NCBI GenBank assembly: GCA_040753615.1
Contig: JBFMDO010000077.1
Span: 418-64,417 of the forward strand
Length of the DNA: 64,000 nucleotides
Origin: Nitrospirota bacterium
GTDB taxonomy: Bacteria > Nitrospirota > Thermodesulfovibrionia > Thermodesulfovibrionales > SM23-35
Direction of reading: 5' to 3'
Part shown: positions 1 to 64,000 of the stretch, in pieces
Layout of the letters: each line of letters starts with the position of its first letter
Position numbering within the stretch: the first letter of the stretch is position 1
Program-made: the position numbers and the translations under genes
Notes under the pieces: model-generated
What the model saw: only the letters and a program-made list of their open reading frames with translations
Told to the model about the DNA's origin: nothing
The model's database searches: none

Positions 1-82
1 CTGGTTAGAGGGAGAAAATGCCCCAGAGTTAATAAAGTGGGTGATCTGGTATATAATTAAAAACATTGTGCTATAAAAATAT

Positions 83-1720
83 ATGATGAAACAGATAATT
101 TACCTTTTCTTAATAATTTTTATACTCGCTGGCTGCGAAAATAAAATACCGAAAACAGTGCAGTCAGATAAAGGCGTTTCATACGAGCCTGCATATGGCG
201 ATGTTTTAATAACAGGTAATATTGGAGAGCCAAGCATTCTTATACCGATGCTCGCTGGTGACAGCGCTTCCCATGATGTCGCAGGGCTGATTTTTAACGG
301 CCTTGTCAAATACGATACAGACCTCAGTGTTATCGGTGACCTTGCAGAATCATGGGATATTTCAGATGACGGACTTGTTATCACCTTCCACATCAGAAAA
401 GGCGTAAAATGGACTGATGGTGTTGAGTTTACAGCAGATGATGTGTTGTTTGGCTATAACACTATTATTAATGAAAAGACGCCTACGGCATATCAGGAGG
501 ATTATCTTCAGGTAAAAAAGGCTGAGGTCGTGGATAAATATACATTCAAGGTAACATATAAAAAACCGTTTGCACCTGCACTTACTTCATGGGGAAACAT
601 GGTGGTTCTTCCAAAGCATCTCCTTAAAGGGAAAGATATAACAAAAACTGATTTTGGGAGAAACCCTATTGGGATGGGTCATTACAAACTCAGAAAATGG
701 ATATCCGGACAGGAAGTAAAACTCAGTTCAAATAAGGACTATTTTGAGGGCAGACCATATATTGACGGCTATATTTATAGGTTTATACCAGACCCTGCAA
801 CCATGTTCCTTGAACTTCAGGCAGGCGGCATTGATATGATGGGATTAACGCCAATACAGTATAAAAAACAGACTGATAATAAATTCTTCAGGAATAATTT
901 TCAGAAATTCCATTATCCTACTTTTGCCTATACATATTTAGGATTCAATTTAAGACACCCGTGGTTCAAAGATAAACGTGTGAGACAGGCAATAGCCTAT
1001 GCCATAGATAAAACTGAAATTGTTGACGTAGTCCTTTTCGGTCTCGGAAGCCCTGCTACTGGCCCCTATGTTCCGAATACGTGGCCGTATAACCCAAATG
1101 TAAAAAGGTATGAGTTTAATTTAGAGAAGGCTAAACAGCTTCTGAAAGAAGCAGGGTGGGAGGATACAGACGGTGACACTATAATTGATAAGGATGGCAA
1201 AGATTTCGAATTCACTATTCTCACGAATATGGGAAATAACCTCAGGAAAAACACTGCAACTATTATACAGCAGAGGCTTCGAGATATTGGCATCAAGGTA
1301 GAAATCAGGACGCTTGAATGGAGCACATTTATAAATGAGTTTATTGATAAAAGACGCTTTCAGGCTGTTATACTCGGGTGGAGCATTGGTATTGACCCTG
1401 ATCAATATGATATCTGGCATTCGAGCAAAACAAGAGAAAAGGAGTTTAACTTTGTGAGCTATAATAATCCCGAGGTTGATGAGCTTCTGGAGAAAGGTCG
1501 AAGGACTTTTAATATCGAGGAAAGAAAAAAGGCTTACTACAGAATTCAGGAAATACTTGCAGAGGAGCTGCCCTATATCTTTTTATATGTTCCTGATGCA
1601 ACTCCTATTGTCCATGCACGGTTTAAGGGCATAACGCCTTCACCTATAGGTATATTTTATAATCTTCCTAAGTGGTATGTGCCGGAAAAACTACAGAGGC
1701 ATAGTGCTATAGAGCCGTAA
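83..1720 (+). CDS. Peptide/nickel ABC transporter substrate-binding lipoprotein (family 5, OppA/DppA-like)
   Basis: 545 aa; lipobox ILAGC; family-5 motifs IFNGLVKYD...GDLAESW, PIGMGHYKL, DKRVRQAIAYAID. Confidence 0.93.
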   Translation: MMKQIIYLFLIIFILAGCENKIPKTVQSDKGVSYEPAYGDVLITGNIGEPSILIPMLAGDSASHDVAGLIFNGLVKYDTDLSVIGDLAESWDISDDGLVITFHIRKGVKWTDGVEFTADDVLFGYNTIINEKTPTAYQEDYLQVKKAEVVDKYTFKVTYKKPFAPALTSWGNMVVLPKHLLKGKDITKTDFGRNPIGMGHYKLRKWISGQEVKLSSNKDYFEGRPYIDGYIYRFIPDPATMFLELQAGGIDMMGLTPIQYKKQTDNKFFRNNFQKFHYPTFAYTYLGFNLRHPWFKDKRVRQAIAYAIDKTEIVDVVLFGLGSPATGPYVPNTWPYNPNVKRYEFNLEKAKQLLKEAGWEDTDGDTIIDKDGKDFEFTILTNMGNNLRKNTATIIQQRLRDIGIKVEIRTLEWSTFINEFIDKRRFQAVILGWSIGIDPDQYDIWHSSKTREKEFNFVSYNNPEVDELLEKGRRTFNIEERKKAYYRIQEILAEELPYIFLYVPDATPIVHARFKGITPSPIGIFYNLPKWYVPEKLQRHSAIEP

Positions 1721-1781
1721 AGTCTGAAGGCAGATGTGCCATTGATCATTAACCCGAAACATGCTTCTTTACATCTTTTGC

Positions 1782-2151
1782 CAAAATAGAAATGTCCTAT
1801 TTCAACAAGTGCTATACTGCCTCTTTTTTGATAAGGAGGGGGGGGTGGCAGGAAAGGACATAGTACAAATGAGTCAGAGGGAGTTAAGGCGTCTGCACAT
1901 AATTCGACAAGCTCATTATCCATAAAGCAATAGAAGGGTTATTAAAGCAAAAAGAGGCAGCAGAGCTGCTAACATTAAGCAATCGTCAGATAAGGAGGCT
2001 AATCAAGAGAGTAGAAGAAGAAGGCGACATAGGGATAATACACAAATCCAGAGGGAAACCCTCAAACAGGAGATTACCCAAGAAGATAAAAGGCACTGCC
2101 CTTGTCTTTAATGTATGTGAAGAAGTCGTGCCAGTTTCCGAACCCCCGTGA
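1782..2151 (+). pseudogene. Truncated, frameshifted IS transposase (ISNCY-like N-terminal HTH) with probable left end
   Basis: GTG at 1845 after AAGGAGG gives VAGKDIVQMSQRELRRLHII; +1 frame from 1912 gives HKAIEGLLKQKEAAELLTLSNRQIRRLIKRVEEEGDIGIIHKSRGKPSNRRLP, stop at 2151; candidate end CAAAATAGAAATGTCCTATT at 1782-1801. Confidence 0.8.
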
Positions 2152-2293
2152 AAGCAGGAACTGGTCCTTGTATAGAATGCCGACCTTTTCGGAGAGGAGA
2201 CCGAGTTGTTCTTTTTCAGGAACTTTGTCGGCAAGAAAATATAAAGGTTACTTACGAGTATTATACTTTAAAGTAATATAAATTGCTAAAATG

Positions 2294-2325
2294 AAAAAGG
2301 ACTCAGGGGAACCTCCTAAGTCCTT
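2294..2325 (-). terminator. Intrinsic terminator of the tRNA operon
   Basis: Minus strand AAGGACTTAGG-aggttcc-CCTGAGTCCTT running into a T tract, 9 nt after the tRNA-Lys CCA. Confidence 0.75.
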
Positions 2326-2334
2326 GATTTTTCA

Positions 2335-2410
<76 letters not shown>

Positions 2411-2422
2411 TTGTCTTCTGAG

Positions 2423-2496
2423 CGCGCCTGAGAGGATTCGAACCTCCGACCCTCGGCTCCGGAGGCCGATGCTCTAATCCACTGAGCTACAGGCGC
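2423..2496 (-). tRNA. tRNA-Arg(CCG), CCA not encoded
   Basis: GCGCCTG acceptor stem, anticodon arm TCGGC-CTCCGGA-GCCGA, GTTCGAATC T-loop. Confidence 0.96.
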
Positions 2497-2505
2497 AATT
2501 AAAAA

Positions 2506-2594
2506 CAGTTCCAAGTTCAACATTGCAAGTTAAATATAAACAACAAAAAAATTCAGATTGAAACTTTCAATCTTTGAACTTTAAACTTTTAACT
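2506..2594. repeat. Hairpin with inverted 7-nt-periodic arms between tRNA-His and tRNA-Arg
   Basis: Left cagttcc aagttca acattgc aagttaa; right tttcaat ctttgaa ctttaaa cttttaa. Confidence 0.65.
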
Positions 2595-2618
2595 CCAATT
2601 TTGCTAAGCAAAATTGGT

Positions 2619-2695
2619 TGGGGTGAGTGAGGGGACTCGAACCCCCAACACCTGGAGCCACAGTCCAGTGCTCTGACCATTGAGCTACACTCACC
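2619..2695 (-). tRNA. tRNA-His(GTG)
   Basis: G-1 plus GTGAGTG/CACTCAC acceptor stem, anticodon GTG, CCA end. Confidence 0.97.
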
Positions 2696-2912
2696 ATTAA
2701 CAACAGTGAATAGTTAATAGTAAAAGAAAAAACAGATAAAAATCAATTTTACCCATATCTGTCCAAGATAACAGAAAAGAGGTTTGATAAATAAATAATC
2801 ATGTCGATTCAGTGTGTTTATGAGGCATTTAGCCTCTTATATAAAATTATTTTAGACAGGTTTAAATTTTACTAAAAACTAACAACTGCAAATTTTGTTT
2901 GCAAAATTTGCA

Positions 2913-2989
2913 TGGCGCGCCTGAAGGGATTCGAACCCCTGACCCACTGCTTAGAAGGCAGTTGCTCTGTCCAACTGAGCTACAGGCGC
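2913..2989 (-). tRNA. tRNA-Arg(TCT)
   Basis: GCGCCTG acceptor stem, anticodon arm ACTGC-CTTCTAA-GCAGT, CCA end. Confidence 0.97.
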
Positions 2990-3080
2990 AATTAAAATTA
3001 AGAATTTTAAGGACAAAATAGTTTAAAATAAAATTATAAAATCTTATAAAAATTTAAGTCAAGGAACACAAAGGGTTTAA

Positions 3081-4475
3081 ATGGAACCTATAATCACTAA
3101 ACTTCGTAAAATAGAACGCAAAATATTTGAAAATATAAGATTTAAACTTTCCGTTTTCATATTTGTACTGCTTATTATAACTACCTTAGTATTTTATATA
3201 CTCACGGTACGAATGATGGATCAATACATCCTGAATGAACTTATCAAGAGGGCTGAATCTTTAAGCAGAAGTGTGGCAGCATCTGCAGTTCACGGTATTC
3301 TTTTAGGAGATGTTTTAGGCATTGATAATATTATTGCCAAACTGGAAGATTTAAATAAGGATGTTGAATATGTCGCTGTTGTTGATAGTGATATGAATGT
3401 AATTGCTCATACAGATCCTAACAAGAGTGGAGAAAAAATAGAGCCTGTAAAAGGAAGAACTCTTAAAAAAAGAAGGGATGGATTAGTTATAAATGAAGTA
3501 TCATCTGGTTCAGGTGATTATTTTGAGATATCTGCTCCTATTAGTTTTAAGGATAAAAAATTTGGAACAATCCTTCTCGGTGTTAATAAATCAGTGTTGC
3601 TTGATGTTAATCGCCGTGCTCGCGCCAGGATATTGGTAGGTTTTTCTGTTGCCCTTGTTCTGGGGGCTGTTGGAATTATCATACTATCCTATTTTCTAAC
3701 GAGGCCACTTCAAGAACTTTCTGTTGGTGTAAATGATCTCAAAGAAGGAAAAAGAAGCAGGCCATTAAGGGTTTACTCTAAAGATGAACTTGGAAAACTA
3801 ACAGAAAGTTTTAATGAAATGGCTGAACTTATAACACAGCAGAAACAAAGCCTTAATGAATATGCGAGGGAATTGGAAGATGCATATATTTCCACAGTAA
3901 AAGTCCTTGCCGCGGCTATAGATGCCAGAGATCCTTATACACTCGGCCACTCGGCAAGGGTTGCCAGGCTATCCTTAATGCTCGGAAAAGCAATAGGACT
4001 TAACGGGAAAGAGCTTGAAGACCTTGAAATAGCATGCCTTTTTCACGATGTTGGAAAACTTAATACCCCTGACTTTATACTCCAAAAGGTAGGAAAACTT
4101 ACTTCAACAGAATACAGAGAAATAATGAGCCATCCCGAGACCGGAGCAGATATTCTCAGCAAAGCACCTTCACTTCATAAATATATACCTTCAATCAGAC
4201 ATCACCATGAATGGTATAATGGTAATGGTTATCCCAAAGGGCTTAAAGGAGAGGAGATTCCCCTGTTTTCAGCTATAATATCCATAGCAGATGCCTTTGA
4301 TGCAATGACTTCAAAAAGACCTTACAGAAATCCTCTGTCAAAAACAGACGCGATCAAAGAGGTAGGCAATTTTTCAGGGAAACAGTTTAATCCCTATCTT
4401 GTGGAAACTTTCATGCAGGTAATGAGCAGGCAGGAATGGCCTGTAGAAGAACTATACAAGCCGGGGATAATATGA
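3081..4475 (+). CDS. Membrane HAMP + HD-GYP protein (c-di-GMP phosphodiesterase-like)
   Basis: Two TM helices around a periplasmic domain, HAMP (RPLQELSVGV...DELGKLTESFNEM), YTLGHSARVA, FHDVGK, HHHEWYNGNGYPKGL. Confidence 0.9.
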   Translation: MEPIITKLRKIERKIFENIRFKLSVFIFVLLIITTLVFYILTVRMMDQYILNELIKRAESLSRSVAASAVHGILLGDVLGIDNIIAKLEDLNKDVEYVAVVDSDMNVIAHTDPNKSGEKIEPVKGRTLKKRRDGLVINEVSSGSGDYFEISAPISFKDKKFGTILLGVNKSVLLDVNRRARARILVGFSVALVLGAVGIIILSYFLTRPLQELSVGVNDLKEGKRSRPLRVYSKDELGKLTESFNEMAELITQQKQSLNEYARELEDAYISTVKVLAAAIDARDPYTLGHSARVARLSLMLGKAIGLNGKELEDLEIACLFHDVGKLNTPDFILQKVGKLTSTEYREIMSHPETGADILSKAPSLHKYIPSIRHHHEWYNGNGYPKGLKGEEIPLFSAIISIADAFDAMTSKRPYRNPLSKTDAIKEVGNFSGKQFNPYLVETFMQVMSRQEWPVEELYKPGII

Positions 4476-5020
4476 GCAACCTCTCTAAAAGATTTATTAT
4501 TTTATTTACTATATTTTTGATTCTCGCTTCATGTGTCAAGACTATACAGCCTCTTAAGCTGGAAGCTGCGATCCAGACAGCCCATAAATATCTTGTTGAG
4601 GGCGATTTTCAGAAAGCTATAGAGATTTATAATAGTGCATCTGCTAAAAATCTGAATAACAAAGAACTATATAATAGTTATCTTAAAGCAATTGAATATA
4701 TAAAAGAAAATGCTGACAGGGCATTTAACAGTGAAATTTTTGCCTCAGCCGGCTATACTTATTATATTTTATTGATTAACTATCCACACTTTACAAATTT
4801 TGTCCACCTACTACCATTTGACCAATATTTTTTAGATAACAGGATTAAGACCTGTTCAAAGAATCTTGCTGCAAAGGGACTTATAGCATATAGAGAAGGA
4901 AAATTTGAAGAAGCGATTTATATATGGAAAGACATCCTGAGATTTGACCCTGAAAACGAAGAGATAAAAAAGTCAATTGATACAGCTACCACACAGCTAA
5001 AAAATTTCCAGAAGAAATAG
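4472..5020 (+). CDS. TPR-like lipoprotein
   Basis: ATG at 4472 overlaps the upstream stop; lipobox ILASC; TPR-like helices (AYREGKFEEAIYIWKDILRFDPEN). Confidence 0.75.
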   Translation: MSNLSKRFIILFTIFLILASCVKTIQPLKLEAAIQTAHKYLVEGDFQKAIEIYNSASAKNLNNKELYNSYLKAIEYIKENADRAFNSEIFASAGYTYYILLINYPHFTNFVHLLPFDQYFLDNRIKTCSKNLAAKGLIAYREGKFEEAIYIWKDILRFDPENEEIKKSIDTATTQLKNFQKK

Positions 5021-5025
5021 ATTAG

Positions 5026-6408
5026 TTATAGTTCAAAGGCATCACCTTTTTCAGGCACATGCGTTTTAAAACCTAACTTTTCATTTATATGTTCCCCAAA
5101 TGATATTGCTACGTCTTCTTCGCCATGCACTATAAAAACCTTGGGCGAATCCTTAAAAGCTGTTAACCATTCTAAAAGCCCTTTTTGATCAGCATGAGCT
5201 GAAAACCCATTGATTGTGTAAATAGAAGCTCTGACTGCTATCTCCTCTCCGAGTATATGAACAGACCTTGCCTTATCAACAATCTTTCTCCCCAGTGTGC
5301 CTTTGCCCTGAAATCCAACAAATGCAACACTGCATTCAGTCCTCCATAAGTTGTGCTTCAGGTGATGCCTTATCCTTCCACCTTCACACATGCCGCTCCC
5401 TGCAATTACAAGTATGCCTGATTTTATTTTGTTTAATTCCATTGACTCTTTGGCGCTATGAACAAAATGCAATTTGAGAGAGTGATTAATATTTCTGGTG
5501 GAAAAAAGTCTTCTTGCATCGTCATCAAAACATTCAGGGTGTGCAAGATATACCCGTGTTGCCTCTTCTGCAAGCGGACTGTCAAGATAGACATTAATCC
5601 TGTAAAGCCTGCCTTCCCTCACAAGGTTATTCAGGATATAAAGCAGATCCTGAGTTCTGCCTACTGCAAACGATGGAATAAATACATTGCCTCCCTGCTT
5701 GAATGTTGTTTTTATAACATCTACCAGTTCATCTATACTCTCTTTTAATGGTTTATGCAACCTGTTTCCATATGTTGATTCCATAACTATAAAATCTGCC
5801 TTCACAGGGATATACGGATCTCTTACTATTGGATTGCCTTTTTTACCTATGTCTCCAGAAAAAACAATTTTCTTTTCTTCACTATTATCCTGATAATATA
5901 ATTCGAGGGAGCTTGAACCGAGTATATGTCCTGCGTCCAAAAACCTGTATTTAATGCCGTTCCCAAGATGAAATATCTTTTCATAAGGTTTTACATCAAA
6001 AAGAGGGAGAACCTCTTTGACATCATCTGCTGTGTAAAGCGGGGCTACAGGGGATTTACCAGCCCTGATAGCCTTTCTCGTAAACCACTCTGCATCGCTT
6101 TCCTGTATATGTGCAGAGTCATAGAGCATTAATTCGAGAAGATCCCTTGTAGCATGTGTGGTGATAATCCTGCCACAAAACCCTTCCCTAACGATTCTCG
6201 GAATCAGACCTGAGTGATCAATGTGAGCATGCGTGATAAAAATATAATTGATCTCTTCAGGATCGAAATCAAATGCAGCCCTGTTTATTTCACTAGCCCC
6301 CTCGCCCTGATACATGCCGCATTCAACGAGGATTTTGAAATTGTTGCACTCAATATAAAAACATGAGCCTGTAACAGTCCTTGCTCCTCCGAGAAATTTA
6401 AGTATCAA
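5026..6408 (-). CDS. MBL-fold beta-CASP ribonuclease (YSH1-like)
   Basis: LGGARTVTGS, THAHIDHSG, AGHILGS, MESTYG, FSAHADQ, VHGE motifs. Confidence 0.92.
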   Translation of the reverse strand: MILKFLGGARTVTGSCFYIECNNFKILVECGMYQGEGASEINRAAFDFDPEEINYIFITHAHIDHSGLIPRIVREGFCGRIITTHATRDLLELMLYDSAHIQESDAEWFTRKAIRAGKSPVAPLYTADDVKEVLPLFDVKPYEKIFHLGNGIKYRFLDAGHILGSSSLELYYQDNSEEKKIVFSGDIGKKGNPIVRDPYIPVKADFIVMESTYGNRLHKPLKESIDELVDVIKTTFKQGGNVFIPSFAVGRTQDLLYILNNLVREGRLYRINVYLDSPLAEEATRVYLAHPECFDDDARRLFSTRNINHSLKLHFVHSAKESMELNKIKSGILVIAGSGMCEGGRIRHHLKHNLWRTECSVAFVGFQGKGTLGRKIVDKARSVHILGEEIAVRASIYTINGFSAHADQKGLLEWLTAFKDSPKVFIVHGEEDVAISFGEHINEKLGFKTHVPEKGDAFEL

Positions 6409-7330
6409 GTCGGTCCTCTACTATTTGGTATTTTTTGTATCTTATATACTCAAATAAGCCCCAAAGACTCCCTGCTGTTATAGAAATAAACCATGCTAAG
6501 GAAATTGCAGTTGCAACATCAGGATCAACTCCTACCAGACCGAAAAATATTATAAAGGCACCTTCTCTTACACCAATGCCGGAAACAGATATAGGCAATG
6601 TAGAAAAAAGGATTATGAGTGGCAGAAAGAGCATAAATGTAAAAAGGGGAATGTGTTGCCCAATGCCAATCGCGAGGATATATACAGCAGCTATACCAGA
6701 AACCTGAACTATCACGGATAATGCGAGGGTATTTATGAGAATCTTTTTCTGGTTGCGGTATGTATGAAAATAACCGTAAAAATCTGAGAGTATTTTTATT
6801 CTTCTGCCAAGGCGTAAACCGAATATCAAAAGGCTTACACCGATGAAACATACCACAACAAGAGGCAAAAGCCATACTGCATCTGTCCCTTGAAGATATT
6901 TGTATCCAAAGGGGAAGGCAATAATACTTATTACCATTAACACCACAAAGCCGAGATATCTGTCCATAAAAATCGAGGCAAGGGTTAAACCACCTTTACC
7001 TGTTGCCTGATATAAATAAATGCCTTTAACAGCATCCCCTCCAATTATCCCGGGGAGAAAGATATTAAAGAAAGAGCCTATCATATACAGTGAAAAAAGC
7101 CTTTTGATAGAAACTCTTTCTCCCTTAAGAAGCAGCTTCCATCTTATTGTGGATATAAACTGTGCAAATAAATAGAGAAATACAGCAGAGATAAACGCTA
7201 AAAGATTTAGACCTTTTAGTATGGATAAAATCCTTTCAGTTCCTGTTCTGGATAAAACAATATAAAGCAACGCAAAGCTTACGGTAAGTTTGAGTATAAA
7301 GAGGAATATTCTATTTGCTTTCAGGGCCAA
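6398..7330 (-). CDS. Lysylphosphatidylglycerol-synthase TM domain / flippase-like membrane protein
   Basis: Polytopic; FNIFLPGIIGGDAVK, FMDR, LPISVSGIGVREG. Confidence 0.85.
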   Translation of the reverse strand: MALKANRIFLFILKLTVSFALLYIVLSRTGTERILSILKGLNLLAFISAVFLYLFAQFISTIRWKLLLKGERVSIKRLFSLYMIGSFFNIFLPGIIGGDAVKGIYLYQATGKGGLTLASIFMDRYLGFVVLMVISIIAFPFGYKYLQGTDAVWLLPLVVVCFIGVSLLIFGLRLGRRIKILSDFYGYFHTYRNQKKILINTLALSVIVQVSGIAAVYILAIGIGQHIPLFTFMLFLPLIILFSTLPISVSGIGVREGAFIIFFGLVGVDPDVATAISLAWFISITAGSLWGLFEYIRYKKYQIVEDRLDT

Positions 7331-8258
7331 GTATCTTCTTAATCACATATATGGGTTTTCTCTGGCTTTCGTGATAAACCCTCACGATCATTTCTCCGAG
7401 AAGTCCCATCCCGATTAACTGAATTCCAACAATAATCAGAAGGACACCGAGCAGAAGAAGCGGCCTTCCTCCAATAGCCTGTCCAAAAAAGAGTTTATCT
7501 GCAGCGAGATATAAACATATAAGAAATCCGAGAAATCCGTTTAATACACCTATTGGTCCAAAAAACTGTATGGGTTTGGTAGAAAAACTCTGAAGAAATT
7601 TTACAGTAATCAAATCCAGAACTACTTTTATTGTCCGGGATATGCCATATTTTGATTTACCCCTCAGTCTCGGATAATGGACTGTCTCTACCTCTGCAAC
7701 CCTTACACCATACCAGCTTGCAACAGCAGGGATAAACCTGTGCATCTCTCCGTAGAGTTTCAGATTTTTTATTACATCCCGTCTGTATGCCTTAAGGGAA
7801 CATCCGTAATCGTGAAGCTTTACGCCTGTTACCTTGCTTATTAGCCAGTTCGCTATTATGGAGGGAAACCTTCTTGAAAAAAATGGGTCCTTCCTCTTTT
7901 TTCTCCATCCGCTCACGAGGTCATTATCTTTTATAAGTTTCAGCAATTTGGGAATGTCTGCAGGATCATTCTGCAGGTCGCCATCCATTGTCACAATCAC
8001 ATCTCCTCGCGAGAAATCAAAACCTGCTGCAAACGCAGCAGTCTGTCCAAAATTGCGCCTCAGACTGAGTATAACTACATTTTTATCATTTACCTGAATC
8101 TCCTCAAGGATAGAAAGTGTCTTATCTGTACTGCCATCATCCACAAAGACTATTTCGTATTCTTTGTTTAAAGAATCCAAAACTGCCTTAAGTTTTTCAT
8201 AAAGCAACCGGGTATTTTCTTCTTCATTGTAAAGTGGTATAACTACAGATAGTGTCAT
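7311..8258 (-). CDS. GT2 polyprenyl-phosphate glycosyltransferase (ArnC/GtrB-like)
   Basis: SVVIPLYNEE, VDDGSTD, RNFGQTAA, MDGDLQNDP, C-terminal TM pair; probable start at MTLSVV. Confidence 0.9.
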   Translation of the reverse strand: MTLSVVIPLYNEEENTRLLYEKLKAVLDSLNKEYEIVFVDDGSTDKTLSILEEIQVNDKNVVILSLRRNFGQTAAFAAGFDFSRGDVIVTMDGDLQNDPADIPKLLKLIKDNDLVSGWRKKRKDPFFSRRFPSIIANWLISKVTGVKLHDYGCSLKAYRRDVIKNLKLYGEMHRFIPAVASWYGVRVAEVETVHYPRLRGKSKYGISRTIKVVLDLITVKFLQSFSTKPIQFFGPIGVLNGFLGFLICLYLAADKLFFGQAIGGRPLLLLGVLLIIVGIQLIGMGLLGEMIVRVYHESQRKPIYVIKKILGPESK

Positions 8259-8316
8259 TAATAATTCCCCATTTTCACTTAAGTTCATAACATCATAACA
8301 TACAAATATCAGGCAA

Positions 8317-10422
8317 TCAATTATCTTCTATCTTAACCACAAGAACATCTGTGCTTCTCAGAGGATCCCTCTCTTTAAATAGTTGCTGATATTTAATATC
8401 AAAATCTTTAAGGTCATCCTCTGTACTAACAAGTAAGGCTCCCTGAGGCATTGAAATAATGTCTCTTGCCTTTATTTTTATAATCTTCTTTCTTATATAA
8501 TATTCAAAAGCAGGGTCATAATATTTATAAGAATAAACTTCATTAATAGGAACTTCTGATTCTCTGGCTTGTTCCCTTACAACATTGGCGATCTTCTGGG
8601 GCATGAAGTATTTTTTTGAAAGAGGCATAAGCCACCCTGAAAGAATCAATGAAAAGATTATGGCTGAAGCCGCAATTATGTGATAGGTATATTTATTAAA
8701 AACTATTGAGATAATGCCACCGATCAAAAATGGAAACCCGAGGAATATTACCCATGGCATTAATTCGCCTGCATATTTTTTACCCAGGATAAATAAGACG
8801 GTAGAAATTGCAAGACCAAATATACTCAGGAAAGCAACAGAAATCTTTTTATAAGGCATCCCTTCAGAAAGATATTTTGCAGTAAGGATAGAAATTGCAG
8901 GATAAACAGGTATTAGGTATTGAGGCAGTTTTGTAGCGCTTATCGAGTAGAATATGACATGCAATACAACCCACAGGAAGAGAAATAATATCAAAGGCTC
9001 TCTTTTTTCTTTATATGAAGAAATCAATGTTTGAACTATAAAAAAAGACCACGGGGAAAAGCCTACCAGTAGGAATAAAAGCGTAATAAAGAAAGGCCCA
9101 CTGGGTCCCTCAAGGGATGAGAAGAATCTCTCTATATTATGATGTAGGAAGAAGCCGGATGCAAACTCTCCGCCTGTCTTAATTGAAACGATAACATACC
9201 ATGGAATGGCAATAATACCTACTATTAGATAACCAACTATATGTCTTCCTGTTAAAAATATCCTGAGGGATTTAATTCCCTGCAGCAAAGACCAAATTTT
9301 TCTATCAGTCTTATAATTATTCAACACTTCCCTGAAGAATATAAAAGCAGAAGCTACGCCGAACGGCAGAATAAAACCCACAGGACCTTTTGTAAGTACA
9401 GCCAAACCGAGTGATACATAAAAGATCAAAATATATTTATAGGCATTGTTAACTATTCCGAGATAAAAAGAAAAAAGCGCTAACGTGGAGAAGAATATAA
9501 GATAAGGATCAGGTACAGCCATCCTGAAAATCAGAAAACCATACAGGGCAGTAGGTAATAACAAAGCTGAGATTAAAGCGGTCTTTCTGCCCAGAAGCCT
9601 TAGAACAAAAAGATAGACCAACAAGACTGTAGCGATACCTATTATGGCGCTTCCAGCCCTGCTTGAAAACTCGCTTACGCCAAAGAGTTTATACCCGAGG
9701 ATAAAAACCCAGTAATGCAGGGGGGGTTTGTCTGTCCTTAACTCATAATTATATGTTGGCACCAAGAAGTCTGACCGTTCTAACATCTCCCTCGCAGCTT
9801 CTGCATTCCGCGCCTCATCCACAATATAAAAGGGAAATGCGTCCAGTCTGTAGAAAAAAAGAACAGCCGGGATTAAAAGTGTAACAAGAAGCTCTTTTTT
9901 ATATTTACTGAAAAAATCATTGTATTTTATGGAAACATACCCTGCTAAATAGCCTATTATCCCTCCAATCACTATGTCCAGAGGAAAATGTGCCCCAACA
10001 TAAATCCTTGAATATCCGACTGCCAATGCGAGTATTAATAAAAAAATCTTTAGATATCCTGTCTTTCTGTACGAAAGGACATAAAAAAGTGCCATAGCAG
10101 TGGCTGTATGCCCTGAAGGAAAAGAATCTGTCCTGAGTATTTCTCCCACAATATGAACATCATCGAATAAGGCTGCTGGCCGAGGGACATCCGAGAGAAA
10201 TTTTATAATCTGAACTATGATACCAGACATTAAATATGAAGAAACTAAAGGCAATATTTTCTCTCTTTCAATTTTATACAGGACAAGGATAATGGGTATA
10301 ATTATCCAGCCGCTCCCCAGATAGGTTATAAAATAGAAAATAATATCAAGGAAAGAATTGTTATGGTTATTTATCAGCTTAAAAAGCCCTGAGTTTAAAT
10401 CAAAGAATTCTATGTTAAACAT
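8317..10422 (-). CDS. PAP2 phosphatase fused to an ArnT/GT83-family glycosyltransferase
   Basis: N-terminal PAP2 (DVPRP, SFPSGHT, SRIYVGAHFPLDI); ArnT motifs DEARNAEAAREM, DKPPLHYW, LTKGPVG, KLPQYLIP. Confidence 0.88.
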   Translation of the reverse strand: MFNIEFFDLNSGLFKLINNHNNSFLDIIFYFITYLGSGWIIIPIILVLYKIEREKILPLVSSYLMSGIIVQIIKFLSDVPRPAALFDDVHIVGEILRTDSFPSGHTATAMALFYVLSYRKTGYLKIFLLILALAVGYSRIYVGAHFPLDIVIGGIIGYLAGYVSIKYNDFFSKYKKELLVTLLIPAVLFFYRLDAFPFYIVDEARNAEAAREMLERSDFLVPTYNYELRTDKPPLHYWVFILGYKLFGVSEFSSRAGSAIIGIATVLLVYLFVLRLLGRKTALISALLLPTALYGFLIFRMAVPDPYLIFFSTLALFSFYLGIVNNAYKYILIFYVSLGLAVLTKGPVGFILPFGVASAFIFFREVLNNYKTDRKIWSLLQGIKSLRIFLTGRHIVGYLIVGIIAIPWYVIVSIKTGGEFASGFFLHHNIERFFSSLEGPSGPFFITLLFLLVGFSPWSFFIVQTLISSYKEKREPLILFLFLWVVLHVIFYSISATKLPQYLIPVYPAISILTAKYLSEGMPYKKISVAFLSIFGLAISTVLFILGKKYAGELMPWVIFLGFPFLIGGIISIVFNKYTYHIIAASAIIFSLILSGWLMPLSKKYFMPQKIANVVREQARESEVPINEVYSYKYYDPAFEYYIRKKIIKIKARDIISMPQGALLVSTEDDLKDFDIKYQQLFKERDPLRSTDVLVVKIEDN

Positions 10423-10465
10423 AATTTATCTAATTTGCCTAATACAAGCTGGTATTGTCAAATAC

Positions 10466-10510
10466 ACCCCCCTTCATCCCCCCTTGATAAGTGGGGAATT
10501 AAAGGGGGGT
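10466..10510. repeat. C-tract/G-tract palindromic element, intergenic copy
   Basis: a cccccc ttcat cccccc ttgataa gtgggg aattaaa gggggg t. Confidence 0.8.
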
Positions 10511-10515
10511 AAGGC

Positions 10516-10567
10516 AAAAGCCTCGCAGTCCCGACTTTACGTCAGGACGAGAATAAGCGAAAATACT
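10516..10567. repeat. 52-bp hairpin repeat, copy A
   Basis: aaaagcctcgcagtcccgactttacgtcaggacgagaataagcgaaaatact; near-identical to 20029-20079. Confidence 0.9.
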
Positions 10568-10650
10568 TTAGCCCCTATTGCATGGGCAGTTACTAAATTG
10601 ATGAGGCAATTTGGCTTATTTCAGATATAATAAAAAAGATAGGTAGATGA

Positions 10651-11829
10651 TTGAAGATGAAAACTGTAATGATAGTTGCTGGTGAAAGCTCGGGTGAATT
10701 ATACGGCTCACTCCTTGCAAAGGCATTAAAAGCCAGATTGCCAGATGTACATATGCTGGGGGTTGGCGGCGAGAAGATGAAAGATGCAGGGGTAGATCTG
10801 ATCGCAAGCACATCAGATGCATTCGGACTTATAGAAGCTGTTTCTGCATACCGTCAGGTTAAGACAGCATTCAAAAAGGCTGTTGAAGCAATTGAAAAAT
10901 TTAAACCAGAAGTTCTTATTCTTATTGATTATCCAGATTTTAATATAAGACTGGCGCGAGTAGCCAGGGCAGCCGGTATAAAGATATTGTATTATGTAAG
11001 CCCGCAGGTATGGGCATGGAGAAAGGGCAGGATAAAACAGATAGCAGAGATTGTTGATAGAATAGCAGTTATACTCCCTTTTGAAGAAAATATATACAGG
11101 GAAGCAGGGGTAAAATGTGAATTTGTAGGACATCCAATACTTGAAGAGATTAAGTCTGTTTTACAAACAGCAAGTAGCAGACAACACCCTGAACTCCGAG
11201 CTCACTTTAAAACCATTCTCGGCTTTGACCCGCGCATGCCTCTGCTATCTCTTTTACCCGGAAGCAGGCCGAGCGAACTGAAACGATTGCTTCCTTTAAT
11301 GTTAGATGTTGTCAGGCAATTTAAGACTGAAGTTAAGGAGTCTGCTGATAAATATCAGATTTGCATCCCTTTAGCTCCAAACACAGAAGAATCAAAATAT
11401 GCTGATTATCTCAACAAGTTAAGGCACGAAGGAGTAGAGATCAAGAAAGGTGAATCCGTCAGGGTGCTCGCTGCATCCGATATAGCTGTAGTCGCTTCTG
11501 GGACGGCAACACTTCAGACTGCGTTGATTGAGGTTCCAATGGTTGTAGTATATAAACTTTCTCCACTCACATATGTACTGGGAAAACTTATTGTGAATGT
11601 AAAATACATCTCGCTTGTTAATATACTTGCTGGCAGAGAGGTTGTGAAAGAGCTCATTCAGAAGAGAGCTAATCCAGAAGAGATAATAAAAGAGATTAAA
11701 AGGATTATTTTTGATATGAAATATAAAGAAGAAATACTTAATAATTATAGATTAATTAAAAAACCCTTCTTGGACAAGAGAACATCAGAAAGGGTTGCCG
11801 AGATGGTAATAGAGATGGCATCAAGATAA
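10651..11829 (+). CDS. lpxB: Lipid-A-disaccharide synthase
   Basis: AGESSGELYG, LIDYPDFN, YYVSPQVWAWR, FVGHP, LLPGSR, VASGTATL. Confidence 0.96.
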   Translation: MKMKTVMIVAGESSGELYGSLLAKALKARLPDVHMLGVGGEKMKDAGVDLIASTSDAFGLIEAVSAYRQVKTAFKKAVEAIEKFKPEVLILIDYPDFNIRLARVARAAGIKILYYVSPQVWAWRKGRIKQIAEIVDRIAVILPFEENIYREAGVKCEFVGHPILEEIKSVLQTASSRQHPELRAHFKTILGFDPRMPLLSLLPGSRPSELKRLLPLMLDVVRQFKTEVKESADKYQICIPLAPNTEESKYADYLNKLRHEGVEIKKGESVRVLAASDIAVVASGTATLQTALIEVPMVVVYKLSPLTYVLGKLIVNVKYISLVNILAGREVVKELIQKRANPEEIIKEIKRIIFDMKYKEEILNNYRLIKKPFLDKRTSERVAEMVIEMASR

Positions 11830-13157
11830 TGTTTCTAATTTATAGCCTTTTATATGTTTTAGCTTTAATTTTTATACTGCCTTTTCAGTATCTGAAAAGA
11901 CCAAAAATCCTCAGAAAAAGATGGCTGAAGGAAAAACTTGGTCTTTTCGAGCTTCCATTCCAACCTCCACACACCTGTTTTAATAAAAGGGATGGAGGGG
12001 GTAGCATCTGGGTTCATGCGGTATCTGTTGGAGAGGTAACAGCATCAATCCCATTGCTCAATAACCTGAGGATGAAATACCCATTAAAAAACCTTATTCT
12101 TTCTACTATTACAGACACAGGACAGAAAATAGCAAAGGAAAAATCGCCTGAAGGAACAGCAGTTGTTTATCTGCCATTTGATATTGCCCTCATCCTGAAT
12201 TCGGTCCTGAAAAAGATAAAGCCAGAAATCCTGATAGTAATCGAGACAGAACTCTGGCCAAATCTCTTCAGGGTGTTTAAAAAAGACAGGATACCTGTAA
12301 TTCTGCTTAATGGAAGGATTTCTGAAAAATCCTTCAAAGGATACAAAAAGATTTCCTTTTTTATGAAAAAAGTCCTTTCTTATGTTGATTTTTTTGGGAT
12401 GCAGAATGAGGAATATACTGAAAGGATAAGAAGTCTCGGTGTAGAAAGTAGCAGGATTATGAATCTGGGAAATTTCAAATTTGATGCAAGACCTCCTCTG
12501 CAAATTCCTGAATGGACACATAAAATAAAAGGACAGGTTATAGTGGCAGGCAGCACACACGAAGGAGAAGAGGAATTAATTACTTCTGCTTATATTGACC
12601 TTAAAAAAGAATTCCCTGATCTGAATCTTATTATTGCCCCAAGACATCCGGAGAGGTTTAAACCTGTAGAAGATATGTTGAAATTAAAAGGGGTTTTATT
12701 TGTAAAGCGTTCAGCCTTTGAAACTCCTAATCCCCCCATCCCCCCTTTAGTAAAGGGGGGTAAGGGGGGATTTTTAGAGTCCCAAATCTTCAAGGGCATT
12801 ATTATCCTCCTTGATACGGTTGGTGAATTATCTGCAGTCTATGGGAGAGCAGATATTACAGTTATTGGCAAAAGCTTTAGAGGATATGGAGGACAGAATC
12901 CCCTTGAACCGGCATTCTGGGGAAAGATAATGATATGCGGTCCTAATATGGAGAATTTCCCTGTTATCAAAGATTTCTACAAAGATGGTGCAGCTATCGA
13001 GGTTGAGGAAGAAGGGCTTTATTCAAAATTAAAGGAACTTTTGATATCACCTGAAAAAGCAAAAGAGATCGGATTAAAAGCACAGGAATTATATAGAAGA
13101 AATTCAGGTGCTGTTGATAAAGCGATAAAGGTTATTCAGAAATATATTTCCCAATAA
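11829..13157 (+). CDS. waaA: Kdo transferase, carrying two in-frame palindrome inserts
   Basis: IWVHAVSVGE, YLPFD, ETELWPN, GNFKFD, AGSTHEGEE, APRHPERF, GGQNPLEPA. Confidence 0.96.
   Translation: MFLIYSLLYVLALIFILPFQYLKRPKILRKRWLKEKLGLFELPFQPPHTCFNKRDGGGSIWVHAVSVGEVTASIPLLNNLRMKYPLKNLILSTITDTGQKIAKEKSPEGTAVVYLPFDIALILNSVLKKIKPEILIVIETELWPNLFRVFKKDRIPVILLNGRISEKSFKGYKKISFFMKKVLSYVDFFGMQNEEYTERIRSLGVESSRIMNLGNFKFDARPPLQIPEWTHKIKGQVIVAGSTHEGEEELITSAYIDLKKEFPDLNLIIAPRHPERFKPVEDMLKLKGVLFVKRSAFETPNPPIPPLVKGGKGGFLESQIFKGIIILLDTVGELSAVYGRADITVIGKSFRGYGGQNPLEPAFWGKIMICGPNMENFPVIKDFYKDGAAIEVEEEGLYSKLKELLISPEKAKEIGLKAQELYRRNSGAVDKAIKVIQKYISQ
12729..12772. repeat. C-tract/G-tract palindrome in frame within waaA
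   Basis: aat cccccc at cccccc tttagtaaa gggggg taa gggggg att, encoding NPPIPPLVKGGKGGF. Confidence 0.9.
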
Positions 13158-13340
13158 GGAATAAAACACCAGCCCAATTCCTAAAAGCTCATGGCATTAT
13201 TGACGATTATAAACCCCTCTATCAGCCTCACATGTTATGAACGAGTACATATTGTTGACAAAAGAGATTTTTTTGTATATGGTTTAATAAGGTTATGTTT
13301 TAACATAAAAAATTATAGTATTTTTAAAAAAGGAGGGGTT

Positions 13341-13763
13341 ATGAAAAAGCAGATGGTTATTCTTATCTTTGCAGTATTAATTATGATGGGAACCGCCGTA
13401 GGTGCGCAGGAGATGCAGAGGCCAGCAGAAATGACTGCGACAGAGTTTGAAGTAGCAAAAATGGTGGTATGTGAGGGGGTCGAGAACAGAGAACCTGTTG
13501 GAGTTGCAGAGAAATTTCCAGTAACCACAGAAAAGGTAATCTGCTTTCTGGATGCCCGAAATATTTCTGCAGATACAGAGATAGAGTTTGTCTGGTATAT
13601 TAATGGAAAAGAAGTAGCTAATGTAACGCTTCCCTTGAAAGAAGGTGCCAGATGGAGAACTTTTTCAAGTAAGACGATAGCAGGAAATACAGGTAATTGG
13701 AAGGTAGAACTTAAGGATTCTGCAGGAAACTCTATAAAGGCTGTTACTTTTACAGTAGAATAA
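13341..13763 (+). CDS. Exported DUF2914-like protein
   Basis: AGGAGG RBS and ATG at 13341; signal peptide; VENREPVG...F, WRTFSSKTI...GNWKVE. Confidence 0.8.
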   Translation: MKKQMVILIFAVLIMMGTAVGAQEMQRPAEMTATEFEVAKMVVCEGVENREPVGVAEKFPVTTEKVICFLDARNISADTEIEFVWYINGKEVANVTLPLKEGARWRTFSSKTIAGNTGNWKVELKDSAGNSIKAVTFTVE

Positions 13764-13800
13764 TTTTATACATTCCAGAAAAAATAATCTAACACAAAAA

Positions 13801-13827
13801 TGTCATTCCGAGTAAAACGAGGAATCT
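13801..13827. repeat. Single REP-like hairpin
   Basis: TGTCATTCCGAGTAAAACGAGGAATCT, recalled as resembling a GTCATTCYGAG...GAATCT dispersed repeat type; one copy here. Confidence 0.45.
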
Positions 13828-14107
13828 GAGGGTAGTTTTTTGCTCTTATGATATTTGCTGAGATATTTATTCACGAGGGTGAGGATCATTAACGGAAGTA
13901 CGAAAGGCAGTGCATTCAAAAAGCAATAATTTACATATCGGCTGAACCTTGACGCAAAGAATATACTTCACTGAACTTGCGTTTGGGTTTCAATTTGTTG
14001 CATGAAAAAAGTCGTGAAAAAAATATATCGAAAACCATATAAAGTTGTGGTAATATATTTAAACAAAAAAGAGTTAAAGCCGTTGATTTTAGAGGGGTTA
14101 AATACAT

Positions 14108-14183
14108 GGGCAGTTAGCTCAGTCGGTAGAGCAGAGGCCTGAAAAGCCTCGTGTCCGCAGTTCGATTCTGCGACTGCCCACCA
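14108..14183 (+). tRNA. tRNA-Phe(GAA)
   Basis: GGGCAGT/ACTGCCC acceptor stem, anticodon arm GAGGC-CTGAAAA-GCCTC, CCA end. Confidence 0.96.
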
Positions 14184-14271
14184 TGATTTTTATTCACTCC
14201 GCTTCTTTGAATCTTATCTTTTATTGTTAAATAGCTATTAAGTTCTTCCCCCCTTCTGATAAAATATCTTC

Positions 14272-15357
14272 ATGGTAGACATTCAGGCAATCACCCCCCA
14301 GATCAAGAGAAACTGTGATATCTCTGACGCAAAATACTGGGGTGCATTTTCTATCTGCACGTTTCTTCTCAAATTAAGAGAACTATATCGTACTGAAAAT
14401 TGTGTAAAACCATGGGAAAAGATTCAGAAAAATGAAATTGATAAATGGATATCGGAAAGGGAGAAACTCTGGAAAAAACTGGAAAAAGAAGACTTTGGAG
14501 ATATTTTTATTGATGGAAATTCTTATAGCCCATTTGAGGTCAAGAAAATTAATGCTGAATTAGAGAAAGACGGATTTATTTACGGCGCTGGGTTGGGAGT
14601 TTATATGAAACCTTCTTTCTTCCTTGCAGACCTCCTATCCAGAAAAACAATACATGGCTATGATGTCTATATTGCAGGTGATGAATATGCGAGAGACCTT
14701 TCAGATTATCCTGCCACGCTACAGGAGAAGGCAATCTTTGTAAGGACAGAGGCTGCAAAGTTGCTCATATGGGAAAAATTTGAAGAACTCAGACTTAGAG
14801 GTATAAAAAGTGCTCCTGAGTATCTTGTATTTGCATTTTTAAAATATAATCTTATGCCTGAAAATGAACTAATAGGTGATATAGCCGAACAGCTTTCTTT
14901 AATTGCATCTTCTGAAATTGATACATATATTTATCACGAAGTTGGTGAAGCTATTGAAGGAGAACAACTCGGAAATGAGTGGCACTCTCTTTTTGCAGAG
15001 CTTTTGTCGTATCGCCGAGCAGAAATCTTTGCAAGAAGGGTTAAAGACCTTTTGTCAGATACATCTGAAAAGGGCATGCTTAAATATATTATTGAAAATG
15101 GAAAAGAAGGCTCACTCGGTTTTTATATTGTATTCCTTGATGGCTACAGAAAGCTTTTATTCCCTGAGATCATGGACGCATTTAAGAAATTTGTCGAAAT
15201 AGGTGACTGGGAAATCATCGAAGATGCACGAAAAACAGGCTATAGCCGTGCGAGGGCATATGTAGATAGTTTGCTCTATATATACAGGAGATATAAATCA
15301 GAAAAGGGTTGGGTTTCAAGATATATAGAAGATGGAATACTCAGCGGAATAGGATAA
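14272..15357 (+). CDS. Conserved hypothetical protein (Sfum_1244-like)
   Basis: NCDISDAKYWGAFSICTFLLKLRELY and IYHEVGE resemble this family, from memory. Confidence 0.65.
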   Translation: MVDIQAITPQIKRNCDISDAKYWGAFSICTFLLKLRELYRTENCVKPWEKIQKNEIDKWISEREKLWKKLEKEDFGDIFIDGNSYSPFEVKKINAELEKDGFIYGAGLGVYMKPSFFLADLLSRKTIHGYDVYIAGDEYARDLSDYPATLQEKAIFVRTEAAKLLIWEKFEELRLRGIKSAPEYLVFAFLKYNLMPENELIGDIAEQLSLIASSEIDTYIYHEVGEAIEGEQLGNEWHSLFAELLSYRRAEIFARRVKDLLSDTSEKGMLKYIIENGKEGSLGFYIVFLDGYRKLLFPEIMDAFKKFVEIGDWEIIEDARKTGYSRARAYVDSLLYIYRRYKSEKGWVSRYIEDGILSGIG

Positions 15358-15362
15358 AATTC

Positions 15363-16643
15363 ATGAAAATCCTGAGAAATAAGAAAGAGATAACTGCCTT
15401 CTTAGAAATTCTGAAAAAACGTGCATCAGGCGGCAGTCAGGAGATTGAGCAGAAGGTTAAGAATATCCTTGATGACGTAAGGCAAAACCGCGATAAGGCA
15501 GTCCTTAAATATACGAGGGCACTTGATTTTCCACAAGCAAAGGACTTAAAAATAACCCCAGATGAAGTGCTGGAATATGCACATAAAGCTGATAAAAAAG
15601 CAGTAAACGCTCTCAAACTTTCTGCAAAAAGGATCAAGGACTTCCATGAAATGCAAAAGGAAAAATCATGGTCTTTTTCTGAAGGCAAAACATTCCTCGG
15701 GCAGATAATATTGCCTCTTGAAAGAGTCGGTGTATATATACCCGGAGGGAAAGCCTCATATCCTTCGACCATTTTAATGAATGTTATTCCTGCACAAGTT
15801 GCAGGTGTAAAAGAAATAGCACTCTGTGTGCCTACTCCTAAAGGAGATATAAATCCTTATGTCATGGCTGTAATAAAATTGCTCGGCATTAAAGAGGTTT
15901 ATGGGATAGGTGGTGCACAGGCAATAGGAGCAATGGCATATGGTACAGAGACAATAAAGAAAGTTGATAAGATTGTAGGTCCTGGAAATATTTATGTAGC
16001 AACAGCAAAAAAGATGGTCTTTGGAGATGTGGATATTGATATGATTGCAGGACCGAGTGAGATACTTGTTATTGCAGATGATTCAGCAAACCCTGATTTT
16101 ATTGCTGCTGATTTATTGAGTCAGGCAGAACATGATGAACTTGCATCAGCTATATTAATAAGTGATTCCAGAAGACTGTCCAGTGCTGTTAACGAAGAAA
16201 TCGAAAGACAGATATGTAATTTAACGAGACAGGAGATTGCAAGAAAATCTATTAATAATTATGGAGCAATAATAATTACAAAAGATTTAAAAGAAGCTGC
16301 TGAAATTTCTAACTATATTGCACCTGAACATCTTGAGATAATGACAAAAAATCCAAAGAAACTTTTACCCCTGATCAAAAACGCCGGCGCGATATTTCTG
16401 GGGAAATGGTCAACCGAGGCACTGGGTGATTATTCAGCAGGTCCGAATCATACACTTCCAACAAGTGGAACAGCAAGATTTTCATCACCTCTTGGAGTCT
16501 ATGATTTTGTCAAACGGTCAAGTCTGTTGAGTTTTGATAAGAATGGATTTATGAAACTTGCAAAGACAGTTAAGGCAATTGCAGATATCGAAGGCTTGGA
16601 TGCCCATGCTAATGCTATTGTTGTCAGAGAAAAACATAAATGA
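15363..16643 (+). CDS. hisD: Histidinol dehydrogenase
   Basis: VGVYIPGGKASYPS, IVGPGNIYV, IDMIAGPSE, SQAEHD, APEHLE, GDYSAGPNHTLPT. Confidence 0.97.
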   Translation: MKILRNKKEITAFLEILKKRASGGSQEIEQKVKNILDDVRQNRDKAVLKYTRALDFPQAKDLKITPDEVLEYAHKADKKAVNALKLSAKRIKDFHEMQKEKSWSFSEGKTFLGQIILPLERVGVYIPGGKASYPSTILMNVIPAQVAGVKEIALCVPTPKGDINPYVMAVIKLLGIKEVYGIGGAQAIGAMAYGTETIKKVDKIVGPGNIYVATAKKMVFGDVDIDMIAGPSEILVIADDSANPDFIAADLLSQAEHDELASAILISDSRRLSSAVNEEIERQICNLTRQEIARKSINNYGAIIITKDLKEAAEISNYIAPEHLEIMTKNPKKLLPLIKNAGAIFLGKWSTEALGDYSAGPNHTLPTSGTARFSSPLGVYDFVKRSSLLSFDKNGFMKLAKTVKAIADIEGLDAHANAIVVREKHK

Positions 16644-16686
16644 TTGCAGGGTGGACTTAAACCCAACATGCAATTTCGGGGTAAGA

Positions 16687-17142
16687 TCAGAGTCTCTTTA
16701 TCCTCTCGATTATCTCGGAAGTCGAAACTCCCTCTATATATGGAAGACTGTAAGTCTCTTTTACAATGTCAGAGCCAACAATATTTTCTTTCTTCCAGTC
16801 GCCACCTTTGACGATCACATCAGGCTGAAGGAGCTTAATTAACTCATATGGTGTTTCTTCATTAAAGAGGGTTACATAATCCACCATCTCGAGTGAAGAT
16901 AAAACCTCTGCTCTATATTCTTGAGGATTAATTGGGCGATTTGGTTTTATTGCTGAAACAGACCTGTCAGAGTTTAATCCAACAATAAGCAAATCTCCGA
17001 GCTTTTTTGCCTCTTTGAGATACCTGACATGTCCAATATGAATAATGTCAAAACAGCCATTGGTAAAGACGATCTTTTTCCCTCCATTTTTTAGCCTTTT
17101 AACAGCCTCTTTTAGTTCATTCCAATTAAGTATCTTGCCCAT
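16687..17142 (-). CDS. rfaE2: D-glycero-beta-D-manno-heptose 1-phosphate adenylyltransferase
   Basis: VFTNGCFDIIHIGHVRYL, VGLNSD, VKGGDW; probable start at MGKIL. Confidence 0.92.
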   Translation of the reverse strand: MGKILNWNELKEAVKRLKNGGKKIVFTNGCFDIIHIGHVRYLKEAKKLGDLLIVGLNSDRSVSAIKPNRPINPQEYRAEVLSSLEMVDYVTLFNEETPYELIKLLQPDVIVKGGDWKKENIVGSDIVKETYSLPYIEGVSTSEIIERIKRL

Positions 17143-17149
17143 AAAGATA

Positions 17150-17242
17150 AAGTAAAATTTAAAAAGCAAAATGTAAAATTACAATTCAAAACTTAAAAAT
17201 AAATCTCCAGAGTTTTTAATTTTTACCTTTTAATTTTAATAT
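17150..17242. repeat. Hairpin with inverted 7-nt-periodic arms
   Basis: Left aagtaaa atttaaa aagcaaa atgtaaa attacaa ttcaaaa cttaaaa; right tttaatt tttacct tttaatt ttaatat; the right arm encodes the NUDIX C-terminus. Confidence 0.75.
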
Positions 17243-17659
17243 TGCCTTCTCTATCATCTCCTTCTCCCCTTTGTAACTTGCCTTTTTCAGCGCCTCATCA
17301 ACAGAAAACCACACAACATCATCCACTTCCCAGTCGTGGTCTGAGATGTCGCCAGATTCGTACTCCAGGAGGAAAAAATGTACAGTTTTTTTACACTTTG
17401 CATTATCTTCTTTTATATAAAACCAGTATGTTATTTCTCCTAATTTTTCTCTAATTTTACCCTTAAGTCCAGTTTCTTCTGCAACTTCTCTGAGGGCAGT
17501 TTTTTCAGGGGCTTCTCCTTTATTAATAAGTCCCTTTGGAAGTCCCCATGCCCGACCACCCTTTGTTGCCACCATAGCTATTTCTATAATATTATCTTGT
17601 CTTCTGAATATTACCCCGCCTGAGGATATCTGGGTCTTTAAAGCAGATGGTTTCATCAT
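17216..17659 (-). CDS. NUDIX hydrolase
   Basis: Nudix box LPKGLINKGEAPEKTALREVAEETG. Confidence 0.92.
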   Translation of the reverse strand: MMKPSALKTQISSGGVIFRRQDNIIEIAMVATKGGRAWGLPKGLINKGEAPEKTALREVAEETGLKGKIREKLGEITYWFYIKEDNAKCKKTVHFFLLEYESGDISDHDWEVDDVVWFSVDEALKKASYKGEKEMIEKAILKLKGKN

Positions 17660-18726
17660 GGAAAAGTTTTTCCTGTAATCAATCTTATGATGTCATTATA
17701 TAGTGCAAATGCCATAATAGTGAGTATGAGGGCAAGTCCTATCCTCTGGCTGACTGCGATGAATTTTTCATTTAATGGTTTTCTTCTTATTGCCTCGATC
17801 CCGAGAAACAATATATGGCCGCCGTCGAGAATCGGGATGGGAAGCAGATTGAGTACGCCAATGTTAATACTTATAATAGCCATAAACAAGAAAAAATTCA
17901 TAAGACCCCTCGATGCCTGTTCTCCTGCCATCTGTACAATAAGTATGGGACCTCCTATAGTGTCTGCTGGTATAACCCTCTGGATAAGTTTAATAACAGA
18001 TACGACTGTTAATACTGTTATATCCCATGTTCTGATAATGCTACCTTTTAATGCAGCGATAAAACCTTCCTTTTTTATGAAGGTATTCTCAGAAGGCTTT
18101 ATTCCAATAAGCCCAATCTCTTTTTCATCCCCGAAAATATTTTTTATCTTCATCTTCTCAGGCGTTATTATCTTTGTGAAAATATTACCATCTCTTTCTA
18201 TCCTGAAATTGAGCGACTTACCAGGATTGTTATGAATAATTTCTGCCATCTCGTCCCATTGATTTATAGTAGTATCGTCAATCCCTGTAACCTTGTCTCC
18301 CTTTGCAAGACCTGAGAGTGAAGCAGGTGAATTATCCATAACCTCACCCACATCCGGAAGCAATACAGGGACCCCGGCTAAGAAGATAAAGAAAAAGATA
18401 GTAATAGCGAAAACCATGTTAAATAATGGCCCAAAAAATACTATTAAAAATCTCTTCCATACAGGCTGATATTTATATGCCAACCGTTTTTCTTCTTCTT
18501 TTAATTCCTCTCCGGGTTCTTCGCCGAGCATCTTTACATAACCACCGAGAGGTACTGATGAAAGAAGGTATTCGGTATCGCCATATTTTTTCCCAATAAG
18601 TTTTGGCCCAAATCCGAGCGAAAATTTTTTAACCTTAACCCGTGTCAGCTTTGCTAATAAAAAATGACCTAACTCGTGTACGAATATTATTATTCCGAGA
18701 AGGATTATTGCTGATAAAAATGTCAT
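17656..18726 (-). CDS. rseP: RIP metalloprotease RseP
   Basis: HELGH, PDZ domain, NLLPIPILDGG. Confidence 0.96.
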   Translation of the reverse strand: MTFLSAIILLGIIIFVHELGHFLLAKLTRVKVKKFSLGFGPKLIGKKYGDTEYLLSSVPLGGYVKMLGEEPGEELKEEEKRLAYKYQPVWKRFLIVFFGPLFNMVFAITIFFFIFLAGVPVLLPDVGEVMDNSPASLSGLAKGDKVTGIDDTTINQWDEMAEIIHNNPGKSLNFRIERDGNIFTKIITPEKMKIKNIFGDEKEIGLIGIKPSENTFIKKEGFIAALKGSIIRTWDITVLTVVSVIKLIQRVIPADTIGGPILIVQMAGEQASRGLMNFFLFMAIISINIGVLNLLPIPILDGGHILFLGIEAIRRKPLNEKFIAVSQRIGLALILTIMAFALYNDIIRLITGKTFP

Positions 18727-19889
18727 TTTCTAACTCTCCCTATGATTTTTTCTGCCTTTTCTCTTGCCCATCTGTCAGCTTCTATAATAACATCAAGGTC
18801 TGAGTCAGGCATAATAGTGTGTTGGTCCATGATTTTTTTAATTATAACAGGTATTTGAGTAAATCTGATTGTACCTTTAAGAAATGCATCCACTGCAACC
18901 TCATTTGCTGCATTGAGCACAGATGGCATTGTGCCTCCGGTCTCAATGGCTGTATATGCATAAGAGAGACACGGAAAGCTTCTCTTATCAGGCTGTTTGA
19001 ATGTGAGAGCGCCGATTCTATCAAGCTCAAGCCCCTTTATTACATTATTAAGTCTTTCAGGATAAGTAAGTGTGTATGCTATAGGACCCTTCATATCAGG
19101 TAAAGAAAGCTGTGCTATGCACATTCTGTCATTAAACTCTACTAAGGAATGCACAATGCTTTCAGGATGGATGAGAACGTCTATCTTTTGAGGTGGAAGA
19201 CCGAATAAATGATGAGCCTCTATTACCTCGAGCCCCTTATTCATAAGAGTTGCAGAGTCTATTGTTATTTTTTTTCCCATCTTCCATTTCGGATGCTTTA
19301 GTGCTTCCCTCGGTGTAATATTATGCAGTTCACAAATATTCCTGCCGGCAAAAGGCCCGCCTGATGCAGTCAATATAATCCTTCTCACATCTGATTTTCT
19401 GTGCCCCTCTATACACTGGAATATTGCACTATGCTCACTGTCCACAGGAAGAATTTTTACGTTATGCGTTTTTGCTTCTTCAATCATTATCCTTCCTGCC
19501 ATCACGAGTGTCTCTTTGTTTGCAAGACCGATTGTTTTTTTAGCTTGTATGGCTGATAGTGTTGGGACAAGACCTGCGGCACCAACTATTGCAGAGAGAA
19601 CAAAATCAGACGCTGTATAAGCCGCTGCATCCCTAATACCGTCCTGCCCTGATAATATATGAAGAGAAGAATATTTTTTCTCTATTCTTTTTCTTAATTT
19701 CTTTGCAGCATCTTCATTTGCGAGAGCTACAATCTCAGGAGAAAAAGACTTTATCTGTTTTTGGATGAGGTCTATGTTGCTTCCTGCTGTCAGCGCAACA
19801 ACCTTAAAACGATCCCTGTGTTTTGAGATGATATCAAGGGCATTTCTTCCTATTGAACCTGTTGATCCAAGAATCGTTATGCGTTTCAT
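18723..19889 (-). CDS. dxr: 1-deoxy-D-xylulose-5-phosphate reductoisomerase
   Basis: LGSTGSIG, LANKETLV, PVDSEHSAI, KITIDSATLMNKGLE. Confidence 0.97.
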   Translation of the reverse strand: MKRITILGSTGSIGRNALDIISKHRDRFKVVALTAGSNIDLIQKQIKSFSPEIVALANEDAAKKLRKRIEKKYSSLHILSGQDGIRDAAAYTASDFVLSAIVGAAGLVPTLSAIQAKKTIGLANKETLVMAGRIMIEEAKTHNVKILPVDSEHSAIFQCIEGHRKSDVRRIILTASGGPFAGRNICELHNITPREALKHPKWKMGKKITIDSATLMNKGLEVIEAHHLFGLPPQKIDVLIHPESIVHSLVEFNDRMCIAQLSLPDMKGPIAYTLTYPERLNNVIKGLELDRIGALTFKQPDKRSFPCLSYAYTAIETGGTMPSVLNAANEVAVDAFLKGTIRFTQIPVIIKKIMDQHTIMPDSDLDVIIEADRWAREKAEKIIGRVRK

Positions 19890-19959
19890 TTAACCTCTCA
19901 TAATGTCATACAGATGTTGTGAAAATTAGCCCTTTTTATTCATGAATTTTCTCAAATAT

Positions 19960-20090
19960 AGACAGGACATAGTATTTAAGCGGGTTTTTTTGCCGATAGT
20001 CAAATAGACTATATGAAAATAAAGAGGTAAAAGCCTCGCAGTCCCGACTAAAGTCGGGACGAGAATGAGCGAAAATACTATGTCCTGTCT
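19960..20090. mobile_element. 131-bp MITE-like or structured element bounded by a perfect 18-bp inverted repeat, containing hairpin-repeat copy B (20029-20079)
   Basis: AGACAGGACATAGTATTT (19960-19977) and AAATACTATGTCCTGTCT (20073-20090); internal hairpins gtcccgact-aa-agtcgggac and atagtc-aaata-gactat. Confidence 0.55.
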
Positions 20091-20126
20091 GGTAACCATA
20101 GTTTATGAATAATCTGGGCTAAAATC

Positions 20127-20918
20127 CTATTTTATTATCTTCAGTCCCATTAACATCCAGTACAGCACAGGACCTGCAAACAACATGCCGTCAATTTTAT
20201 CTAAAATACCCCCGTGTCCAGGGATTATTATGCCTGAATCCTTAACTCCTGCGTCACGTTTAAACATGGATTCCACAAGATCACCTATTATGGTGACAAA
20301 CCCTATCATTATCCCAATCAGCACCATATATAAGGCAGAAAGCATTGGTAAAATAGTGGTTTTTATAATTACCGCACCTATCAAGCCTCCTATAACCGAA
20401 CCTACAGCACCTGCCACAGTCTTATTAGGACTTACTTCTGGGTAGAGTTTTCTCTTTCCTATACCCTTGCCGAGATAATATGCCGTTGAGTCTGACATCC
20501 ATACCGTAGCATAAAGAAAGACTATCCATTCAGGCCCGAGTTTTCTAATATGCGTCTGGAATGTAAAGAGAACCGGAATATATAGAAGTCCAATAACAGG
20601 TGGTGCGATATCAAAAAGTGAGGAAAGAGGGTCTTTCCTGATCAGAAGCCTCATGACAATTATTGATGTTATAGAAAACACTATAACATCAAAGAGAATA
20701 TCTTTTGAGATATAGGAAACGCCGAGGATAAATACACCGAGGAAAAGACAGATATATTTTAATGCATTTGGAACTTTATACATGGAGTAAAACTCTGATA
20801 AGGCTAATAAAGTTCCGATTATCAGCATGAGGAGGAAACCCCATTGGGGCAGGTACATAATGCTGAAATAAAGAAGAGGGAGAAATATTATAGCAACAAT
20901 TAATCTCTTAAGGTGCAT
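20127..20918 (-). CDS. cdsA: Phosphatidate cytidylyltransferase
   Basis: SPNKTVAG, GDLVESMFKRDAGVKDSG.IIPGHGGILD; probable start at MHLKR. Confidence 0.95.
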   Translation of the reverse strand: MHLKRLIVAIIFLPLLYFSIMYLPQWGFLLMLIIGTLLALSEFYSMYKVPNALKYICLFLGVFILGVSYISKDILFDVIVFSITSIIVMRLLIRKDPLSSLFDIAPPVIGLLYIPVLFTFQTHIRKLGPEWIVFLYATVWMSDSTAYYLGKGIGKRKLYPEVSPNKTVAGAVGSVIGGLIGAVIIKTTILPMLSALYMVLIGIMIGFVTIIGDLVESMFKRDAGVKDSGIIIPGHGGILDKIDGMLFAGPVLYWMLMGLKIIK

Positions 20919-21627
20919 CTGCCCTCGCTGGTATAGCGCCAAATCTACGCTCCCTTTGCTGATAATTCTGTATTGCGAGAAGGAATTCATCTTTTGTGAA
21001 GTCAGGCCAGAGGGTTTCTGTAAAATAAAGTTCTGAATATGCACTCTGCCACAACAGAAAATTGCTAATACGCATCTCTCCGCTCGTTCTTATAATCAAG
21101 TCCGGCGGTGATATGCCGACAGTATCGAGATAGGAATTGAATAAATCTTCTGTAAGCTCATCAGGATTGATACCTGCCTGCAGCAATTTTTTCACAGTTC
21201 TCAGTATCTCGTTTCTCCCGCTATAACTTAATGCTGTAACGAGAGTCATGCCTTTATTCGAGGCAGTACTTTTCTCTGCATCTTTTATAATTTTGTATAT
21301 ATGATCCGGCAGCCTATCTATTTCGCCAATTGCCCTGAAGACAACATCCTTTTTCATCAAACTGTCAAGTTCTTTTTTTAAATAAAGCTCGAGCAGCTTC
21401 ATCAGGGTAGTTACCTCTAAAGAGGGTCTTCGCCAGTTCTCTGTAGAAAAGGCATAAAGAGTTAATGCCTTTAAGCCGATTTCTACTGAAACCTCGATTA
21501 TCTCTTTTGAGCGTTCTGCACCGCGCCTGTGGCCTTCTATCCTGTGTATGCCGCGCAACTCAGCCCATCTTCCGTTCCCATCCATAATAATGCCTATATG
21601 CTTGGGTATGCGACCGCTTAATAACAA
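20908..21627 (-). CDS. uppS: Undecaprenyl diphosphate synthase
   Basis: IIMDGNGRWA, YAFSTENWRR, IRTSGEMRISNFLLWQ. Confidence 0.97.
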   Translation of the reverse strand: MLLSGRIPKHIGIIMDGNGRWAELRGIHRIEGHRRGAERSKEIIEVSVEIGLKALTLYAFSTENWRRPSLEVTTLMKLLELYLKKELDSLMKKDVVFRAIGEIDRLPDHIYKIIKDAEKSTASNKGMTLVTALSYSGRNEILRTVKKLLQAGINPDELTEDLFNSYLDTVGISPPDLIIRTSGEMRISNFLLWQSAYSELYFTETLWPDFTKDEFLLAIQNYQQRERRFGAIPARADAP

Positions 21628-21630
21628 TTC

Positions 21631-23376
21631 TTATCCTCCGCTCTCCTTAATTGGCTGTACATAAAGCACTGATCTTATTAGACTTTTACCTTTCAGGATA
21701 TTCCCGAAATTAGAACCAAATTTAGGTTTTACAAGGATCATTATTTTATCTCCGGAAATCAGATAATCGCGGAAAGAACCGTCTATCTCGTCTATAAGAA
21801 TATTTTCTTCCATTGAAAGCCCGTTCCATCGCAGGGTTCTAATCTGATAACTTTTATAACCAAGCCCCTTTACCATCTCAAGAAAGGGGATCCTTTTAAC
21901 AAAAAAAATGTCTTTGTCTATAAGAAAAAATCTATCTTTAATCGCCCATTCACCACGTTCTACCATTATTGAAGGTGCAGATTTTGTAAATGTTGCTGGG
22001 GAACCTCCTGTAGCGGCGTTACTTTTCCAAAGCCTTGTATTTTTATCGTCATATAAATTTAAGAACCCCTTTTCATCATAAGCAAGCATTAATTTTTCTG
22101 ATGGGGAGGCATCAATATATATAAAATCATATATATTAACATTCGCAGGAAGTTTTATCTCCTTTCCGTTCTTGTATTCTCCTTCGAAAATAAACTCGAA
22201 GACAGCACCTTTAAAACCTTCAGAATGTGAATATGCCTGAGCTATAAGTTTGTCTTCTATTTTTCTCAGGAAGATATCTCCTTTATAAAGGAGAATAAAT
22301 TCGGTACCGCTGAGTTCATAAATGTAAGAGATAACTTCTTCATGTTTCATCGAAGTTATAATTATCTCATTTCTTCCATTGCTGTTGAGATCAATTGAAT
22401 CAAGCCATAGGTGATTATCCATATTGGTCCCATCTATTTTAATCCCTCCCAGCGCAGGCTGCGGATCTGCACTTGATGTATATATTCTGATATCTTTTCC
22501 TGTGCTGAAAATAAGCTCTTCTTTTCCGTCTCCGTCAATATCACCTGTTGTTATAAGCCTTGCATTGAATGGAAGACCAACGTTTAAACGCGTATCCTCT
22601 TTGTCTAAAGAAAAGAATTCTTCACCAAATTTTAAATTCTTTTTAAAGGCGGTCTCAATATTTGAGCTCATTTCGTGAAACTTGCAACCATCAGATACCC
22701 AGAAAAGACGTTGAGTAATAACTGCTTCTGAACCAACAGAGCCATCTGTTAGAAAAAGCGCTACTTCTGCGCCGAGTCTCTTTGCCTCAATAATAATTTT
22801 TGCAGGGTCGTCTGTTTCAATTCCTGTATCAATCAGGTTAAATCTATCGTTTTTCTTGAGGTTTCTATAATATGAGTCTGCTAAATTCCAGTCTGTATCT
22901 TTTGATACGCAAAAAAGCATATTTACCTTTGCCTCTGATATCCTGACTTTATCGCCCTCTTTTGCATAACCTTCGATTATTTCACCCGAAGATGATTCCA
23001 TCCCTGTCTCTTTTATCTCGAGCAAGCCAACGAATGACTCCATATTCCCTATAACCTCTTTTGTAACAGGATGTTTAAAGGGCGCAACTTCTCTTACTAT
23101 ATTTAACCGCATCCCCGGTCTTACAGAATCTGTTGTGCCGAGGTCTATTACAGCTTCTCTATCTTTTACCATTATTATTTTGCCTGTCAGAGGTTTGAAG
23201 AACGAGACTGTCTCATCCCTTAATCTATCGAGCGGGTTATCGCCAGCATAAACAGTACGCAGCGCACTGTGAGCAGTGAATAATACAAATATTACAAATA
23301 TAAGCCACAATATAAGTTTTAATCTTGGACTTCTGACTTCTGACTTCTGTTTTCTGTCTTCTGTTCCTCGCCTCAT
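21631..23376 (-). CDS. Exported FG-GAP/VCBS-repeat protein with a heptamer-repeat-derived N-terminus
   Basis: GDIDGDGKEEL, DLNSNGRNEI; TM segment after MRRGTEDRKQKSEVRSPR. Confidence 0.75.
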   Translation of the reverse strand: MRRGTEDRKQKSEVRSPRLKLILWLIFVIFVLFTAHSALRTVYAGDNPLDRLRDETVSFFKPLTGKIIMVKDREAVIDLGTTDSVRPGMRLNIVREVAPFKHPVTKEVIGNMESFVGLLEIKETGMESSSGEIIEGYAKEGDKVRISEAKVNMLFCVSKDTDWNLADSYYRNLKKNDRFNLIDTGIETDDPAKIIIEAKRLGAEVALFLTDGSVGSEAVITQRLFWVSDGCKFHEMSSNIETAFKKNLKFGEEFFSLDKEDTRLNVGLPFNARLITTGDIDGDGKEELIFSTGKDIRIYTSSADPQPALGGIKIDGTNMDNHLWLDSIDLNSNGRNEIIITSMKHEEVISYIYELSGTEFILLYKGDIFLRKIEDKLIAQAYSHSEGFKGAVFEFIFEGEYKNGKEIKLPANVNIYDFIYIDASPSEKLMLAYDEKGFLNLYDDKNTRLWKSNAATGGSPATFTKSAPSIMVERGEWAIKDRFFLIDKDIFFVKRIPFLEMVKGLGYKSYQIRTLRWNGLSMEENILIDEIDGSFRDYLISGDKIMILVKPKFGSNFGNILKGKSLIRSVLYVQPIKESGG

Positions 23377-23379
23377 CTA

Positions 23380-24105
23380 TCACACCCCCCTCGACAGCCT
23401 TTCAATAAGTGGACCTGGCAAATGTCTTTTTTTCATTTTTTCCTGCACAGCCTTGATGTTATAAGGGATTCTCACTATTTCTATTTTCTCATCATCAACT
23501 ATCGCGTAGCACGCCCTCGGGTCCCCATCTCTGGGCTGTCCAACACTTCCAGCATTTATTATATAGCGATTAGTCTTTTTAAATCGAGTTGTCTCTTTAT
23601 GTACACCGAGTTCTCCTGATGGAAATCTTTCAATAATAACTGGCTTGTGGCTATGCCCAATGAAGCAGAATCTATTTTCGAAATATTGAAAGTTTAACTC
23701 TGCATCCCAGAGTGTTAAAAGATAGTGCCATTCTTCAGGATTTTTAGGTGTAGAATGAACGAGAAGCATGTCATCGTTTTTAACCTCTTTTTTGACATGG
23801 AAAGATTGAAGTAGCTTAATATTACTTTCTGTAAGAACTTCCTTTGTCCACTCAACAGCATATCTTGCATATTCATTAAAGTATGAGATATCCGTTAATC
23901 CAAGTACGCCCCAGTCATGATTTCCGGCAAGGAGAATTTTGCATCTTTTCACAAGTATATCTATACATTCATTAGGATCAGGACCATATCCTACAGCATC
24001 TCCGATAAAGAAGATTTTTTCTATTTTTCTTTTTTTTATATCATTAAATACAGCTTCAAGGGCATCAAGATTTGAGTGTACATCAGATATCACAGCATAG
24101 TACAT
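23380..24105 (-). CDS. Metallophosphoesterase (YfcE/MJ0936-like)
   Basis: SDVHSN, GDAVGYG, AGNHD, GHSH, NAGSVGQPRDGDPRA. Confidence 0.92.
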   Translation of the reverse strand: MYYAVISDVHSNLDALEAVFNDIKKRKIEKIFFIGDAVGYGPDPNECIDILVKRCKILLAGNHDWGVLGLTDISYFNEYARYAVEWTKEVLTESNIKLLQSFHVKKEVKNDDMLLVHSTPKNPEEWHYLLTLWDAELNFQYFENRFCFIGHSHKPVIIERFPSGELGVHKETTRFKKTNRYIINAGSVGQPRDGDPRACYAIVDDEKIEIVRIPYNIKAVQEKMKKRHLPGPLIERLSRGV

Positions 24106-24515
24106 CAGGCTTTACCTGCCTCTTTTGCGAGACTATCGAGGATGCCATTTATAAATGAGGCAGCCTCTGTGGTTGAGTATTTTTTTGCTATTTCTATAGC
24201 CTCATTTATCGTAACAGCAGAAGGGATATCCTTTCTGTAGAGTATTTCATAAGCTGCGAATCTCAGTATATTTCTATCAACTACAGCCATCCTTTTTAAT
24301 ATCCAATTCTCTGCAACATTTTCGATCATCCTGTCTATATCATCAAGTCTCTCTAAAGTTCCCCTCACAAGCTCCTCTGTAAATTCTTTAAGATCCTTGT
24401 CTTCCCTCTTATTTGACCAGAATTCTTTGAAATTTATGCCTTCAATATCTTTTTCTATAAAATCAGCCTGAAATAACATTTGTAGAGTATATTCTCTTGC
24501 TCTGCGTCGTTTCAT
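24105..24515 (-). CDS. nusB: Transcription antitermination factor NusB
   Basis: RRRAREYTLQMLFQ, VDRNILR, NEAIEIAKKY, FINGILD. Confidence 0.96.
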   Translation of the reverse strand: MKRRRAREYTLQMLFQADFIEKDIEGINFKEFWSNKREDKDLKEFTEELVRGTLERLDDIDRMIENVAENWILKRMAVVDRNILRFAAYEILYRKDIPSAVTINEAIEIAKKYSTTEAASFINGILDSLAKEAGKA

Positions 24516-24583
24516 TATGATAGTTATGATAGTTCTGAGTGAAGCCTCAAGTTGTAAAAAGGATGGTATCTGAACTCAACCCC

Positions 24584-25045
24584 TCATAATTTTTTAAGGA
24601 GTTGCACCATTTCTATAGCTGTTATTGCTGCATCCCATCCTTTGTTCCCACTTTTTGTACCAGCCCTTTCAATAGCCTGCTCGATAGTGTCAGATGTTAT
24701 GATACCAAAAACTACAGGCACACCTGTCTCTAAAGATACAAGTGCAATGCCTTTTGATACCTCTGCAGCAATATATTCAAAATGCGGTGTGGCACCTCTT
24801 ATAATTGTTCCGAGACATATTATTGCATTGTACGTCCCTTTTGCCGCCAGTTTTTTGGCTACAACAGGAATCTCAAAAGAACCAGGGACCTTCACAACAT
24901 CTATGTCATCTTCCTTTGCCCCGTGTCTTAAAAGAGCATCCTTTGCTCCTTCAAGCAGCTTACTTGTAATAAAATCATTAAACCTGCTGAATATAATACC
25001 AAATTTTAAACCTTTAGCCTGAAGCTCACCCTCGATAATTTTCAT
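24584..25045 (-). CDS. ribH: Lumazine synthase
   Basis: [27 protein letters not shown]. Confidence 0.97.
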
Positions 25046-25058
25046 AAAACCTCCCTAT

Positions 25059-26282
25059 TTATACATTATCCAGCATATGCCCGAGTTTTTTCTTTTTGGT
25101 CTTTAGATAGATAATATTCCTCTCATGTGGTTTAGTCTCTATGGGCACCCTCTCTACCACTTTAAGACCATATCCTTCCAATCCAACAATTTTTTTAGGA
25201 TTGTTGGTCATAAGTCTCATTTTTCTTATTCCAAGGTCTACGAGTATCTGTGCTCCTATACCATAGTCCCTGAGGTCAGGCTTAAACCCGAGTTTTATAT
25301 TAGCTTCTACTGTATCAAGCCCTTTGTCCTGAAGTTCATATGCTTTGAGTTTATTCAGCAGGCCAATCCCTCTGCCTTCTTGTTTCATATAAAGGATGAC
25401 CCCCTTGCCTTCTTTTTTTATCATCTCCATTGCCTTATGCAACTGGTCGCCACAATCACATCTTGCTGAACCAAAAACATCCCCTGTAAGACATTGAGAA
25501 TGAACCCTCACCAGAATCTCCTCGTCAGGCTTTATTTTACCCTTCACAAGGGCAAGGTGTACATTATTATCTATATCGTTTGCATATGCTATTGCAGTAA
25601 ACTCGCCTCCGAAGTTGGTTGGTAATTTTACAGTTGCAATCCGTTTTACAAATAATTCTGTCCTCATCCTGTATTTGATAAGGTCCTTTATTGTGACTAT
25701 CTTAAGGTTATGTTTTTTTGAAAACTCCATAAGTTCTGGAACCCTTGCCATTGTTCCGTCATCACTCATTATTTCACAGATAACACCTGCGGGATAGAGC
25801 TTTGCAAGTCTTATCAGATCAACAGAGCCTTCTGTCTGTCCAGCCCGCTGCAGAACCCCTCCTGGTTTTGCTCTTAAGGGAAAAACATGTCCGGGTCTTA
25901 CAAGGTCTTCAGGCTGGGTTTTTGGATCAATAGCAGTCAATATAGTTCTTGCTCTATCTGCTGCAGAGATGCCTGTTGTAACCCCTTTTTTTGCCTCTAT
26001 CGAGACTGTAAAGGCAGTGCCAAAAGGCGAGGTGTTATCGTCTGTCATCATCGGAAGTTTTAATTCTTCCACCCGCTCGGGCATAAGCGAAAGACAGATA
26101 AGCCCCCTTCCATATTTTGCCATAAAATTAATTGCTTCTGGTGTTGCCTTTTCTGCTGCCATGCAGAGGTCGCCTTCGTTTTCTCTATCTTCATCATCAA
26201 CGAGAACAACCATTTTGCCTTTTGCTATATCCTCTATGGCTTCATCAATTGTATTAAATTTAAACTTTTCCATGCTAAACAT
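25059..26282 (-). CDS. ribBA: Bifunctional DHBP synthase / GTP cyclohydrolase II
   Basis: [38 protein letters not shown]. Confidence 0.97.
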
Positions 26283-26916
26283 ACCCTTCTTCTATCAAAG
26301 TTTTCATAAGTCTTAAATCTTTACTGCTTTCTTTATTCAAAAATTTTGCAACATACTTGCCCAGTACATCTGCCTCAATATTTACTGTATCCCCTATGCC
26401 TTTTAAACCAATTGTGGTTAGTTTTGCAGTATGCGGAATTACCACGACTGTAAACCCCTTTTTAAGTATATCAACAACTGTAAGGCTTATTCCATCTACA
26501 GCAACCGAGCCTTTTTCAACAAGAAAGTGCATTATGTTAGCAGGCGACTCAATTTCTATTTTAATTGTATCTCCAATGTTTACCTTTGAACAAATTTTTC
26601 CGACTCCATCAATATGGCCTGTTACAAAATGTCCCCCTATCTTTGAGACAGGACTTAATGATGGTTCAAGATTAACCCTGTCACCTATTTTAAGACTGCC
26701 GAGATTTGTACTATGAAGAGTTTCATGAGAAAGATCAAAAAAAAGTATGCTATTGTTTTTTTCTGTAACAGTTAAACATACGCCGTTTACAGAGATACTG
26801 TCTCCCTTTTTTGCATCAGAGGCTATTTCATTTGATTTAAGCGAAATAGTTATACCTCCATTACGCTTCTTAACCGATACGATTTCACCCATCTCGAGTA
26901 CCAGACCTGTAAACAA
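26275..26916 (-). CDS. ribE: Riboflavin synthase
   Basis: TTG start giving MFTGLV; [29 protein letters not shown]. Confidence 0.96.
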
Positions 26917-26917
26917 G

Positions 26918-27271
26918 CTACCCCTCTTCGTCAATAGAAAAATAAAGTTCTTTTTGGTAAAATCCAAAGATATCCACAGTCTCTGACCATGATACCTGTG
27001 CCCTCGTCAATTTATCTTCCTTCGTAACGTATAAATTCTCTCTCTCAAAGGGCAGTTTGATCTCTTGAGCCTTCTCAAAAAGCTGTGCTTTTGTCTTTTC
27101 GCTATCCCAAACACTGATCCTGACCAATTCTTCTGTGTATGATTTAAAGGCTGAATATCTGTAATATGGCATTGCGAACTTTATTCCTACATAAACAGTA
27201 AATCCAATCACCAGCGCGAAAAATAGGAACTTTATGAATCCTTCCCCTTTTTCGTTGTTAAGTACTCTCAT
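26918..27271 (-). CDS. Small membrane-anchored hypothetical protein with a pilin-like N-terminus
   Basis: MRVLNNEKGEG followed by a hydrophobic helix; overlaps the lepB stop. Confidence 0.65.
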   Translation of the reverse strand: MRVLNNEKGEGFIKFLFFALVIGFTVYVGIKFAMPYYRYSAFKSYTEELVRISVWDSEKTKAQLFEKAQEIKLPFERENLYVTKEDKLTRAQVSWSETVDIFGFYQKELYFSIDEEG

Positions 27272-27879
27272 TTTATCAACTTCCCTATTCTGTTTAATCT
27301 CAGCCAACTATGAGTATCCCAAGACCAGTAAATAATAAATGCCTTGCCCTTTATATCTTTTTTAATATCAACAAACCCCCAAAAGCGGCTATCATGGCTA
27401 CTATCACGGTTGTCCCCCATAACAAAAATCTTGCCTTTAGGCACGGTTATCGGCCCGAAGTTATCTCTCAGATCATCCTCCCCAGATCTGATATTGCTAT
27501 CAACATGTTGTGCATAAGGTTCTATGACTGCCTTACCATTAACATAAACTCTCTTGTCTCTCGACTCTATCATATCATTTTCAACAGCAACAGCCCTTTT
27601 TATAAAATCTTTTTCAGGATCCGCCGGGTATTTAAAAACTATTATATCCCCTCTTTCGGGTTTTTTGAATACCAAAATCTTCTCATCAGAAAATGGGAGT
27701 TTTATTCCGTATATGAATTTATTAACAAGTATATGGTCACCAATAAGCAGTGTCGGAATCATAGACCCCGATGGTATCTTAAATGCCTGTATAACATATG
27801 CCCTTATGACAAGGGCAAGGATTAAAGCTACTATTATAGCCTCTGCATATTCCTTTATCAGCCTTTTTCTATCTTTCAT
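27268..27879 (-). CDS. lepB: Signal peptidase I
   Basis: IPSGSMIPTLLIGD, FIKR, MGDNRDSSHDSRFWG. Confidence 0.96.
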   Translation of the reverse strand: MKDRKRLIKEYAEAIIVALILALVIRAYVIQAFKIPSGSMIPTLLIGDHILVNKFIYGIKLPFSDEKILVFKKPERGDIIVFKYPADPEKDFIKRAVAVENDMIESRDKRVYVNGKAVIEPYAQHVDSNIRSGEDDLRDNFGPITVPKGKIFVMGDNRDSSHDSRFWGFVDIKKDIKGKAFIIYWSWDTHSWLRLNRIGKLIK

Positions 27880-28008
27880 TCATAACCTCCAAATACGATA
27901 AATGGGAATCTTTATAGTATAACCTAGATTATCCACAAAAATGGGGATAGATAGTAACATGGGTTCAGACCTTATTGTTTGTTTTATCTGAAGTAAAAGC
28001 CGGATTAT

Positions 28009-28950
28009 TTATGTTTGTTTTCGTCTCTGGAATATAAGACCTGCTGAACCAATAGCGCCTGCATCATCTGCAAGTAAAGAAGGAATAATCTTTACTTTGG
28101 TGAATAGTTCTTTAAACGCCCTCCTCGAAGCCTCTCTTATCGCTTCCTGGACATATATATCCCATGCTCCTATAAGCCCACCAGCGAGGATGACCGCATC
28201 AGGTCCCATCAGATTAATAATATTTGCCACCCCTATGCCGAGGTATCTTCCTGCGTCTTTTAATACTTCTCTTGAGAGTCCGTCGCCGTCGAGGGCTGCT
28301 TTATAGAGGTCTTCTGCTGCAAGTTTATAAAAATTCCCTCCGCAGTAGTCTTTTAGTGAGCTTTCTCTGCCTTTTTCAAGAAGAGATACTGCCTTTGATA
28401 ATATTGCCCTTGCTGATGCATAGGATTCGAGACAGCCTAAATTGCCACAGAGGCATTTTTCGCCATCTACATTTATGCTCATATGTCCGACTTCTGCCGG
28501 AACCTTAAGTAGTCTTTTGTTATAAATTATTCCGCAACCGATACCTGTTCCTAAAGTAAAAAGAACAAAATCTGAAAGATTTTTTCCTGCACCAACCCAT
28601 TTTTCTCCAAATGCAGCAACATTTGCATCGTTTTCGATAGTCACTGCAACATCAAAATTTTTCTTTATCTCAGTTACAAGATCAATCTTCTCTAAATCGT
28701 GGATATTCGGCGAAACTAGTACCCTATCATTTTTTCTATCAATGAGCCCTGCTACACCGATACCTATTCCTGCAATATCATTTTTAATATCAGCAGAAAG
28801 AAGTTTATTTATCGCTTCAGAAATAGATTCTATTATTCCTTCGGATGTTGGTTTTTTTATCTTTTCTATAACTATGCCCTCATTTGACACAAGAGCAATC
28901 CTTAGGTTTGTCCCACCTATATCAATACCTATTGCATATCTTTTTTGCAT
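28009..28950 (-). CDS. ROK family sugar kinase (glucokinase-like)
   Basis: GIDIGGTN, ENDAN, LGTGIG, EVGH, CLCGNLGCLE. Confidence 0.92.
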   Translation of the reverse strand: MQKRYAIGIDIGGTNLRIALVSNEGIVIEKIKKPTSEGIIESISEAINKLLSADIKNDIAGIGIGVAGLIDRKNDRVLVSPNIHDLEKIDLVTEIKKNFDVAVTIENDANVAAFGEKWVGAGKNLSDFVLFTLGTGIGCGIIYNKRLLKVPAEVGHMSINVDGEKCLCGNLGCLESYASARAILSKAVSLLEKGRESSLKDYCGGNFYKLAAEDLYKAALDGDGLSREVLKDAGRYLGIGVANIINLMGPDAVILAGGLIGAWDIYVQEAIREASRRAFKELFTKVKIIPSLLADDAGAIGSAGLIFQRRKQT

Positions 28951-29168
28951 TTTTCTCCTTTTTCCCTGTAGACCTCTATTGCTATCTCAGGACACATCTG
29001 GGCACACATACTACATCCTGTGCATTTGTCCGGAAATTTAACATGCGCAGGGAAAAACCCTTTTTTGTTAAATCTGTTTTCAATAATTATAACACCGAGA
29101 GGGCATGCCTCTACACAGTATGCACAACCTTTGCATAACTCCTTATCTATTATTATCATTCCTTTCAT
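28929..29168 (-). CDS. 2[4Fe-4S] ferredoxin (2-oxoacid oxidoreductase delta-like)
   Basis: CKGCAYCVEACP and CTGCSMCAQMCP. Confidence 0.9.
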   Translation of the reverse strand: MKGMIIIDKELCKGCAYCVEACPLGVIIIENRFNKKGFFPAHVKFPDKCTGCSMCAQMCPEIAIEVYREKGEKCKKDMQ

Positions 29169-29242
29169 ACAGTACCATTAACCCCCAAAATGCAATTCAT
29201 TATATTCGCGGGCAGGCATATGTGCCTGACTTAATTATTATT

Positions 29243-30889
29243 CTATTGCATTTTTGGATTAAGTAATTCCTTTGCATGTTTAAGAGAAACATCTGTTATC
29301 TTACCGCTCAGCATGCGTGCTATTTCATCTACCCTGTCTTTACCCTTAAGCTCGTTTACTTCTACGTACACTCTTTCATCCTTCTGTCCCTTCTCTATCT
29401 TGAAATGGGAATCCCCTTCTACTGCTACCTGGGGAAGATGGGTTGTGCATAGGACCTGATGTTTAGCGGATATCTTTTTTAATTTTTCCCCCACGCTTAC
29501 TGCAGTTTTTCCACCAATACCTGCGTCAACCTCATCAAATATAAGGACAGGTATGCTGTCAAAATCTGCGAATATGCTTTTTAAGGCGAGCATAACCCTT
29601 GAAAGTTCACCTCCTGATGCAATCTTTGCAAGAGGTTTTGGAGACTCTCCCGGGTTTGCAGAAAACAAGAATTCTATTTTATCAAGACCATGTGGAGAGA
29701 TGGCTTCCTGTTTTATATCAATTATGAATTCTGCATTATTAAATGCAAGTTCACCAAGTTCTCTTTGAATGAGTTCTTCCATCTTTTTAGCCATCTTTTT
29801 TCTTTTTTCTGATAGAGAAAGTGCTGCGATAAGAAGCATTTCCTCTTTCGCTTTGAGTTCAGTCTCTATCGAGGCAAGTCTTTCATCTGTAAGTTCTATA
29901 CTTTTTAGTTCTTTTTCTGCTTCGTCTCTATATTTGATAATTGCCTCGATTCCTTCGCCATATTTTTTTTCGAGTTTTTTGATTAACTCCAGCCTATCTT
30001 CTATTTCAGCAAGCCTTTCAGGTTGAAAATCATATTTATCTTTATACCCTCTAAGGGATAGAGATGCATCTTCAATTAATGGGATGGTTGATTCAAGTAT
30101 GCCCTGGATATTAGATATGCTACTATCTATAGATGCCATTTCTTTTACTCTCGATAAAATAGACGAAAGTTTTTCTATACAAGAATCATCAGAACCATAT
30201 AGCATTGAATAAGTTGTTTCTGTTAACTCGTTAAGTCTTCCAATATTTGATAAAATTGTCTTTTCCTCGATAAGAACTTCTTTTTCTCCAATCTTTAAGG
30301 AAGCTGTTTCTATCTCATTAATCTGGAACCTAAGCAGATCGAGCCTGTGTTCTCTTTCTTTTGCTTTCTGTTTTAACTCTGTTTCTTCTTGTTTGAGTGC
30401 TTGAACTTCTTCATAAAGTGATTTCACTTTTTCTATATCCTTATCGAATTTGCCATATGAATCAAGAAAAAGCCTGTGCTTATCTGCAGACAGAAGGCTC
30501 TGGTGCTCATGCTGCCCATGGATATCAACAAGGGGTCTACCAATCTCTGCGAGAGTCTGCAGACTTACCATTATATCATTCATATAAGCCCTGCTTTTAC
30601 CTGTAGCAGAGATATTCCTTCTGAGAATAATACCGTCGGATATATCAATCCCAACATCCGGAAGTTCGTTAATCTTAATTCCTTCAAAATATGCCTCAAC
30701 AACTGCTTCTTTTTCACCGGCTCGGACTAAATCTGATTGCGCCCTGCTGCCGAGGGCAATGCCGAGAGAATCTACTATTATAGATTTGCCAGCCCCTGTC
30801 TCCCCTGTTAGCACATTGAGCCCGTTTTGAAACTCAATCCTAAGATCATCAATAATAGCAAAATTTTTGATTCTAAGTTCCTTTAGCAT
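29243..30889 (-). CDS. recN: DNA repair protein RecN
   Basis: TGETGAGKS, IHGQH, ASGGELSR, FDEVDAG. Confidence 0.97.
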   Translation of the reverse strand: MLKELRIKNFAIIDDLRIEFQNGLNVLTGETGAGKSIIVDSLGIALGSRAQSDLVRAGEKEAVVEAYFEGIKINELPDVGIDISDGIILRRNISATGKSRAYMNDIMVSLQTLAEIGRPLVDIHGQHEHQSLLSADKHRLFLDSYGKFDKDIEKVKSLYEEVQALKQEETELKQKAKEREHRLDLLRFQINEIETASLKIGEKEVLIEEKTILSNIGRLNELTETTYSMLYGSDDSCIEKLSSILSRVKEMASIDSSISNIQGILESTIPLIEDASLSLRGYKDKYDFQPERLAEIEDRLELIKKLEKKYGEGIEAIIKYRDEAEKELKSIELTDERLASIETELKAKEEMLLIAALSLSEKRKKMAKKMEELIQRELGELAFNNAEFIIDIKQEAISPHGLDKIEFLFSANPGESPKPLAKIASGGELSRVMLALKSIFADFDSIPVLIFDEVDAGIGGKTAVSVGEKLKKISAKHQVLCTTHLPQVAVEGDSHFKIEKGQKDERVYVEVNELKGKDRVDEIARMLSGKITDVSLKHAKELLNPKMQ

Positions 30890-30904
30890 TTAAACGGATA
30901 GCAA

Positions 30905-31183
30905 TTAATATCGTATTTCAAAGCCCTTAAGATCGCCAGCGAATTGTTCCCATTTGACTTCTATATTTCTAACCAATGCACCTGGTGGTCCCTTATAACA
31001 TTCTTTAATAGCCTTTTCAATAACTCCCTTTTCACCTTCAAATAATGCCTCAACCCTGCCGTCTCTTAGATTTCTTACCCAACCATTAAGACTGAGTCCA
31101 TGCGCAATGTCCCTTGTAAATGCCCTATAAAAAACCCCTTGAACTCTGCCTTCAATAAATAAATGTGCTTTTGCCTTATCCAT
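30905..31183 (-). CDS. acyP: Acylphosphatase
   Basis: GRVQGVFYR, GWVRN, GPPGA. Confidence 0.95.
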   Translation of the reverse strand: MDKAKAHLFIEGRVQGVFYRAFTRDIAHGLSLNGWVRNLRDGRVEALFEGEKGVIEKAIKECYKGPPGALVRNIEVKWEQFAGDLKGFEIRY

Positions 31184-31258
31184 AACTAAAAATTATAGCA
31201 TAAAATTTACCTTTGTTTTATTATTAGGAGAGTTTATATAGAAAGGAGGTGATTTATA

Positions 31259-31660
31259 ATGAAGAAGGCGATAACAATTATTGTAGCGGTACTCTTTGTA
31301 TTTGCATTTACCTCGATATCCTTTGCAGTAGAAGAGAATAAGGTGCCCCCCGTACCTGCAGAAAAGAAAGAGGCACCGCTAAAAGTAAAGCAGATTACAG
31401 GCGAGGTTAAGGCAGTAGATACAAGAGCTATGACTATCACAGTAGCAAAGAAGATTAAAGATAGGGTTATGGATGCCGTTGTTACAATCAATAATAAGAC
31501 CAAGATTACCTGCAACAAGGATAACAAAACCTTTGCCGATGTAAAGGTCGGCAATAAGGTGACTGTTAAGTATATAGAAAAAGATGGTAAAAATATAGCA
31601 AAGGGTGTTGCCATCAAGATAGCAGCGACTGCAGAGAAAAAGGCAGAACCAGCAAAATAG
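31259..31660 (+). CDS. Exported basic beta-rich (OB-fold-like) hypothetical protein
   Basis: AAAGGAGGTG RBS, signal peptide, ITGEVKAVD...VKVGNKVTVKY. Confidence 0.75.
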   Translation: MKKAITIIVAVLFVFAFTSISFAVEENKVPPVPAEKKEAPLKVKQITGEVKAVDTRAMTITVAKKIKDRVMDAVVTINNKTKITCNKDNKTFADVKVGNKVTVKYIEKDGKNIAKGVAIKIAATAEKKAEPAK

Positions 31661-31666
31661 TCTTTT

Positions 31667-31704
31667 ACAAGAAAAGGGCGATGAATTCATCGCCCTTTTC
31701 TTGT
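31667..31704. terminator. Bidirectional terminator, perfect 38-bp palindrome
   Basis: ACAAGAAAAGGGCGATGAATTCATCGCCCTTTTCTTGT between convergent stop codons. Confidence 0.85.
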
Positions 31705-31720
31705 CTTATGCCCATCCTTT

Positions 31721-32191
31721 TCACCCATCCTCTACTGGTTTATCAATCTCCATAAGGTCTTTAATCCCTTCTTTGAGACCCTTTCTGTATTTTAAAATTT
31801 TCAAGACTGCCTTTTTCGCCTCGGGCAGGTCGTATTTCAGGATATCTATTATTTCAGCAAGTTCAGGGTCTTCTATATAATCAGCAGAGCTTTCAGCAAC
31901 TACTGAGGGAATTTCTTCCTTTTTGTAAGATGCTGGTTCTCCTGAAAATACTAATATTTTTTTTCCATCCTTTTCTATGTATTTAGTTGTTAACTCCCCT
32001 GAGATTAGCCATGACATATCATATTGATGCTCTTCGCAAAATCGAAATAAAACATCATGGGGTATTGTCTTGCGAATACGCCATGTTGCTAATGTATTTG
32101 GCTTGACATTAAGCATTTTAGCCAAATCCGTATCCTTTTTAATTCCTTTTAACTGCTTAATCTTATCGAGGATTTCATCTATCGTTCTCAT
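31721..32191 (-). CDS. Phage CI-like HTH repressor without a C-terminal S24 peptidase
   Basis: IDEILDKIKQLKGIKKDTDLAKMLNVKPNTLATWRIRKTIP...MSWLISGE, typical of the Phage_CI_repr HTH. Confidence 0.85.
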   Translation of the reverse strand: MRTIDEILDKIKQLKGIKKDTDLAKMLNVKPNTLATWRIRKTIPHDVLFRFCEEHQYDMSWLISGELTTKYIEKDGKKILVFSGEPASYKKEEIPSVVAESSADYIEDPELAEIIDILKYDLPEAKKAVLKILKYRKGLKEGIKDLMEIDKPVEDG

Positions 32192-32205
32192 ATTTCATAT
32201 TTTTC

Positions 32206-32234
32206 TTGACATATTATTCGCATTTATATATAAT
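32206..32234 (+). promoter_or_regulatory. Consensus sigma70 promoter divergent from the CI-like gene
   Basis: TTGACA (32206-32211), 17 bp, TATAAT (32229-32234). Confidence 0.85.
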
Positions 32235-32245
32235 CATCCGTAAAT

Positions 32246-32380
32246 ATGTTGATTTTTGAGATATTAACACATCTTAAATTTCTCAACGTATATGAACCCG
32301 CTATTCAACAGCACCGTGATTTTAAAAAATTTTGGATTAAATCTCAATGGGAAAATATAGTCTTTTTGAAGGAGATCTAA
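32246..32380 (+). CDS. Possible 44-aa ORF, first gene after the promoter
   Basis: MLIFEILTHLKFLNVYEPAIQQHRDFKKFWIKSQWENIVFLKEI; ATG about 5 nt after the expected start site; stop abuts the next ATG. Confidence 0.3.
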   Translation: MLIFEILTHLKFLNVYEPAIQQHRDFKKFWIKSQWENIVFLKEI

Positions 32381-32509
32381 ATGGAAATTAAATGTCCCTT
32401 TTGTGGCTCCAGCGAGGTGTATGCAGTTGACCAGTTTCTCAACGTGGTTAAGTTCAGATGTTTTCATTGTAATGAAATCTTTTTTATATCGGTTCAAAAA
32501 TCAGAATGA
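32381..32509 (+). CDS. 42-aa zinc-ribbon microprotein (not in the ORF track)
   Basis: AAGGAG RBS; MEIKCPFCGSSEVYAVDQFLNVVKFRCFHCNEIFFISVQKSE with two CxxC. Confidence 0.75.
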   Translation: MEIKCPFCGSSEVYAVDQFLNVVKFRCFHCNEIFFISVQKSE

Positions 32510-32525
32510 CGTTTTTCGTTTGTTT

Positions 32526-33581
32526 CTATCTCTTTATCTCTTTTTTAACCTTCTGGATGGTATCCTGTACTCTGCATTGATAAAAATCATGAAGTCTTTC
32601 TAATATTTCAGGATGTATTTCGAATATATTTTTGAGAATAGACTTATCAAATTCCAATACTTCGAGAGCATCAATAGCTATTACAGAGGCTGTTCTTGGC
32701 CTTCCGGTAATAAACGCAACTTCACCAAATAAATCGCCAGCAGAGAGGTTTGCGAGTTCTATTTCTTTGCCGAGAATATGTGCAACAACCTTTGCATGTC
32801 CTGATTTTATGAAAAAGATTGAATCACCTGTATCCCCTTCTTTCAAAACTGTCTTGCCAGAAGAGTATATTTTGGGATTTATTGTTTTAATCAAAAATTT
32901 TATTTCCTCTTCGGGTAGAGATGAAAATATTGTTGGAGCGAATAAAGTGGATTCTTTAGGAGGAGATGTCAGAGAAGATTCTTCAGGGGAATAAGAGGTT
33001 CTCTCGATAAAACCTTCTACTCCCTCTGAGGGCTGAACTTCACTCTTTTCGGTTTCCTCAATGTCCATCCACATACTCTGTTCTGGTTCTTTTGCTGCTT
33101 CAATGGGAGTCCTGCTTTCTATCTTTATTTCTTGCACTGTCTCTTTTGTGCCGATAGAATGTCTGATTTCCTCAAGGGAAGGTATTTTTTTGGAAGTCTC
33201 GATTTCCATTATCAATCTCTTAGATTGCTTTATTGCCTCTGAATTATCAGGGTCAAGCCGCAGTATTACCTTATAAAGCGCAAGTGCCTTCTGAATAAAA
33301 CCCTGTTTTTCATGAATCCACGCAGACTTATGATATGCCTTTATTGCCTTGAATGTTTCACCCATCCTCTGATATACATCACCCAGTTTTAATTGAACCT
33401 GCGGGTTGTCCTGTTCAATATTATTAAGATGTTCTAAAGATGCCTTAGCCTGTTCCCAATCTTCCTTCTTTATAGCATTAAAGTATACATCCCAGCACTT
33501 TTTGCTTGTATCATGCCTCATTGAAGCTGATTCCTTTATTAATTTATATAAAAAATGTTTTTCCCTTGGTTCTTTGCTCAC
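32526..33581 (-). CDS. TPR + cyclic-nucleotide-binding domain protein
   Basis: N-terminal TPR (LKLGDVYQRMGE...); C-terminal cNMP domain EGDTGDSIFFIKSG, FGEVAFITGRPRTASV. Confidence 0.88.
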   Translation of the reverse strand: MSKEPREKHFLYKLIKESASMRHDTSKKCWDVYFNAIKKEDWEQAKASLEHLNNIEQDNPQVQLKLGDVYQRMGETFKAIKAYHKSAWIHEKQGFIQKALALYKVILRLDPDNSEAIKQSKRLIMEIETSKKIPSLEEIRHSIGTKETVQEIKIESRTPIEAAKEPEQSMWMDIEETEKSEVQPSEGVEGFIERTSYSPEESSLTSPPKESTLFAPTIFSSLPEEEIKFLIKTINPKIYSSGKTVLKEGDTGDSIFFIKSGHAKVVAHILGKEIELANLSAGDLFGEVAFITGRPRTASVIAIDALEVLEFDKSILKNIFEIHPEILERLHDFYQCRVQDTIQKVKKEIKR

Positions 33582-33695
33582 TGAGTGTTAAATAGCGAAA
33601 ATACTCTATCCCCTGTTTGATCATGAAAAATTATGAATTAAATGAGTTAGCAATAGTATATAATATAAAATTCAAAAAATATAGGGAGGTTAGGC

Positions 33696-34868
33696 TTGGG
33701 AAAGGAAATTTCAATTAATCTTGCTTCTCGCGTGAAGGATCTTCCACCGTATCTTTTTGCATCTATCGACAAAATGAAACAAAAGGCAATAGAACATGGT
33801 GCAGACCTTATTGATCTTAGTATCGGAGATCCTGATATTCCTACACCATCTGTTATTGTTGAGGCTATGAAAAAGTCTGTTGAAAAGCCTGCTAACCATC
33901 GTTATCCATCATACGAAGGCATGCTTTCTTTCAGAGAGTCTGTAGCAAAGTGGTACAAGAAAAGGTTTGGCGTTAAACTCGATCCCAATACAGAAGTCCT
34001 TTCTTTAATTGGATCAAAGGAAGGGATAGGACATATCCCTTTAGCCTTTGTAAATCCAGGAGATATGGTGCTTGTGCCATCCCCGGGTTATCCGGTCTAT
34101 TCAATCGGAACTCTATTTGCAGGCGGAGAAAGTTATTTTATGCCCCTTAGAGAAGAAAATAATTTCCTGCCTGATTTTAATGCAATCCCCAAAAAGGTTT
34201 TAAGAAAGACAAAGCTTCTCTTCCTTAATTATCCGAATAACCCTACTTCAGCAGTTGCTCCAATGAAGTTTTTCAAAGAAGCAATCAGAATTGCAAAGGA
34301 TTACAATATAATCGTTTGCCATGATGCTTCATATACAGAAATATACTATGATAGAGAGCCTTTAAGTTTTATGCAGATACCCGGTGCAAAGGATGTAGGG
34401 ATAGAGTTTCATTCCCTCTCAAAAACATACAATATGACAGGATGGCGAATCGGCTTTGCTGTGGGTAATAAAGATGTGCTGGCAGGGCTTGGCAAGGTAA
34501 AGACAAATCTTGATTCAGGTGTCTTTCAGGCAATACAGGAAGCAGCTATTGTTGCCCTTGATATGGATAACAATGCTCTTTTATCAATAAGGAATATATA
34601 TCGAGAGAGAAGAGACACACTTTATAATGGCTTAAAAAATCTCGGTATGCATCCCGTGAAACCGGAAGCCACTTTTTATATATGGGTTAAAGTCCCTCCC
34701 AAATTCAACTCAACAAGTTTTGTAACACATATGGTTAACAGGGCATCTGTCCTTGCAACACAAGGCAATGGTTTTGGAGATGCAGGAGAAGGATATGTAA
34801 GGTTTGCATTAACAGCTCCAAGTCATAGGATCCAGGAGGCGGTTGAAAGGATAGGGAAGACAATCTGA
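33696..34868 (+). CDS. dapL: LL-diaminopimelate aminotransferase
   Basis: LPPYLFA, IGDPD, GSKEGIGH, NYPNNPT, SLSKTYNMTGWRIG. Confidence 0.9.
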   Translation: MGKEISINLASRVKDLPPYLFASIDKMKQKAIEHGADLIDLSIGDPDIPTPSVIVEAMKKSVEKPANHRYPSYEGMLSFRESVAKWYKKRFGVKLDPNTEVLSLIGSKEGIGHIPLAFVNPGDMVLVPSPGYPVYSIGTLFAGGESYFMPLREENNFLPDFNAIPKKVLRKTKLLFLNYPNNPTSAVAPMKFFKEAIRIAKDYNIIVCHDASYTEIYYDREPLSFMQIPGAKDVGIEFHSLSKTYNMTGWRIGFAVGNKDVLAGLGKVKTNLDSGVFQAIQEAAIVALDMDNNALLSIRNIYRERRDTLYNGLKNLGMHPVKPEATFYIWVKVPPKFNSTSFVTHMVNRASVLATQGNGFGDAGEGYVRFALTAPSHRIQEAVERIGKTI

Positions 34869-34870
34869 TA

Positions 34871-35341
34871 ATGTCTGTTGTGTATATTGGAATTGGTTCT
34901 AATCTTGGCGATCGTCATAAAAACTGTGAGCATGCAATAGAACTTCTTGAAAAAAGAGGGATTATCGTAAAAAAAAAGTCTTCCATGCATGAAACCGCTC
35001 CATGGGGTATTAAAGACCAGCCTGTATTTATAAACATGGTTATTGAAATCGAAACAGGTCTTAAGCCAAAGGAGCTTTTAAGACTATTGAAGGATGTAGA
35101 AAAAGAAGCTGGAAGAAAAGAAACTTTCAAATGGGGACCTCGCATTATTGACCTCGATATCCTGCTTTTTGATGATATTGTCCTGAATGAAAATGATCTG
35201 AAGATTCCCCATCCATCAATGCACAAAAGAGATTTTGTTTTGATGCCGCTTTGCGAGATTGCACCAGATATTAAACACCCTGTCTTAAATTTAAGCGTCA
35301 AAGATCTCATGCAAAAGCTTTCCAATGGTCAAAATATATAA
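34871..35341 (+). CDS. folK: HPPK pyrophosphokinase
   Basis: IGSNLGDR, WGPRIIDLDIL, IPHP...R.FVL.PL.EI. Confidence 0.96.
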   Translation: MSVVYIGIGSNLGDRHKNCEHAIELLEKRGIIVKKKSSMHETAPWGIKDQPVFINMVIEIETGLKPKELLRLLKDVEKEAGRKETFKWGPRIIDLDILLFDDIVLNENDLKIPHPSMHKRDFVLMPLCEIAPDIKHPVLNLSVKDLMQKLSNGQNI

Positions 35342-35550
35342 AGGGCTAACCTGCGCGAGTCTGCCTTATGATATTCTGATGAAGTCAATATCGAAGAATT
35401 GAAATGCCTAATCGGAAGTCCTTAAGAGGCAGAGCTTTTTAGAGAGGCTATCCACTAACATTCCATTTTAATTTATCAATTCTTACTGTATGTTTACAAA
35501 AGGGATAAGCAACAGAGAAATAGTATTAATATTTTCGAGTTATTAAAAAG

Positions 35551-35616
35551 GAAGAAGACGTAGAAGCCTATCGGCATGAAAAAGAGACAAGGAAGAATGC
35601 TGTGCCATTGTGGTAA
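35551..35616 (+). pseudogene. Stub of a type III R-M methyltransferase (Mod) N-terminus, copy 1
   Basis: EEDVEAYRHEKETRKNAVPLW*; 46/57 nt identical to 36395-36451. Confidence 0.6.
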
Positions 35617-35710
35617 AATGAGTCTAATTTCTTAATGATAAAATTAAGCAATGATCAGGTGAAAAAATGGAAAAAATTGAGAGAGTTAAAAAAATCTTAG
35701 CTGAGCCTGC

Positions 35711-35935
35711 TTGACTGGGTTGGAGCCGAAAACTATCTTACCGATTCATGCAAGATACGGAAGTTATTCTATAGCGATAAGAATTGAGGACTTTGCAATA
35801 CTGGAAGGATATTTGCCGCCGAAGGCATTAGGACTTGTTATAGAATGGGCAGATATTCATAAGGAGGAACTATCGAAGGATTGGGAACTGGCAAAAAATC
35901 AGAAGCCCTTGTTCCTAATAGAACCCCTAAAATAA
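35711..35935 (+). pseudogene. 5'-truncated DUF4160 (TA toxin-like) gene
   Basis: HARYG...EGYLPPKALGLVIEWADIHKEEL..DWELAK; lacks the usual MPxISRFxGI N-terminus; only a weak TTG start. Confidence 0.75.
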
Positions 35936-35944
35936 GGAGGTGCA

Positions 35945-36229
35945 ATGTATTATGATGTTTCAGAAGCACGGCATATTGAAGGATATAAGCTTGAGCTTGT
36001 CTTTGAAAATGGCAAGAAAGGAATTATTGATTTGAGGGAGTATAGACATAAAGGCGGTGTTTTTAACCGCTTCTCCGACATTGAATATTTTAAACAGTTC
36101 TACGTGAACAAAGAAATCGGAACATTATGCTGGCCCGATGGTCTGGATATCGCACCTGAGACACTTTATCATGAGGCAACAGGCGAGCCTCTGCCCGCAT
36201 GGGTGAGACCGGAAAAAGTAGTGGCTTAA
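35945..36229 (+). CDS. DUF2442 protein (partner of DUF4160)
   Basis: AAGGAGGT RBS; YKLELVFENG, GGVF, GTLCWPDGLDIAPETLY. Confidence 0.88.
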   Translation: MYYDVSEARHIEGYKLELVFENGKKGIIDLREYRHKGGVFNRFSDIEYFKQFYVNKEIGTLCWPDGLDIAPETLYHEATGEPLPAWVRPEKVVA

Positions 36230-36358
36230 TTCCGAGATGCTTGAAAATGGGATTCTCTTGAGATATAAAGGGGATGAACTTGTAGAAATTACAGCATCAA
36301 ATGCTTCGGCAAAAAATAATAAGTTATTATTAATGCAATGTATCATCAGGAATAAAGT

Positions 36359-36586
36359 ATGGCGAAGGGAAGAAAAAGAAAAGCTTCTGCCGATGAAGAT
36401 GTAGAAGCCTACCGGCATGAAAGTGAAGCAAGAAAGAATGTTGTTCCAGTTGGCATTGCCTCTTACGATACCTTAACCTCAAAACCCAAAAAGTATGAAT
36501 ATGACCCGCATCCTTTGATCACAAGGAAGACGGAGCTTATGTGGGAGTGGGAGCAAAATAATAACAACTGCAGGGAAAGATTATGA
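36359..36586 (+). pseudogene. Stub of a type III R-M Mod N-terminus, copy 2
   Basis: VEAYRHESEARKNVVPVGIASYD...KKYEYDPH then unrelated sequence; no methyltransferase motifs. Confidence 0.65.
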
Positions 36587-36587
36587 G

Positions 36588-36923
36588 ATGAATCACGTTT
36601 ATCTTTTGGGCGCAGGTTTTACACGAGCAGTCATGGATTCAAAGGCTCTTCTAACCGATGAAATTATGCCTAAGCTCATCCTTTCGGACTTCCCCGAAAT
36701 AACAGAGGATTATGAGAAAACATTCCCTAATATTGAGCAGTTCATAACAGAGCTTGATCTGAAATGTTTACGGTTTGAAAAAAATAATGAATCGCTCTCA
36801 AAAAGACTTAATGAAATAAGAGATAATATAGTTGAGCAGATTGTCGATTTATTCGACAATAATGCTGTATCCGTCGATAGTCTGGATAAATTCCCAACTC
36901 TCAAGCAATTCATTTTGGAATGA
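36588..36923 (+). pseudogene. Truncated SIR2-like protein N-terminus
   Basis: VYLLGAGFTRA (Sir2 GAGxS-type motif) and NIEQFITEL; only 111 aa. Confidence 0.6.
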
Positions 36924-37153
36924 AGGAAAAGACAGAAAAGTTTTATATTGATATAGTTGATAGAGATATTGAAAACTGTCAGCATATTAAAAACAAGGTA
37001 ATGAACTTGGTTGCTTTTCCTGACAAGCAGGAACCAAAGCTATATGAGCCATCATTGATGGTAAATTTTATGGCTGGAGTGTTCTGGATATTCAAACTTG
37101 GCAAAGAAAACGCATTGCCGTCAAAGTCATCGACCATAGGGGGAATAAGGTAA
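36920..37153 (+). CDS. Hypothetical protein or fragment
   Basis: 77-aa ORF overlapping the upstream stop (ATGA); no recognised motif. Confidence 0.35.
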   Translation: MKEKTEKFYIDIVDRDIENCQHIKNKVMNLVAFPDKQEPKLYEPSLMVNFMAGVFWIFKLGKENALPSKSSTIGGIR

Positions 37154-37182
37154 TGGTAGTGAGAGAGATGGGGTGAGGAAAT

Positions 37183-37269
37183 ATGGCTTTTAAATCAGTT
37201 GAATCACAGAACGTGGAATTTAAATCCAACTGGCGGGATGGTATCTCAAAAGAAAGGGAGATGAGGTAA
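37183..37269 (+). pseudogene. Stub of an AlbA_2/Schlafen-domain protein
   Basis: GAGG RBS; MAFKSVESQNVEFKSNWRDG*, resembling the E.Q.xEFK N-terminal signature. Confidence 0.55.
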
Positions 37270-37273
37270 TTAA

Positions 37274-38293
37274 ATGTCAGCAGTTGTAACCGCCGAATAT
37301 AAGACATTTCTTAAAGAGATAAAAGATCGCATATATAAAGCCCAGTATGACGCTCTCAAGACTGTAAACAAAGAGCTTATAAATCTGTATTGGGACATAG
37401 GCAGATCAATAGTGGCAAAGCAGGAAAAGCTTAGCTGGGGCAAGGCAATTGTTGAAACACTGGCAAAAGATCTGCAAAAAGAATTTCCGGGAATACAAGG
37501 GTTTTCCGCAAGAAATCTTTGGAATATGCGAACATTTTATCTTGCTTACAAAGACAATCAAAAACTGCAGCCATTGGTTGCAGAAATTAGCTGGACGAAG
37601 AATGTCATTATCATGGAGCGTTGCAAGGACGATATCCGACGCGAGTTTTATCTCAAGATAACAAAAAAATTTGGATGGACAAAAGATGTTTTGATAAACC
37701 AGCTTGAAGCCGGGGCATTTGAACGGTATATGGCGAATCAAACGAGCTTTGATAAAACCGTTCCGGAAAAATATCGTCATCAGGCAAAGATAGCGGTTAA
37801 GGATGAATACTCATTTGATTTTTTGGAACTCGGCGAAGAGCACTCTGAAAAGGAGCTTGAACTGGCCCTCCTTGAAAATGTGAGAAAATTCCTGATAGAG
37901 ATGGGCGGCTACTTTGCATTTGTGGGCAACCAATACCGGCTGGAGATAGACGGGCAAGAGTTCTTTATTGACTTGCTATTGTACCACCGTCAACTGCGTT
38001 GCCTCGTTGCTATTGAGTTGAAAGTCGGCGCGTTCAAGCCTGAATATGCCGGCAAGATGCAGTTTTATCTCTCTGCCCTGAACGATATGGCAAAGCTTCC
38101 TGATGAGAATCCCTCAATTGGAATTGTATTATGCAAGGACAAAAGTCGGACGATTGTTGAATATGCCTTGAAGGATACGAAAAAGCCGATAGGAGTATCT
38201 ACATACAAGTTGACGGAAAAGCTGCCGCGTGAACTGAAAAAATATCTGCCGTCTCCGGAAGAGATCATAGAAAGAGTGAAGTATCTGAGATAA
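37274..38293 (+). CDS. YhcG/DUF1016 PD-(D/E)xK nuclease-domain protein
   Basis: LYWDIG, FSARNLWNMR, KDEYSFDFL, FIDLLLYH, ELKVG.FKPEYAGKMQFYL. Confidence 0.92.
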   Translation: MSAVVTAEYKTFLKEIKDRIYKAQYDALKTVNKELINLYWDIGRSIVAKQEKLSWGKAIVETLAKDLQKEFPGIQGFSARNLWNMRTFYLAYKDNQKLQPLVAEISWTKNVIIMERCKDDIRREFYLKITKKFGWTKDVLINQLEAGAFERYMANQTSFDKTVPEKYRHQAKIAVKDEYSFDFLELGEEHSEKELELALLENVRKFLIEMGGYFAFVGNQYRLEIDGQEFFIDLLLYHRQLRCLVAIELKVGAFKPEYAGKMQFYLSALNDMAKLPDENPSIGIVLCKDKSRTIVEYALKDTKKPIGVSTYKLTEKLPRELKKYLPSPEEIIERVKYLR

Positions 38294-38501
38294 CAGGAAG
38301 GGGAACAGAATACATAATTGGTAAGGCGAAGGGCTAAGAAAGGGCTCACAATGGACTAATTACAGGCAATGAATGAGGCAAGAATGATGTAATCGGCACA
38401 GACAGTTTCTGCCAAATTTGTTAAAAATGCAAGATGCGGTCTGGTATTTTGAAGGACAAGAAATGATTTGTAACAATTTAAAACAGGACACCGAATAAAC
38501 C

Positions 38502-38750
38502 ATGTCTCTTGCAGTTAATGAACCGATACTCAACAATCCCTTTGAAGAACCCGTGCATATTCGGTTTTTATATAAGAGGCGATCAGAATCGCGGAAGCGA
38601 TTTGGATGTTCTGGTCGAATTTGAGTAAGGCGCAAATCTCTCAGAATCTAACTCGGAATAAGGTATGACCTTGTAGGTCATGCGTTCAGAGATATTATCC
38701 CACAGGTTAAACCAGTTTAAGCATTATAAGAGATGTTAGTGATGAGAGCC
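38502..38750 (+). pseudogene. Fused stubs: type III Res N-terminus and a decayed MNT nucleotidyltransferase
   Basis: MSLAVNEPILNNPFEEP at 38502; overlapping frame IFGFYIRGDQNRGSDLDVLVEFE*, then LGIRYDLV. Confidence 0.6.
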
Positions 38751-38768
38751 TGAAGCCATGAACAAAAT

Positions 38769-39380
38769 TTAAGCCCTCCTTACAAACTCCCCAAAACTTT
38801 TTAATAGCCTCAGTCCTGATTCCTGACTCTTTTCAGGATGAAATTGTGTTGCAAAGATATTATCCTTCCATATCATTGATGTGAAATCTATCCCATACTC
38901 AGTCGTAGCCGCGATTACCTCATTGTCATAAGGAACGACATAAAAGGAATGGACAAAATAGAAAAATGCCCCATCATTTATCTCATTGAGGATTGGTGGT
39001 CTCTTTGAAATTTTTATATTGTTCCAGCCCATATGCGGAACCTTAAGATTTACCTGAAATCTAACAACTTTTCCTTTTAATATATCAAACCCTTTGTAAA
39101 TACCGAATTCTTCTGATTCTGTAAATAAGACCTGAAGTCCAAGACATATACCGAGATAAGGCTTTCCTTTCTGGATTGACCTTATAATTGGTTCTATGAG
39201 GAACATATCTTCCATGTTTCTCATGCAATCCCTGAAGGCGCCAACCCCGGGAAGCACAACTGCCTTTGCATCATCTATTGCATTCGGGTGCGATACAACT
39301 TTTGCATCTACACCAACCTTTAAAAATCCTTTTTCAACACTCCTAAGATTACCCATTCCATAATCAACAATTGCAATCAT
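38769..39380 (-). CDS. hisH: Imidazole glycerol phosphate synthase glutaminase subunit
   Basis: DYGMGNLRSV, LPGVGAF, GICLGLQ, PHMGWN, QFHPEKS. Confidence 0.97.
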   Translation of the reverse strand: MIAIVDYGMGNLRSVEKGFLKVGVDAKVVSHPNAIDDAKAVVLPGVGAFRDCMRNMEDMFLIEPIIRSIQKGKPYLGICLGLQVLFTESEEFGIYKGFDILKGKVVRFQVNLKVPHMGWNNIKISKRPPILNEINDGAFFYFVHSFYVVPYDNEVIAATTEYGIDFTSMIWKDNIFATQFHPEKSQESGLRLLKSFGEFVRRA

Positions 39381-39457
39381 AAATTATTATATTAGATTGG
39401 AAAAATATTTTCTTTGCTCTCTTTACAATTTCATATGTTAGATGGTAGAGTTTTTTT

Positions 39458-39835
39458 ATGAAATATGGTGAAAAGACAATAAAGAAGGCTGACTTAGAGA
39501 TATGGGATAATCCAAATCCTGAACGTAATTATGAGATTAATATTAGTTTCTCTGAGTTTACGTGCTTATGTCCCAGATCAGGATATCCTGATTTTGCTAC
39601 AATAAAGATAAATTATACGCCTGATAAAAAAATTGTTGAACTGAAATCACTCAAACTTTACTTGAATTCATTTCGAAGTGTTTATATGTCTCACGAAGAA
39701 GCAACCAATAAAATATATTCGGAACTTCTTAAAAGATTAAAGCCAAGATTCTTAGAGGTAATCGGAGATTTCAATCCACGTGGAAATGTGAAGACTCTTG
39801 TAAGAGCTTCTTCAGATACCAAATGTAAGAAATGA
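39458..39835 (+). CDS. queF: PreQ0 reductase
   Basis: [34 protein letters not shown]. Confidence 0.95.
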
Positions 39836-39838
39836 CTT

Positions 39839-40087
39839 ATGGATTTTTCTGAAATTATAAACAATATCGTTTCCTTTGCCAAAACATCTCCCATAATTGC
39901 AATTCCTATCGGTCTGTTAATTATCTTCCTTATATGGAGAAATCCAAAATTTTTCCTTAAGGTCACAATCTTTGTATTAATAATAGCTGTTGTGTTTTAT
40001 ATGATTATGAGTATGGCTTCTTCAGGAAAATCAAAAAAGGAAGATCTTATTCACGGAAGAGAACGCCTGATGGAAAATACACCTTAA
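39839..40087 (+). CDS. Small membrane protein
   Basis: 82 aa with two hydrophobic segments. Confidence 0.65.
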   Translation: MDFSEIINNIVSFAKTSPIIAIPIGLLIIFLIWRNPKFFLKVTIFVLIIAVVFYMIMSMASSGKSKKEDLIHGRERLMENTP

Positions 40088-40120
40088 AAACAGTCACTTC
40101 TCAATGCCCTCTCGTTGAAA

Positions 40121-40266
40121 TTGACAGGATCCAGAAATTTATGATTTAATAATCTACCTTTAAAAGTAGCCCGGTGAGGCTAAAAAGGTAAAGGAGGCAG
40201 CGTGAGCTGCAAAAACAAAACCATAATAAGCCTTCCATTTGTTTTGAAGATGGAAGGTTTTTTTAT
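40121..40266 (+). promoter_or_regulatory. pyr operon promoter and PyrR-binding attenuator
   Basis: TTGACA at 40121; PyrR loop ACCTTTAAAAGT-AGCCCGGTGAGGCT-AAAAAGGT (40156-40189); terminator AAGCCTTCCAT...ATGGAAGGTTTTTTT (40228-40264). Confidence 0.85.
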
Positions 40267-40289
40267 GTCTGTTTATTTGAGCAAAGAAA

Positions 40290-40832
40290 ATGCATAACGA
40301 GTTAATGAACAAAAAAGATATTGAGAGGGCATTGATGAGGATAGCCCATGAGATAATCGAAAAAAACAGAGGCATAGAGAATCTTTGTCTTGTTGGGATA
40401 CAAAGAGGTGGGGTATATCTTGCAAAAAGACTTGCCTCAAAGATAAAGCTTATTGAGAAAAAGGATATTCCTGTGGGGTCACTCGATATAGCATTTTACA
40501 GGGATGACCTGAATATAAGAAAGGGTCAGCCGACTGTCAGGAAAACAGAGGTGCCATTTGAGATAACAGATTTAAAAGTAGTCCTCATTGATGATGTCCT
40601 TTTTACTGGAAGATCAATCAGGGCAGCAATGGATGCATTATTTGACATTGGAAGACCTGCTGCTATACAGCTCGCAGTCCTTATTGACAGGGGACACAGG
40701 GAACTTCCAATAAAGGCTGATTATGTTGGAAAAAATGTACCAACTGCATTAATTGAAAATATTGAGGTTGAGTTCGAAGAAGAGGGTCTTGAAGACAGGG
40801 TAATCCTCGAGAAACCAGAAAAAGGTGAATAA
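40290..40832 (+). CDS. pyrR: Pyrimidine regulatory protein / UPRTase
   Basis: RIAHEI, LDIAFYRDD, IDDVLFTGRS, DRGHRELPI. Confidence 0.96.
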   Translation: MHNELMNKKDIERALMRIAHEIIEKNRGIENLCLVGIQRGGVYLAKRLASKIKLIEKKDIPVGSLDIAFYRDDLNIRKGQPTVRKTEVPFEITDLKVVLIDDVLFTGRSIRAAMDALFDIGRPAAIQLAVLIDRGHRELPIKADYVGKNVPTALIENIEVEFEEEGLEDRVILEKPEKGE

Positions 40833-40835
40833 AAG

Positions 40836-41756
40836 ATGTTAACCATGAAAGATCTGCTCGGCATAAAAGAACTCTCTGTGGAAGAGATAAACCTCATCCT
40901 TGATACTGCTGCAGGTTTTAAAGATGTTCTCGGAAGGGATATAAAAAAGGTTCCTGCCCTGCGTGGTAAGACCACAGTTAATCTATTTTTTGAACCTTCA
41001 ACAAGGACAAGGACATCTTTTGAACTTGCAGCGAAAAGGCTTAGCACAGATGTTATAAACTTTTCTGTGCCCACAAGCAGTGTAGTGAAAGGCGAGAGTC
41101 TGATTGACACGGCTCTGACTGTTCAGGCGCTTGGCGCAGATTTTATAATAATAAGACATTCTTCATCAGGTGTACCACATCTCCTTGCTAAAAAACTCGT
41201 GGCATCAATCATAAATGCAGGAGACGGTACAAATGAGCATCCTACACAGGCGCTCCTCGACGCCTTCACCATAAAGGAAAAGAAAGGAAGAATAGAAGGC
41301 ATTAAGATAGCAATCATAGGAGACATAGCCCATAGCAGGGTTGCGAAATCAAATATATATTGTCTTACAAAGCTCGGGGCAAAAGTAAGAGTGATCGGCC
41401 CTCCGACTTTGATACCGAGAGAAGTGGATGACTTAGGGGTTGAGGTCTTCCATAGCATGGAAGCAGGTCTAAAAGATGTTGATGTTTTAATGATGTTAAG
41501 GATACAGTTGGAAAGACAGGGCAAGGGGTTCTTCCCATCTGTTGAGGAATATTCCAAAAACTGGGGACTCACATCAGAACGGCTTTCATTTTCAAAGGGT
41601 GATGCAATAGTCATGCATCCCGGACCAATGAACAGGGGGGTTGAAATAGTCTCAGAGATTGCTGATGGCCCAAAATCAGTAATCCTCGATCAGGTTACAA
41701 ACGGACTTGCTGTGAGGATGGCAGTCATGTATCTGCTCGCAGGAGTAAAGAGATGA
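40836..41756 (+). CDS. pyrB: Aspartate carbamoyltransferase
   Basis: [28 protein letters not shown]. Confidence 0.97.
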
Positions 41757-43069
41757 AGATATTAATCAAGAACGGACATGTTATAGACCCGTCTCAGGGG
41801 ATTGATGGGATTGGGGATATCTTGATCGAAGGCGGGAAGATAAAAGAAATAAGAATACAGAACACAGCTACCCCCCCTAATCCCTCCCTTACTAAAGGGG
41901 GGTATTGTGGGGTAAATTCAGAATCCAGAACTATAGATGCAACCGGTTTGTACGTCTTTCCCGGTCTTATTGACATGCATGTTCATCTAAGGGAACCCGG
42001 TTATGAATATAAGGAGACCATAAAAACAGGCACTATGGCTGCTGTTAAAGGTGGTTTTACAACTGTATGTTGCATGCCAAACACATCTCCTGTTAATGAC
42101 CATGCAAGTGTAACAGAATTCATAATAAGAAAGGCGATACAGGAAGGCGCCTGCACAGTTCTGCCTATTGGCGCTATAACAAAGGAACAAAAAGGCGAAG
42201 AACTCGCAGAGATAGGCACTATGGTAAAAGAAGGTTGTATTGCTTTTTCTGATGACGGAAGACCTGTGATGAACAGCCTTATTATGAGGAGGGCACTTGA
42301 GTATTCAAAGGCATTTAATGTGCCGATAATTGCTCATTGCGAGGATATAACCCTTTCTGAAGAAGGAGTAATTAATGAAGGTTTGATATCTACAACACTC
42401 GGACTCAGAGGTATCCCGGCTGAGGCAGAGACAATAATGGTCTTCAGGGATATTTTATTGGCAGAACTTACAGGTGGCAGACTGCACATTGCTCATGTCT
42501 CAACAGAAGGCTCTGTAAGATTAATCCGGGATGCAAAAAAACGGGGTGTTAATGTAACAGCAGAGACATGTCCTCACTATTTTACTCTTACAGAAGATGC
42601 TGTTAAAGATTACAATACGAATGCAAAAGTGAATCCGCCTCTAAGAACTGACCGTGATATCAATGCCATAAAAGAGGGATTAAAAGATGGTGCTATTGAT
42701 GTGATTGCAACAGACCACGCCCCCCATCATATGGATGAAAAACTAAGAGAGTTTGACAGGTCACCCTCTGGCATATCAGGACTCGAAACAGCATTGGGGT
42801 TGAGTCTAAGGCTCGTCCACGAAGGTATCCTTTCGTTGAATCAACTTATCGAGAAGATGGCACTTAACCCAGCTATGATTTTGAATATCAGGAAAGGCAC
42901 ACTTAAAATAGGCTCTGATGCGGATATTACAGTAGTGGATATTAATAAAGAATGGACAGTAAATACTGACAAGTTCGTATCAAAAGGTAGAAATACGCCA
43001 TTTGAAGGATGGTTTTTGAAAGGGATGTCAGCTTTGACAATATGTAGGGATAAATTATATGAGTGGTAA
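41753..43069 (+). CDS. pyrC: Dihydroorotase with an in-frame insert
   Basis: [34 protein letters not shown]. Confidence 0.96.
41870..41915. repeat. C-tract/G-tract palindrome in frame within pyrC
   Basis: a ccccccc taat ccctccc ttactaaa gggggg tattgt gggg, encoding [13 protein letters not shown]. Confidence 0.85.
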
Positions 43070-44195
43070 GGCATTATTAGTCCTTTCCGATGGAATTGTC
43101 TTTGAAGGAAATAGTTTTGGCGATGAAGGTGAGACTATTGGTGAGGTGGTATTCAATACCTCTATGACAGGTTATCAGGAGATACTCACTGACCCTTCAT
43201 ATAAAGGACAGATTGTTACTATGACTTATACACAGATAGGCAATTATGGGATTAATGAAGAAGATATAGAATCTCACAACGGCCCAAAGGTAGAGGGTTT
43301 TGTTGTTAAAGAATATATTGATTTCCCAAGCAACTGGAGATATTCCATGTCTCTCGGTCAGTATCTCAAAGATCACAAAGTAGTCTCTATAGAAGGTATT
43401 GATACAAGGGCATTAACAAGACATCTAAGAAATCATGGCGCTCAGATGGGGATAATCTCAACCATAGACCTGAATCCCGAAAGTCTTTTAGAAAAAGTAA
43501 GATCACATCCTGCTATCTCGGCATTTGATCTGGTAAAAGAGGTAACAACAAAAAATATCTATTCATGGAAAGAGGGTTGTTGGAAGTGGGACGAAACTCT
43601 ACCTCCCCCCCTTACCAAGGGGGGGCAGGGGGGGGGTAAAGTCGTTGTTTACGATTTCGGAGTAAAGTTTAATATCCTGAGAAATCTATATGACGCTGCT
43701 TTTGACATAACTGTTGTGCCAGCGCAAACACCTGCTGAAAAGGTTCTGGAGATGAACCCTGACGGTATTGTCCTTAGTAATGGCCCTGGAGACCCTCAAA
43801 CAGTTAGTTATGCAATTGAAAATACAAAAAAGCTCATGGGGAAAAAACCAGTACTTGGAATCTGTCTTGGCCATCAGATACTCGGTCTTGCAATGGGCGG
43901 AAGGACATATAAACTCAAATTTGGACATCACGGAGGCAACCACCCTGTAAAGGACTTAGCCACAGGCAGGGTTGAGATTACATCACAGAATCATAATTAC
44001 TGTGTTGATATTAAAAGTCTTCATGGACAGGTCAGACTTACACACAAAAATCTATACGATGGCACTGAAGAAGGCATGCAGCATGTTGAACTGCCTATCT
44101 TTTCAGTCCAGCATCATCCAGAAGCAGGGCCGGGACCGAATGATTCAGCACATCTATTCAAAAGATTCAGGGAGATGATACAGAGGGGATGTTAG
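43059..44195 (+). CDS. carA: Carbamoyl-phosphate synthase small subunit
   Basis: FNTSMTGYQE, SNGPGDP, GICLGHQ, GHHGGNHP, HHPEAGPGP. Confidence 0.97.
   Translation: MSGKALLVLSDGIVFEGNSFGDEGETIGEVVFNTSMTGYQEILTDPSYKGQIVTMTYTQIGNYGINEEDIESHNGPKVEGFVVKEYIDFPSNWRYSMSLGQYLKDHKVVSIEGIDTRALTRHLRNHGAQMGIISTIDLNPESLLEKVRSHPAISAFDLVKEVTTKNIYSWKEGCWKWDETLPPPLTKGGQGGGKVVVYDFGVKFNILRNLYDAAFDITVVPAQTPAEKVLEMNPDGIVLSNGPGDPQTVSYAIENTKKLMGKKPVLGICLGHQILGLAMGGRTYKLKFGHHGGNHPVKDLATGRVEITSQNHNYCVDIKSLHGQVRLTHKNLYDGTEEGMQHVELPIFSVQHHPEAGPGPNDSAHLFKRFREMIQRGC
43601..43637. repeat. C-tract/G-tract palindrome in frame within carA
   Basis: acct ccccccc ttaccaa ggggggg ca ggggggggg t, encoding PPPLTKGGQGGG. Confidence 0.85.
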
Positions 44196-44198
44196 TAA

Positions 44199-44690
44199 AT
44201 GGAATTGGATTTTCGAAAAATATTTACGGAGCTTAATAAATTAAAGATCGACTATCTTGTTGTGGGAGGGTTGGCAGTTAATTTTTATGGTGTTCCGAGA
44301 TTGACTTATGATATTGACCTGATGATATTGCTACAAGCAGAAAATATCAAAAAATTAGTTTCAAAACTTACTAATTGGGGTTACCGCCCAAAAGTTCCGG
44401 TTAATCCAGTGGAACTTGCTGATGAAGCAAAAAGAAATTCGTGGATAAAAGAAAAAGGGATGAAGGCAATGAATTTTTACAATGAGAAATCACCTATCGG
44501 AGAGATTGACATTGTTTTTGATTCACCGATTCCTTATAGTGAATTGAAAAGTAGAGCTGTTATAATTGAGATTGAAGGAGGAAAAATCCCTACTGTCTCA
44601 ATCCATGACCTTATTAAGCTTAAACAGAAATCAGGTCGTAAGCAGGACATTGCAGATGTTGAATATCTGAAGATAATTCTGGAGAGATAA
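44199..44690 (+). CDS. Nucleotidyltransferase-fold protein (DUF6036-like)
   Basis: VVGGLAVNFYGVPRLTYDID, LIKLKQKSGRKQDIADV. Confidence 0.8.
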   Translation: MELDFRKIFTELNKLKIDYLVVGGLAVNFYGVPRLTYDIDLMILLQAENIKKLVSKLTNWGYRPKVPVNPVELADEAKRNSWIKEKGMKAMNFYNEKSPIGEIDIVFDSPIPYSELKSRAVIIEIEGGKIPTVSIHDLIKLKQKSGRKQDIADVEYLKIILER

Positions 44691-44917
44691 TGAAAGAACG
44701 GAGAAAGGGATTCACCCAGTTAGAGAAAGCCACTGACAGAGGTCAAAGTTCTCTAAAGGGTTTCACCTATACTGTAAGTCAAGAACAGTTGGATGATTAT
44801 CGCAAATGGTCAATGGAACGCAGGTTGAAATGGCTTTATTATGCAAATAAAATGAGAAAAGGTCTTCCAAAGAAAACTATCGAGATTCAGGAGATGTTTC
44901 GTGAGGGAAAGATATAG
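44690..44917 (+). CDS. Small basic protein coupled to the nucleotidyltransferase (TA-partner-like)
   Basis: 75 aa, TAATG overlap; ERRLKWLY. Confidence 0.65.
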   Translation: MKERRKGFTQLEKATDRGQSSLKGFTYTVSQEQLDDYRKWSMERRLKWLYYANKMRKGLPKKTIEIQEMFREGKI

Positions 44918-44976
44918 GATAAATAATGGTAATAGAGTGTCAGAGTTTCTAAAAACAATGACATTTTGAGGAATCT

Positions 44977-47900
44977 ATGCCAAAAAGAACTGACATCAAA
45001 AAAATATTATTAATAGGCTCAGGTCCTATAATCATAGGACAGGCGTGTGAGTTTGACTATTCAGGGACACAGGCATGTAAGGCTCTTCGAGAAGAGGGTT
45101 ATAAGGTAATTCTCGTCAATTCTAATCCTGCAACTATTATGACAGACCCTGAGATAGCTGATGTAACCTACATAGAGCCCTTAACTGCTGAGGTCATTGA
45201 GATGATTATTGATAAAGAGCGTCCTGACGCCCTTCTTCCGACAATGGGTGGGCAAACTGCCTTAAATTTAGCAGTTGAACTCTCTAACAAAGGCATCCTC
45301 TCTAAATATAGAGTTGAACTCATCGGTGCAAAGATCGATGCAATTAAAAAGGCAGAGGACAGAGAACTTTTTAAGGATGCCATGAAAAAGATAGGACAGG
45401 AAGTTCCAAAATCTGCTTATGTGGGATTATTAAAGGAAGGACTTGAGGTGATAGAAGACATTGGATTTCCTGCAATCCTCAGGCCTTCATTCACCCTCGG
45501 AGGCACTGGCAGCGGCATAGCTTATAACATAGAAGAATATAAATATCTGCTCGAAAAAGGCTTAAAACTCAGCCCTGTAAGCCAGGTTCTTGTTGAGGAG
45601 TCAGTCCTCGGCTGGAAGGAATACGAGCTTGAGGTCATGAGGGATGTAAAAGACAACGTTGTTATTATTTGCTCAATAGAAAACTTTGACCCAATGGGAA
45701 TACATACAGGAGATTCGATTACTATTGCTCCTGCCCAGACACTCACTGATAAAGAATATCAAAGGATGCGTGATGCAGCTATCGCAATTATACGAGAGAT
45801 AGGTGTTGATACAGGAGGCTCAAATATCCAGTTTGCCCTTAATCAGAGAAACGGCAGGATGGTAGTCATAGAAATGAATCCGAGGGTATCGAGGAGTTCA
45901 GCGCTTGCATCAAAGGCAACGGGCTTTCCAATAGCAAAAATTGCAGCAAAACTTGCGGTTGGTCTTGCACTCGATGAGATACCAAATGATATTACCAAGG
46001 AAACACCCGCGTCATTTGAACCTACAATAGATTATGTTGTAACAAAGTTTCCGAGATTCGCATTCGAAAAATTTCCTGAAGCAGACCCAACACTTACCAC
46101 ACAGATGAAATCTGTTGGAGAAGTGATGTCAATCGGAAGAACTTTCAAGGAGTCTTTGCAGAAGGCTATAAGGAGTATCGAGATTGATAGCTATGGGTTT
46201 GAAGAGAGCAATGCTGATATAAATAAAATAAAGGCAAAACTTAAAACACCCGGCGCTGAGCGAATCTGGTATATAGCACAGGCTATCAGAGAAGGCATGA
46301 GTATTCAGGAGATATATGAACTTACATGGATAGACCCATGGTTTCTGCAAAATATCAAGCAGATAATAGATATGGAAGCTATATTAAAAAGTCAGAAGTT
46401 AAAACTCAAAACTCAAGATCTAAAAATCTCTGATGCCCTAACTGCTAACTCCGAACTTGTGAAATTGCTGATGGAAGCAAAGGGCTTTGGTTTTTCAGAT
46501 AGAAGAATAGCAGATCTGTTAAATGTAGAAGAGTCTGATATCAGACATTTAAGAAAACAATATAATCTGCATGCTGTATACAAAATGGTTGATACCTGTG
46601 CTGCAGAATTTGCTGCATATACACCATATTTTTATTCAACGTATGAAAAACCATTTTATAAGATTAATCCCCCCACCCCCCCTTTACTAAAGGGGGGCGA
46701 GGGGGGATTTGTTGAGTGTGAGGCTAATCCAAGTAACAGAAGAAAGATTCTTATCCTCGGCGCAGGCCCTAACAGGATAGGACAGGGCATAGAGTTTGAT
46801 TATTGCTGTGTTCATGCAGTATTTGCTCTCAGAGAACTGGGATATGAGACTATAATGGTAAATTGTAATCCTGAGACCGTCAGTACAGACTATGATACTG
46901 CTGATAGACTTTATTTTGAACCTCTTACAATAGAGGATGTGCTGAATATTATAAAAACAGAAAAACCCGAAGGGGTTATAGTCCAGTTTGGGGGGCAGAC
47001 ACCGCTAAAACTTGCCGTACCGCTTGAAAAAGAAGGCGTGAAGATTCTTGGCACATCACCTGATTCTATAGATCGTGCAGAAGACAGAAAAAGGTTTAAA
47101 GAACTCCTCCATAAACTCAATCTCAAACAGGCTGAGAGTGATACAGCAATGTCTATAGAAGAAGCCCTTACTGCTGCTTCAAGGATAGGTTATCCTGTGA
47201 TGGTAAGGCCATCTTATGTGCTCGGTGGCAGGGCAATGGAGATAGTATATGATGAAAAAGCCTTGATGGAATATATAGAGCGGGCAGTCAAGGCATCTCC
47301 TGAACATCCTGTCCTTATTGATAAATACCTCGAGGATGCCATAGAACTTGATGTTGATGCAATTTCTGATGGAAAAGATGTAATTATAGGAGGCGTGATG
47401 GAGCATATCGAGGAAGCAGGTATTCATTCAGGGGATTCAGCATGTTCTCTACCACCACATTCCTTGCCTGCGGAAACTATCGAGGAAATAAAAAAACAGA
47501 CAAAGGTTCTCGCAAAAGAGCTTAATGTAATAGGATTAATGAATGTCCAGTTTGCTGTGAAGGGCAGCGACATTTATATACTTGAAGTAAATCCAAGGGC
47601 ATCAAGGACAATTCCATTTGTGGGGAAAGCAACAGGCGTGCCGCTTGCAAAACTTGCTGCTAAAGCAATGATCGGCAAGACATTAAACGAACTCGGCATC
47701 ACAGAAGAAAAACTTATACGGCATATCGCAGTTAAAGAGGCTGTTTTCCCATTCGACAGGTTTTCCGGAGTTGATACAATACTTGGTCCTGAGATGAAAT
47801 CCACAGGTGAGGTAATGGGGATAGATAGTAATTTTGGCATTGCATTCGGGAAATCCCAAATAGCGTGTGGCAACAGAATACCTCTGTCAGGAAAGATATT

Positions 47901-48297
47901 TATAAGCCTTAAAGATAAAGATAAACCTGCTTCAGTTGATGTTGTAAAAAAACTACTTAATATTGGTTTTTCTGTAATTGCAACCAGAGGTACAGCCAAA
48001 TACCTTAAAGACCGTAATATTAATGTCGAGGTGATTAATAAAGTCATTGAAGGAAGGCCTCATATTGTAGATTTAATTAAGAATAAGGAGATTAATTTCA
48101 TAATCAATACAGTCAGCGGCACTCAGGCACAGAAAGACTCGTTCTCCATACGACAGAGTGCTATTCAATACAGGGTGCCATTTACTACAACAATGTCAGG
48201 GGCGATAGCAGTAGTGAATGCGATAGAGATGCTTAAGAGTAAAAAAATAAATATTCAATCCCTACAGGAATATCATAGCTCATCAGCCAATAGGTGA
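44977..48297 (+). CDS. carB: Carbamoyl-phosphate synthase large subunit with two in-frame inserts
   Basis: [46 protein letters not shown]. Confidence 0.98.
46387..46458. repeat. Heptamer-periodic hairpin in frame within carB
   Basis: aaaagtc agaagtt aaaactc aaaactc aagatct aaaaatc ... ctaactg ctaactc cgaactt. Confidence 0.7.
46666..46709. repeat. C-tract/G-tract palindrome in frame within carB
   Basis: aat cccccc a ccccccc tttactaaa gggggg cga gggggg att, encoding [15 protein letters not shown]. Confidence 0.9.
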
Positions 48298-48357
48298 AGC
48301 CCTTTTGACTTGCTTTTTAAGATATTATGTTCTAAAGTTTAATTAATAATTCAGCAT

Positions 48358-49587
48358 ATGGCTGACGATGATATAAAAAAGACAAAATCAGAACTTATTA
48401 AAGATCTCAAATCCCTTCGGAAAAAAATACATAGTCTTGAATCCTTCCAGCAACATCAGCACATAAAAGATGAGTGGGAAAATACTTTTAATACCATAAG
48501 GGATTTGATTTTTATAACAGATGGAGAAGGTGTTGTAAGGCATGCAAATCGTTCATTGGCTGATAAATTAGGATTTCAGCCCTATGATTTAGTAGGTAAG
48601 CCGTGCTGGGAGATATTCAAATGTGATTATGATAAAAAAGAAAATTGTTCACTTAAAAAAATACAGCAGGGCTTATCTATAAGAAGACACGAGGTAAAAA
48701 TTCCATTTTTCGATATGTGGGTACTCGCCCATGTATATGCAGTATATACACCTTCTGGGAAAATTGATTATATCATTCATACCTATAGAGATATCACGGA
48801 ACATAAGAGGCTTGAAGAACAACTGCTCCAATTCAATAAGGTAGAGGCTATTGCAAGATTAGCCGGGGGAGTAGCACATGAATTTAATAACCTTTTAACA
48901 GGTATCATCGGCAACCTGAGTTTAGTTCAATCACAGATCAACATGGATTCAGAAGAGTACCGTTTTGTTGAGCGTGCCGACACAGCAGCTCAAAAGGCAG
49001 CAGAACTTATTAAGAGGCTGCTTGCCTTTTCCAGCAAATTGCAAACCACATATAATCTAATCTCGGTTAATGAAGAAATCCTTAAGGCAGTCAGCCTGCT
49101 TAGCGAGACAATTGACCCACGCATAGAGATTATTGTTAACCCTGATAAAAACTTGTGGACAGTGATGGCAGACCCTGTACTAATAAGCAATATGCTGATA
49201 AGCCTGATTATGAATGCACGAGATGCTATTTCTGAGTGTTTTGAAGGACTTTTCAGAAATGATTGCAAGGAGAAGGAATCTTTCTTTATTACTATAAAAA
49301 CCGAGAATATTGAGATGGATGAGAAATATTGTAAACTATATTCATCTGCTCGCCATGGTGAATATGTTCTTATTGCTATATCTGACAATGGGATTGGTAT
49401 GGATATAGAAACTCAGAAGCATATCTTTGAACCATTTTTTACAACAAGAGGAATGGATAAAGGCAAAGGACTTGGATTGGCCACTATTTACGGTATAGTG
49501 AAACAATGGGATGGCTGGATTAATGTATCAAGTGAAATAGGCAAGGGGACAACATTTAAGGTCTATCTGCCGCGCGCTATACCATGA
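48358..49587 (+). CDS. PAS-domain sensor histidine kinase, no receiver domain
   Basis: PAS; GVAHEFNNLL; DNGIGM, PFFTT, GLGLA, GTTFKVYLP at the C-terminus. Confidence 0.9.
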   Translation: MADDDIKKTKSELIKDLKSLRKKIHSLESFQQHQHIKDEWENTFNTIRDLIFITDGEGVVRHANRSLADKLGFQPYDLVGKPCWEIFKCDYDKKENCSLKKIQQGLSIRRHEVKIPFFDMWVLAHVYAVYTPSGKIDYIIHTYRDITEHKRLEEQLLQFNKVEAIARLAGGVAHEFNNLLTGIIGNLSLVQSQINMDSEEYRFVERADTAAQKAAELIKRLLAFSSKLQTTYNLISVNEEILKAVSLLSETIDPRIEIIVNPDKNLWTVMADPVLISNMLISLIMNARDAISECFEGLFRNDCKEKESFFITIKTENIEMDEKYCKLYSSARHGEYVLIAISDNGIGMDIETQKHIFEPFFTTRGMDKGKGLGLATIYGIVKQWDGWINVSSEIGKGTTFKVYLPRAIP

Positions 49588-49590
49588 ACT

Positions 49591-50793
49591 CTATATGCCA
49601 CCTCTTAATATCACATATTCCAAAATTGCTCCACAGAAGACAAAGACGCACGCCGGGATTACCTTTTTATAATACATCACCCACATATCTGCCTTAAAAT
49701 ACTCCTTTGTAAGGATAAGGCATACATGCACAGGGGAAAGAAGTACGCCGAGAAATCCCGATGCAAATGCAAATGATATTGCTTCTATTGATACATTGCC
49801 GGCAAGGCTGATAACAAGGGGGAAAGTGCTCCCCACAAAACCCACAGTAATGCCTGTAAGCAATCCGGTAATAAAGGGAAGAAAGAAAAGAAGAGGAAAC
49901 AGGGGGATACCCTCTTTTATAAGAAACTGACTGAGGTTCTTTACTGCCCCTGAATATTCCATTGCCTCTTTGAATATCATAACGCCCAATATCAGTATTA
50001 TCACCTCGAATGAAAAACCATACTTGAATGCACTAAAAATAGATTTTAGATTGTACTTATAAAATAAAAGCAGAAATATTACAACACCAATCAGTGCGTA
50101 ATGCAGTTCAATACGAAATATAAACACAAGCAGAAGAACTGTAACAATTGGGAAGAAACTCCATATCCCCTTTTTTGAAAAACTGCTTTCTGTTTTTATA
50201 CCTCCCTTAACACCCCTCATAGCAAAAACAAATCCTGTTAAGAGCATTAAGATAGCATATGTTAGGTTTGCAGTAATCAGGCTATAAAGCTCTATTTTCG
50301 AAATAGCAGATGCAAGTAATATCCCTGGATATAAAGGCAATATATATTCCCACGGATGCCTAAACCAGTAATTGATAAATCCTTTTTCTTCTGCGCTCAT
50401 TTTAGTATCTCTGGTTGTCTCTGCCACCATTGGCGCAGAAAAATATGCACCTCCAATAGAAGGCATCAGCCCTATCAGGAGAGGCATTGATATTATCACT
50501 AATTTTCTGTTTTTGAGTATTGCCTTTACAGCATTCATCATCTGTGCAAGTACAGCATGCTCCCTGAGTATCATTTCAAATATCCTGATAAATGATAAGG
50601 CGAGGATTAGTTTAATCGTAACACTATTTGTGAGGGCGCCTTTACATGTCTTCCCTATTGAGGCGAATGACATCTGATAAAGAAGAAACAGCACACATGC
50701 GGCAATCAAAAGAACAATACCAACGTTCAGTTTCTTCTTGAGCAGGAGTACTATGATTATGAAGATAAACGATATCTTCAGCAGATCAGGCAT
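49591..50793 (-). CDS. DUF401-like polytopic membrane protein
   Basis: GLMPSIGGAYFSAP, NYWFRHPWEY, LSPVHVCL. Confidence 0.8.
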   Translation of the reverse strand: MPDLLKISFIFIIIVLLLKKKLNVGIVLLIAACVLFLLYQMSFASIGKTCKGALTNSVTIKLILALSFIRIFEMILREHAVLAQMMNAVKAILKNRKLVIISMPLLIGLMPSIGGAYFSAPMVAETTRDTKMSAEEKGFINYWFRHPWEYILPLYPGILLASAISKIELYSLITANLTYAILMLLTGFVFAMRGVKGGIKTESSFSKKGIWSFFPIVTVLLLVFIFRIELHYALIGVVIFLLLFYKYNLKSIFSAFKYGFSFEVIILILGVMIFKEAMEYSGAVKNLSQFLIKEGIPLFPLLFFLPFITGLLTGITVGFVGSTFPLVISLAGNVSIEAISFAFASGFLGVLLSPVHVCLILTKEYFKADMWVMYYKKVIPACVFVFCGAILEYVILRGGI

Positions 50794-50801
50794 TTAGCAT
50801 T

Positions 50802-51551
50802 TTAGCATATCTTTCTTTGTCTATTCTGGCTTGAAAGAGGGAGTTCGAGACTGTTTTTTTCAAGCAAAAGTGCATTTAAGAGAATATCTTCTGTAGCGCC
50901 ATCGGCTGCAATCTTTCCGTCTTTTATGATAATGCATCTTCTGCAGACATCGAGTATCATGTCGAGATCATGGGAGGCTATAATCTTTGTGTGTTCAAAA
51001 CTTCTGAGGAGGTTGATAATCTGCCTTCTTGATTTTGGGTCAAGATTTGATACAGGCTCATCCATAACCAATATGTCCGGATACATTGCCATAACAGTGG
51101 CAATTGCAACCGCCCTTTTTTGGCCTTCTGATAGCCTGTGAGGCGGCCTCTGCGCGAGATGACTACAGCCTACGACCTCTAAGGCATTTTTAACCCTTTC
51201 TTCAACCTTTTGAGGAGTTAATCCAAGATTTACCGGACCAAATGCCACATCCTCATAAACAGTTGGCATGAACAACTGGTCATCAGGCATCTGAAAAACA
51301 AAACCTATCTTCTTCCTTATCTCCTGCCGTGTCTTTTTTGTAAGTGGTATTTCTCCTATGGATATCTCGCCTTTTGTTGGAAGGAGATGCCCATGCAGAT
51401 TTAAAAGGAGCGTTGTCTTACCAGCACCGTTTGCACCTACTATGCCTACAGATTCACCATGGAATATCCTGAGAGAAATGCCTTTCAGCACTTCTGTTCC
51501 GTCAGGATAAGTAAAATGAACATCTTTAAGCTCGACTATATGGTGGCTCAT
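50802..51551 (-). CDS. cbiO: ECF Co/Ni transporter ATPase
   Basis: GANGAGKT, FQMPDDQLF, LSEGQKR, MDEP, SHD. Confidence 0.9.
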   Translation of the reverse strand: MSHHIVELKDVHFTYPDGTEVLKGISLRIFHGESVGIVGANGAGKTTLLLNLHGHLLPTKGEISIGEIPLTKKTRQEIRKKIGFVFQMPDDQLFMPTVYEDVAFGPVNLGLTPQKVEERVKNALEVVGCSHLAQRPPHRLSEGQKRAVAIATVMAMYPDILVMDEPVSNLDPKSRRQIINLLRSFEHTKIIASHDLDMILDVCRRCIIIKDGKIAADGATEDILLNALLLEKNSLELPLSSQNRQRKIC

Positions 51552-51552
51552 A

Positions 51553-52359
51553 TTAAAAAGAACTTCTTACAGTTTTTCCAATTAGATTCGCTATATCGAA
51601 GTTTCTGAAAATATAGAACATAGTAATAGAAAATGCTGTGAATATAATATCTTTAAACCCGATGCTATGTCTATCAGAAATCCTTATCTCGCCCCTAAAC
51701 CCCCTCGAAAGCATAGCCTGATAAATCCTTTCTGCCCTTTCAACACTTCTCAGAAGAAGAACTGATAAGAGCCTGCTGAATGCCTTTATCTCTTTTCCTT
51801 TATTCCCAAAAGACCTTGCCTCTCTCGCCCTGATCATCCTTAAAGTCTCTTCAAGAAGGACAAAAAGATATCTATAAAGAAAGAGCAGTTGAACCACAAA
51901 TAGTCTTGGAAACTTCATTCTCTCGAGGGCTTCGCATATGCCGGGAAAAGAGGTAACAGCAATCAGTATAATTGCTGTGCTTACTGTAAGCATAAATTTT
52001 ATCAGAATCGAAAAAAAGGAAATCCACCCGCCTGAAACCGGGATTCCAAAAAGCGTAGTAATCGCCTCTTTATCAATCAGTGGATTGAATATCCCCACGA
52101 AAATGGCAAAAGGTGATATGAATAACACCTTTTTTGCAATAGCCCTTAAAGGGATGCCGCCTGCTGTCAGTATGAAGACCGGGTAGACAAAAAATGGGAT
52201 TAGGGCTGAAATTTCATACTTTGGAACAGAGACAACAAAGAGGATAAATATGAATGAAACGAGAATTTTTACCCTCGGGTCAAGCCTGTGGACAAAAGTA
52301 TCCTTATATGAAAGAGAGTCGAGATAGCCTATGTTAAAGTATTCAGAATCAAAGGTCAT
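51553..52359 (-). CDS. cbiQ: ECF Co/Ni transporter T component
   Basis: HRLDPRVK, LYRYLFVL, ERAERIYQAMLSRGF. Confidence 0.9.
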   Translation of the reverse strand: MTFDSEYFNIGYLDSLSYKDTFVHRLDPRVKILVSFIFILFVVSVPKYEISALIPFFVYPVFILTAGGIPLRAIAKKVLFISPFAIFVGIFNPLIDKEAITTLFGIPVSGGWISFFSILIKFMLTVSTAIILIAVTSFPGICEALERMKFPRLFVVQLLFLYRYLFVLLEETLRMIRAREARSFGNKGKEIKAFSRLLSVLLLRSVERAERIYQAMLSRGFRGEIRISDRHSIGFKDIIFTAFSITMFYIFRNFDIANLIGKTVRSSF

Positions 52360-53390
52360 GTCCTTTCCTTAGATCTTCTCAACATCTTTATTCCTATCCC
52401 AAAAATAACAATCGAACCTAATACTATAAGACTGCCGATAAGACCTGAAAGGGATGTGCCAGGATCTATAGCAGGCCATAAAGGCTCTGTCTCTTCTTCA
52501 TTGCCTGAGGGCAGGGAATAGTCAGGGAGTATAGCAGTTTTCTCCTGAATTTCAGATAGTTGTTCTTTGACAGGGGTTGTCCTTTCAGATATTTCTGGTT
52601 GACCATAAATTTTTTCGATTGACCATTCAAGTCCGTCAGGATATGTAGAGGCAAACCATGAAAAGGCGCCACCTGTAATAGCAGCAAGTATTGCTATAGC
52701 GATTACAACCTTCTTTATCGAACCTTCTGCAGAAAAGGATTTAACACTCTCCATATTTTCAACCATGTCCGGTCTGAGGGTTCTTACATAGCTCACAACT
52801 CCTGCTGTAATAAATCCTTCAACCATGCCGATTGCCAGATGGATTGGCAACATTAGTAAAAAGAATGTACTGAAAGGCAGTTCTGTAACACCCGAGAGCT
52901 TTGTCTCAATAACAACAGAAAAAGCACCAAGTTGAAGTGCCGCTACTGTACTGACAATTGCTGCGATTGTAATTCTTTTGGTTGAATTATTTCCTTTTAC
53001 TATCGCTTTGTAAATGAGTGGATATCCTATAAAACAGGGGTAAATACCAAGATTCCATATATTGGCTCCGAGGGCAAGCAGTCCGCCATCAGCAAAAAAA
53101 AGCGCCTGTATTGTCAGAACAGACGCAATCACAAGAAATGCTGGATACGGGCCCAGAAGAATAGCAAGCAACATGCCTCCGCCTATATGTCCACTGGAGC
53201 CTGTTCCGGGTATCGTGAAATTAATCATCTGTCCTGCAAAGATAAATGCACCCAGAATCCCCATAAGGGGAATTAATTTTTCATCGAACTTGTCTTTTAT
53301 TTTTTTGGCTGAATAGATAATCGCACTCAGTGTGCCTGCCCAGAAGGCGCCACCTACTGCGGGTGAAAGCAACGCATCTGCCATATGCAT
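52356..53390 (-). CDS. cbiM: ECF Co/Ni substrate component (CbiM/NikM fused to a PDGLE domain)
   Basis: MHMAD N-terminus, GSSGHIGGG, ASTYPDGLEW. Confidence 0.9.
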   Translation of the reverse strand: MHMADALLSPAVGGAFWAGTLSAIIYSAKKIKDKFDEKLIPLMGILGAFIFAGQMINFTIPGTGSSGHIGGGMLLAILLGPYPAFLVIASVLTIQALFFADGGLLALGANIWNLGIYPCFIGYPLIYKAIVKGNNSTKRITIAAIVSTVAALQLGAFSVVIETKLSGVTELPFSTFFLLMLPIHLAIGMVEGFITAGVVSYVRTLRPDMVENMESVKSFSAEGSIKKVVIAIAILAAITGGAFSWFASTYPDGLEWSIEKIYGQPEISERTTPVKEQLSEIQEKTAILPDYSLPSGNEEETEPLWPAIDPGTSLSGLIGSLIVLGSIVIFGIGIKMLRRSKERT

Positions 53391-53427
53391 GACGTACCTC
53401 CTTTAAAATCTAAAGTTTTTCCTAAAA

Positions 53428-53533
53428 ACAAAAAAGCCACAAGGCTTTTCCCTGGTCCGCTGACCACCTTAAGCCTTCGTGGCTTTAAATTCTGGCTAAT
53501 ATTACCACATAATGTGCCTGATTTGCAAATCAG
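53428..53533 (-). promoter_or_regulatory. cbiM promoter region with a 16-bp palindrome and a terminator-like leader hairpin
   Basis: CTGATTTGCAAATCAG (53518-53533) over TTGCAA-18-TAATAT; leader stem AAAGCCAC-G-AAGGCTT / AAGCCTT-GTGGCTTT plus T tract (53433-53486) with inner hairpin TGGTC/GACCA. Confidence 0.6.
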
Positions 53534-53570
53534 CTTTGGTATCTTTTCAACTTAGCAAAATTACATTTTT

Positions 53571-54023
53571 TCATTTCCAGCTCACAACATCTGCATCTTC
53601 TCCTTCGCCTCCCTCTGTTTTGTCTGCACCGAGCGAATACAGGTCATAATCTCCGTGGGTTCCTGGAGATATATAAACATATGCATTTCCCCATGGATCC
53701 AGTGGGATTTCTTTAGGAAGATAGGGACCGTTCCAGTTTTCAATATCAGAGGATTTTGTCCTCAAGGCATTTAATCCCTCAGAGGTTGCTGGGTATCTTC
53801 CTGTATCAAGCCTGAATGAATCGAGCGCTGTGCCAAAAAGTTCTATCTGTGCCTTTGCTGTTTTTTGTTTTGCCTGTCCAACCCTTCCAAACATCTTTGG
53901 AGCAACAAGTGCTGCAAGCAGTCCGAGTATAACAATTACTACCAGGAGTTCTATTAAGGTAATGCCTTTTTTAGAACTCAGAATGCGGCATACATGACTT
54001 TCATTGTTCATTTTATCTTTCAT
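53571..54023 (-). CDS. gspG: T2SS major pseudopilin
   Basis: KGITLIELLVVIVILGLLA, FRLDTGRYP, DPWGNAYVY, SLGAD. Confidence 0.95.
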   Translation of the reverse strand: MKDKMNNESHVCRILSSKKGITLIELLVVIVILGLLAALVAPKMFGRVGQAKQKTAKAQIELFGTALDSFRLDTGRYPATSEGLNALRTKSSDIENWNGPYLPKEIPLDPWGNAYVYISPGTHGDYDLYSLGADKTEGGEGEDADVVSWK

Positions 54024-54057
54024 AATAACCTCCAGTTTAAATTATCCCTTCTCCCCT

Positions 54058-55275
54058 CTAAAACGGTAATTCATTAAGACTGAATATTGCCATGAGCATT
54101 GCGATAACAATAAACGCAACAATGAGTCCCATAAAAAGAATAAGAACAGGTTCGAGAAGCGAAAGCAGTCTTTTCACTCTTGTCCTTGCCTCTGAATCAA
54201 ACCTGTCAGCTATTTTTATCAGCATCTCGTCTAATTTTCCTGTTTCCTCTCCTACTGTTATCATATGAATGGAGATAGGAGGAAATATATCGCTTTCTTT
54301 TAATGAGCCTGAGATTTTCTTGCCTTTTCTTATGGCTTCTCTTAATGATGATATTGTTCCCCTCATTTTCTCGCTTTCCAGTATGCCCTCAACTGACTGG
54401 AGAGCGTTAAGAATCGGCACTCCGCTTTGAAGCAATGTGCCGAGTGTTCTTGTAAACCGCGAGACAGTAACTTCTCTGTAAAGCCTGCCAAAGATGGGGA
54501 TATTGAATCTGAGATTATCCCAGTAATTTTTTCCCTTAGGGCTTTTGAGATAACGGCGGAATGACAGAAATCCTGCAAACAAGAAACATGCAATTAGCCA
54601 CCAGTAATTTTTGAGAGCAGAGCTTATAGATAGTAGTATCTGAGTTGGAAGAGGAAGTGCTTGCCCCATGTCTGAGAATATCCTTGTGAATTTTGGAACG
54701 ACGAATATAAGAAGCACTCCAACTGCAGCGCCGCCGACAATGGTTAAAAGTGCAGGATAAATCAGCGCCGAACGCACTTCTTCTTTTATTTTCTGTGAAT
54801 TTTCGAGATAAGCAGTGAGTCTTAAAATTGTTTCTTCGAGAAATCCTCCTGTTTCACCTGCCTTTATCATATTTATATAAAATGGAGGAAACAGAGACGG
54901 GTATTTTGATAATGAATCTGAGAGAGATTTCCCGCTCCGCACGCTCGAAAAGAGGTCTTTTATAATTTCTTTGAGAGCTTTTTTTTCAGTAAGGTCAGAA
55001 AGTATTGAAAGGCTTTTATCTAATGGAAAACCTGCTTCTAATAAAACACCTAACTGATATGAAAAATCCATCAAGTCTTTTTCTTTTAGTTTGTTGTTCA
55101 GGATAGAGGTAAAATATGATGTCAAGCCAGCGGCATTGGAGGTCTTGCTTAGTTTTAATGGAAAGTAACCCATGTCTTGGAGACGGTCAATCGCCAGCCT
55201 TTCATTGACTGCTTCTATCGTTCCTGTTACAATACTGCCTTCTGATGTGGCTGCTTCGTATGAGAATACCTCCAT
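54058..55275 (-). CDS. gspF: T2SS platform protein
   Basis: AGETGG, YP, VGEETGKLDEML, LLEP. Confidence 0.93.
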   Translation of the reverse strand: MEVFSYEAATSEGSIVTGTIEAVNERLAIDRLQDMGYFPLKLSKTSNAAGLTSYFTSILNNKLKEKDLMDFSYQLGVLLEAGFPLDKSLSILSDLTEKKALKEIIKDLFSSVRSGKSLSDSLSKYPSLFPPFYINMIKAGETGGFLEETILRLTAYLENSQKIKEEVRSALIYPALLTIVGGAAVGVLLIFVVPKFTRIFSDMGQALPLPTQILLSISSALKNYWWLIACFLFAGFLSFRRYLKSPKGKNYWDNLRFNIPIFGRLYREVTVSRFTRTLGTLLQSGVPILNALQSVEGILESEKMRGTISSLREAIRKGKKISGSLKESDIFPPISIHMITVGEETGKLDEMLIKIADRFDSEARTRVKRLLSLLEPVLILFMGLIVAFIVIAMLMAIFSLNELPF

Positions 55276-56982
55276 TTAAATTTCCTCCTGTGTTACCCTT
55301 AGGACATCCTCAATAGTGGTAACACCCTGTTTGATTTTTTGAATGCCGTATTCTCTCAGTGTATGCATGCCTTCAGATACCGCCTTGTGTCTTATTATAT
55401 CCGCGCTTGCCTTATTAAGTATTAACTGTCTTATGTCCTCTGTCATTATCATTAACTCGAATATCCCTGTTCTTCCTATGTAGCCTTTATGCCTGCATTT
55501 TTCACAGCCCTCTCCGTAATATGTTGGGAAATCAATTTCTGCATCTTTCACTGGTATAGGTTCTTTAAATGGCTTTTTGCAATCAGGGCATATTACCCTT
55601 ACAAGACGCTGTGCAAGGACTCCTATAATTGATGAAGCAACGAGGAATCCTTCGATGTCCATGTCAAGGAGCCGGGTTACTGCTCCGGGGGCATCATTTG
55701 TGTGGAGTGTGCTGAAAACAAGATGCCCTGTGAGTGCTGAATGAATTGCAATCTCTGCAGTTTCTCTGTCTCTGATTTCGCCAACCATAATGACATCAGG
55801 GTCCTGACGCACAATGTGCCTAAGTCCACTCGCAAATGTCAGTCCTATTTTGGGTTTGACCTGTATCTGGTTAACGCCCTCTACCTCATATTCAACAGGG
55901 TCTTCTATTGTGATTATCTTTCTATCAGAAGAATTTATGCGGCTCAATGATGCATATAGCGTTGTTGTTTTTCCGCTTCCTGTTGGTCCTGTGACAAGAA
56001 TCATTCCGTAAGGCATTGCTATAAGCTTTTTGAATTGCTCAAGCGTGTTTTCCATAAAACCAATTTCTTCGAGGGTTATCAAGGCGATTCCCCTGTCTAA
56101 TATACGCATTACTACACTTTCTCCATAAAGTGTAGGGAGCGTTGAAATCCTGAGGTCAATGTCTCGTCCAGATACCCGAAGTTTTATTCTGCCATCCTGA
56201 GGAAGTCTTCTTTCTGCAATATTCAGCCTCGACATGATCTTTACTCTCGAAATTACTGCTGACTGAAGTCTCTTAGGCAGGGATTCAGCGTCTATCAATG
56301 CGCCGTCAATCCTGTATCTGACCTTAAGTTTATTTTCAAAAGGCTCGATGTGTATATCACTTGCCCTATCCTCGACTGCTCTCGTAATCAGCATGTTAAC
56401 GAGTTTTATTATCGGAGCCTCAAGAGCCATATCCCTGAGATGGTGTACGTCTTCCTGCAATCCTGCATCTATGGTTTCTGTTTCCTCTTCTCTCATGCCC
56501 TCCATTATGGATGTCATCTGAATATTATCTCCGAAATATTGTTCAATGGTTTCTGCTATGTCCTTTTCACTGCTTAGATAAATTTCGATTTCGCTGTTAA
56601 AAAATAAGCGGAGTGCGTTCAGGGCATAGGTATCGAGAGGATCTGCCATCGCAATCTTTATAACGCCGTTATCCTTTCCTAAAGGAACGACTTTATATTG
56701 CCGCATAAATTTCACTGAAAGCGAAATATCATGAGGAATAACCCTCGGGAATTCTGAAAATGTGAGATATTTAATTCCAAGTTGGCGGCTGATCGCTCTA
56801 AGCATATCTTCATTAGATATGAATCCGAGATTGACAAGTGTTTCACCGATCTTTTTTGAATTGTTCTGCTGTTCCTTTAATGCAATATCAAGTTTTTCTT
56901 TGGTTAGGAGTCCGCATTCGAAAATTATCTCTCCGAGTCGGGGTCTTTTTTCGGGTGAGCTATTGACATCAGATTCTTTCAT
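55276..56982 (-). CDS. gspE: T2SS ATPase with an N-terminal MshEN domain
   Basis: GPTGSGKT, TIEDPVEY, RQDPDVIMVGEIRD, TGHLVFSTLH; RLGEIIFECGLL...LKEQ. Confidence 0.95.
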   Translation of the reverse strand: MKESDVNSSPEKRPRLGEIIFECGLLTKEKLDIALKEQQNNSKKIGETLVNLGFISNEDMLRAISRQLGIKYLTFSEFPRVIPHDISLSVKFMRQYKVVPLGKDNGVIKIAMADPLDTYALNALRLFFNSEIEIYLSSEKDIAETIEQYFGDNIQMTSIMEGMREEETETIDAGLQEDVHHLRDMALEAPIIKLVNMLITRAVEDRASDIHIEPFENKLKVRYRIDGALIDAESLPKRLQSAVISRVKIMSRLNIAERRLPQDGRIKLRVSGRDIDLRISTLPTLYGESVVMRILDRGIALITLEEIGFMENTLEQFKKLIAMPYGMILVTGPTGSGKTTTLYASLSRINSSDRKIITIEDPVEYEVEGVNQIQVKPKIGLTFASGLRHIVRQDPDVIMVGEIRDRETAEIAIHSALTGHLVFSTLHTNDAPGAVTRLLDMDIEGFLVASSIIGVLAQRLVRVICPDCKKPFKEPIPVKDAEIDFPTYYGEGCEKCRHKGYIGRTGIFELMIMTEDIRQLILNKASADIIRHKAVSEGMHTLREYGIQKIKQGVTTIEDVLRVTQEEI

Positions 56983-57005
56983 ACTTAAATTATATAAAAT
57001 TTTTC

Positions 57006-58970
57006 TTATTCCTTTTCTTCTCTTCCTTTCCCCTCTTGAATATCCTCAATACGTTCCTTTATAGTTCTTACCTTGTTCTGGAATTCTTTTGTAAGTGCAT
57101 CTGCTTCTTCCTGAGAGCTGATTACATGCGGAGTGACCATAACCAGAAGCTCAGTTTTCTTTACCTCGTCCTTAGTAACTCCAAAAAGATACCCTATTAT
57201 TGGTATGCTGCTTAAAAGCGGGATTCCTTCTCTTACTGTGTTTTTCTGCTCTGATATCAGACCGCCGATAATAAGCGTGTGTCCACTCATAACAATGCCT
57301 GTTGTCTGAGCCTTTCTCGTTGTGAAACTCGGGGAAGTTATTCCTGCGAGAGACACGTCAACGCCTCTGCTGCTTATCTCCTGATTAATTTTTAATTTTA
57401 CCTTATTGTTTTCTGATATATAAGGCGTGACTGTAAGGATAACGCCTGTTGTCCTATATTGTATCTGACCTGCGGCAACAAAGGAGGTTGTGCTTGTTGT
57501 GGTTGAGGTCGAAGGCTGTTGAGAAAAACCAGTTGCTATTGGTATCTCGTCTCCGATTTCTATCTTTGCTTCTTTATTATCCATCGCAAGGATATGCGGA
57601 TTTGACAGCACATTCAGTTTTCCCGAAGAAGCGAATGCAGAGAGTATTGCCCCGTATCTATCAGGGTCAATAACCGCAGCGAATGGGGTGCCCGAACTAG
57701 GAGTAGTAATAACATCGCCTACCTTACCGGTTGTTGTATCAATGCTCGAAGATATCGTGCCTGGCTGTGTTTCAGATGTGAAGCCTGAAAGAGTCATTAT
57801 GTTTCCGCCGTCTATGGTGACCGGTAATTTCAACATCCATTCAATTCCAAACTGAAAATTGTCTGTGAGTGAAACCTCTACAATCAACACCTCTATCAAT
57901 ACCTGTTTTGAAGGTATGTCTAATTTTTTTAATGTCTCAAGTATTGAGAGATAGTTTCTTGGGCTTGTTTTGATTAAGAGTGCATTTATGTCCTCATATG
58001 GCACAATTATTATGTCTCCTTCAACATCAGCAGAAAGACTGCTCTCTAAAACAGCAGGAGGTGCAGGTTTTGAGGTTGGGGTTGAAGGTGTGTATGGGGC
58101 AGGAACAGCAGTTGTTTTCAGAGGAGCATGCGATGGCTGAAGTGATGTCTTTTTATCACCGTAGAGACTTTTTAAAAGTTCTGCAAGGATTTTTGCCTCG
58201 CTGTTTTCAACAAAATATACGAAAGTTCTTATTGATTCTCTTTCTACAGATGGGATGTCAATTGCCTCTATTATCTTCATGAATTTAACTAAGCTCGCAG
58301 GCGGTGCAGTGACTATCAAGAGGTTTGTCGGCTCATATACAATAAGGTCTGCGCCTCTCGGCATCAGGTTTCTGAGCATGTTTGAGACGTCACTGGCTTT
58401 AACATATTCCAGCGGGACAATTTGCGTTATGAAACTTGAATCTAACTGAAGTTTTAGTTCTTTCCCCGGCGTAATGTCAAGGGGCTGCTGCTTTGCAGTG
58501 TCAATCGGAACAACCCTGTATAATGCGCCGTCCTTGACAGCAGTAAGTCCGTTGACCTCGAGTATTGTCTGGAATATCTGAAAGATGTCTTTAATAAGAA
58601 ATTTTTTATGCGACTGAATTGTTACCTTGCCTGTTACTCCGGGGGCAAGCACATAGTTTATATTGAGCATGCTCCCTATGGCAGAAATTACTGTGTGGAT
58701 ATCAGCATCGTCGAAGTTTAAAATCACATATTTTTCTTCGGCGTCTGCCTCGATTCTTATAGGTTCCACACGTTTGATCTCAGGAGGCTGCTGCTGTGCA
58801 AGAGCAAGCGGCTCAGACGTCGGTTCAACAGGCTTAACATCCTGAATAGGAGCAGGGGACATATCTGTCTCCACTGCCGGCTCTTTTTTAATTGTACCTT
58901 TAGCTGCACATGAAACAATGAGACACAGTGTCCCGATACATAGAACTCTTAGGATAATCCTTAAAAGCAT
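57006..58970 (-). CDS. gspD: T2SS secretin with a lipoprotein signal
   Basis: LIVSC lipobox; LNFDDADI, QVLIEVLIVEV, IGGLI, PLLSSIPIIG.LF, ELLVMVTP. Confidence 0.93.
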   Translation of the reverse strand: MLLRIILRVLCIGTLCLIVSCAAKGTIKKEPAVETDMSPAPIQDVKPVEPTSEPLALAQQQPPEIKRVEPIRIEADAEEKYVILNFDDADIHTVISAIGSMLNINYVLAPGVTGKVTIQSHKKFLIKDIFQIFQTILEVNGLTAVKDGALYRVVPIDTAKQQPLDITPGKELKLQLDSSFITQIVPLEYVKASDVSNMLRNLMPRGADLIVYEPTNLLIVTAPPASLVKFMKIIEAIDIPSVERESIRTFVYFVENSEAKILAELLKSLYGDKKTSLQPSHAPLKTTAVPAPYTPSTPTSKPAPPAVLESSLSADVEGDIIIVPYEDINALLIKTSPRNYLSILETLKKLDIPSKQVLIEVLIVEVSLTDNFQFGIEWMLKLPVTIDGGNIMTLSGFTSETQPGTISSSIDTTTGKVGDVITTPSSGTPFAAVIDPDRYGAILSAFASSGKLNVLSNPHILAMDNKEAKIEIGDEIPIATGFSQQPSTSTTTSTTSFVAAGQIQYRTTGVILTVTPYISENNKVKLKINQEISSRGVDVSLAGITSPSFTTRKAQTTGIVMSGHTLIIGGLISEQKNTVREGIPLLSSIPIIGYLFGVTKDEVKKTELLVMVTPHVISSQEEADALTKEFQNKVRTIKERIEDIQEGKGREEKE

Positions 58971-59033
58971 AAATCTACTCCCCGCGATTAATTCTTAAAG
59001 TCTATTTTAAACACATATATTTTACAATAAAAA

Positions 59034-59747
59034 TTATTGTTCTGACTCCTGTGTATCAAGTGTTGGCGGCGGCGGTAAAACCGTTGTCCGCGGCGGGATA
59101 TAAGCCGGGGGTGAAAGCGTCTGTTTTTGTAATAGTGGTAGAGTAGTTGGACCAATCGCTTGAATATCAGACTTCTGAGGAAGCATTGGAGTAAGTGTCG
59201 GCATAGTCGCTGGCGTAGGAGAAGGGGCAGGAGATGGTGTAGTAGAAGGCGATGGTGATTTCACAGGAGAAGCCATAGTCTTTACCCTCGTCATCCCCAC
59301 CTCGATTTTTTCTTCGCCTCTTAAAAGAATTACCCTGTCGTTTTTTATTTCGTTTACAATAAAACCTACTATAAAGTCATTTATCCTGTATGGTTTTGTT
59401 GACCTTGTTAATGTATCTTCAAAGAATGCCCTTGCGTCGTCACCCATAATTGTTATGCCCACGAGCCGGGGTGGAGCAGAAACCATTGTTGGTTTCGGCA
59501 AATCTTCTGGCCCCGGCTCTGTTCTACTCGGTCTAAATAAGTCTTTTTGAACAATTATCTGAATGTCATCCGGAACTTGCTTAGTGAGTGTATTATCTAT
59601 CTCTTCGATCTCAAATTTATACTGTTGGCTTTGTTTTTGTGAAACATACTTGTTCATAGGGCTTGAAAAGGATTCATATAGTTTGAATCCCAGTAAGACT
59701 GCAAGTCCAAGAAGCATAAGATTCAATAAAAAATAGTTGCGCAGCAT
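59034..59747 (-). CDS. GspC-like bitopic protein with a Pro-rich tail
   Basis: One TM helix, LFRPSR, LVGIT...ARAFF, position directly before gspD. Confidence 0.6.
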   Translation of the reverse strand: MLRNYFLLNLMLLGLAVLLGFKLYESFSSPMNKYVSQKQSQQYKFEIEEIDNTLTKQVPDDIQIIVQKDLFRPSRTEPGPEDLPKPTMVSAPPRLVGITIMGDDARAFFEDTLTRSTKPYRINDFIVGFIVNEIKNDRVILLRGEEKIEVGMTRVKTMASPVKSPSPSTTPSPAPSPTPATMPTLTPMLPQKSDIQAIGPTTLPLLQKQTLSPPAYIPPRTTVLPPPPTLDTQESEQ

Positions 59748-60356
59748 TTAAATTTTTGCCTTCTGTTCTTGGTTTTTCTGTGCCGAGACACCGCTCTTTT
59801 TTATAAACCCTCTCGCTGTAAGCGTCACGTACAATTCATCTGGCTTGCTTATATTCATAACACGAATCTTTATCTCAGGGATTATAAGCAAAAAAATTGA
59901 ATTCTCTATGTGCAGAAGCATCTCCTTTAGTTTTGCTGTTGTTGCTGTAAACCCAATTTCAACAGGCACTGCATAATATAACTCCATGTCAACAGGGTTC
60001 AGAGCTCTTTCAGACCGTATTTCTATTCCGAGCAGCGTTGCCATATCTTTGAAGAGTTTCTGCAGCTCTGCCGCTGCAATCGGGGGTTTATCTCCAGTAA
60101 GAAGTCTTTTTTCGGTCTCTCTTAGTTTTAATCTTGCAGCCTCGAGTTTTTTTGTTAAGGCATCTTTCTCAGAAATCTTATCCACCTGTTTAATGAGGTA
60201 AAGTCTTTTTGCTTCAGTGTTTTCACGGGTGGAAACCATTGTTTTGCTGTACCATACAAAGAAATAGTACAAAAATATTAACGCTATTAGCAGCAATCCT
60301 ATTAAAAGGGCTTTCTTTTCTCTGCTCTGTAATCTAATGTTAAACGGCTTTATCAT
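59748..60356 (-). CDS. gspM: GspM/PilO-like protein
   Basis: REKKALLIG plus TM helix and coiled coil; position in the cluster. Confidence 0.7.
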   Translation of the reverse strand: MIKPFNIRLQSREKKALLIGLLLIALIFLYYFFVWYSKTMVSTRENTEAKRLYLIKQVDKISEKDALTKKLEAARLKLRETEKRLLTGDKPPIAAAELQKLFKDMATLLGIEIRSERALNPVDMELYYAVPVEIGFTATTAKLKEMLLHIENSIFLLIIPEIKIRVMNISKPDELYVTLTARGFIKKSGVSAQKNQEQKAKI

Positions 60357-61863
60357 TTTTTGCAGATATTTCCTTATCTGTATTTTCTGAGGTACGCCTT
60401 ACTACCGATGCCTTTATTCTGAATCCTTCCTTGCCAGTAGTCTTTGTAATTGACCCGATGAACTCGGTATTTTCAAAGAGTGGCGAAGCCTCGATTATTG
60501 ATATGAGCTTTGATGCAGAAGAAGAAAACCCGCTGATGATAACCTCTCCGTAATATTTTTCTGGTTTTTTCTCATATTCTTTAAAATCAAGGTTTGTAAG
60601 CCATACATCTAAAGGCATTACTCTTGTTAGCTCTGCAAGAATATCGAGAATGCCTGTGTTTTCATCTTCGAAATTAGATAGAAATTTCATTTGTTTCTCG
60701 ATCTCATTAAGTTCCGACGATATCTTTTCAACTGTTGATAGTTCAGGATTGTTCTTTTTCAGGTTTTCTTCAATTGCCATCAAAAGCATCTTTTCTTTAA
60801 ATAAACCTGATGCAAGCAGTCCGAAGCCAAGCACTGCAATGGCTGATAAAAGCATCTTTGCAATTAAAGGACCTTTGTATCTGTCAGTATGCCTGAGCAT
60901 GGAAGGCAGTAAATTCATATTCATACTGCCGAGTCTGAAATGGGGAAGACATGCGCCAAGAGAAAAAGCAAGCTCCTGCACATCGGGATCGTTGGCTTTG
61001 TTGTAAAACTTTGATATCGGATTAATCTCTGTTACTTCGGCATTCAGTCTGTTTGCGGCCGACCGGGCAGTCTCATGGTTTGTTGATTCAGGTCCAGAGA
61101 GAATCAGCCTGTCAATCCTGTCTGCTGAAATCAGAGGAAGAATCGAATTCAGTTCAGAATCGAGTTTCTGAAAAAATAGATCCTCGTCATCAATATTAAT
61201 ATCTATATCTTTGAGATAAACACATGAGCCGCCTTTTATTACTGCCATATCAGATAAGCCCTTTTTTAGATAAAGAGATATGCATACCTCATCCTGTGTT
61301 CCAAAGACTTCTGATCTTTTAGTCAGTCCTAATATCTCTTGGAATCTACTTGTCTTGTTACCGCTTGTTTCTATTGCATTGAGCAGGCAGAACGATGAGA
61401 TGTTAATTGACCGGGCATGGAGCGGTATTTTTTTCAGAAAATCTAAAATGTACTCAACCTTTTCTTTTGGGACACACGCAATTACAACCTTGAAGCTGGA
61501 GCCGTTTTTTCCAAAAGCATGAAAGTCATACAGTATATCTTCAACCTGAAATGGGATATGTTTACCAATCTCATAATGGATAATCTCCTTGAGCCTGTCT
61601 TTTGACGGAGAGGGAATGTCCATAAACTTGATAATTGCCCATTTTTTAGGGATGCTTACAAAAACTTTTTGTGTTTTTATCTTATGCTGGCTGAGAAAAT
61701 TTTTAATCTCTGAAACTGTCACCGCTTCATCCTTATTCAGAGGGATAGTTGCAAAGGCAGACATTCTTATTTTAGAAAGAGTTGGTTTAAGGCATGTTAT
61801 GACTAAAGAGTCATCTCTGAACTCTATGCCTGTGACAGCCCTCGTAAATTTATCTTTAATCAT
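60340..61863 (-). CDS. gspL: GspL / PilM-PilN-like protein
   Basis: Actin-like cytoplasmic part (EIGKHIPF), NMNLLP plus TM helix, ILAELTRVMP.DVWL. Confidence 0.75.
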   Translation of the reverse strand: MIKDKFTRAVTGIEFRDDSLVITCLKPTLSKIRMSAFATIPLNKDEAVTVSEIKNFLSQHKIKTQKVFVSIPKKWAIIKFMDIPSPSKDRLKEIIHYEIGKHIPFQVEDILYDFHAFGKNGSSFKVVIACVPKEKVEYILDFLKKIPLHARSINISSFCLLNAIETSGNKTSRFQEILGLTKRSEVFGTQDEVCISLYLKKGLSDMAVIKGGSCVYLKDIDINIDDEDLFFQKLDSELNSILPLISADRIDRLILSGPESTNHETARSAANRLNAEVTEINPISKFYNKANDPDVQELAFSLGACLPHFRLGSMNMNLLPSMLRHTDRYKGPLIAKMLLSAIAVLGFGLLASGLFKEKMLLMAIEENLKKNNPELSTVEKISSELNEIEKQMKFLSNFEDENTGILDILAELTRVMPLDVWLTNLDFKEYEKKPEKYYGEVIISGFSSSASKLISIIEASPLFENTEFIGSITKTTGKEGFRIKASVVRRTSENTDKEISAKNDKAV

Positions 61864-61871
61864 ACCTGAAT

Positions 61872-62849
61872 TCAATTTTTTCCTTTATGAACAAAGTTAT
61901 CATTCCAGTATAGCGTCTCGATTGTCTTATCATCCTTTTTCAAAAACACTGCCTTAACAGCCCTTTTTGTATTATTGCTTCTGCCTGTTGAAATAATAGA
62001 AAAGTAACGTGATTTAACATCTCCTCCTGCAACCGGTACCAAAATCTGTCCTGTGCTTCTCTGCACCATTATATTCCCGGCAGCTGTTATTCCAAACTTT
62101 GCCTCAAGAACAACTCTGTCAGCAGTATTTATATTAACCATGCCGGAGCTTTTTGCAGTAAGATATTGAGCAGCGCCTTTATATTGGGAATCTTTATTTT
62201 TCTCAGGGCCATAAAGAATTTCAGGCGTTATGCCTTTTACCAGAAGGAGTTCTTCTATTATATCAAAACTACTGTCTTTGCAACTATACGGCTCTTCCAG
62301 AGACTGGTAATAATCTTCTTCAGCTCCGTTAAGCCTGTGGAGGTTGTCTGCATCCCGCCAGTCAAATATCGAATCAATTATTGTATCAAGTCCTTCGCCT
62401 TCGACCCCTGAGTTTTTAAATATATACCTTAATTGTTCTGCATCTGCTGAATTAATGTTAAGTTTTCTGTCTTCGTCAACAATTTCATAAGAATATACTG
62501 TATTTCCAAACCTTCCTTTTCTTTCAGGGACTTTAGAATCGTCGCTTATTATAAGATTCCCTTGTTCGTCAAGATACATTTTATCTCCGGCAGAGAGCAG
62601 CTCTGCCTTTGCCTGCTCGATGCCGGCAATCGCTGCATAATATGCCTCTTCATTCTGCTTAAAATTGTTTGTGATGTTCACCTCTGTTCTCATTGAATAG
62701 GCGAATTCAGCAACGATTGCTGTAATAAGAACCATTACCCACAAAACGAGCATCAATGCAATGCCGTCCTGATTGGCTATCCTTTGTTTAGGAAGCAATA
62801 AAAACTCCCTTGAAATTGGCGTCCGCTGCGATATTTTACTTATCTTCAT
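61872..62849 (-). CDS. gspK: Minor pseudopilin GspK
   Basis: GIALMLVLW, DEDRKLNIN, IFDWRDAD, EELLLVKG, NINTA. Confidence 0.9.
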   Translation of the reverse strand: MKISKISQRTPISREFLLLPKQRIANQDGIALMLVLWVMVLITAIVAEFAYSMRTEVNITNNFKQNEEAYYAAIAGIEQAKAELLSAGDKMYLDEQGNLIISDDSKVPERKGRFGNTVYSYEIVDEDRKLNINSADAEQLRYIFKNSGVEGEGLDTIIDSIFDWRDADNLHRLNGAEEDYYQSLEEPYSCKDSSFDIIEELLLVKGITPEILYGPEKNKDSQYKGAAQYLTAKSSGMVNINTADRVVLEAKFGITAAGNIMVQRSTGQILVPVAGGDVKSRYFSIISTGRSNNTKRAVKAVFLKKDDKTIETLYWNDNFVHKGKN

Positions 62850-63414
62850 CTGTCTTTGTTCCAATAGGCAGAGATACTATAACAGGCTGAAATTTGTCCA
62901 CCCTCATTTTCACTGCATACGGAAGTTCTGTATTAAAGTCCCACGAGTCCTTCCATTCTTTGTCCTCTGTTGAATAATATTCAAACTTGAGCTGCGATAT
63001 TTCCGCATCAATGATCTCGCCTTCTTCTTGAATCTTCTCCAAGACTTTTTTATCCGGAAGAGTGCCTTGTGCAAACAGCAAGTCGTCACCCTTTAAGGAA
63101 TAAGATATCCATTTCACACCTGTGTCAGATGCAGTTACAAACCAGAGCGATTCGGATTCGCCCTTAAATGCTATTTTCTTTTTCCCGTCAACATCTATCT
63201 GGTATGGATAGGCTGATTTTATTTGCTGTGAAATCCTTTCAGAATAGAATCTCATTCTCTGAAGATTCTCAATATCTGCTTCTCCTTTATCCCATGCCTT
63301 AATTCCCAGGTTAAAACTTAGCCCGATTATCAGAGTAATCATGCTTAATATGGTCATTGCAATAAGAATTTCCATAAGAGTAAAGCCGTCTGTATTTTTA
63401 TTAATACCCTTCAT
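62836..63414 (-). CDS. gspJ: Minor pseudopilin GspJ-like
   Basis: GFTLMEILIAM; LPYAVKM. Confidence 0.8.
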   Translation of the reverse strand: MKGINKNTDGFTLMEILIAMTILSMITLIIGLSFNLGIKAWDKGEADIENLQRMRFYSERISQQIKSAYPYQIDVDGKKKIAFKGESESLWFVTASDTGVKWISYSLKGDDLLFAQGTLPDKKVLEKIQEEGEIIDAEISQLKFEYYSTEDKEWKDSWDFNTELPYAVKMRVDKFQPVIVSLPIGTKTDEDK

Positions 63415-63851
63415 TTGGCATCCTCTGTCACTGCCTTCATGCTGACAAGTTCAACTGTTCTTTGTTTGTCTGACTCATTCCATAAAACTTTTACCCTTAT
63501 TTTTAACAATTTCAGCGATGTGCCTTCAGTAAGTTGTGATGTTTCAGATGCATCCTGAATCTCTGCCTCCCAGCGGAAATTATTCTTATTATCGAAATCT
63601 GATCCTTCTGAAGATTCTCCTGAGCCTGAAACAGGATTGATCAACATCTCTTCCATTTTCCCCTTTGCATATATTACCGCCTGTGTATAGTCATTCGCTG
63701 CTTTTCCTGACCTTAGTCCTCCTGAAAAAAGCTGCATAACAGTAACAATTCCTATTGCGAGGATAGCAATGGCAACCATTACCTCAATTAAGGTGAATCC
63801 AGTTTTAATATTTGCAATGGCTGACAAATATTCAGCCCTTTGATTTTTCAT
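63411..63851 (-). CDS. gspI: Minor pseudopilin GspI-like
   Basis: GFTLIEVMVAIAILAIG. Confidence 0.8.
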   Translation of the reverse strand: MKNQRAEYLSAIANIKTGFTLIEVMVAIAILAIGIVTVMQLFSGGLRSGKAANDYTQAVIYAKGKMEEMLINPVSGSGESSEGSDFDNKNNFRWEAEIQDASETSQLTEGTSLKLLKIRVKVLWNESDKQRTVELVSMKAVTEDAK

Positions 63852-64000
63852 CTTGAACTCTGGACCTTTTCAGTCCTTACCCTTCCGGAAATTTTTTCAA
63901 CAGTTATCTGAAACATTGTACCCTTTTGGTTTTTTACGCTAATCCCAGCTCCTGTTGAATCTCCCTGAGCAAAGAAATCTATCCTGATATTATTTTTCGA
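63848..64000 (-). CDS. gspH: C-terminal part of a GspH/FimT-like pseudopilin (runs off the window)
   Basis: Open frame SKNNIRIDFFAQGDSTGAGISVKNQKGTMFQITVEKISGRV; stop overlaps the gspI ATG. Confidence 0.65.
   Translation of the reverse strand, partial: SKNNIRIDFFAQGDSTGAGISVKNQKGTMFQITVEKISGRVRTEKVQSSR

Follow-up and report, generated by a model that had tools for sequence, protein, structure and literature searches.

Seven-base tandem repeats between tRNA genes, at gene junctions and in frame within enzymes of an uncultured Nitrospirota bacterium

The window, by which we mean the whole stretch of 64,000 nt that was analysed, contains a four-tRNA operon on the minus strand (2297..3062), delimited with ARAGORN, Rfam and a promoter/terminator scan. 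A promoter-like site (3062-3033, 11/12 match) is followed by the genes for tRNA-Arg(tct) (2989-2913), tRNA-His (2694-2619), tRNA-Arg(ccg) (2496-2422) and tRNA-Lys (2410-2335), all identified by ARAGORN and Rfam, and a terminator-like hairpin lies behind tRNA-Lys (2325-2297). The hairpins found in two of the tRNA spacers (sites 1 and 2) lie between the promoter-like and terminator-like sites and therefore within one predicted transcript. An earlier note on this DNA had proposed six sites at which two inverted runs of heptamers form the arms of a hairpin. Three of them (sites 1, 2 and 3) are hairpins with 7-nt-periodic arms, while site 4 is a lone array, site 5 an eroded array read in frame, and site 6 is unsupported.

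Site 1 (flagged at 2506-2594) is a hairpin of about 98 nt (2497-2594, minus strand) between tRNA-His and tRNA-Arg(ccg). Its 5′ arm reads AGTTAAA AGTTTAA AGTTCAA AGATTGA and its 3′ arm TTTAACT TGCAATG TTGAACT TGGAACT, giving the pattern AGTTnAA / TTnAACT. The 122-nt spacer has a minimum free energy of −31.7 kcal/mol (z −4.7), with 0/200 shuffles as good; TRF called period 7 with 4.7 copies, and lag-7 matches were 16/21 (top 0.1% of genomic windows) and 12/21, so that this hairpin is real. The same holds for site 2 (2704-2888, minus strand), between tRNA-Arg(tct) and tRNA-His. Here the 5′ arm (2867..2888, CAGTTGT TAGTTTT TAGTAAA, lag-7 13/21) and the 3′ arm (2704..2725, TTTTACT ATTAACT ATTCACT G, lag-7 14/21) consist of units of the type nnnTAGT / ACTAnnn, and the fold of the whole spacer (z −4.9) was matched by 0/200 shuffles.

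The 130-nt interior of site 2 derives from a MITE, a truncated copy of which has inserted into the loop of the hairpin; it is separate from the heptamer element. Together with one copy of its target duplication GTAAAATT it occupies positions 2745..2864 (minus strand), and it is flanked by GTAAAATT as a direct repeat. The MITE, about 240 nt long, is present at least 13 times in nearly full length in the genome (87-96% identity), with terminal inverted repeats AACCTGTCCAAGATAA / TTATTTTGGACAGTTATG and duplications of 9-11 bp. This interior does not represent hairpin cargo. Minus the insert, the spacer is 98 nt long and folds like site 1. The spacers of sites 1 and 2 are paralogous, both starting with a CAAATTTTGC...GCAAAATTTG trailer hairpin followed by AGTT units, and this trailer hairpin is present behind 2 of the 43 tRNAs of the genome, only those before sites 1 and 2.

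The gene order of the operon is common to about 20 relatives, which have period-7 hairpins in both spacers, though some have empty ones, and the hairpin modules are syntenic in about 18 genera. Both the site 1 hairpin and the site 2 arms have orthologues in relatives, where lag 7 was the best lag in 11/11 (site 1) and 13/15 spacers of at least 80 nt. Cognate arms paired better than non-cognate arms (−24.9 versus −14.5 and −19.7 versus −13.0 kcal/mol). RNAalifold on a MAFFT alignment of the spacers did not recover the long stem because the repeat units slip in register, and covariation is therefore judged from the cross-duplex test only. In several genera the site 1 stem is followed by a T-run; the long spacer stems were not called in the scan for terminator-like structures. 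Empty sites, which the earlier note had proposed to look for in relatives, do exist for the tRNA spacers: L024 and L009 have orthologous spacers of 2 and 14 nt, respectively, and others are 25 and 28 nt long.

Site 3 (17146..17240, minus strand; flagged at 17150-17242) is an AT-rich hairpin at the junction of a NUDIX and a cytidylyltransferase gene, both identified by Pfam. Its arms are (AAAATTA)n-like and (TTTTAAn)n-like, and the NUDIX reading frame ends in the upstream arm, from which it takes its final codons and its stop codon. The fold z is only −1.8; TRF found period 7 in both arms, lag-7 matches were 15/21 in each, and an orthologous hairpin is present in another genus (L079), so that this hairpin, too, can be regarded as real. 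At the same junction L078, L086 and L090 have heptamer hairpins with other units, and in eight relatives the two genes overlap or nearly abut.

Site 4 had also been described as a hairpin (23251-23365), but only its right-hand array stood up to analysis. This array, (GACTTCT)x5 at 23328..23363 on the minus strand, reads AGAAGAC AGAAAAC AGAAGTC AGAAGTC AGAAGTC in the sense direction (TRF 5.1 copies, 89% matches, score 51; lag-7 19/21), while it has no complementary left arm and the fold z was +1.2. The array is probably coding: read as ..DRKQKSEVRSP.., it would form the charged N-terminal part of the signal peptide in an exported, FG-GAP-like protein. Upstream, a Shine-Dalgarno sequence and an ATGAG(A/G)C start are conserved in several genera of the same family. 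The same genera have TCAGAAn-type arrays at the position of site 4, and orthologues from outside the family have short N-termini.

Site 5 (46387..46458, plus strand) is an eroded, translated array pair in the linker of the CarB oligomerisation domain, with the letters AAGTCAG AAGTTAA AACTCAA AACTCAA ... CTAACTG CTAACTC CGAACTT. Its left array is real (lag-7 17/21), but the right arm is weak (11/18), and with an arm complementarity of about 10/13 and a fold z of −0.75, which is not significant, the postulated hairpin has decayed. In Pfam CPSase_L_D3, 94 CarB residues fall on 78 profile positions. Among relatives the loop is either filled or empty: L039, L042 and L047 have a linker that lacks about 15 aa by comparison, L029 has AAAAGTT/AACTTTT units in it, and in L030, L033, L035 and L036 it is occupied by other arrays of period 7/8 or by hairpins. 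For the weak hairpin suggested at site 6 in lpxB (11166..11206, plus strand) we found no support: the fold z was −0.1, TRF made no call, lag-7 matches were 12/21 (within the top 2% only), and the LpxB profile was matched without a sizeable insertion.

The majority of the flagged sites truly belong to a class of 7-base tandem repeats that is found throughout the genome, often as pairs forming long hairpins, with copies between tRNA genes, at the junctions of genes and also in frame within enzymes. The genome contains 129 period-7 arrays of at least three copies, compared to 35, 19 and 34 arrays with periods of 6, 8 and 9, respectively, and to 8-12 period-7 arrays in five dinucleotide shuffles (300-nt blocks). 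This amounts to an excess of about 13-fold for period 7 and about 2-fold for period 8. An inverted partner was present within 450 nt for 30 of 127 arrays, versus 1 of 127 with random flanks. About 25% of the arrays thus consist of two inverted arrays that can fold as a long hairpin. The arrays and hairpins are genuine and exceed chance by a wide margin, which contradicts the possibility, raised in the earlier note, that period-7 runs are no more frequent or paired than in shuffled DNA. For the remaining 97/127 (about 75%) no partner was detectable, and the hairpin is therefore not an obligatory form. About 45% of the arrays lie in frame deep within the coding sequence of housekeeping genes and are translated; in ten housekeeping enzymes, Pfam domains flank the copy on both sides.

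The genome-wide scan and the three hairpin sites bear out the proposal of a common 7-nt period and inverted layout with site-specific units. The further view that architecture rather than sequence is conserved applies to period and layout, but the units themselves are under some sequence constraint: AGT/ACT is present in 44% and GTCA/AGTC in about 30% of them, compared to 13-17% for random heptamers. At two paralogous loci the number of repeat units differs by exactly one. A search for an enzyme candidate, a target duplication, a moving copy or near-identical dispersed copies found none, and the Y1 transposases of the genome are unlinked to the arrays.

Similar arms had been suggested to flank genes for four-helix-bundle proteins, and our data confirm this. 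The genome has five PF05635 genes with flanking inverted arms, one of which (C9:18415-18732) lies exactly between a CGTAAGG and a CCTCACG array. Considering genome and relatives together, flanking inverted complementarity exceeded 30 shuffles at 28/33 PF05635 loci, with arms made of 6-9-nt tandem units, and in L110 and L119 these arms belong to the AGTGAAn/TAGT class that is also present in the tRNA spacer. In relatives, inserts are present in 23S rRNA as well, including a helix-45-like site. In G024 the 23S rRNA contains an (AGGTTA)n hairpin without a gene, and the arms of a PF05635 gene of G000 (C48) are built from the same unit; the 23S rRNAs of G001 and G007 have hairpins with 7/6-mer arms at a second site. 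None of the relatives examined has a PF05635 gene at the orthologues of the window sites. In small samples, array density did not track PF05635 copy number: G009 showed the highest density (23 per 100 kb) with no PF05635 gene detected, and G010 had five such genes with no arrays in the 40 kb sampled.

Our data demonstrate that the repeats occupy places where extra RNA is tolerated, namely spacers of tRNA operons, junctions between formerly overlapping genes, surface linkers and N-termini of proteins, where they are translated in frame, and, in relatives, helices of the rRNA. Across genera, orthologous sites keep the period and the arm complementarity while the number of units, which shifts by single units, and the variable unit positions change. 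We favour the view that the hairpins and arrays of the window are local representatives of a class of short-period (mostly 7-nt) tandem repeats that is spread across the lineage, and that they are the gene-less form of the IVS-type cassette known from rRNA "intervening sequences". For this reading as a whole, comprising the arrays, the IVS link and the RNA model, we estimate a probability of roughly 0.62. Only tentatively can the gene-less hairpins be seen as relics of a lost gene. By analogy, each hairpin would be transcribed together with its host RNA, and in a tRNA precursor a near-perfect stem of 30-40 bp would plausibly be cut by RNase III, the gene for which is present in the genome. Such a cut could free the tRNAs from each other and discard the insert without harm, as with 23S rRNA intervening sequences. 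Arms may lengthen or shorten through slipped-strand mispairing, and their complementarity may be kept by selection on the stem, by hairpin-templated repair, or both. Many of the stems are presumably not cut efficiently, because in-frame hairpins sit inside essential mRNAs.

The repeat class is known already, with parts of it in print as STRR, TAACTGA repeats, the Geobacter and Xanthomonas repeats and the Coxiella IVS. The STRR units reportedly go back to Mazel and colleagues in 1990. Ogata and colleagues are said to have described, in 2000, Rickettsia palindromic elements (RPE), small hairpin-forming repeats that lie in frame in housekeeping genes. Like RPE, the in-frame copies found here are read through as extra surface loops, but RPE are families of conserved sequence, whereas here only period and inverted layout are common and the arms are tandem repeats. 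In Nostoc, a P6b hairpin inside a tRNA gene transcript arises by base pairing between degenerate heptanucleotide repeats, and strains differ in repeat number and in extra inserted elements (PMC3488679), which parallels site 2 with its MITE. That hairpin is part of a group I intron, while those of the window lie between tRNA genes. Both STRR/Nostoc and the present genome have dispersed tandem heptamers with an AGT/GTCA-type core, and TTGGTCA and CAACAGT units occur here too; the present host is a member of the Nitrospirota without photosystem genes, unlike the phylum of STRR/Nostoc, and many of its copies are translated.

In Coxiella burnetii, the IVS in helix 45 of 23S rRNA carries GACAGAT heptamers in tandem within its stem; it is cleaved by RNase III, and its repeat number varies between strains (Warrier et al. 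2016, PMC4990558). IVS of Coxiella, Leptospira and Salmonella, with or without the S23p/PF05635 ORF, share with the window hairpins a long terminal inverted-repeat stem with heptamers in tandem, and the Coxiella GACAGAT/GACAGAA is the same unit as AGAAGAC/AGAAAAC of site 4. The IVS lie in rRNA and have a small four-helix-bundle gene as optional cargo, while the window copies, none of which has a gene, are found in the spacers between tRNAs, within coding sequence and at a gene junction of an mRNA; excision by RNase III was shown for Coxiella and is predicted for the window by analogy. Within the lineage, the link is made by the arm units common to the G024 rRNA hairpin and the G000 PF05635 gene. 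An experimental precedent for the proposed mechanism is the transcribed (ATCTTTC)n array of hmw1A in Haemophilus influenzae, which forms one arm of a long 5′-UTR hairpin cut by RNase III; the repeat number changes only if the array is transcribed and both hairpin and RNase III are present (Rapun-Araiz et al. 2025, PMC12721329). In this case one phase-variable locus is concerned, with a G-rich right arm that is not repetitive, rather than a dispersed family, and it serves control of a pathogen adhesin, while the copies described here are at housekeeping loci. TAACTGA direct repeats of Beggiatoaceae, Cyanobacteria and Bacteroidetes (MacGregor 2015, PMC4679880) are likewise heptamer arrays at gene starts and stops, with a few inside ORFs. 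The unit class nnnCTGA / TCAGnnn occurs in both systems, and TAACTGA itself ends right arms in L008 and L024; one exact unit dominates there, with only one indirect repeat, whereas units are diverse here and a quarter of the arrays are inverted pairs.

The passages on repeats in Aklujkar et al. 2009 (PMC2700814) report paired tandem hepta-, octa- and nonanucleotide repeats in Geobacter metallireducens, and those in Rehm et al. 2015 (PMC4692102) 70-75 convergent GGGAATC pairs per Xanthomonas genome. As far as these passages go, the arrays resemble ours in being short, paired on opposite strands at variable distance and located mostly at gene borders and sometimes inside genes, and they draw no link to PF05635 or IVS. 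The arrays are read there as regulator sites or G-quadruplex formers, while ours have A/T-rich units that differ from site to site; class 3 of Geobacter has the unit MTYCTGA, which equals CTTCTGA of site 4. Accordingly annotated as putative global-regulator sites in that text, the Geobacter pairs, including MTYCTGA x5, lend some weight to the idea that the arrays are read in 7-nt register by a DNA- or RNA-binding global regulator, the pairs being operators rather than RNA hairpins. The AGT/GTCA core in 30-44% of units and the location of site 4 at a gene start would fit. Still, we consider this improbable: units differ so widely between sites, and between orthologous sites, that a single regulator could hardly read them, the arms co-vary within a site with no single motif kept, the arrays deep in coding sequence are translated, and a candidate protein was not identified.

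Somewhat less improbable, though unlikely, are plain simple-sequence repeats that arose by replication slippage in place with occasional local inverted duplication, without mobility or RNA role, the resemblance to IVS/PF05635 arms coming only from slippage-prone units that occur everywhere. The unpaired majority of arrays, the paralogous loci one unit apart and the lack of any transposase, target duplication or identical dispersed copy in our searches agree with this, as does the heptanucleotide excess that the repeat passages of PMC4692102 note for some bacterial genomes. Slippage alone leaves unexplained, however, why period 7 is enriched so much more than period 8, why inverted partners are 30-fold over the null, why arms stay complementary across genera despite unit change, and why PF05635 loci and the helix-45-like rRNA site have the same arm design. 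Sites 1 and 2 might instead be dedicated, vertically inherited structures for pre-tRNA processing or attenuation, unrelated to dispersed arrays and IVS cassettes, with the heptamer look as a by-product of an old spacer duplication. Paralogy of the spacers, rarity of the trailer hairpin, synteny and the T-run all speak for this, but some relatives do without the structures, the long stems are not terminator-like, and the unit classes recur in dispersed arrays, in the CarB loop of L029 and around PF05635 genes; we regard it as about as improbable as a regulator. Chance in AT-rich, low-complexity DNA is the least probable explanation by far. It draws on the modest fold of AT-rich site 3 and on sites 5 and 6, which fold no better than shuffles, and is refuted for sites 1-4 by the genome-wide shuffles, the folds of sites 1 and 2 and the orthologues in relatives, while it still stands for site 6.

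A further in-frame heptamer array, absent from the earlier list of sites, lies in a dihydroorotase-like gene (41838..41932, plus strand; lag-7 15/21, and translation). It reads AAGATAA AAGAAAT AAGAATA CAGAACA at 41838-41868 and TCAGAAT CCAGAAC at 41906-41932, split by a G/C-run palindrome at 41869-41905, and the Pfam Amidohydro_1/DHOase domain starts downstream of it, at residue 67.

The source genome (2.29 Mb, 78 contigs, 38.5% G+C, completeness rated 100%) harbors 129 tandem arrays of 7-nt units with at least three copies (TRF, whole genome), compared to 35, 19, and 34 arrays with periods of 6, 8, and 9 nt, respectively. Dinucleotide shuffles (n = 5, 300-nt blocks) yielded 8–12 period-7 and 5–10 period-8 arrays. 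An inverted partner at a distance of at most 450 nt was found for 30 of the 127 non-overlapping arrays and a direct partner for 11; among 127 pairs of random flanks, a single one attained the score of the inverted pairs. Period-7 runs are therefore both commoner (129 versus 8–12) and more often paired (30 versus 1) than chance predicts, and the possibility that they merely reflect the background of shuffled DNA, raised in the earlier note, can be dismissed. The same note proposed that architecture rather than sequence is conserved. This is true in so far as the period persists while the units vary across genera, but the units are constrained: 44% of the consensus units contain AGT/ACT and about 30% contain GTCA/AGTC, versus 13–17% of random genomic heptamers. 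Families with periods of 8 and 9 nt are also present in this genome (GGGTTCAA and GTTTAAACC).

Heptanucleotide long simple-sequence repeats (STRRs) of cyanobacteria have units such as CCCCAGT, TTGGTCA, and CAACAGT. The arrays described here share with them the head-to-tail arrangement of at least three copies (in the window at 2561–2594, 17152–17179, 17213–17237, and 23328–23363) and the excess of period 7 over neighboring periods and shuffles. They are not mostly intergenic, since 58 of the 129 lie deep within open frames that are 100 aa or longer. Units similar to TTGGTCA and CAACAGT are present without being dominant, and the AGT/GTCA core is present in 30–44% of the units. Although the units resemble those of STRRs, the host is not a cyanobacterium. 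A cyanobacterial origin is ruled out by the closest GroEL relatives (at most 83% identity, all from MAGs labelled Nitrospirota or Thermodesulfovibrionales) and by the lack of a Photo_RC (photosystem reaction-centre) gene in the genome, which place this uncultured organism in the Thermodesulfovibrionales.

Two hairpins of this kind are located in the tRNA operon Arg(tct)-His-Arg(ccg)-Lys on the minus strand, where Rfam reports tRNAs alone, as in the whole window. Site 1 (2506–2594) lies in a spacer of 122 nt that separates tRNA-His from tRNA-Arg(ccg); on the tRNA strand, this spacer forms a short perfect hairpin and then one of about 98 nt. An MFE of −31.7 kcal/mol was calculated (z −4.7 relative to shuffles), a value equalled by none of 200 shuffles. 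The arms read AGTTAAA AGTTTAA AGTTCAA AGATTGA and TTTAACT TGCAATG TTGAACT TGGAACT, and the aberrant unit AGATTGA has an aberrant counterpart, TGCAATG, in the opposite arm. Site 2 (2704–2888) lies in a spacer of 218 nt that separates tRNA-Arg(tct) from tRNA-His; it has the same short hairpin, a z of −4.9 for the whole spacer, and the arms CAGTTGT TAGTTTT TAGTAAA (2867–2888) and TTTTACT ATTAACT ATTCACT (2704–2725). Both spacers start alike (CAAATTTTGC..GCAAAATTTG, then AGTT units) and are paralogous. The operon is preceded by a promoter-like site (11/12 match) and closed by a terminator-like hairpin behind tRNA-Lys, so that both hairpins lie within one predicted precursor. Intrinsic terminators have a short G+C-rich stem and a T-run; a scan for them called just the short trailer hairpin at 2912–2887 and the operon-end hairpin at 2325–2297 and passed over the long heptamer stems, for which a terminator role was therefore rejected.

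The short perfect hairpin, (T/A)(G/C)CAAATTTTGC..GCAAAATTTG, lies 0–1 nt past tRNA-Arg(tct) and tRNA-His (2887–2912 and 2595–2617, minus strand). Its sequence is conserved at both places in most relatives, one copy is rated terminator-like, and it follows none of the other tRNAs among the 43 of the genome. A second tRNA region (contig C19:36920–37269) has period-7/8 arrays on either side of its tRNA genes, e.g., GGTCATT GGTCAGT GGTTATT downstream of tRNA-Thr(ggt).

The large interior of site 2 has a different origin. About 120 nt match many further places in the genome, and BLAST and alignment revealed a MITE family of about 240 nt with at least 13 near-full copies (87–96% identity), terminal inverted repeats (AACCTGTCCAAGATAA / TTATTTTGGACAGTTATG), an internal inverted repeat (AAGAGGCTGGGTGC/GCACCCAGCCTCTT), and target duplications of 9–11 bp. 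Copies are present at C70:101204–101296, C26:20958–21050, C43:57958–58050, and at least ten more places. The copy in the window (2745–2864) carries an internal deletion and is flanked on either side by GTAAAATT. Without it, site 2 is a 98-nt spacer with a loop of about 20 nt and the layout of site 1. A cargo relic was therefore rejected for the interior, a truncated MITE that has inverted ends and a target duplication of its own. The unrelated insert is also the only part with MITE features; the heptamer hairpins have no core in common that can be aligned, and no duplication was seen at them.

Synteny of the tRNA operon extends over about 20 genomes from the same family and order, and in most of them both spacers contain the short trailer hairpin and a long hairpin with period-7 arms. 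The units conform to nnnTAGT/ACTAnnn after Arg(tct) and to AGTTnAA/TTnAACT after His, while their number and the variable positions change between genera. For spacers of at least 80 nt, the best lag was 7 in 11 of 11 and 13 of 15 cases for the two spacers of the operon. When eight orthologous spacers were aligned with MAFFT, RNAalifold detected the short trailer hairpin alone, because the units of the long stem slip in register. Arm complementarity was therefore judged by duplex energies in place of alignment covariation: cognate arms reached −24.9 and −19.7 kcal/mol versus −14.5 and −13.0 kcal/mol for arms from other genomes, and in 8 of 11 and 11 of 16 cases no more than two other arms outranked the cognate one, a comparison that is descriptive because related genomes are not independent. 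In some genomes the spacers are empty or nearly so (2, 14, 25, and 28 nt); in two loci (L014, L025) the short hairpin and part of one arm remain. To the known class, the present case adds a tRNA operon in which a pair of paralogous hairpin modules is retained throughout a bacterial family, and a MITE as the explanation for the large interior of site 2.

The earlier note listed six inverted-heptamer hairpins in the window, of which only sites 1 to 3 stand, with stems of about 25–40 pairs. Site 3 (17150–17242) separates a NUDIX gene from a cytidylyltransferase gene. TRF found period 7 in both arms, and with 15 of 21 matches at the 7-nt offset (lag-7) per arm it belongs to the top 0.2% of genomic windows; the fold z is just −1.8 because the sequence is so A/T-rich. 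In eight relatives the two genes overlap or nearly abut. Relative G009 carries an orthologous AAAATTA/TTTTAAA hairpin at this junction, and other units are found in L078 (AATAACC) and in L086 and L090 (AGTGACn/GTTACTC). Such hairpins frequently start within the final codons of the NUDIX gene. Site 4 (23251–23365) contains (GACTTCT)x5 at 23328–23363 (TRF score 51, lag-7 19/21), but a complementary arm is missing and the fold z is +1.2. At the same position, several genera of the family have TCAGAAn-type arrays right after a conserved Shine-Dalgarno sequence and the start ATGAG(A/G)C, and orthologues outside the family have short N-termini, e.g., MKNIQRY. These sequences make it probable that the array encodes the charged N-region of a signal peptide. 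Site 5 (46387–46458) lies inside carB; its left array scores 17/21 and its right arm weakly (11/18), and the fold is not significant. Site 6 (11166–11206, in lpxB), proposed as a weak member, showed a lag-7 score of 12/21 and nothing further. A seventh copy, overlooked before, is present in frame in a dihydroorotase-like gene (41838–41932) and is interrupted by a G/C-run palindrome.

At site 5, the CarB linker of L039, L042, and L047 is shorter by about 15 aa, and that of L030, L033, L035, and L036 contains different arrays or hairpins of period 7 or 8. Heptamer/octamer hairpins also occupy a second CarB loop in L029, L031, L034, L036, and L043; in the source genome this loop carries the G/C palindrome. 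The hairpin in L029 has the units of site 1 (AAAAGTT/AACTTTT). The ten in-frame arrays that we inspected all reside in recognisable enzymes whose Pfam domains flank or span the array: HypF, a CobB-like amidase, MurD, an AcrB-type pump, RsmE, RecJ, chorismate synthase, an anthranilate/PabB-type synthase, a radical SAM protein, and ManC. The predicted translations are 7-residue-periodic peptides such as SQKSEVR or VSSQQSVVSSQ, and in the sense strand the GACTTCT-type arm is altered to GACTCTC or GACTTTC, so that no in-frame TGA arises. The filled and empty CarB linker and second loop in relatives, together with these ten enzymes, resemble RPE-like elements, i.e., in-frame hairpin repeats in conserved genes that are missing from some orthologues. 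For annotation this means that arrays give housekeeping proteins variable loops, N-termini, and C-termini, and that interiors of hairpins may be later insertions and not cargo.

The earlier note pointed to inverted heptamer arms that flank four-helix-bundle genes, and this link is supported. Five genes of the source genome scored above the cut-off for PF05635, the S23p/IVS-protein-like family, and the best match (C9:18415–18732) lies exactly between the TRF arrays CGTAAGG (18374–18400) and CCTCACG (18754–18777). The other four have arms of period 6 (AAGGTT), period 9 (GGTTTACNC, GTTTAAACC), or a weaker period 7. The family was found in 24 of 31 genomes of the lineage. At 28 of the 33 PF05635 loci examined, the flanking inverted complementarity exceeded the maximum of 30 shuffles, by a wide margin in 18, and the arms are visibly tandem with units of 6–9 nt. 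The arms at L110 and L119 (AATAGTG AACAGTA TTTAGTG and AGTATTT AGTGAAC AGTGAA) have units of the same class as the Arg(tct)-His spacer hairpins.

The 23S gene of the source genome is not assembled, and 23S hairpins were examined in relatives. The 23S rRNA of G024 (L140) has a gene-less 67-nt hairpin with (AGGTTA)n arms at about position 1210 (G028 numbering), which we take to be helix 45, going by the flanking sequence and the E. coli sequence. The same unit flanks the PF05635 gene on contig C48, and the G024 arms (AGGTTAAGATTGAGGTTAAGGTTAAG) almost equal the left arm of that cassette (C48:2381–2698). In G001 and G007 (L141, L142), gene-less hairpins of about 90–110 nt with 7-mer/6-mer arms lie near position 283. 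Thus, one arm design recurs in cassettes that enclose a gene and in gene-less ones, in rRNA, in tRNA spacers, and between or inside protein genes. The hairpins of the window share with 23S rRNA intervening sequences (IVSs) the tandem short repeats in the stem arms (period 7 in the window, periods 6–9 at the 33 PF05635 loci) and terminal inverted repeats that form a long stem (20–30 bp or more in IVSs, about 25–40 pairs at sites 1–3). They differ in their loops, which measure about 20–30 nt or, at site 2, hold the MITE, and contain no PF05635 frame, and in their location in tRNA spacers, a gene junction, and coding sequence instead of 23S helix 25 or 45. The present case adds that a 23S hairpin and a PF05635 cassette of one lineage can have identical arm units. 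Heptamer repeats, 23S IVSs, and the large PF05635 family have each long been known without an explanation, and one lineage shows them all with the same arm design.

The hairpins of the window could, as the earlier note suggested, be cargo-less relics, and dependence of the arrays on PF05635 was considered as well. At the orthologues of the window sites, no PF05635 gene was present in the relatives examined. Array density, sampled over 20–80 kb in each of 12 relatives, did not track the number of PF05635 matches: 23 period-7 arrays per 100 kb were counted in G009 (0 matches), 15 in G014 (11 matches), 12.5 in G024 (7 matches), and none in G010 (5 matches) or G001 (2 matches). This lack of correlation is a further addition to what is known of the class. 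G009, which has the highest sampled density (14 arrays in 60 kb; L162–L164, L024, L031, L079) and is rated 96% complete, gave no PF05635 match at E ≤ 1e-8. Accordingly, descent from a lost gene is unproven, and it is unlikely that the arrays require the protein. Two Y1_Tnp genes are present, but their flanks lack matching heptamer hairpins, and we rejected mobilisation of the RAYT/REP type. Neither an enzyme, nor target duplications, nor identical dispersed copies that would explain the origin of new copies were found in the source genome, and an exact-pattern scan of metagenome contigs and two exact-protein look-ups, in collections that may lack records close to this genome, gave no filled and empty alleles at the strain level.

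Parts of this repeat class are already known. TAACTGA heptamer arrays have been described (PMC4679880), the tRNA-Leu intron of Nostoc has a heptanucleotide P6b hairpin (PMC3488679), and further examples are paired tandem repeats including MTYCTGA x5, within genes too, in Geobacter metallireducens (PMC2700814) and convergent GGGAATC pairs in Xanthomonas (PMC4692102). STRRs and IVSs belong to the same list. The IVS of Coxiella, like the arms in the window, has tandem heptamers in its stem: the 28-bp stem contains three copies of GACAGAT, RNase III excises the IVS by cutting at the first repeat, and strains differ in repeat number (PMC4990558). A further case is the transcribed (ATCTTTC)n array of Haemophilus influenzae, whose long hairpin is cut by RNase III; changes in repeat number need transcription, the hairpin, and RNase III (PMC12721329).

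The hairpins may represent the prevalent, gene-free form of an element without a transposase that is defined by RNA structure and not by sequence, whose arms would be rewritten in 7-base steps coupled to transcription and stem cutting by RNase III, a coupling recently shown for the Haemophilus repeat, and whose copies in the tRNA operon would be domesticated RNase III processing signals. We regard this reading as speculative, with a probability of roughly 15%. Apart from this element model, the following working is probable. Stems in the tRNA precursor would be substrates of RNase III, a gene for which is present (C2:12012–12386), and cutting there would be harmless or useful; at gene junctions stems would be tolerated, and within genes they could persist as translated loops that ribosomes unwind. 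The arms would vary by slippage, with complementarity held by selection, hairpin-templated repair, or both. Two paralogues on C24 (17099–17123 and 20600–20632), about 95% identical over about 190 nt, differ by a single 8-nt unit (GGGTTCGA) and provide a direct example of the gain or loss of one unit in a period-8 array. If such an element exists, its architecture would stay while the sequence drifts, it could colonise any stem-tolerant RNA site (rRNA helices, tRNA spacers, gene junctions, protein loops), and the copies in the tRNA operon would have been retained over the whole history of the bacterial family. Operon spacers with hairpins in about 18 genera and empty in a few, and enzyme loops filled or empty among orthologues, represent natural experiments. 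They make both RNase III cutting of the stems and the maintenance of complementary arms amid sequence turnover directly testable in a heterologous host.

Other small repeats were observed along with the hairpins. A second dispersed repeat of about 190–200 nt with inverted ends (AGACAGGACATAGTATTT / AAATACTATGTCCTGTCT) is located at 19925–20120 of the window; with over 35 genomic copies (72–94% identity), it is probably another MITE family. A further repeat (TGTCATTGCGAGG.. / GTCATTCCCGAAA..) was found in loops or neighborhoods of heptamer hairpins in relatives, namely in the 276-nt His to Arg(ccg) spacer of G015 (L018) and at the NUDIX junction in L079, L081, and L082. Together with site 2, this suggests that hairpin loops are favored landing places for other small elements. 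The G/C-run palindrome, which encodes a PPL..KGG peptide, occurs repeatedly within or beside heptamer arrays: in the window at 41869–41905, in recJ (C25:16723–16760), in the second carB loop of G001 (L035), and at the N-terminus of the site 4 orthologue of G002 (L060). Either palindrome and arrays pick the same tolerant loops, or the arrays are the target of the palindrome.

Follow-up and report, generated by a model that had tools for sequence, protein, structure and literature searches.

What kind of element can run in frame through genes for core enzymes, and how did it come to lie there? The question is raised by the window analysed here (the whole stretch of 64,000 nucleotides from an uncultured Nitrospirota bacterium), in which a preliminary description had claimed six copies of a short palindrome built of C and G runs, five of them in frame in waaA (two), pyrC, carA and carB. 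All six copies were found where they had been placed and the five are indeed in frame, the genes being identified by NCBIfam. The copies and their host genes are as follows.

10464 to 10510, no strand assigned: intergenic copy, type 2, partly decayed, ACA-C6-TTCAT-C6-TTGATAA-GTGGGG-AATTAAA-G6-TA
11829 to 13157, plus strand: waaA (Kdo transferase), host gene
11954 to 12005 (about), plus strand: waaA site 1 copy, decayed remnant, peptide LPFQPPHTCFNKRDGGGS
12729 to 12773 (core 12732 to 12769), plus strand: waaA site 2 copy, intact type 1
41753 to 43069, plus strand: pyrC (dihydroorotase), host gene
41870 to 41915, plus strand: pyrC copy, decayed type 2, near the PyrC N-terminus
43059 to 44195, plus strand: carA, host gene
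43601 to 43637, plus strand: carA copy, partial, in the interdomain linker, translated LPPPLTKGGQGGG
44977 to 48297, plus strand: carB, host gene
46666 to 46710 (core 46669 to 46706), plus strand: carB copy, intact type 1

The window copies represent two subtypes. Type 1 (waaA site 2 and carB) has AAT..ATT flanks, spacers of 2-3 nt and TTTNNNAAA, while type 2 (the intergenic copy and pyrC) has (A)CA/TA..TA flanks, spacers of 4-7 nt and TTNNNAA; the carA copy, which consists of an inner hairpin C7-TTACCAA-G7 and a right arm CA-G9 and is without the left outer arm, probably belongs to type 2. Only the two type 1 copies are intact, the other four being partial or decayed. At waaA site 2 the architecture is AAT, a 38-nt core C6-AT-C6-TTTAGTAAA-G6-TAA-G6 and ATTT, translated N-PPIPPLVKGGKGGF; in carB it is AAT, a 38-nt core C6-A-C7-TTTACTAAA-G6-CGA-G6 and ATTT. 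The corresponding hairpins have energies of -19.4 kcal/mol (z -3.7) and -19.7 kcal/mol (z -5.5). The intergenic copy, whose DNA hairpin at 10464-10510 reaches -13.6 kcal/mol, sits in the divergent region between an ArnT-like gene (8317-10422, minus strand) and lpxB (10651-11829, plus strand). The degenerate waaA site 1 copy was not picked up in an nhmmer search of the genome. It is a genuine remnant nevertheless, because 9 of 14 aligned sister-genus WaaA genes carry a recognisable or partial copy at exactly the same position (intact, nested or halved), with the right junction GGGGGG-ATT|ATC-TGG in common.

The copies at waaA site 2 and in carB had been described as lying in opposite orientations and yet encoding the same peptide. 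The peptides of the copies do agree (PPLVKGG, PSLTKGG, PPLTKGG, PPLLKGG), but since the element is palindromic either strand yields them automatically, and the agreement is no separate finding. The asymmetry of the spacers gives both copies the same orientation, and only the loop triplet differs.

A strict pattern search gave 37 copies in the genome (2.29 Mb, 38.5% GC), and the reversed pattern, used as a control, gave 0 matches in 31 genomes, so that the element greatly exceeds chance expectation. With nhmmer at E<1e-3, 86 loci were detected, about 1 per 27 kb or ~90 per genome, so that the earlier projection of hundreds per genome was too high. Within ORFs, in 55 genes, lie 67 of the 86 loci (78%), compared with 88% coding sequence genome-wide. 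Identical 38-mers recur at at least 6 unrelated loci, and 5 pairs of adjacent loci are less than 100 bp apart where 0.49 were expected. All data are MAGs; in an independent Logan assembly of the source run, positions 41500-47500 are contained, with neither a difference nor a gap, in a single contig of 14 kb, which reproduces three of the six window copies, and copies at orthologous sites are present in independent MAGs. These results show that the element is no assembly artefact and support, as had been proposed, a non-autonomous family of dispersed repeats that form hairpins and leave the reading frame of the host gene open. We found no published description of the element in the literature, and no Rfam family matches it.

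The repeat measures 42-46 bases, and its main genome-wide type reads AAAT-C6-TYR-C6-TTT-NNN-AAA-G6-AT-G6-ATTT. When oriented, the 38-nt core C6-TYR-C6-TTT-NNN-AAA-G6-AT-G6 is always preceded by AAAT and followed by ATTT, and it folds into a two-tier hairpin of about -19.5 kcal/mol whose 3x2 internal loop is asymmetric and conserved. In the normalised spacers, T occupies position 1 in 76/77 copies, Y position 2 in 71/77 and R position 3 in 76/77, and the opposite spacer is AT in 48/77. In genomes of 55-69% GC, 85-100% of copies have the consensus base at the AAAT/ATTT positions, the composition at +-5 from the element equals the background, and no direct-repeat signal was seen in the flanks. 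Among the relatives the element is patchy, being present in 14/31, with 0 to about 210 pattern matches (both strands counted). Exact matches were obtained in at least 119 stretches across many phyla: Nitrospirota, Methylomirabilota, Nitrospinota, Desulfobacterota/Syntrophia, Dehalococcoidia, Alpha-, Beta- and Gammaproteobacteria and anammox Planctomycetota, as well as 7 viral contigs.

How much DNA is added by one copy can be read at WaaA site 2, where the empty site act-ttg-aac|ttc-gaa-ctt of a sister genus is matched by act-tct-aat-[42 nt]-tcc-gaa-ctc. The insert is exactly 42 nt (14 codons; 12732-12773) after an AAT codon, and there is no target duplication. Empty sites thus exist in relatives, as the preliminary description had asked to be checked; the junction rests on this single clean comparison because the relatives compared are all of different genera, with no presence/absence pair at near-identical DNA. 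Comparisons at Tgt, D-aminoacylase and WaaA site 1 give no simple 42-nt difference. The lengths of the cores bear on the same point: 38-nt cores make up 17/25 of the genic copies of the genome and dominate across phyla (35:14 inside genes, 7:3 outside). A 2-bp duplication is excluded for this class because 38+2, 38+6 and 38+8 all break the frame. Cores of 39 nt in frame within genes (14/51) are unexplained by a fixed '+4' rule.

The inserts had been said to lie in loops, and the protein comparisons bear this out. The two insert sites of WaaA (residues 43-56 and 300-315) are the only parts of its AlphaFold model with pLDDT below 50; in CarA and CarB the copy falls in an interdomain linker, that of CarB between the oligomerisation domain and the second ATP-grasp half, and the loop holding the pyrC copy is hypervariable across all relatives. 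Residues 549 and 550 of E. coli CarB (..YSTYEE|ECEANPS..) adjoin directly, while 21 residues intervene in the Nitrospirota CarB (about 22 had been estimated). The encoded peptide is a floppy Pro-Pro...Lys-Gly-Gly loop, and the intact frames suggest that the inserts are translated as part of the host proteins.

What occupies the loops of CarB, CarA, WaaA, PyrC, a D-aminoacylase-like protein and Tgt varies from genus to genus: some genera have an empty site, others an intact copy, a nested or tandem arrangement, a halved or decayed copy, or a repeat of an unrelated kind. By sequence comparison, the loops are hot spots for insertion. Within the element at WaaA site 2, four-fold-degenerate third positions are identical in 8/8 to 9/9 cases, as against 45-58% over the remainder of the gene. 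For WaaA site 1, three genomes whose WaaA proteins each share only 59-73% identity with that of the source genome agree at the conserved positions, while loop and spacer bases differ. The conserved bases of the element stay the same where neutral sites have diverged, which suggests turnover at the site or selection; that the C and G runs are so strongly conserved in orthologous copies may just as well reflect a function for the host or the element. The copies in the window are old: other genera have the same sites filled, and of the six copies four are decayed or partial. "Actively remodelling" was an overstatement for this lineage.

Taken together, we consider it probable (about 0.68) that the copies belong to a very small, non-autonomous, insertional repeat family, with insertion, tolerance in loops and turnover. 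Insertion would add 42 nt (14 codons) directly 3' of (A)AAT without target-site duplication, a step partly shown, directly by the one clean case and by frame arithmetic for the 38-nt class. Since 42 is divisible by three and stops are absent from two of the three frames, an insertion inside a gene would leave it unbroken and add N-PP-x-PP-[L/F]-x-K-GG-x-GG-[F/I/L], both strands giving the same frames owing to the palindrome. Only insertions in permissive surface loops or linkers would survive, in line with the low-confidence coil of the model and the hypervariability of the loops in all relatives.

Palindromic elements of Rickettsia (RPEs) were reportedly described by Ogata et al. in Science in 2000 and in Genome Res in 2002. 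The present element resembles them as a palindromic, non-autonomous repeat lying in frame in genes, adding extra peptide on protein surfaces and having no associated transposase. RPEs are roughly 100-150 bp long and AT-rich and, to our knowledge, confined to Rickettsia and free of an associated transposase, whereas the present element adds only 42 nt, has C6/G6 runs, a fixed asymmetric internal loop and a conserved AAAT/ATTT boundary, and occurs in many phyla and viral contigs with repeated hits and turnover at the same loops.

As to the agent of insertion, a trans-acting enzyme that recognises the single-stranded hairpin, HUH-like in logic, may tentatively be proposed, given that the internal loop is asymmetric, the target is a tetranucleotide and no duplication is made. 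The same features (the conserved loop, the 5' AAAT and the missing target duplication) favour the more specific proposal, made in the preliminary description, of a REP-like element mobilised by a RAYT or an IS200/IS605-type Y1 (HUH) transposase. This is mechanistically attractive but unproven, and we regard it as unlikely. Y1 genes occur in all 14 element-bearing relatives (Fisher p = 0.048) and copy number follows Y1 count (rank correlation rho 0.60, p = 4e-4), but the correlation is confounded by phylogeny (within the family rho 0.37, p = 0.12) and has counter-examples, e.g. a genome that has 22 Y1 genes but 0 copies. None of 20 Y1 genes in this and three high-copy genomes has a copy within about 3 kb, and no Y1 homologue was found in ~0.9 Mb around 133 copies of other phyla. 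In one relative, half an element lies between the left-end hairpin and tnpA of an IS200-like element, whose own end hairpins nevertheless differ in sequence from it. The genome itself has a single short RAYT-like ORF and a single truncated IS200 tnpA, neither flanked by the hairpin as had been envisaged; no copy adjoins a RAYT or IS200 gene, and a search for a mobilising enzyme for the element found none.

REP/BIME sequences lie outside genes, are tagged with GTAG or CGTC and border their own RAYT gene (Di Nocera et al. 2013, PMC3733652). They share with the element the form of 20-40-nt G+C-rich imperfect palindromes, many copies and clustering, and hairpin recognition is plausible for both; the present element, however, is 78% intragenic, ends in AAAT/ATTT, lacks the GTAG/CGTC tag and flanks no RAYT-like gene. 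IS200/IS605-type elements and their palindrome-associated derivatives likewise make no target duplication, insert 3' of a specific tetranucleotide and rely on imperfect hairpins with unpaired bases, but their left and right ends are distinct and they are cleaved outside the hairpins. The present element consists of a single hairpin, and no cognate TnpA came to light. The AAAT/ATTT bases are paired within the stem, whereas the cleavage sites of IS608 lie in single-stranded flanks.

A second possibility is that the element is kept by selection and is not chiefly a selfish insert; it might serve as a structural signal in DNA or RNA (a protein-binding site, or an mRNA pause or stability hairpin) or as a useful Pro/Gly loop. 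The same positions are invariant over many phyla of 30-69% GC while spacer and loop bases drift to host composition, and four-fold-degenerate sites are unchanged in orthologous copies of otherwise diverged genes. Against this, decayed or halved copies are frequent at orthologous sites (waaA site 1, pyrC and carA here, and several relatives), the copies lie in 55 unrelated genes, at positions that are likewise unrelated and bear no regular relation to the gene ends, many close relatives lack the element, two different frames give different peptides, and Rfam has no matching family. Selection as the explanation seems decidedly improbable.

Still less credible is a conventional MITE, in which the two terminal inverted repeats of a DDE transposon would be joined back to back and insertion would duplicate a short (AT) target, in spite of the near-perfect palindrome and the fact that AAAT..ATTT can be read as AA-[AT]-core-[AT]-TT. 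Bacterial MITEs have terminal inverted repeats and target duplications and are usually 100-400 bp, features unlike those of the element, although in-frame examples such as the Coxiella QMITEs are also small non-autonomous repeats able to extend ORFs. Furthermore, 38 + 2 = 40 nt cannot be divided by three, yet most of the in-frame genic copies have 38-nt cores; 42 nt were added in the one clean case; beyond the palindrome there is no direct-repeat signal; the genome has almost no solo half-elements and no IS bearing such ends; and the conserved 2-versus-3-nt spacer asymmetry is not what one would expect of a symmetric dimer site on duplex DNA. Lastly, an ancestral protein motif or a homopolymer or assembly artefact can practically be dismissed: the peptide does recur at the same positions in some orthologues and C and G homopolymers are prone to sequencing error, but the same DNA occurs in intergenic copies, Pro is always CCC/CCT and Gly always GGG/GGx despite a 38% GC genome, relatives have empty sites, an independent assembly is identical, the frame of every copy is intact, and MAGs from other studies carry the element.

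We return to the insertional repeat family as the preferred reading. An inserted copy would retain AAAT on one strand and make a second one on the opposite strand (ATTT), so that occupied sites would themselves be targets. Further insertions there, with later slippage or deletion between C and G runs, would then give nested, tandem, halved and "refreshed" copies at one loop. Such turnover at occupied sites may account for the hot spots and also for copies at orthologous positions being more intact than expected.

All six copies of the G/C-run hairpin repeat claimed in the preliminary description of the window, five of them in frame (two in waaA and one each in pyrC, carA and carB), were found at the coordinates it had assigned to them. 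The host genes (NCBIfam assignments), the two intact copies and the sixth copy are located as follows, in window coordinates.

11829-13157: waaA host gene, with two element positions, site 1 (~11954-12005) and site 2
12732-12769: core of the intact copy at waaA site 2, AAT-C6-AT-C6-TTTAGTAAA-G6-TAA-G6-ATTT
41753-43069: pyrC host gene
43059-44195: carA host gene
44977-48297: carB host gene
46669-46706: core of the intact copy in carB, AAT-C6-A-C7-TTTACTAAA-G6-CGA-G6-ATTT
Between an ArnT-like gene and lpxB: sixth copy, intergenic

As single strands, the copies at waaA site 2 and in carB each form a hairpin with two tiers (about -19.5 kcal/mol), and none of 200 shuffled sequences folded equally well. 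The remaining four of the six are partial or decayed. At waaA site 1 the copy has decayed beyond detection by nhmmer, while the pyrC, carA and intergenic copies, whose hairpins are weaker on folding than the two intact ones, fall in or resemble a second subtype, which is marked by spacers of 4-7 nt, TA-type flanks and the loop TTNNNAA. The region 41500-47500 was recovered with zero differences, as a single contig, in a Logan assembly made independently from the source run; therefore, the C and G homopolymer runs are no assembler artefact.

The element is an imperfect palindrome, the dominant class of which has a 38-nt core whose two spacers are 3 nt and 2 nt long. Orientation of 77 copies of this class, from the own genome and from other phyla, gave the consensus C6-TYR-C6-TTT-NNN-AAA-G6-AT-G6. 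In the 3-nt spacer, T occupies position 1 in 76/77 copies, Y position 2 in 71/77 and R position 3 in 76/77; the opposite 2-nt spacer is AT in 48/77. The TYR and AT spacers form a conserved 3x2 internal loop in the hairpin, and among copies with 3+3 spacers perfect complementarity was seen in only 10/43. At each position of the AAAT/ATTT flanks the consensus base is present in 85-100% of copies in genomes of 55-69% GC, where composition is at background by ±5. The AAAT/ATTT flanks belong to the element unit.

Since the element is palindromic, the same three frames are available from either strand. One of them stops at the TAG or TAA in the TTTAGTAAA or TTTACTAAA centre of the element; the two open frames encode PP-x-PP-L-x-K-GG-x-GG or another peptide of 13 letters, and both are used in the own genome. 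That both orientations yield the same peptide, as had been noticed, is true; it follows automatically from palindromy and is no separate finding. The copies at waaA site 2 and in carB had been taken for opposite orientations, whereas the spacer asymmetry shows that they lie in the same one. Orientation relative to the host gene was 29:20 among 49 genic copies in AT-rich genomes, which is not significant; a strand bias was rejected, because 29 versus 20 fits the number of open phases.

The own genome is a MAG of 2.29 Mb (38.5% GC, 78 contigs). It contains 37 copies by the strict pattern and 86 loci by profile search at E<1e-3, and the reversed strict pattern, used as a control, gave 0 matches across 31 genomes. 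Of these loci, 67/86 (78%) are within called ORFs, in 55 different genes, against a coding share of about 88% for the genome; of the strict type-1 copies, 23/24 are genic. The density of about 1 per 27 kb shows that an earlier extrapolation to hundreds per genome was too high, the window being about twofold enriched. Loci also cluster: five neighbouring pairs lie no more than 100 bp apart against 0.49 expected (500 randomisations, maximum 3), and ten genes carry two or three copies each.

Outside the window, the own genome also holds 12 near-identical copies of a ~105-nt composite repeat, ATGAAACAAACATGTCACATAGTGACACAAATGATAATGAAAAAAAT-[38-nt core]-ATTATCAGGTGAAAA. Examples on its contigs are listed here.

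G000:C9:34990-35090: composite repeat
G000:C45:4170-4270: composite repeat
G000:C24:24830-24930: composite repeat

Some composite copies are in frame inside genes, and others lie at gene 5' ends, where their AGGTGA could serve as a ribosome-binding site. The motif ATTTTCAGGTGAAA occurs just upstream of genes (G000:C16, C47, C58, C73, C2 and C23) and follows either of two conserved sequences of 30 nt, acaggtcggggcatgacagttgagaaaggg or tgtcgagcacggaatgacgaattgaggagt; a further repeat, or a leader element, that has its right end in common with the composite is a possible identity. In a Nitrospira MAG (VGWY01000041; locus L145:1897-1987 and 3350-3440) the core is nested in a 91-nt palindrome, GGGGACTGTCCC...GGGACTGTCCCC, two direct copies of which flank a nagA-like gene carrying its own in-frame copy. 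The sole difference between these 91-mers, a loop triplet AGT versus ACT, suggests loop flipping. In the D-aminoacylase-like gene of a relative (G012, locus L270), a 75-nt insert bounded by the 12-nt direct repeat GGGGGATTTGGT adjoins the element; it may have arisen by duplication, or be a further element that targets the end of the hairpin.

The insertion junction is seen most clearly at waaA site 2. A sister genus has the empty site act-ttg-aac|ttc-gaa-ctt (T-L-N|F-E-L), and the own genome and two relatives have the filled site act-tct-aat-[CCCCCC...GGGGGGATTT]-tcc-gaa-ctc. In this one clean filled/empty comparison the gain is exactly 42 nt, or 14 codons, after the Asn AAT codon. Cores of 38 nt form the majority of in-frame genic copies, 17/25 in the own genome and 35/51 across phyla. 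Since 38+2, 38+6 and 38+8 are not multiples of three, the mostly in-frame position of 38-nt cores supports a 42-nt gain for the whole class, and this frame arithmetic together with the 42-nt insert excludes a 2-bp duplication for them. Cores of 39 nt are likewise found in frame, which a fixed +4 rule does not account for. The 38:39 ratio outside genes is 7:3, the same as inside, so frame selection was rejected as the origin of the 38-nt length, which is intrinsic. Flank profiles, with complementarity and identity examined at ±4 to ±6, gave no sign of a target duplication beyond AAAT/ATTT, and no direct-repeat signal appeared beyond the palindrome itself. Clean junctions were also sought in Tgt, the D-aminoacylase-like gene, CarA, CarB, PyrC and WaaA site 1, and were rejected because these loops are too rearranged between genera. 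No presence/absence joints were found in the assembled contigs (as distinct from reads) of the source runs.

Six host proteins were aligned between the own genome and 30 other genera of the same order. The CarB stretch from YSTYExPFYK to ECEANPS is hypervariable: it holds the element in three other genera (in one case as three consecutive copies) and unrelated low-complexity repeats in others, and it is short in some; in E. coli CarB nothing separates its flanks, which meet at residues 549 and 550. In CarA, the short form WKWCVVEKGEAVLKVVVYDFG is common to four genera, the element occupies the corresponding position in three others, and a different repeat (EVRSQKSEV-like) is present in about eight. 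The loops of PyrC, Tgt and the D-aminoacylase-like protein follow a pattern like that of CarA. The CarA and CarB copies are located in linkers, and in a structural model of WaaA (mean pLDDT 82.9) the two insert sites are predicted as coil and are the only segments with pLDDT below 50 (43-56 and 300-315). At WaaA site 1, intact, nested, tandem or halved copies were present in 9/14 aligned sister-genus genes, nearly all terminating GGGGGG-ATT|ATC-TGG, and the own copy is a decayed version of these.

Other repeat-derived peptides occur in the CarA, CarB, PyrC, Tgt and WaaA loops of relatives, namely EVRSQKSEV/AEVQSSKFKVQS-like peptides, SSNPRILESSNP, LNSSLVTxxSSL and QNTEHRTQNT/QDTGYRIQD. The peptide H[AE]SCI[AV]NRES is found in the own Tgt (G000:C45, ~50760-50800) and in the CarB of a relative, its DNA being palindromic around ATGCAT. 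The same permissive loops thus seem to be invaded by several distinct families of small repeats.

In the WaaA loops the element itself is conserved at the DNA level. Pairwise comparison of the three carriers at WaaA site 2 showed complete identity at the four-fold-degenerate third positions inside the element (8-9 per pair), against 45-58% identity at such positions in the rest of waaA. Three genomes with WaaA proteins each only 59-73% identical to the own one share, at WaaA site 1, AAATCCCCCCTTCCCCCCTTT-NNN-AAAGGGGGG-NNN-GGGGGGATT, with all family-conserved bases identical and differences only in loop and spacer bases. As the surrounding loop residues are unalignable, the conserved element bases are not drifting. 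The main alternative is that function, locus by locus, keeps these bases conserved; the identity at synonymous positions is what it would predict, while halved and decayed forms at these sites show that no constraint is universal. Turnover is the account that we prefer, on inference. The element retains AAAT at its 5' side and, through its ATTT end, would add an AAAT on the opposite strand, so that an occupied site may be targeted again, and older parts would be lost by deletion between C or G runs. The nested and tandem forms are a direct sign of repeated insertion.

Turnover forms part of a wider reading, to which, taken jointly, we give a tentative probability of about 0.3. The G/C-run hairpin would be a self-renewing insertion module that, by keeping one AAAT beside it and creating a new one on the opposite strand, re-seeds the same protein loops repeatedly, and whose DNA-level intactness would be maintained by turnover or selection. 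It would have spread over many bacterial phyla and their viruses by a putative single-strand, hairpin-specific mechanism, with the fixed asymmetric internal loop as the recognition key for a new class of mobilising enzyme. In uncultured anaerobes it would act as a 14-codon parasite continuously rewriting surface loops of core enzymes, among them CarA, CarB, PyrC, WaaA, Tgt and PurL.

We also considered what might mobilise the element. A DDE/TIR model was rejected, because the own genome has almost no solo half-elements; as candidate IS ends, these yielded one clean case and no IS with such ends. Y1_Tnp (Pfam) genes, of the HUH-type family of RAYT and IS200/IS605 TnpA, are present in 26/31 genomes, including all 14 element carriers (Fisher p = 0.048), and their number correlates with copy number (rho 0.60, p = 4e-4; within family rho 0.37, p = 0.12). 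This correlation is weak and confounded, and one genome with 22 Y1 genes has zero copies. No element was found within ~3 kb of 20 Y1 loci from the own and three high-copy genomes, and tblastn with Y1 proteins detected no homologue in ~0.9 Mb around 133 copies from other phyla (126 loci). In the own genome, Y1 genes are limited to a truncated IS200 tnpA and a short RAYT-like ORF that scores below the NCBIfam cut-off, and such hairpins flank neither. In the relative G001, a multi-copy IS200-like element (L032:1390-1470) has end hairpins CCCCGC(C)GTCTCTGCGG(C)GGGG, unlike the element; between its left end and tnpA lies a half G/C-run element, CCCCCTTTTGAAAAGGGGGTTTGGGGGATT, in a genome without full copies. 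Given the Y1, flank and half-element searches, placement of the element in the REP/RAYT, IS200-derived or classical MITE groups is not supported. The most plausible mechanism is a trans-acting, hairpin-specific single-strand enzyme, with which the asymmetry of the loop, the boundary tetranucleotide and the absence of duplication are all in keeping. The initial proposal of a mobile hairpin tolerated in loops was right in kind; its HUH/REP mechanism is unproven, and it overstated recency and copy number.

The element occurs in 14/31 genomes of the order, carriers having from 1 to ~210 pattern matches (both strands counted) and close relatives none. In a collection of species-representative genomes the exact full pattern gave at least 119 stretches. 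Hosts among the matches listed are Nitrospirota (38-68% GC), Methylomirabilota, Nitrospinota, Desulfobacterota/Syntrophia, Alpha-, Beta- and Gammaproteobacteria, Dehalococcoidia, one anammox planctomycete and one Asgard MAG. The exact pattern was also found in 7 IMG/VR contigs, and the sequence of the carB copy recurs with different flanks in other contigs of the same groundwater study. As all hosts are MAGs, binning errors may account for isolated unexpected hosts, but not for the overall breadth of the distribution.

Among known phenomena the Rickettsia palindromic element (RPE) comes closest, a unit of ~100-150 bp (RPE-1 to RPE-8) in Rickettsiales. Like RPEs, the element is a dispersed, hairpin-forming palindromic repeat with in-frame copies (67/86 loci in ORFs) at fold-compatible positions such as linkers and low-pLDDT segments. 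It differs in size (42-46 nt), composition (C6/G6 runs), boundary, host range (Nitrospirota and other phyla) and hot-spot behaviour, a distinction drawn from descriptions of RPEs. To our knowledge, in-frame palindromic repeats have so far been essentially a Rickettsia curiosity. REPs are extragenic, whereas 78% of loci here are inside ORFs. One end of a REP has a tag, GTAG or CGTC (PMC3733652); the element ends in AAAT and ATTT, with no GTAG/CGTC. No RAYT gene flanked by cognate repeats was seen at the 20 Y1 loci, at the own RAYT-like ORF or around the 133 cross-phylum copies. In contrast to MITEs of DDE transposons, the element shows no target-site duplication, and the own genome has no autonomous IS with the same terminal repeats. 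Insertion 3' of a fixed tetranucleotide without duplication is a feature of IS200/IS605 and may apply here: the AAAT positions carry the consensus base in 87-100% of copies, GC-rich genomes included, and one filled/empty pair is clean, other sites being ambiguous; a cognate Y1 TnpA with matching end hairpins was not found, the IS200-like ends in G001 being different. Rfam has no matching family, and full-text literature searches, peptide strings included, returned no description of it.

Taken together, an element of 14 codons, much smaller than RPEs, acts in an RPE-like manner in uncultured, free-living bacteria, within enzymes that are essential, and its motif is shared by many phyla. If this holds, it would be a general source of loop insertions for protein evolution, and its copies in CarA, CarB, PyrC, WaaA and Tgt would provide natural maps of permissive insertion sites. 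Annotation and MAG pipelines would have to be warned that PPxPP..KGGxGG segments and 'hypothetical' peptides derive from repeat DNA. The 38-nt hairpin, with its 3x2 internal loop and AAAT boundary, would also offer a precisely delimited substrate in the search for a new mechanism of mobilisation.

Follow-up and report, generated by a model that had tools for sequence, protein, structure and literature searches.

Mu-like and B3-like transposable phages have an immunity region (c, Pe and ner; e.g. Pseudomonas phage Fc02, PMC9936078), in which the repressor gene and the early operon are divergent and separated by a very short control region with overlapping or opposed promoters. Face-to-face or overlapping lytic and lysogenic promoters are found both in P2/186-like phages (PMC7498355) and in B3-like transposable phages (PMC9936078). 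In the pR/pL switch of 186 and P2 (PMC7498355, PMC3675496), the repressor start adjoins the lytic promoter; the lysogenic promoter must therefore be downstream, facing the lytic promoter. Repressors can also outlive their phage. In the Qin cryptic prophage of E. coli, DicA represses dicBp; DicB is a small toxic protein which is also phage-protective (10.1101/2023.04.14.536235; 10.1101/708461). Repressors orphaned by their prophage are known to give cheap immunity to phages and to be taken on as regulators by the host.

The window analysed here (a stretch of 64,000 nucleotides from a Nitrospirota genome) contains an insert of about 821 bp which, judging from sequence comparison, is probably an immunity-region fragment of a Mu-like transposable phage, with an orphan repressor that would hold its cognate early promoter shut. 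The features of the locus are as follows.

31667..31704, no strand: hairpin, perfect 19+19 nt, GC-rich, 100% complementary (inverted-repeat search)
31721..32191, minus strand: repressor gene, intact, 156 aa; PF07022 Phage_CI_repr, phage 186 CI-type helix-turn-helix (HTH)
32206..32234, plus strand: Pe-like early promoter, TTGACA-17-TATAAT, 12/12 consensus match
32216..32225, plus strand: spacer element ATTCGCATTT, conserved with phage locus L036; best operator candidate
32246..32380, plus strand: 44-aa ORF, doubtful gene; same frame as the zinc-ribbon ORF, one TAA apart
32319..32347, minus strand: candidate repressor promoter, TTGAGA-17-TAAAAT, 10/12, from a consensus scan only; faces the early promoter from downstream
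32369..32374, plus strand: Shine-Dalgarno (SD) sequence AAGGAG, 6 nt upstream of the zinc-ribbon ATG
32381..32509, plus strand: zinc-ribbon ORF, 42 aa, CPFCG...RCFHC, orphan

Full-length homologues of the window's repressor sit in immunity regions of the Mu/B3-like kind, and the divergent, tightly spaced layout is shared. In contrast to such a region, the window has no ner, transposase, ATPase or identifiable phage ends, and a zinc-ribbon ORF is found where ner is expected; 821 bp are left. The N-terminal HTH is homologous to that of coliphage 186 CI (PDB 2FJR; PF07022), and the repressor start adjoins the early promoter as in 186 and P2. Unlike 186 CI, however, residues 85-156 have no match to the oligomerisation domain; unlike P2 and 186, the window lacks an Apl/Cox-type gene and an integrase, and the relatives of its repressor belong to transposable rather than P2-like phages. 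As in the Qin dicA-dicC-dicBF region, a CI-like repressor of a defective prophage would keep a strong small-product promoter shut; Qin is multi-kilobase and has a Cro-like DicC, an sRNA and an antirepressor, whereas the window has a repressor and one or two micro-ORFs. The fragment is neither a prophage nor a lambda-type switch. It is an ordinary kind of prophage remnant, unusually compact, and requires no new category.

The OB and TPR-cNMP genes adjoin, with a hairpin terminator alone between them, in six related same-family genomes (five genera); this identifies the module (31705-32525, from the hairpin to the stop codon of the TPR-cNMP gene) as a lineage-specific insertion. The first-pass annotation had described the flanks as ordinary chromosomal genes and proposed a synteny comparison; the flanking order is kept in the relatives and the site between the two genes is empty in all six. 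The hairpin at 31667..31704 is the ancestral bidirectional terminator after the OB gene, now also just downstream of the repressor gene, and equivalent hairpins separate the OB and TPR-cNMP genes in the six relatives. Rfam gives only sub-threshold matches in the insert region, every one on this hairpin. The GC content of the insert is 33.9% versus 38.5% for the genome. The repressor was not detected in 36 same-family genomes, and no full-length homologue was found in 400 genomes of the phylum.

The repressor gene was correctly recognised as encoding a CI-type HTH protein: PF07022 matches residues 7-66 with 41.3 bits (cut-off 22; E 2e-10). Its family profile aligns residues 6-70 with 186 CI (PDB 2fjr; E 5.4e-8), which Foldseek likewise ranks first among the fold matches. 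In the structure model, the N-terminal HTH (residues 1-66) leads through a beta hairpin and a disordered linker to three C-terminal helices. For the 156-aa protein Pfam gives HTH families only, in agreement with the earlier statement that an S24 peptidase domain is absent; without a C-terminal S24 autocleavage domain, the protein does not belong to the lambda CI/LexA type. Nor is it 186 CI proper, as the alignment with 2fjr is limited to residues 6-70 and the C-terminal oligomerisation domain has no homologous counterpart. The three C-terminal helices are modelled at pLDDT 55-62 and have no Foldseek fold match; they are conserved within a small repressor family (seven-member alignment), and the window's protein keeps every family-conserved residue. 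The family so defined is small; its members are 186-CI-type repressors that serve Mu-like phages and share a new C-terminal domain. The closest homologues, P0002 (66% identity) and P0003 (57% identity), are on short ENA contigs. The codon score of the gene (0.37) is host-like, and dN/dS relative to the L036 homologue is 0.18. As first reported, no clear SD sequence precedes the gene; the upstream sequence is AAGAAAAATATGAAAT, then ATG.

Full-length homologues were found at six phage loci (L036/L092, L037, L038, L039, L040 and L108), and all six belong to Mu-like transposable phages. At each of them the repressor gene is divergent from a Ner-like HTH gene (PF13693 in three), and in four a phrog_2345-type gene of about 160 aa comes next. 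An rve-type (DDE) or MuA-like transposase is encoded in L038, L039, L092 and L108, and L092 also carries an AAA ATPase; L037 and L040 end before the transposase position. In the IMG/VR contigs L036, L037, L038 and L108, the repressor gene is at most about 2 kb from a contig end. Homology with L036 is also detectable at the DNA level: blastn gives 75% identity over 315 nt with window positions 31913-32225, a match that extends from the part encoding the repressor N-terminus across the ATG and the -35 box into the spacer, where it ends. In both, 14 nt separate the ATG from the -35 box, and the intergenic regions measure 52 and 54 bp. On origin, therefore, the earlier suggestion of a minimal prophage scar was right: both the repressor and the promoter's left half have their homologues in the immunity region of transposable phages. 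Beyond the -10 box, on the right, no phage locus matches the insert. A decayed ner in this part was also considered and rejected; tblastn of Ner and other early proteins from the phage loci against 32150-32600 was negative, as was blastn with these loci. The insert has no blastn match among cultured phages.

The early promoter (-35 TTGACA at 32206-32211, 17-nt spacer, -10 TATAAT at 32229-32234) is the sole 12/12 match in the region scanned, with a predicted transcription start near 32241-32242. Both its divergent position, 14 nt from the repressor ATG (32191), and its perfect score hold as first described. Perfect promoters with a 17-nt spacer occur four times in the whole 2.29-Mb genome versus 1.3 expected from base composition; that this one is not a chance match follows from conservation of the -35 box in two phage homologues. 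CTTGACA is kept at the same 14-nt distance from the ATG in L036 and is also present in L108. The spacer of L036 contains the identical 10-mer ATTCGCATTT, and L108 has AATCCCAATTT at the same place. This element, common to window and phage together with the -35 box, occurs as a single exact copy in the 64-kb window and appears to be the best candidate operator on sequence grounds. A search of viral contigs for TTGACA-N3-4-ATTCGCATTT gave 52 matches; a repressor homologue is encoded on just one of these contigs, that of L036, which was already known. The half-sites proposed earlier are of a different sequence. CATATT is indeed present at 32196 and 32210 and inverted at 32243, and with a fourth copy at 32189 there are four in 60 nt versus 75 in 64 kb; despite this local density the half-site role lacks conservation support, since the 32210 copy is not retained in the closest phage and the 32243 copy is outside the homologous stretch.

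The 14 nt between the ATG and the -35 box are too few for a back-to-back PRM-like promoter, and no acceptable promoter fits in the gap. The repressor promoter must therefore either share DNA with the early promoter or oppose it from the downstream side. A consensus scan gives the candidate at 32319..32347 and a second on the same strand at 32381-32354; we infer that the repressor is served either by a promoter located rightward of 32206 or by transcription running on from the TPR-cNMP gene. The lambda-style model proposed at first is accordingly wrong for this locus: back-to-back promoters sharing intergenic operators are not present, and the layout is nearer to that of 186, P2 and Mu.

The 44-aa and 42-aa ORFs are both present as the first-pass annotation had placed them, as is the strong ribosome-binding site of the latter. 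A strong SD sequence precedes just 96 of the 6748 short ORFs in the genome, and only two combine it with a four-Cys motif, the zinc-ribbon ORF being one of them. The single-sequence AlphaFold model has three strands and a pLDDT of 94.3. With its motif, SD sequence and model taken together, the ORF looks like a real gene. Its codon score is atypical (0.02, the 2.6th percentile of real gene pieces). The predicted CPxCG...CxxC fold of about 40 residues resembles the N-terminal ribbons of NrdR and IS1595/IS1, those of Elf1, TFIIS and Mu Com, and many small phage proteins. Unlike the known zinc-ribbon families, the 42-aa protein reaches no family threshold: the best Pfam match is PF12760 Zn_ribbon_IS1595 (24.3 bits versus 25.4), and PF10122 Mu Com gives 13.8 bits versus a cut-off of 22.9 (E 0.04). 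A search of 1.84 billion representative proteins gave no sequence homologue, a word-based protein search gave nothing, and the E values of tblastn with 50,697 phage records were 0.05 or worse. Exhaustive HMMER gave only seven hits, all long proteins with at least two matched zinc-ribbon stretches. Its neighbours in the Atlas are generic small zinc ribbons (score about 0.9). The lack of homologues is the first part of an outcome (no homologues and no translation) that the first-pass annotation had itself named as counting against its proposal.

The 44-aa ORF has no Pfam or PHROGs family match, a low language-model recognition score (1293) and an intermediate codon score (0.11); it may be no more than 5' leader sequence ahead of the zinc-ribbon gene. 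Reading both ORFs through the in-frame TAA as one broken 87-aa gene gives no gain in Pfam or PHROGs and no homologue, a result that speaks neither for nor against such a gene. The fold of the leader RNA is not better than that of shuffled sequences (z = -0.76). A 77-aa antisense ORF (32264-32497, minus strand), with a TTG start, no SD sequence and a codon score of 0.04, was taken to be spurious.

No further part of such a phage was found. The locus has no DDE MuA-type transposase and no ner beside the repressor, as a Mu-like prophage would. The earlier view that other phage parts are absent extends to the whole host genome for the Pfam families searched there: PF13693 (Ner) has no match, PF07022 matches only once, and PF09299 (the C-terminal domain of Mu-type transposases) has no match, the last being weak evidence alone since 14 control genomes also gave none. 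The divergent arrangement and the absence of any toxin family match (Pfam, PHROGs) likewise set the pair apart from a type II toxin-antitoxin system. Only 16 nt of non-coding DNA are left between the ORFs and the insert edge on each side, which leaves no room for Mu-type end sequences. Around the insert there is no terminal inverted repeat or flanking duplication above chance, and the best direct repeat considered as a deletion or insertion signature (15/18 nt) is at chance level. Nothing marks the route of arrival, whether phage ends, a target-site duplication or a further phage gene.

As an immunity-region fragment, the insert would retain an intact c-type repressor, with its 186-CI-like HTH and family-specific helical C-terminus, together with its Pe. 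The repressor would bind an operator overlapping Pe, for which ATTCGCATTT is the best candidate, and so keep Pe shut. Tight repression of a potent product, which the first-pass annotation read from the consensus promoter, is conjectural. It would itself be transcribed from a promoter facing Pe from downstream, or by read-through of the TPR-cNMP gene, which appears to have lost its own terminator and to share the hairpin that follows the repressor gene. The repressor could also act in trans and silence Pe of incoming related phages, for which the -35 box and spacer element shared with L036 are indirect support; such superinfection immunity would explain retention of an intact repressor gene. 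If Pe fired, the transcript would contain a leader of about 140 nt (or a near-leaderless 44-aa ORF) and then the zinc ribbon, and would continue antisense into the TPR-cNMP gene. At the position that ner has in the relatives, the zinc-ribbon gene probably encodes a small phage early protein that binds nucleic acid; since DNA right of the -10 box matches no phage locus, the phage origin of this gene is assumed.

The absence of homologues for either small ORF, the 30% GC of the AT-rich right half and its weak codon scores would also be expected if a transposable prophage or imported phage DNA had been almost entirely deleted and the functionless leftover not yet purged. Such neutral decay is rather unlikely, however, as nothing in the insert is broken: the repressor is full-length with its conserved residues, the promoter is still perfect, and the zinc-ribbon ORF retains its SD sequence and all four cysteines. 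In a 2.3-Mb genome, an insert cut back on either side to within 16 nt of its ORFs points more to the keeping of working parts than to random decay. What the repressor might instead be guarding is a toxic product, the zinc ribbon or the 44-aa peptide, that harms the host when loss of the repressor unleashes the consensus promoter. The position of this promoter directly ahead of the small ORFs fits, and there is cryptic-prophage precedent in DicA and dicBp (10.1101/2023.04.14.536235, 10.1101/708461); transcription released by derepression would moreover meet no terminator after the zinc-ribbon ORF and would reach the TPR-cNMP gene in antisense. Against this, neither product resembles a known toxin, Pfam and PHROGs giving generic zinc-ribbon matches only, and a single point mutation could disarm a harmful promoter, so retention of the repressor would not be forced. 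Control by toxicity is therefore improbable.

The zinc-ribbon gene lies at the ner position, its stop and that of the convergent TPR-cNMP gene are 16 nt apart and not separated by a terminator, and its best solved structural match is the NrdR DNA-binding zinc ribbon (TM 0.73, query-normalised). Early-promoter transcription would thus enter the host gene, and the locus could be imagined as a complete domesticated two-protein switch, in which the ribbon replaces Cro or Ner on the same control region and the TPR-cNMP gene is under bistable antisense control. This is highly improbable: the ribbon fold is generic and its structural matches are weak (E 0.05), the pair is not conserved, and no second such pair was found among the 1.84 billion representatives or the 400 phylum genomes. 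A phage-derived, self-contained bistable switch of less than 1 kb, giving heritable on/off control of a host TPR/cyclic-nucleotide-binding signalling protein through antisense transcription, is very improbable as well. The immunity-region fragment remains the preferred reading. As such it is a near-minimal remnant from a little-studied lineage of transposable phages, with repressor, consensus promoter and micro-gene in 821 bp, and the compact repressor-promoter pair is suited to direct tests in a laboratory host.

The host is an uncultivated groundwater bacterium with a genome of 2.29 Mb. Only one sequencing run, probably that of the source sample, contains the stretch, and no RNA run is listed as containing it. 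Logan contigs break and overlap at the hairpin (31667..31704), and a single independent Logan contig covers 31675-32900 and beyond. This contig bridges the hairpin arm, the repressor gene, the zinc-ribbon ORF and the TPR-cNMP gene, and its depth equals that of the flank.

Six loci in same-family genomes, from five genera, all keep the OB gene, the TPR-cNMP gene, the dapL-type aminotransferase gene and folK in the order seen in the window; recN and acyP also lie inside the fetched stretch in three of the six. In every one of these loci the OB and TPR-cNMP genes converge on one GC-rich hairpin with nothing else between them, and the module is absent. The window retains the ancestral hairpin. Since relatives have the hairpin alone between these two genes, the stretch 31705-32525 (about 821 bp; GC 33.9% versus 38.5% for the genome) is extra DNA, an insertion. 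The first-pass annotation had described the flanks as ordinary chromosomal genes, and the synteny comparison bears this out. The features of the site are as follows.

31667-31704: hairpin, a perfect 19+19-nt repeat (repeat search)
31721-32191, minus strand: repressor ORF, 156 aa, PF07022 (186-type 'phage CI repressor HTH')
32189, 32196 and 32210, and inverted at 32243: CATATT copies (motif occurrence)
32206-32211 and 32229-32234, plus strand: TTGACA and TATAAT with a 17-nt spacer, a 12/12 match to the sigma-70 consensus
32246-32380, plus strand: 44-aa ORF (ORF listing)
32347-32319, minus strand: candidate repressor promoter, 10/12 (consensus scan)
32381-32509, plus strand: 42-aa zinc-ribbon ORF with two CxxC knuckles (CPFCG, RCFHC) and AAGGAG 6 nt before the ATG
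32526-33581, minus strand: TPR/cNMP-binding gene, with orthologues in many same-family genomes

The hairpin ends 16 nt from the repressor stop, and the zinc-ribbon stop lies 16 nt from the TPR-cNMP stop. In the probable source sample, a groundwater metagenome, an independently assembled Logan contig extends from the hairpin interior across the repressor and the zinc-ribbon ORF and on into the TPR-cNMP gene. At 37.9 its depth matches that of the left flank (35.8), so the right junction of the insert is no assembly artefact. On the left side, Logan contigs end exactly at the perfect 38-nt palindrome 31667-31704. De Bruijn assemblers break at palindromes; the break and the depth rise at the hairpin are typical assembler behaviour and no sign of a second copy. 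A separate 34-nt unitig covers 31667-31704, and summed depth reaches ~70 locally where overlapping contigs are added.

The repressor scores 41.3 bits against PF07022 (cut-off 22). As had been noted from the sequence, its gene starts 14 nt from a divergent TTGACA-17-TATAAT promoter and its product has no S24 domain; a Pfam search found no peptidase domain in the 156 residues. The protein was not found in 36 same-family genomes, nor was a full-length copy found in 400 genomes sampled across the phylum. Just six other clusters (39-66% identity) occur in a large protein collection, making seven among 5.8 billion; the subfamily is rare. All seven have the HTH and, towards the C-terminus, the conserved stretch D.ELAEI.DIL..DLPEAK..VLK.LKYRKG.KEG. 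The repressor gene is intact: it is full-length, it keeps every column invariant in the family alignment, its codon score (0.37) exceeds the mean of the host genome's real genes, and dN/dS against the gene of L036, the closest phage relative, is 0.18 with synonymous sites near saturation. An AlphaFold model built on a seven-sequence alignment has a confident N-terminal five-helix HTH (pLDDT about 90), then a beta hairpin, a disordered linker (residues 85-107) and three C-terminal helices of low confidence. Among solved structures, only the 186 CI N-terminal domain (2fjr) is related.

When viral, metagenome and genome contigs were scanned, full-length relatives of the repressor turned up at six loci: L036 (on the same contig as L092), L037, L038, L039, L040 and L108. 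All six are early regions of Mu-like transposable phages, and in all six a Ner-like protein of 63-84 aa is encoded divergently from the repressor. This protein scores as PF13693 (HTH_35) in L036, L038 and L039, and both Ner-like proteins checked against PHROG match 'transcriptional repressor' families. The next gene, of ~160 aa, is present in L036, L037, L039 and L108; the L039 copy, the sole one checked, matches phrog_2345. Further on, L038, L039, L092 and L108 encode a transposase of 544-755 aa; the L037 and L040 contigs end short of its position. Pfam finds the rve core in L038, L039 and L092 (in L092 at 32.1 bits, just under the cut-off of 32.6) and the Mu transposase C-terminal domain in L038 and L039; an AAA ATPase also comes next in L092. 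The c gene of Mu-type genomes lies near the genome end, and in the IMG/VR contigs L036, L037, L038 and L108 the repressor gene is within about 2 kb of the contig end. The early operon of L092 also carries a 152-aa dual-specificity/tyrosine phosphatase-like gene (6972-7430, minus strand; PF03162, E 2e-11) and a 193-aa protein resembling two tandem Ner-like modules (8448-9029, minus strand).

Window positions 31913-32225 are 75% identical to L036 over 315 nt. The identity spans the N-terminal half of the repressor, the ATG, the -35 box and part of the promoter spacer, and then ends; right of about 32235 no phage locus matches. The -35 box CTTGACA sits 14 nt from the repressor ATG in both, the control region is 52-54 bp long in both, and an identical 10-mer, ATTCGCATTT, lies within both spacers. 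In L108, CTTGACA and AATCCCAATTT occupy the corresponding positions. Given these shared features, the consensus promoter is Pe, the early promoter of such a Mu-like phage, and not a chance match. Base composition predicts 1.3 perfect promoters with a 17-nt spacer for the 2.29-Mb genome, which has four; within the 64-kb window ATTCGCATTT has no second exact copy. The module, a phage repressor gene beside the promoter that adjoins its family in phages, derives from the transposable-phage c-Pe control region and probably works like it.

With 16- and 18-nt spacers included, perfect TTGACA-N16-18-TATAAT sites in the host genome (G000) come to 11, roughly threefold what base composition predicts; besides the one studied here, three have a 17-nt spacer (C56, C70 and C73) and the remaining seven a spacer of 16 or 18 nt. 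The distant relatives L038 (5780-6000) and L039 (5700-5905) have long control regions unlike those of the window and L036, with at least seven copies of TTTGTAAAC/GTTTACAAA in L038 and three of GCGTCAGAGTTCAAA in L039. These motifs are probably the operator arrays of those phages.

The two small ORFs right of the promoter are present as first described, strong RBS included. The genome, read in all six frames, has 6748 ATG-ORFs of 30-60 aa. A CxxC-x10-25-CxxC motif is present in 10 of them and a strong SD precedes 96; the two that combine both are a ferredoxin and the 42-aa ORF. A single-sequence AlphaFold model of the latter is a three-stranded zinc ribbon (pLDDT 94), and its language-model recognition score is within the natural-protein range. 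The nearest folds, all with weak E-values, are the NrdR DNA-binding zinc ribbon, Elf1, TFIIS ribbons and many small uncharacterised phage proteins. No sequence homologue was found for it: a word-based search gave zero matches, cultured phages gave no significant match, and an exhaustive search of 1.84 billion representatives returned seven, all long proteins with several CxxC stretches. The codon score is poor (0.02), which is compatible with foreign origin and uninformative alone. The 42-aa ORF looks like a real gene, and to judge from these searches it is an orphan partner of the repressor. The 44-aa ORF is doubtful as a gene; it matches no family, its recognition score is low (1293) and its codon score intermediate. 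Both ORFs share one frame, separated by a single TAA (TAAATG), and could be two coupled genes, a gene preceded by its leader, or an 87-aa gene interrupted by a nonsense codon. When searched as an 87-aa read-through (X at the stop), they yielded nothing new.

We infer the function of the module as follows. The repressor would bind at or over Pe and hold it off, with the conserved spacer element ATTCGCATTT as the best operator candidate. The CATATT copies first proposed as half-sites are all present, together with a further copy at 32189. The 14 nt that separate the repressor ATG from the -35 box leave no room for a back-to-back promoter of the lambda kind. Transcription of the repressor would then have to take one of two routes. 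The first is a promoter overlapping or facing Pe, such as the 10/12 candidate. Lytic and lysogenic promoters are face-to-face or overlapping as a rule in P2/186-like phages (PMC7498355), and such layouts have been described in B3-like transposable phages too, with a distal promoter driving the repressor gene (PMC9936078). The second is read-through from the TPR-cNMP gene. The insertion parted that gene from its ancestral terminator hairpin, and because the next terminator on that strand is now the hairpin beyond the repressor gene, the two may be co-transcribed. If Pe fired, a transcript would start near 32241 and carry either a near-leaderless 44-aa ORF or a ~140-nt leader (no significant structure by RNA folding) before the zinc-ribbon protein; as no terminator intervenes, it would continue antisense into the TPR-cNMP gene. 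The best guess for the zinc-ribbon protein is a small nucleic-acid-binding early protein in place of ner.

An intact, phage-free repressor would silence the Pe of related incoming phages, which is classical repressor-mediated immunity and would explain why a 2.3-Mb genome retains it. A neutral scar is possible, but nothing in the module is broken. A guarded toxin resembling DicA/DicB (10.1101/2023.04.14.536235; 10.1101/708461) would fit the strong promoter and small product, but lacks direct support. The least supported reading is that of a domesticated switch, complete in itself, in which the zinc ribbon stands in for Cro. The module is not a toxin-antitoxin operon, and the lambda-style switch of the first-pass annotation is not upheld, there being neither an S24 domain nor back-to-back promoters. 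It is also not a prophage: the transposase and ner were sought and not found, and around the ORFs, with 16 nt of flanking DNA on each side, no terminal inverted repeat or flanking duplication stands out above chance. Comparison with the phage loci reveals no ner remnant right of the promoter. In the host genome HTH_35 is absent and PF07022 occurs in the repressor gene alone; the Mu transposase C-terminal domain has no match there, a weak negative by itself because the model matched none of the control genomes. As a derived c-Pe region, the module belongs with cryptic-prophage immunity remnants and orphan repressors, of which it is an extreme, minimal example.

The block, otherwise conserved, varies at a second point. 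In the window and in G011 the OB gene directly adjoins acyP; in the two genomes of genus g11 (L031 in G010 and L033 in G030) about 4 kb separates the pair. Beyond folK, the ORF listing for 35342-38768 includes a DUF4160/DUF2442-like pair of small genes at 35711-36229.
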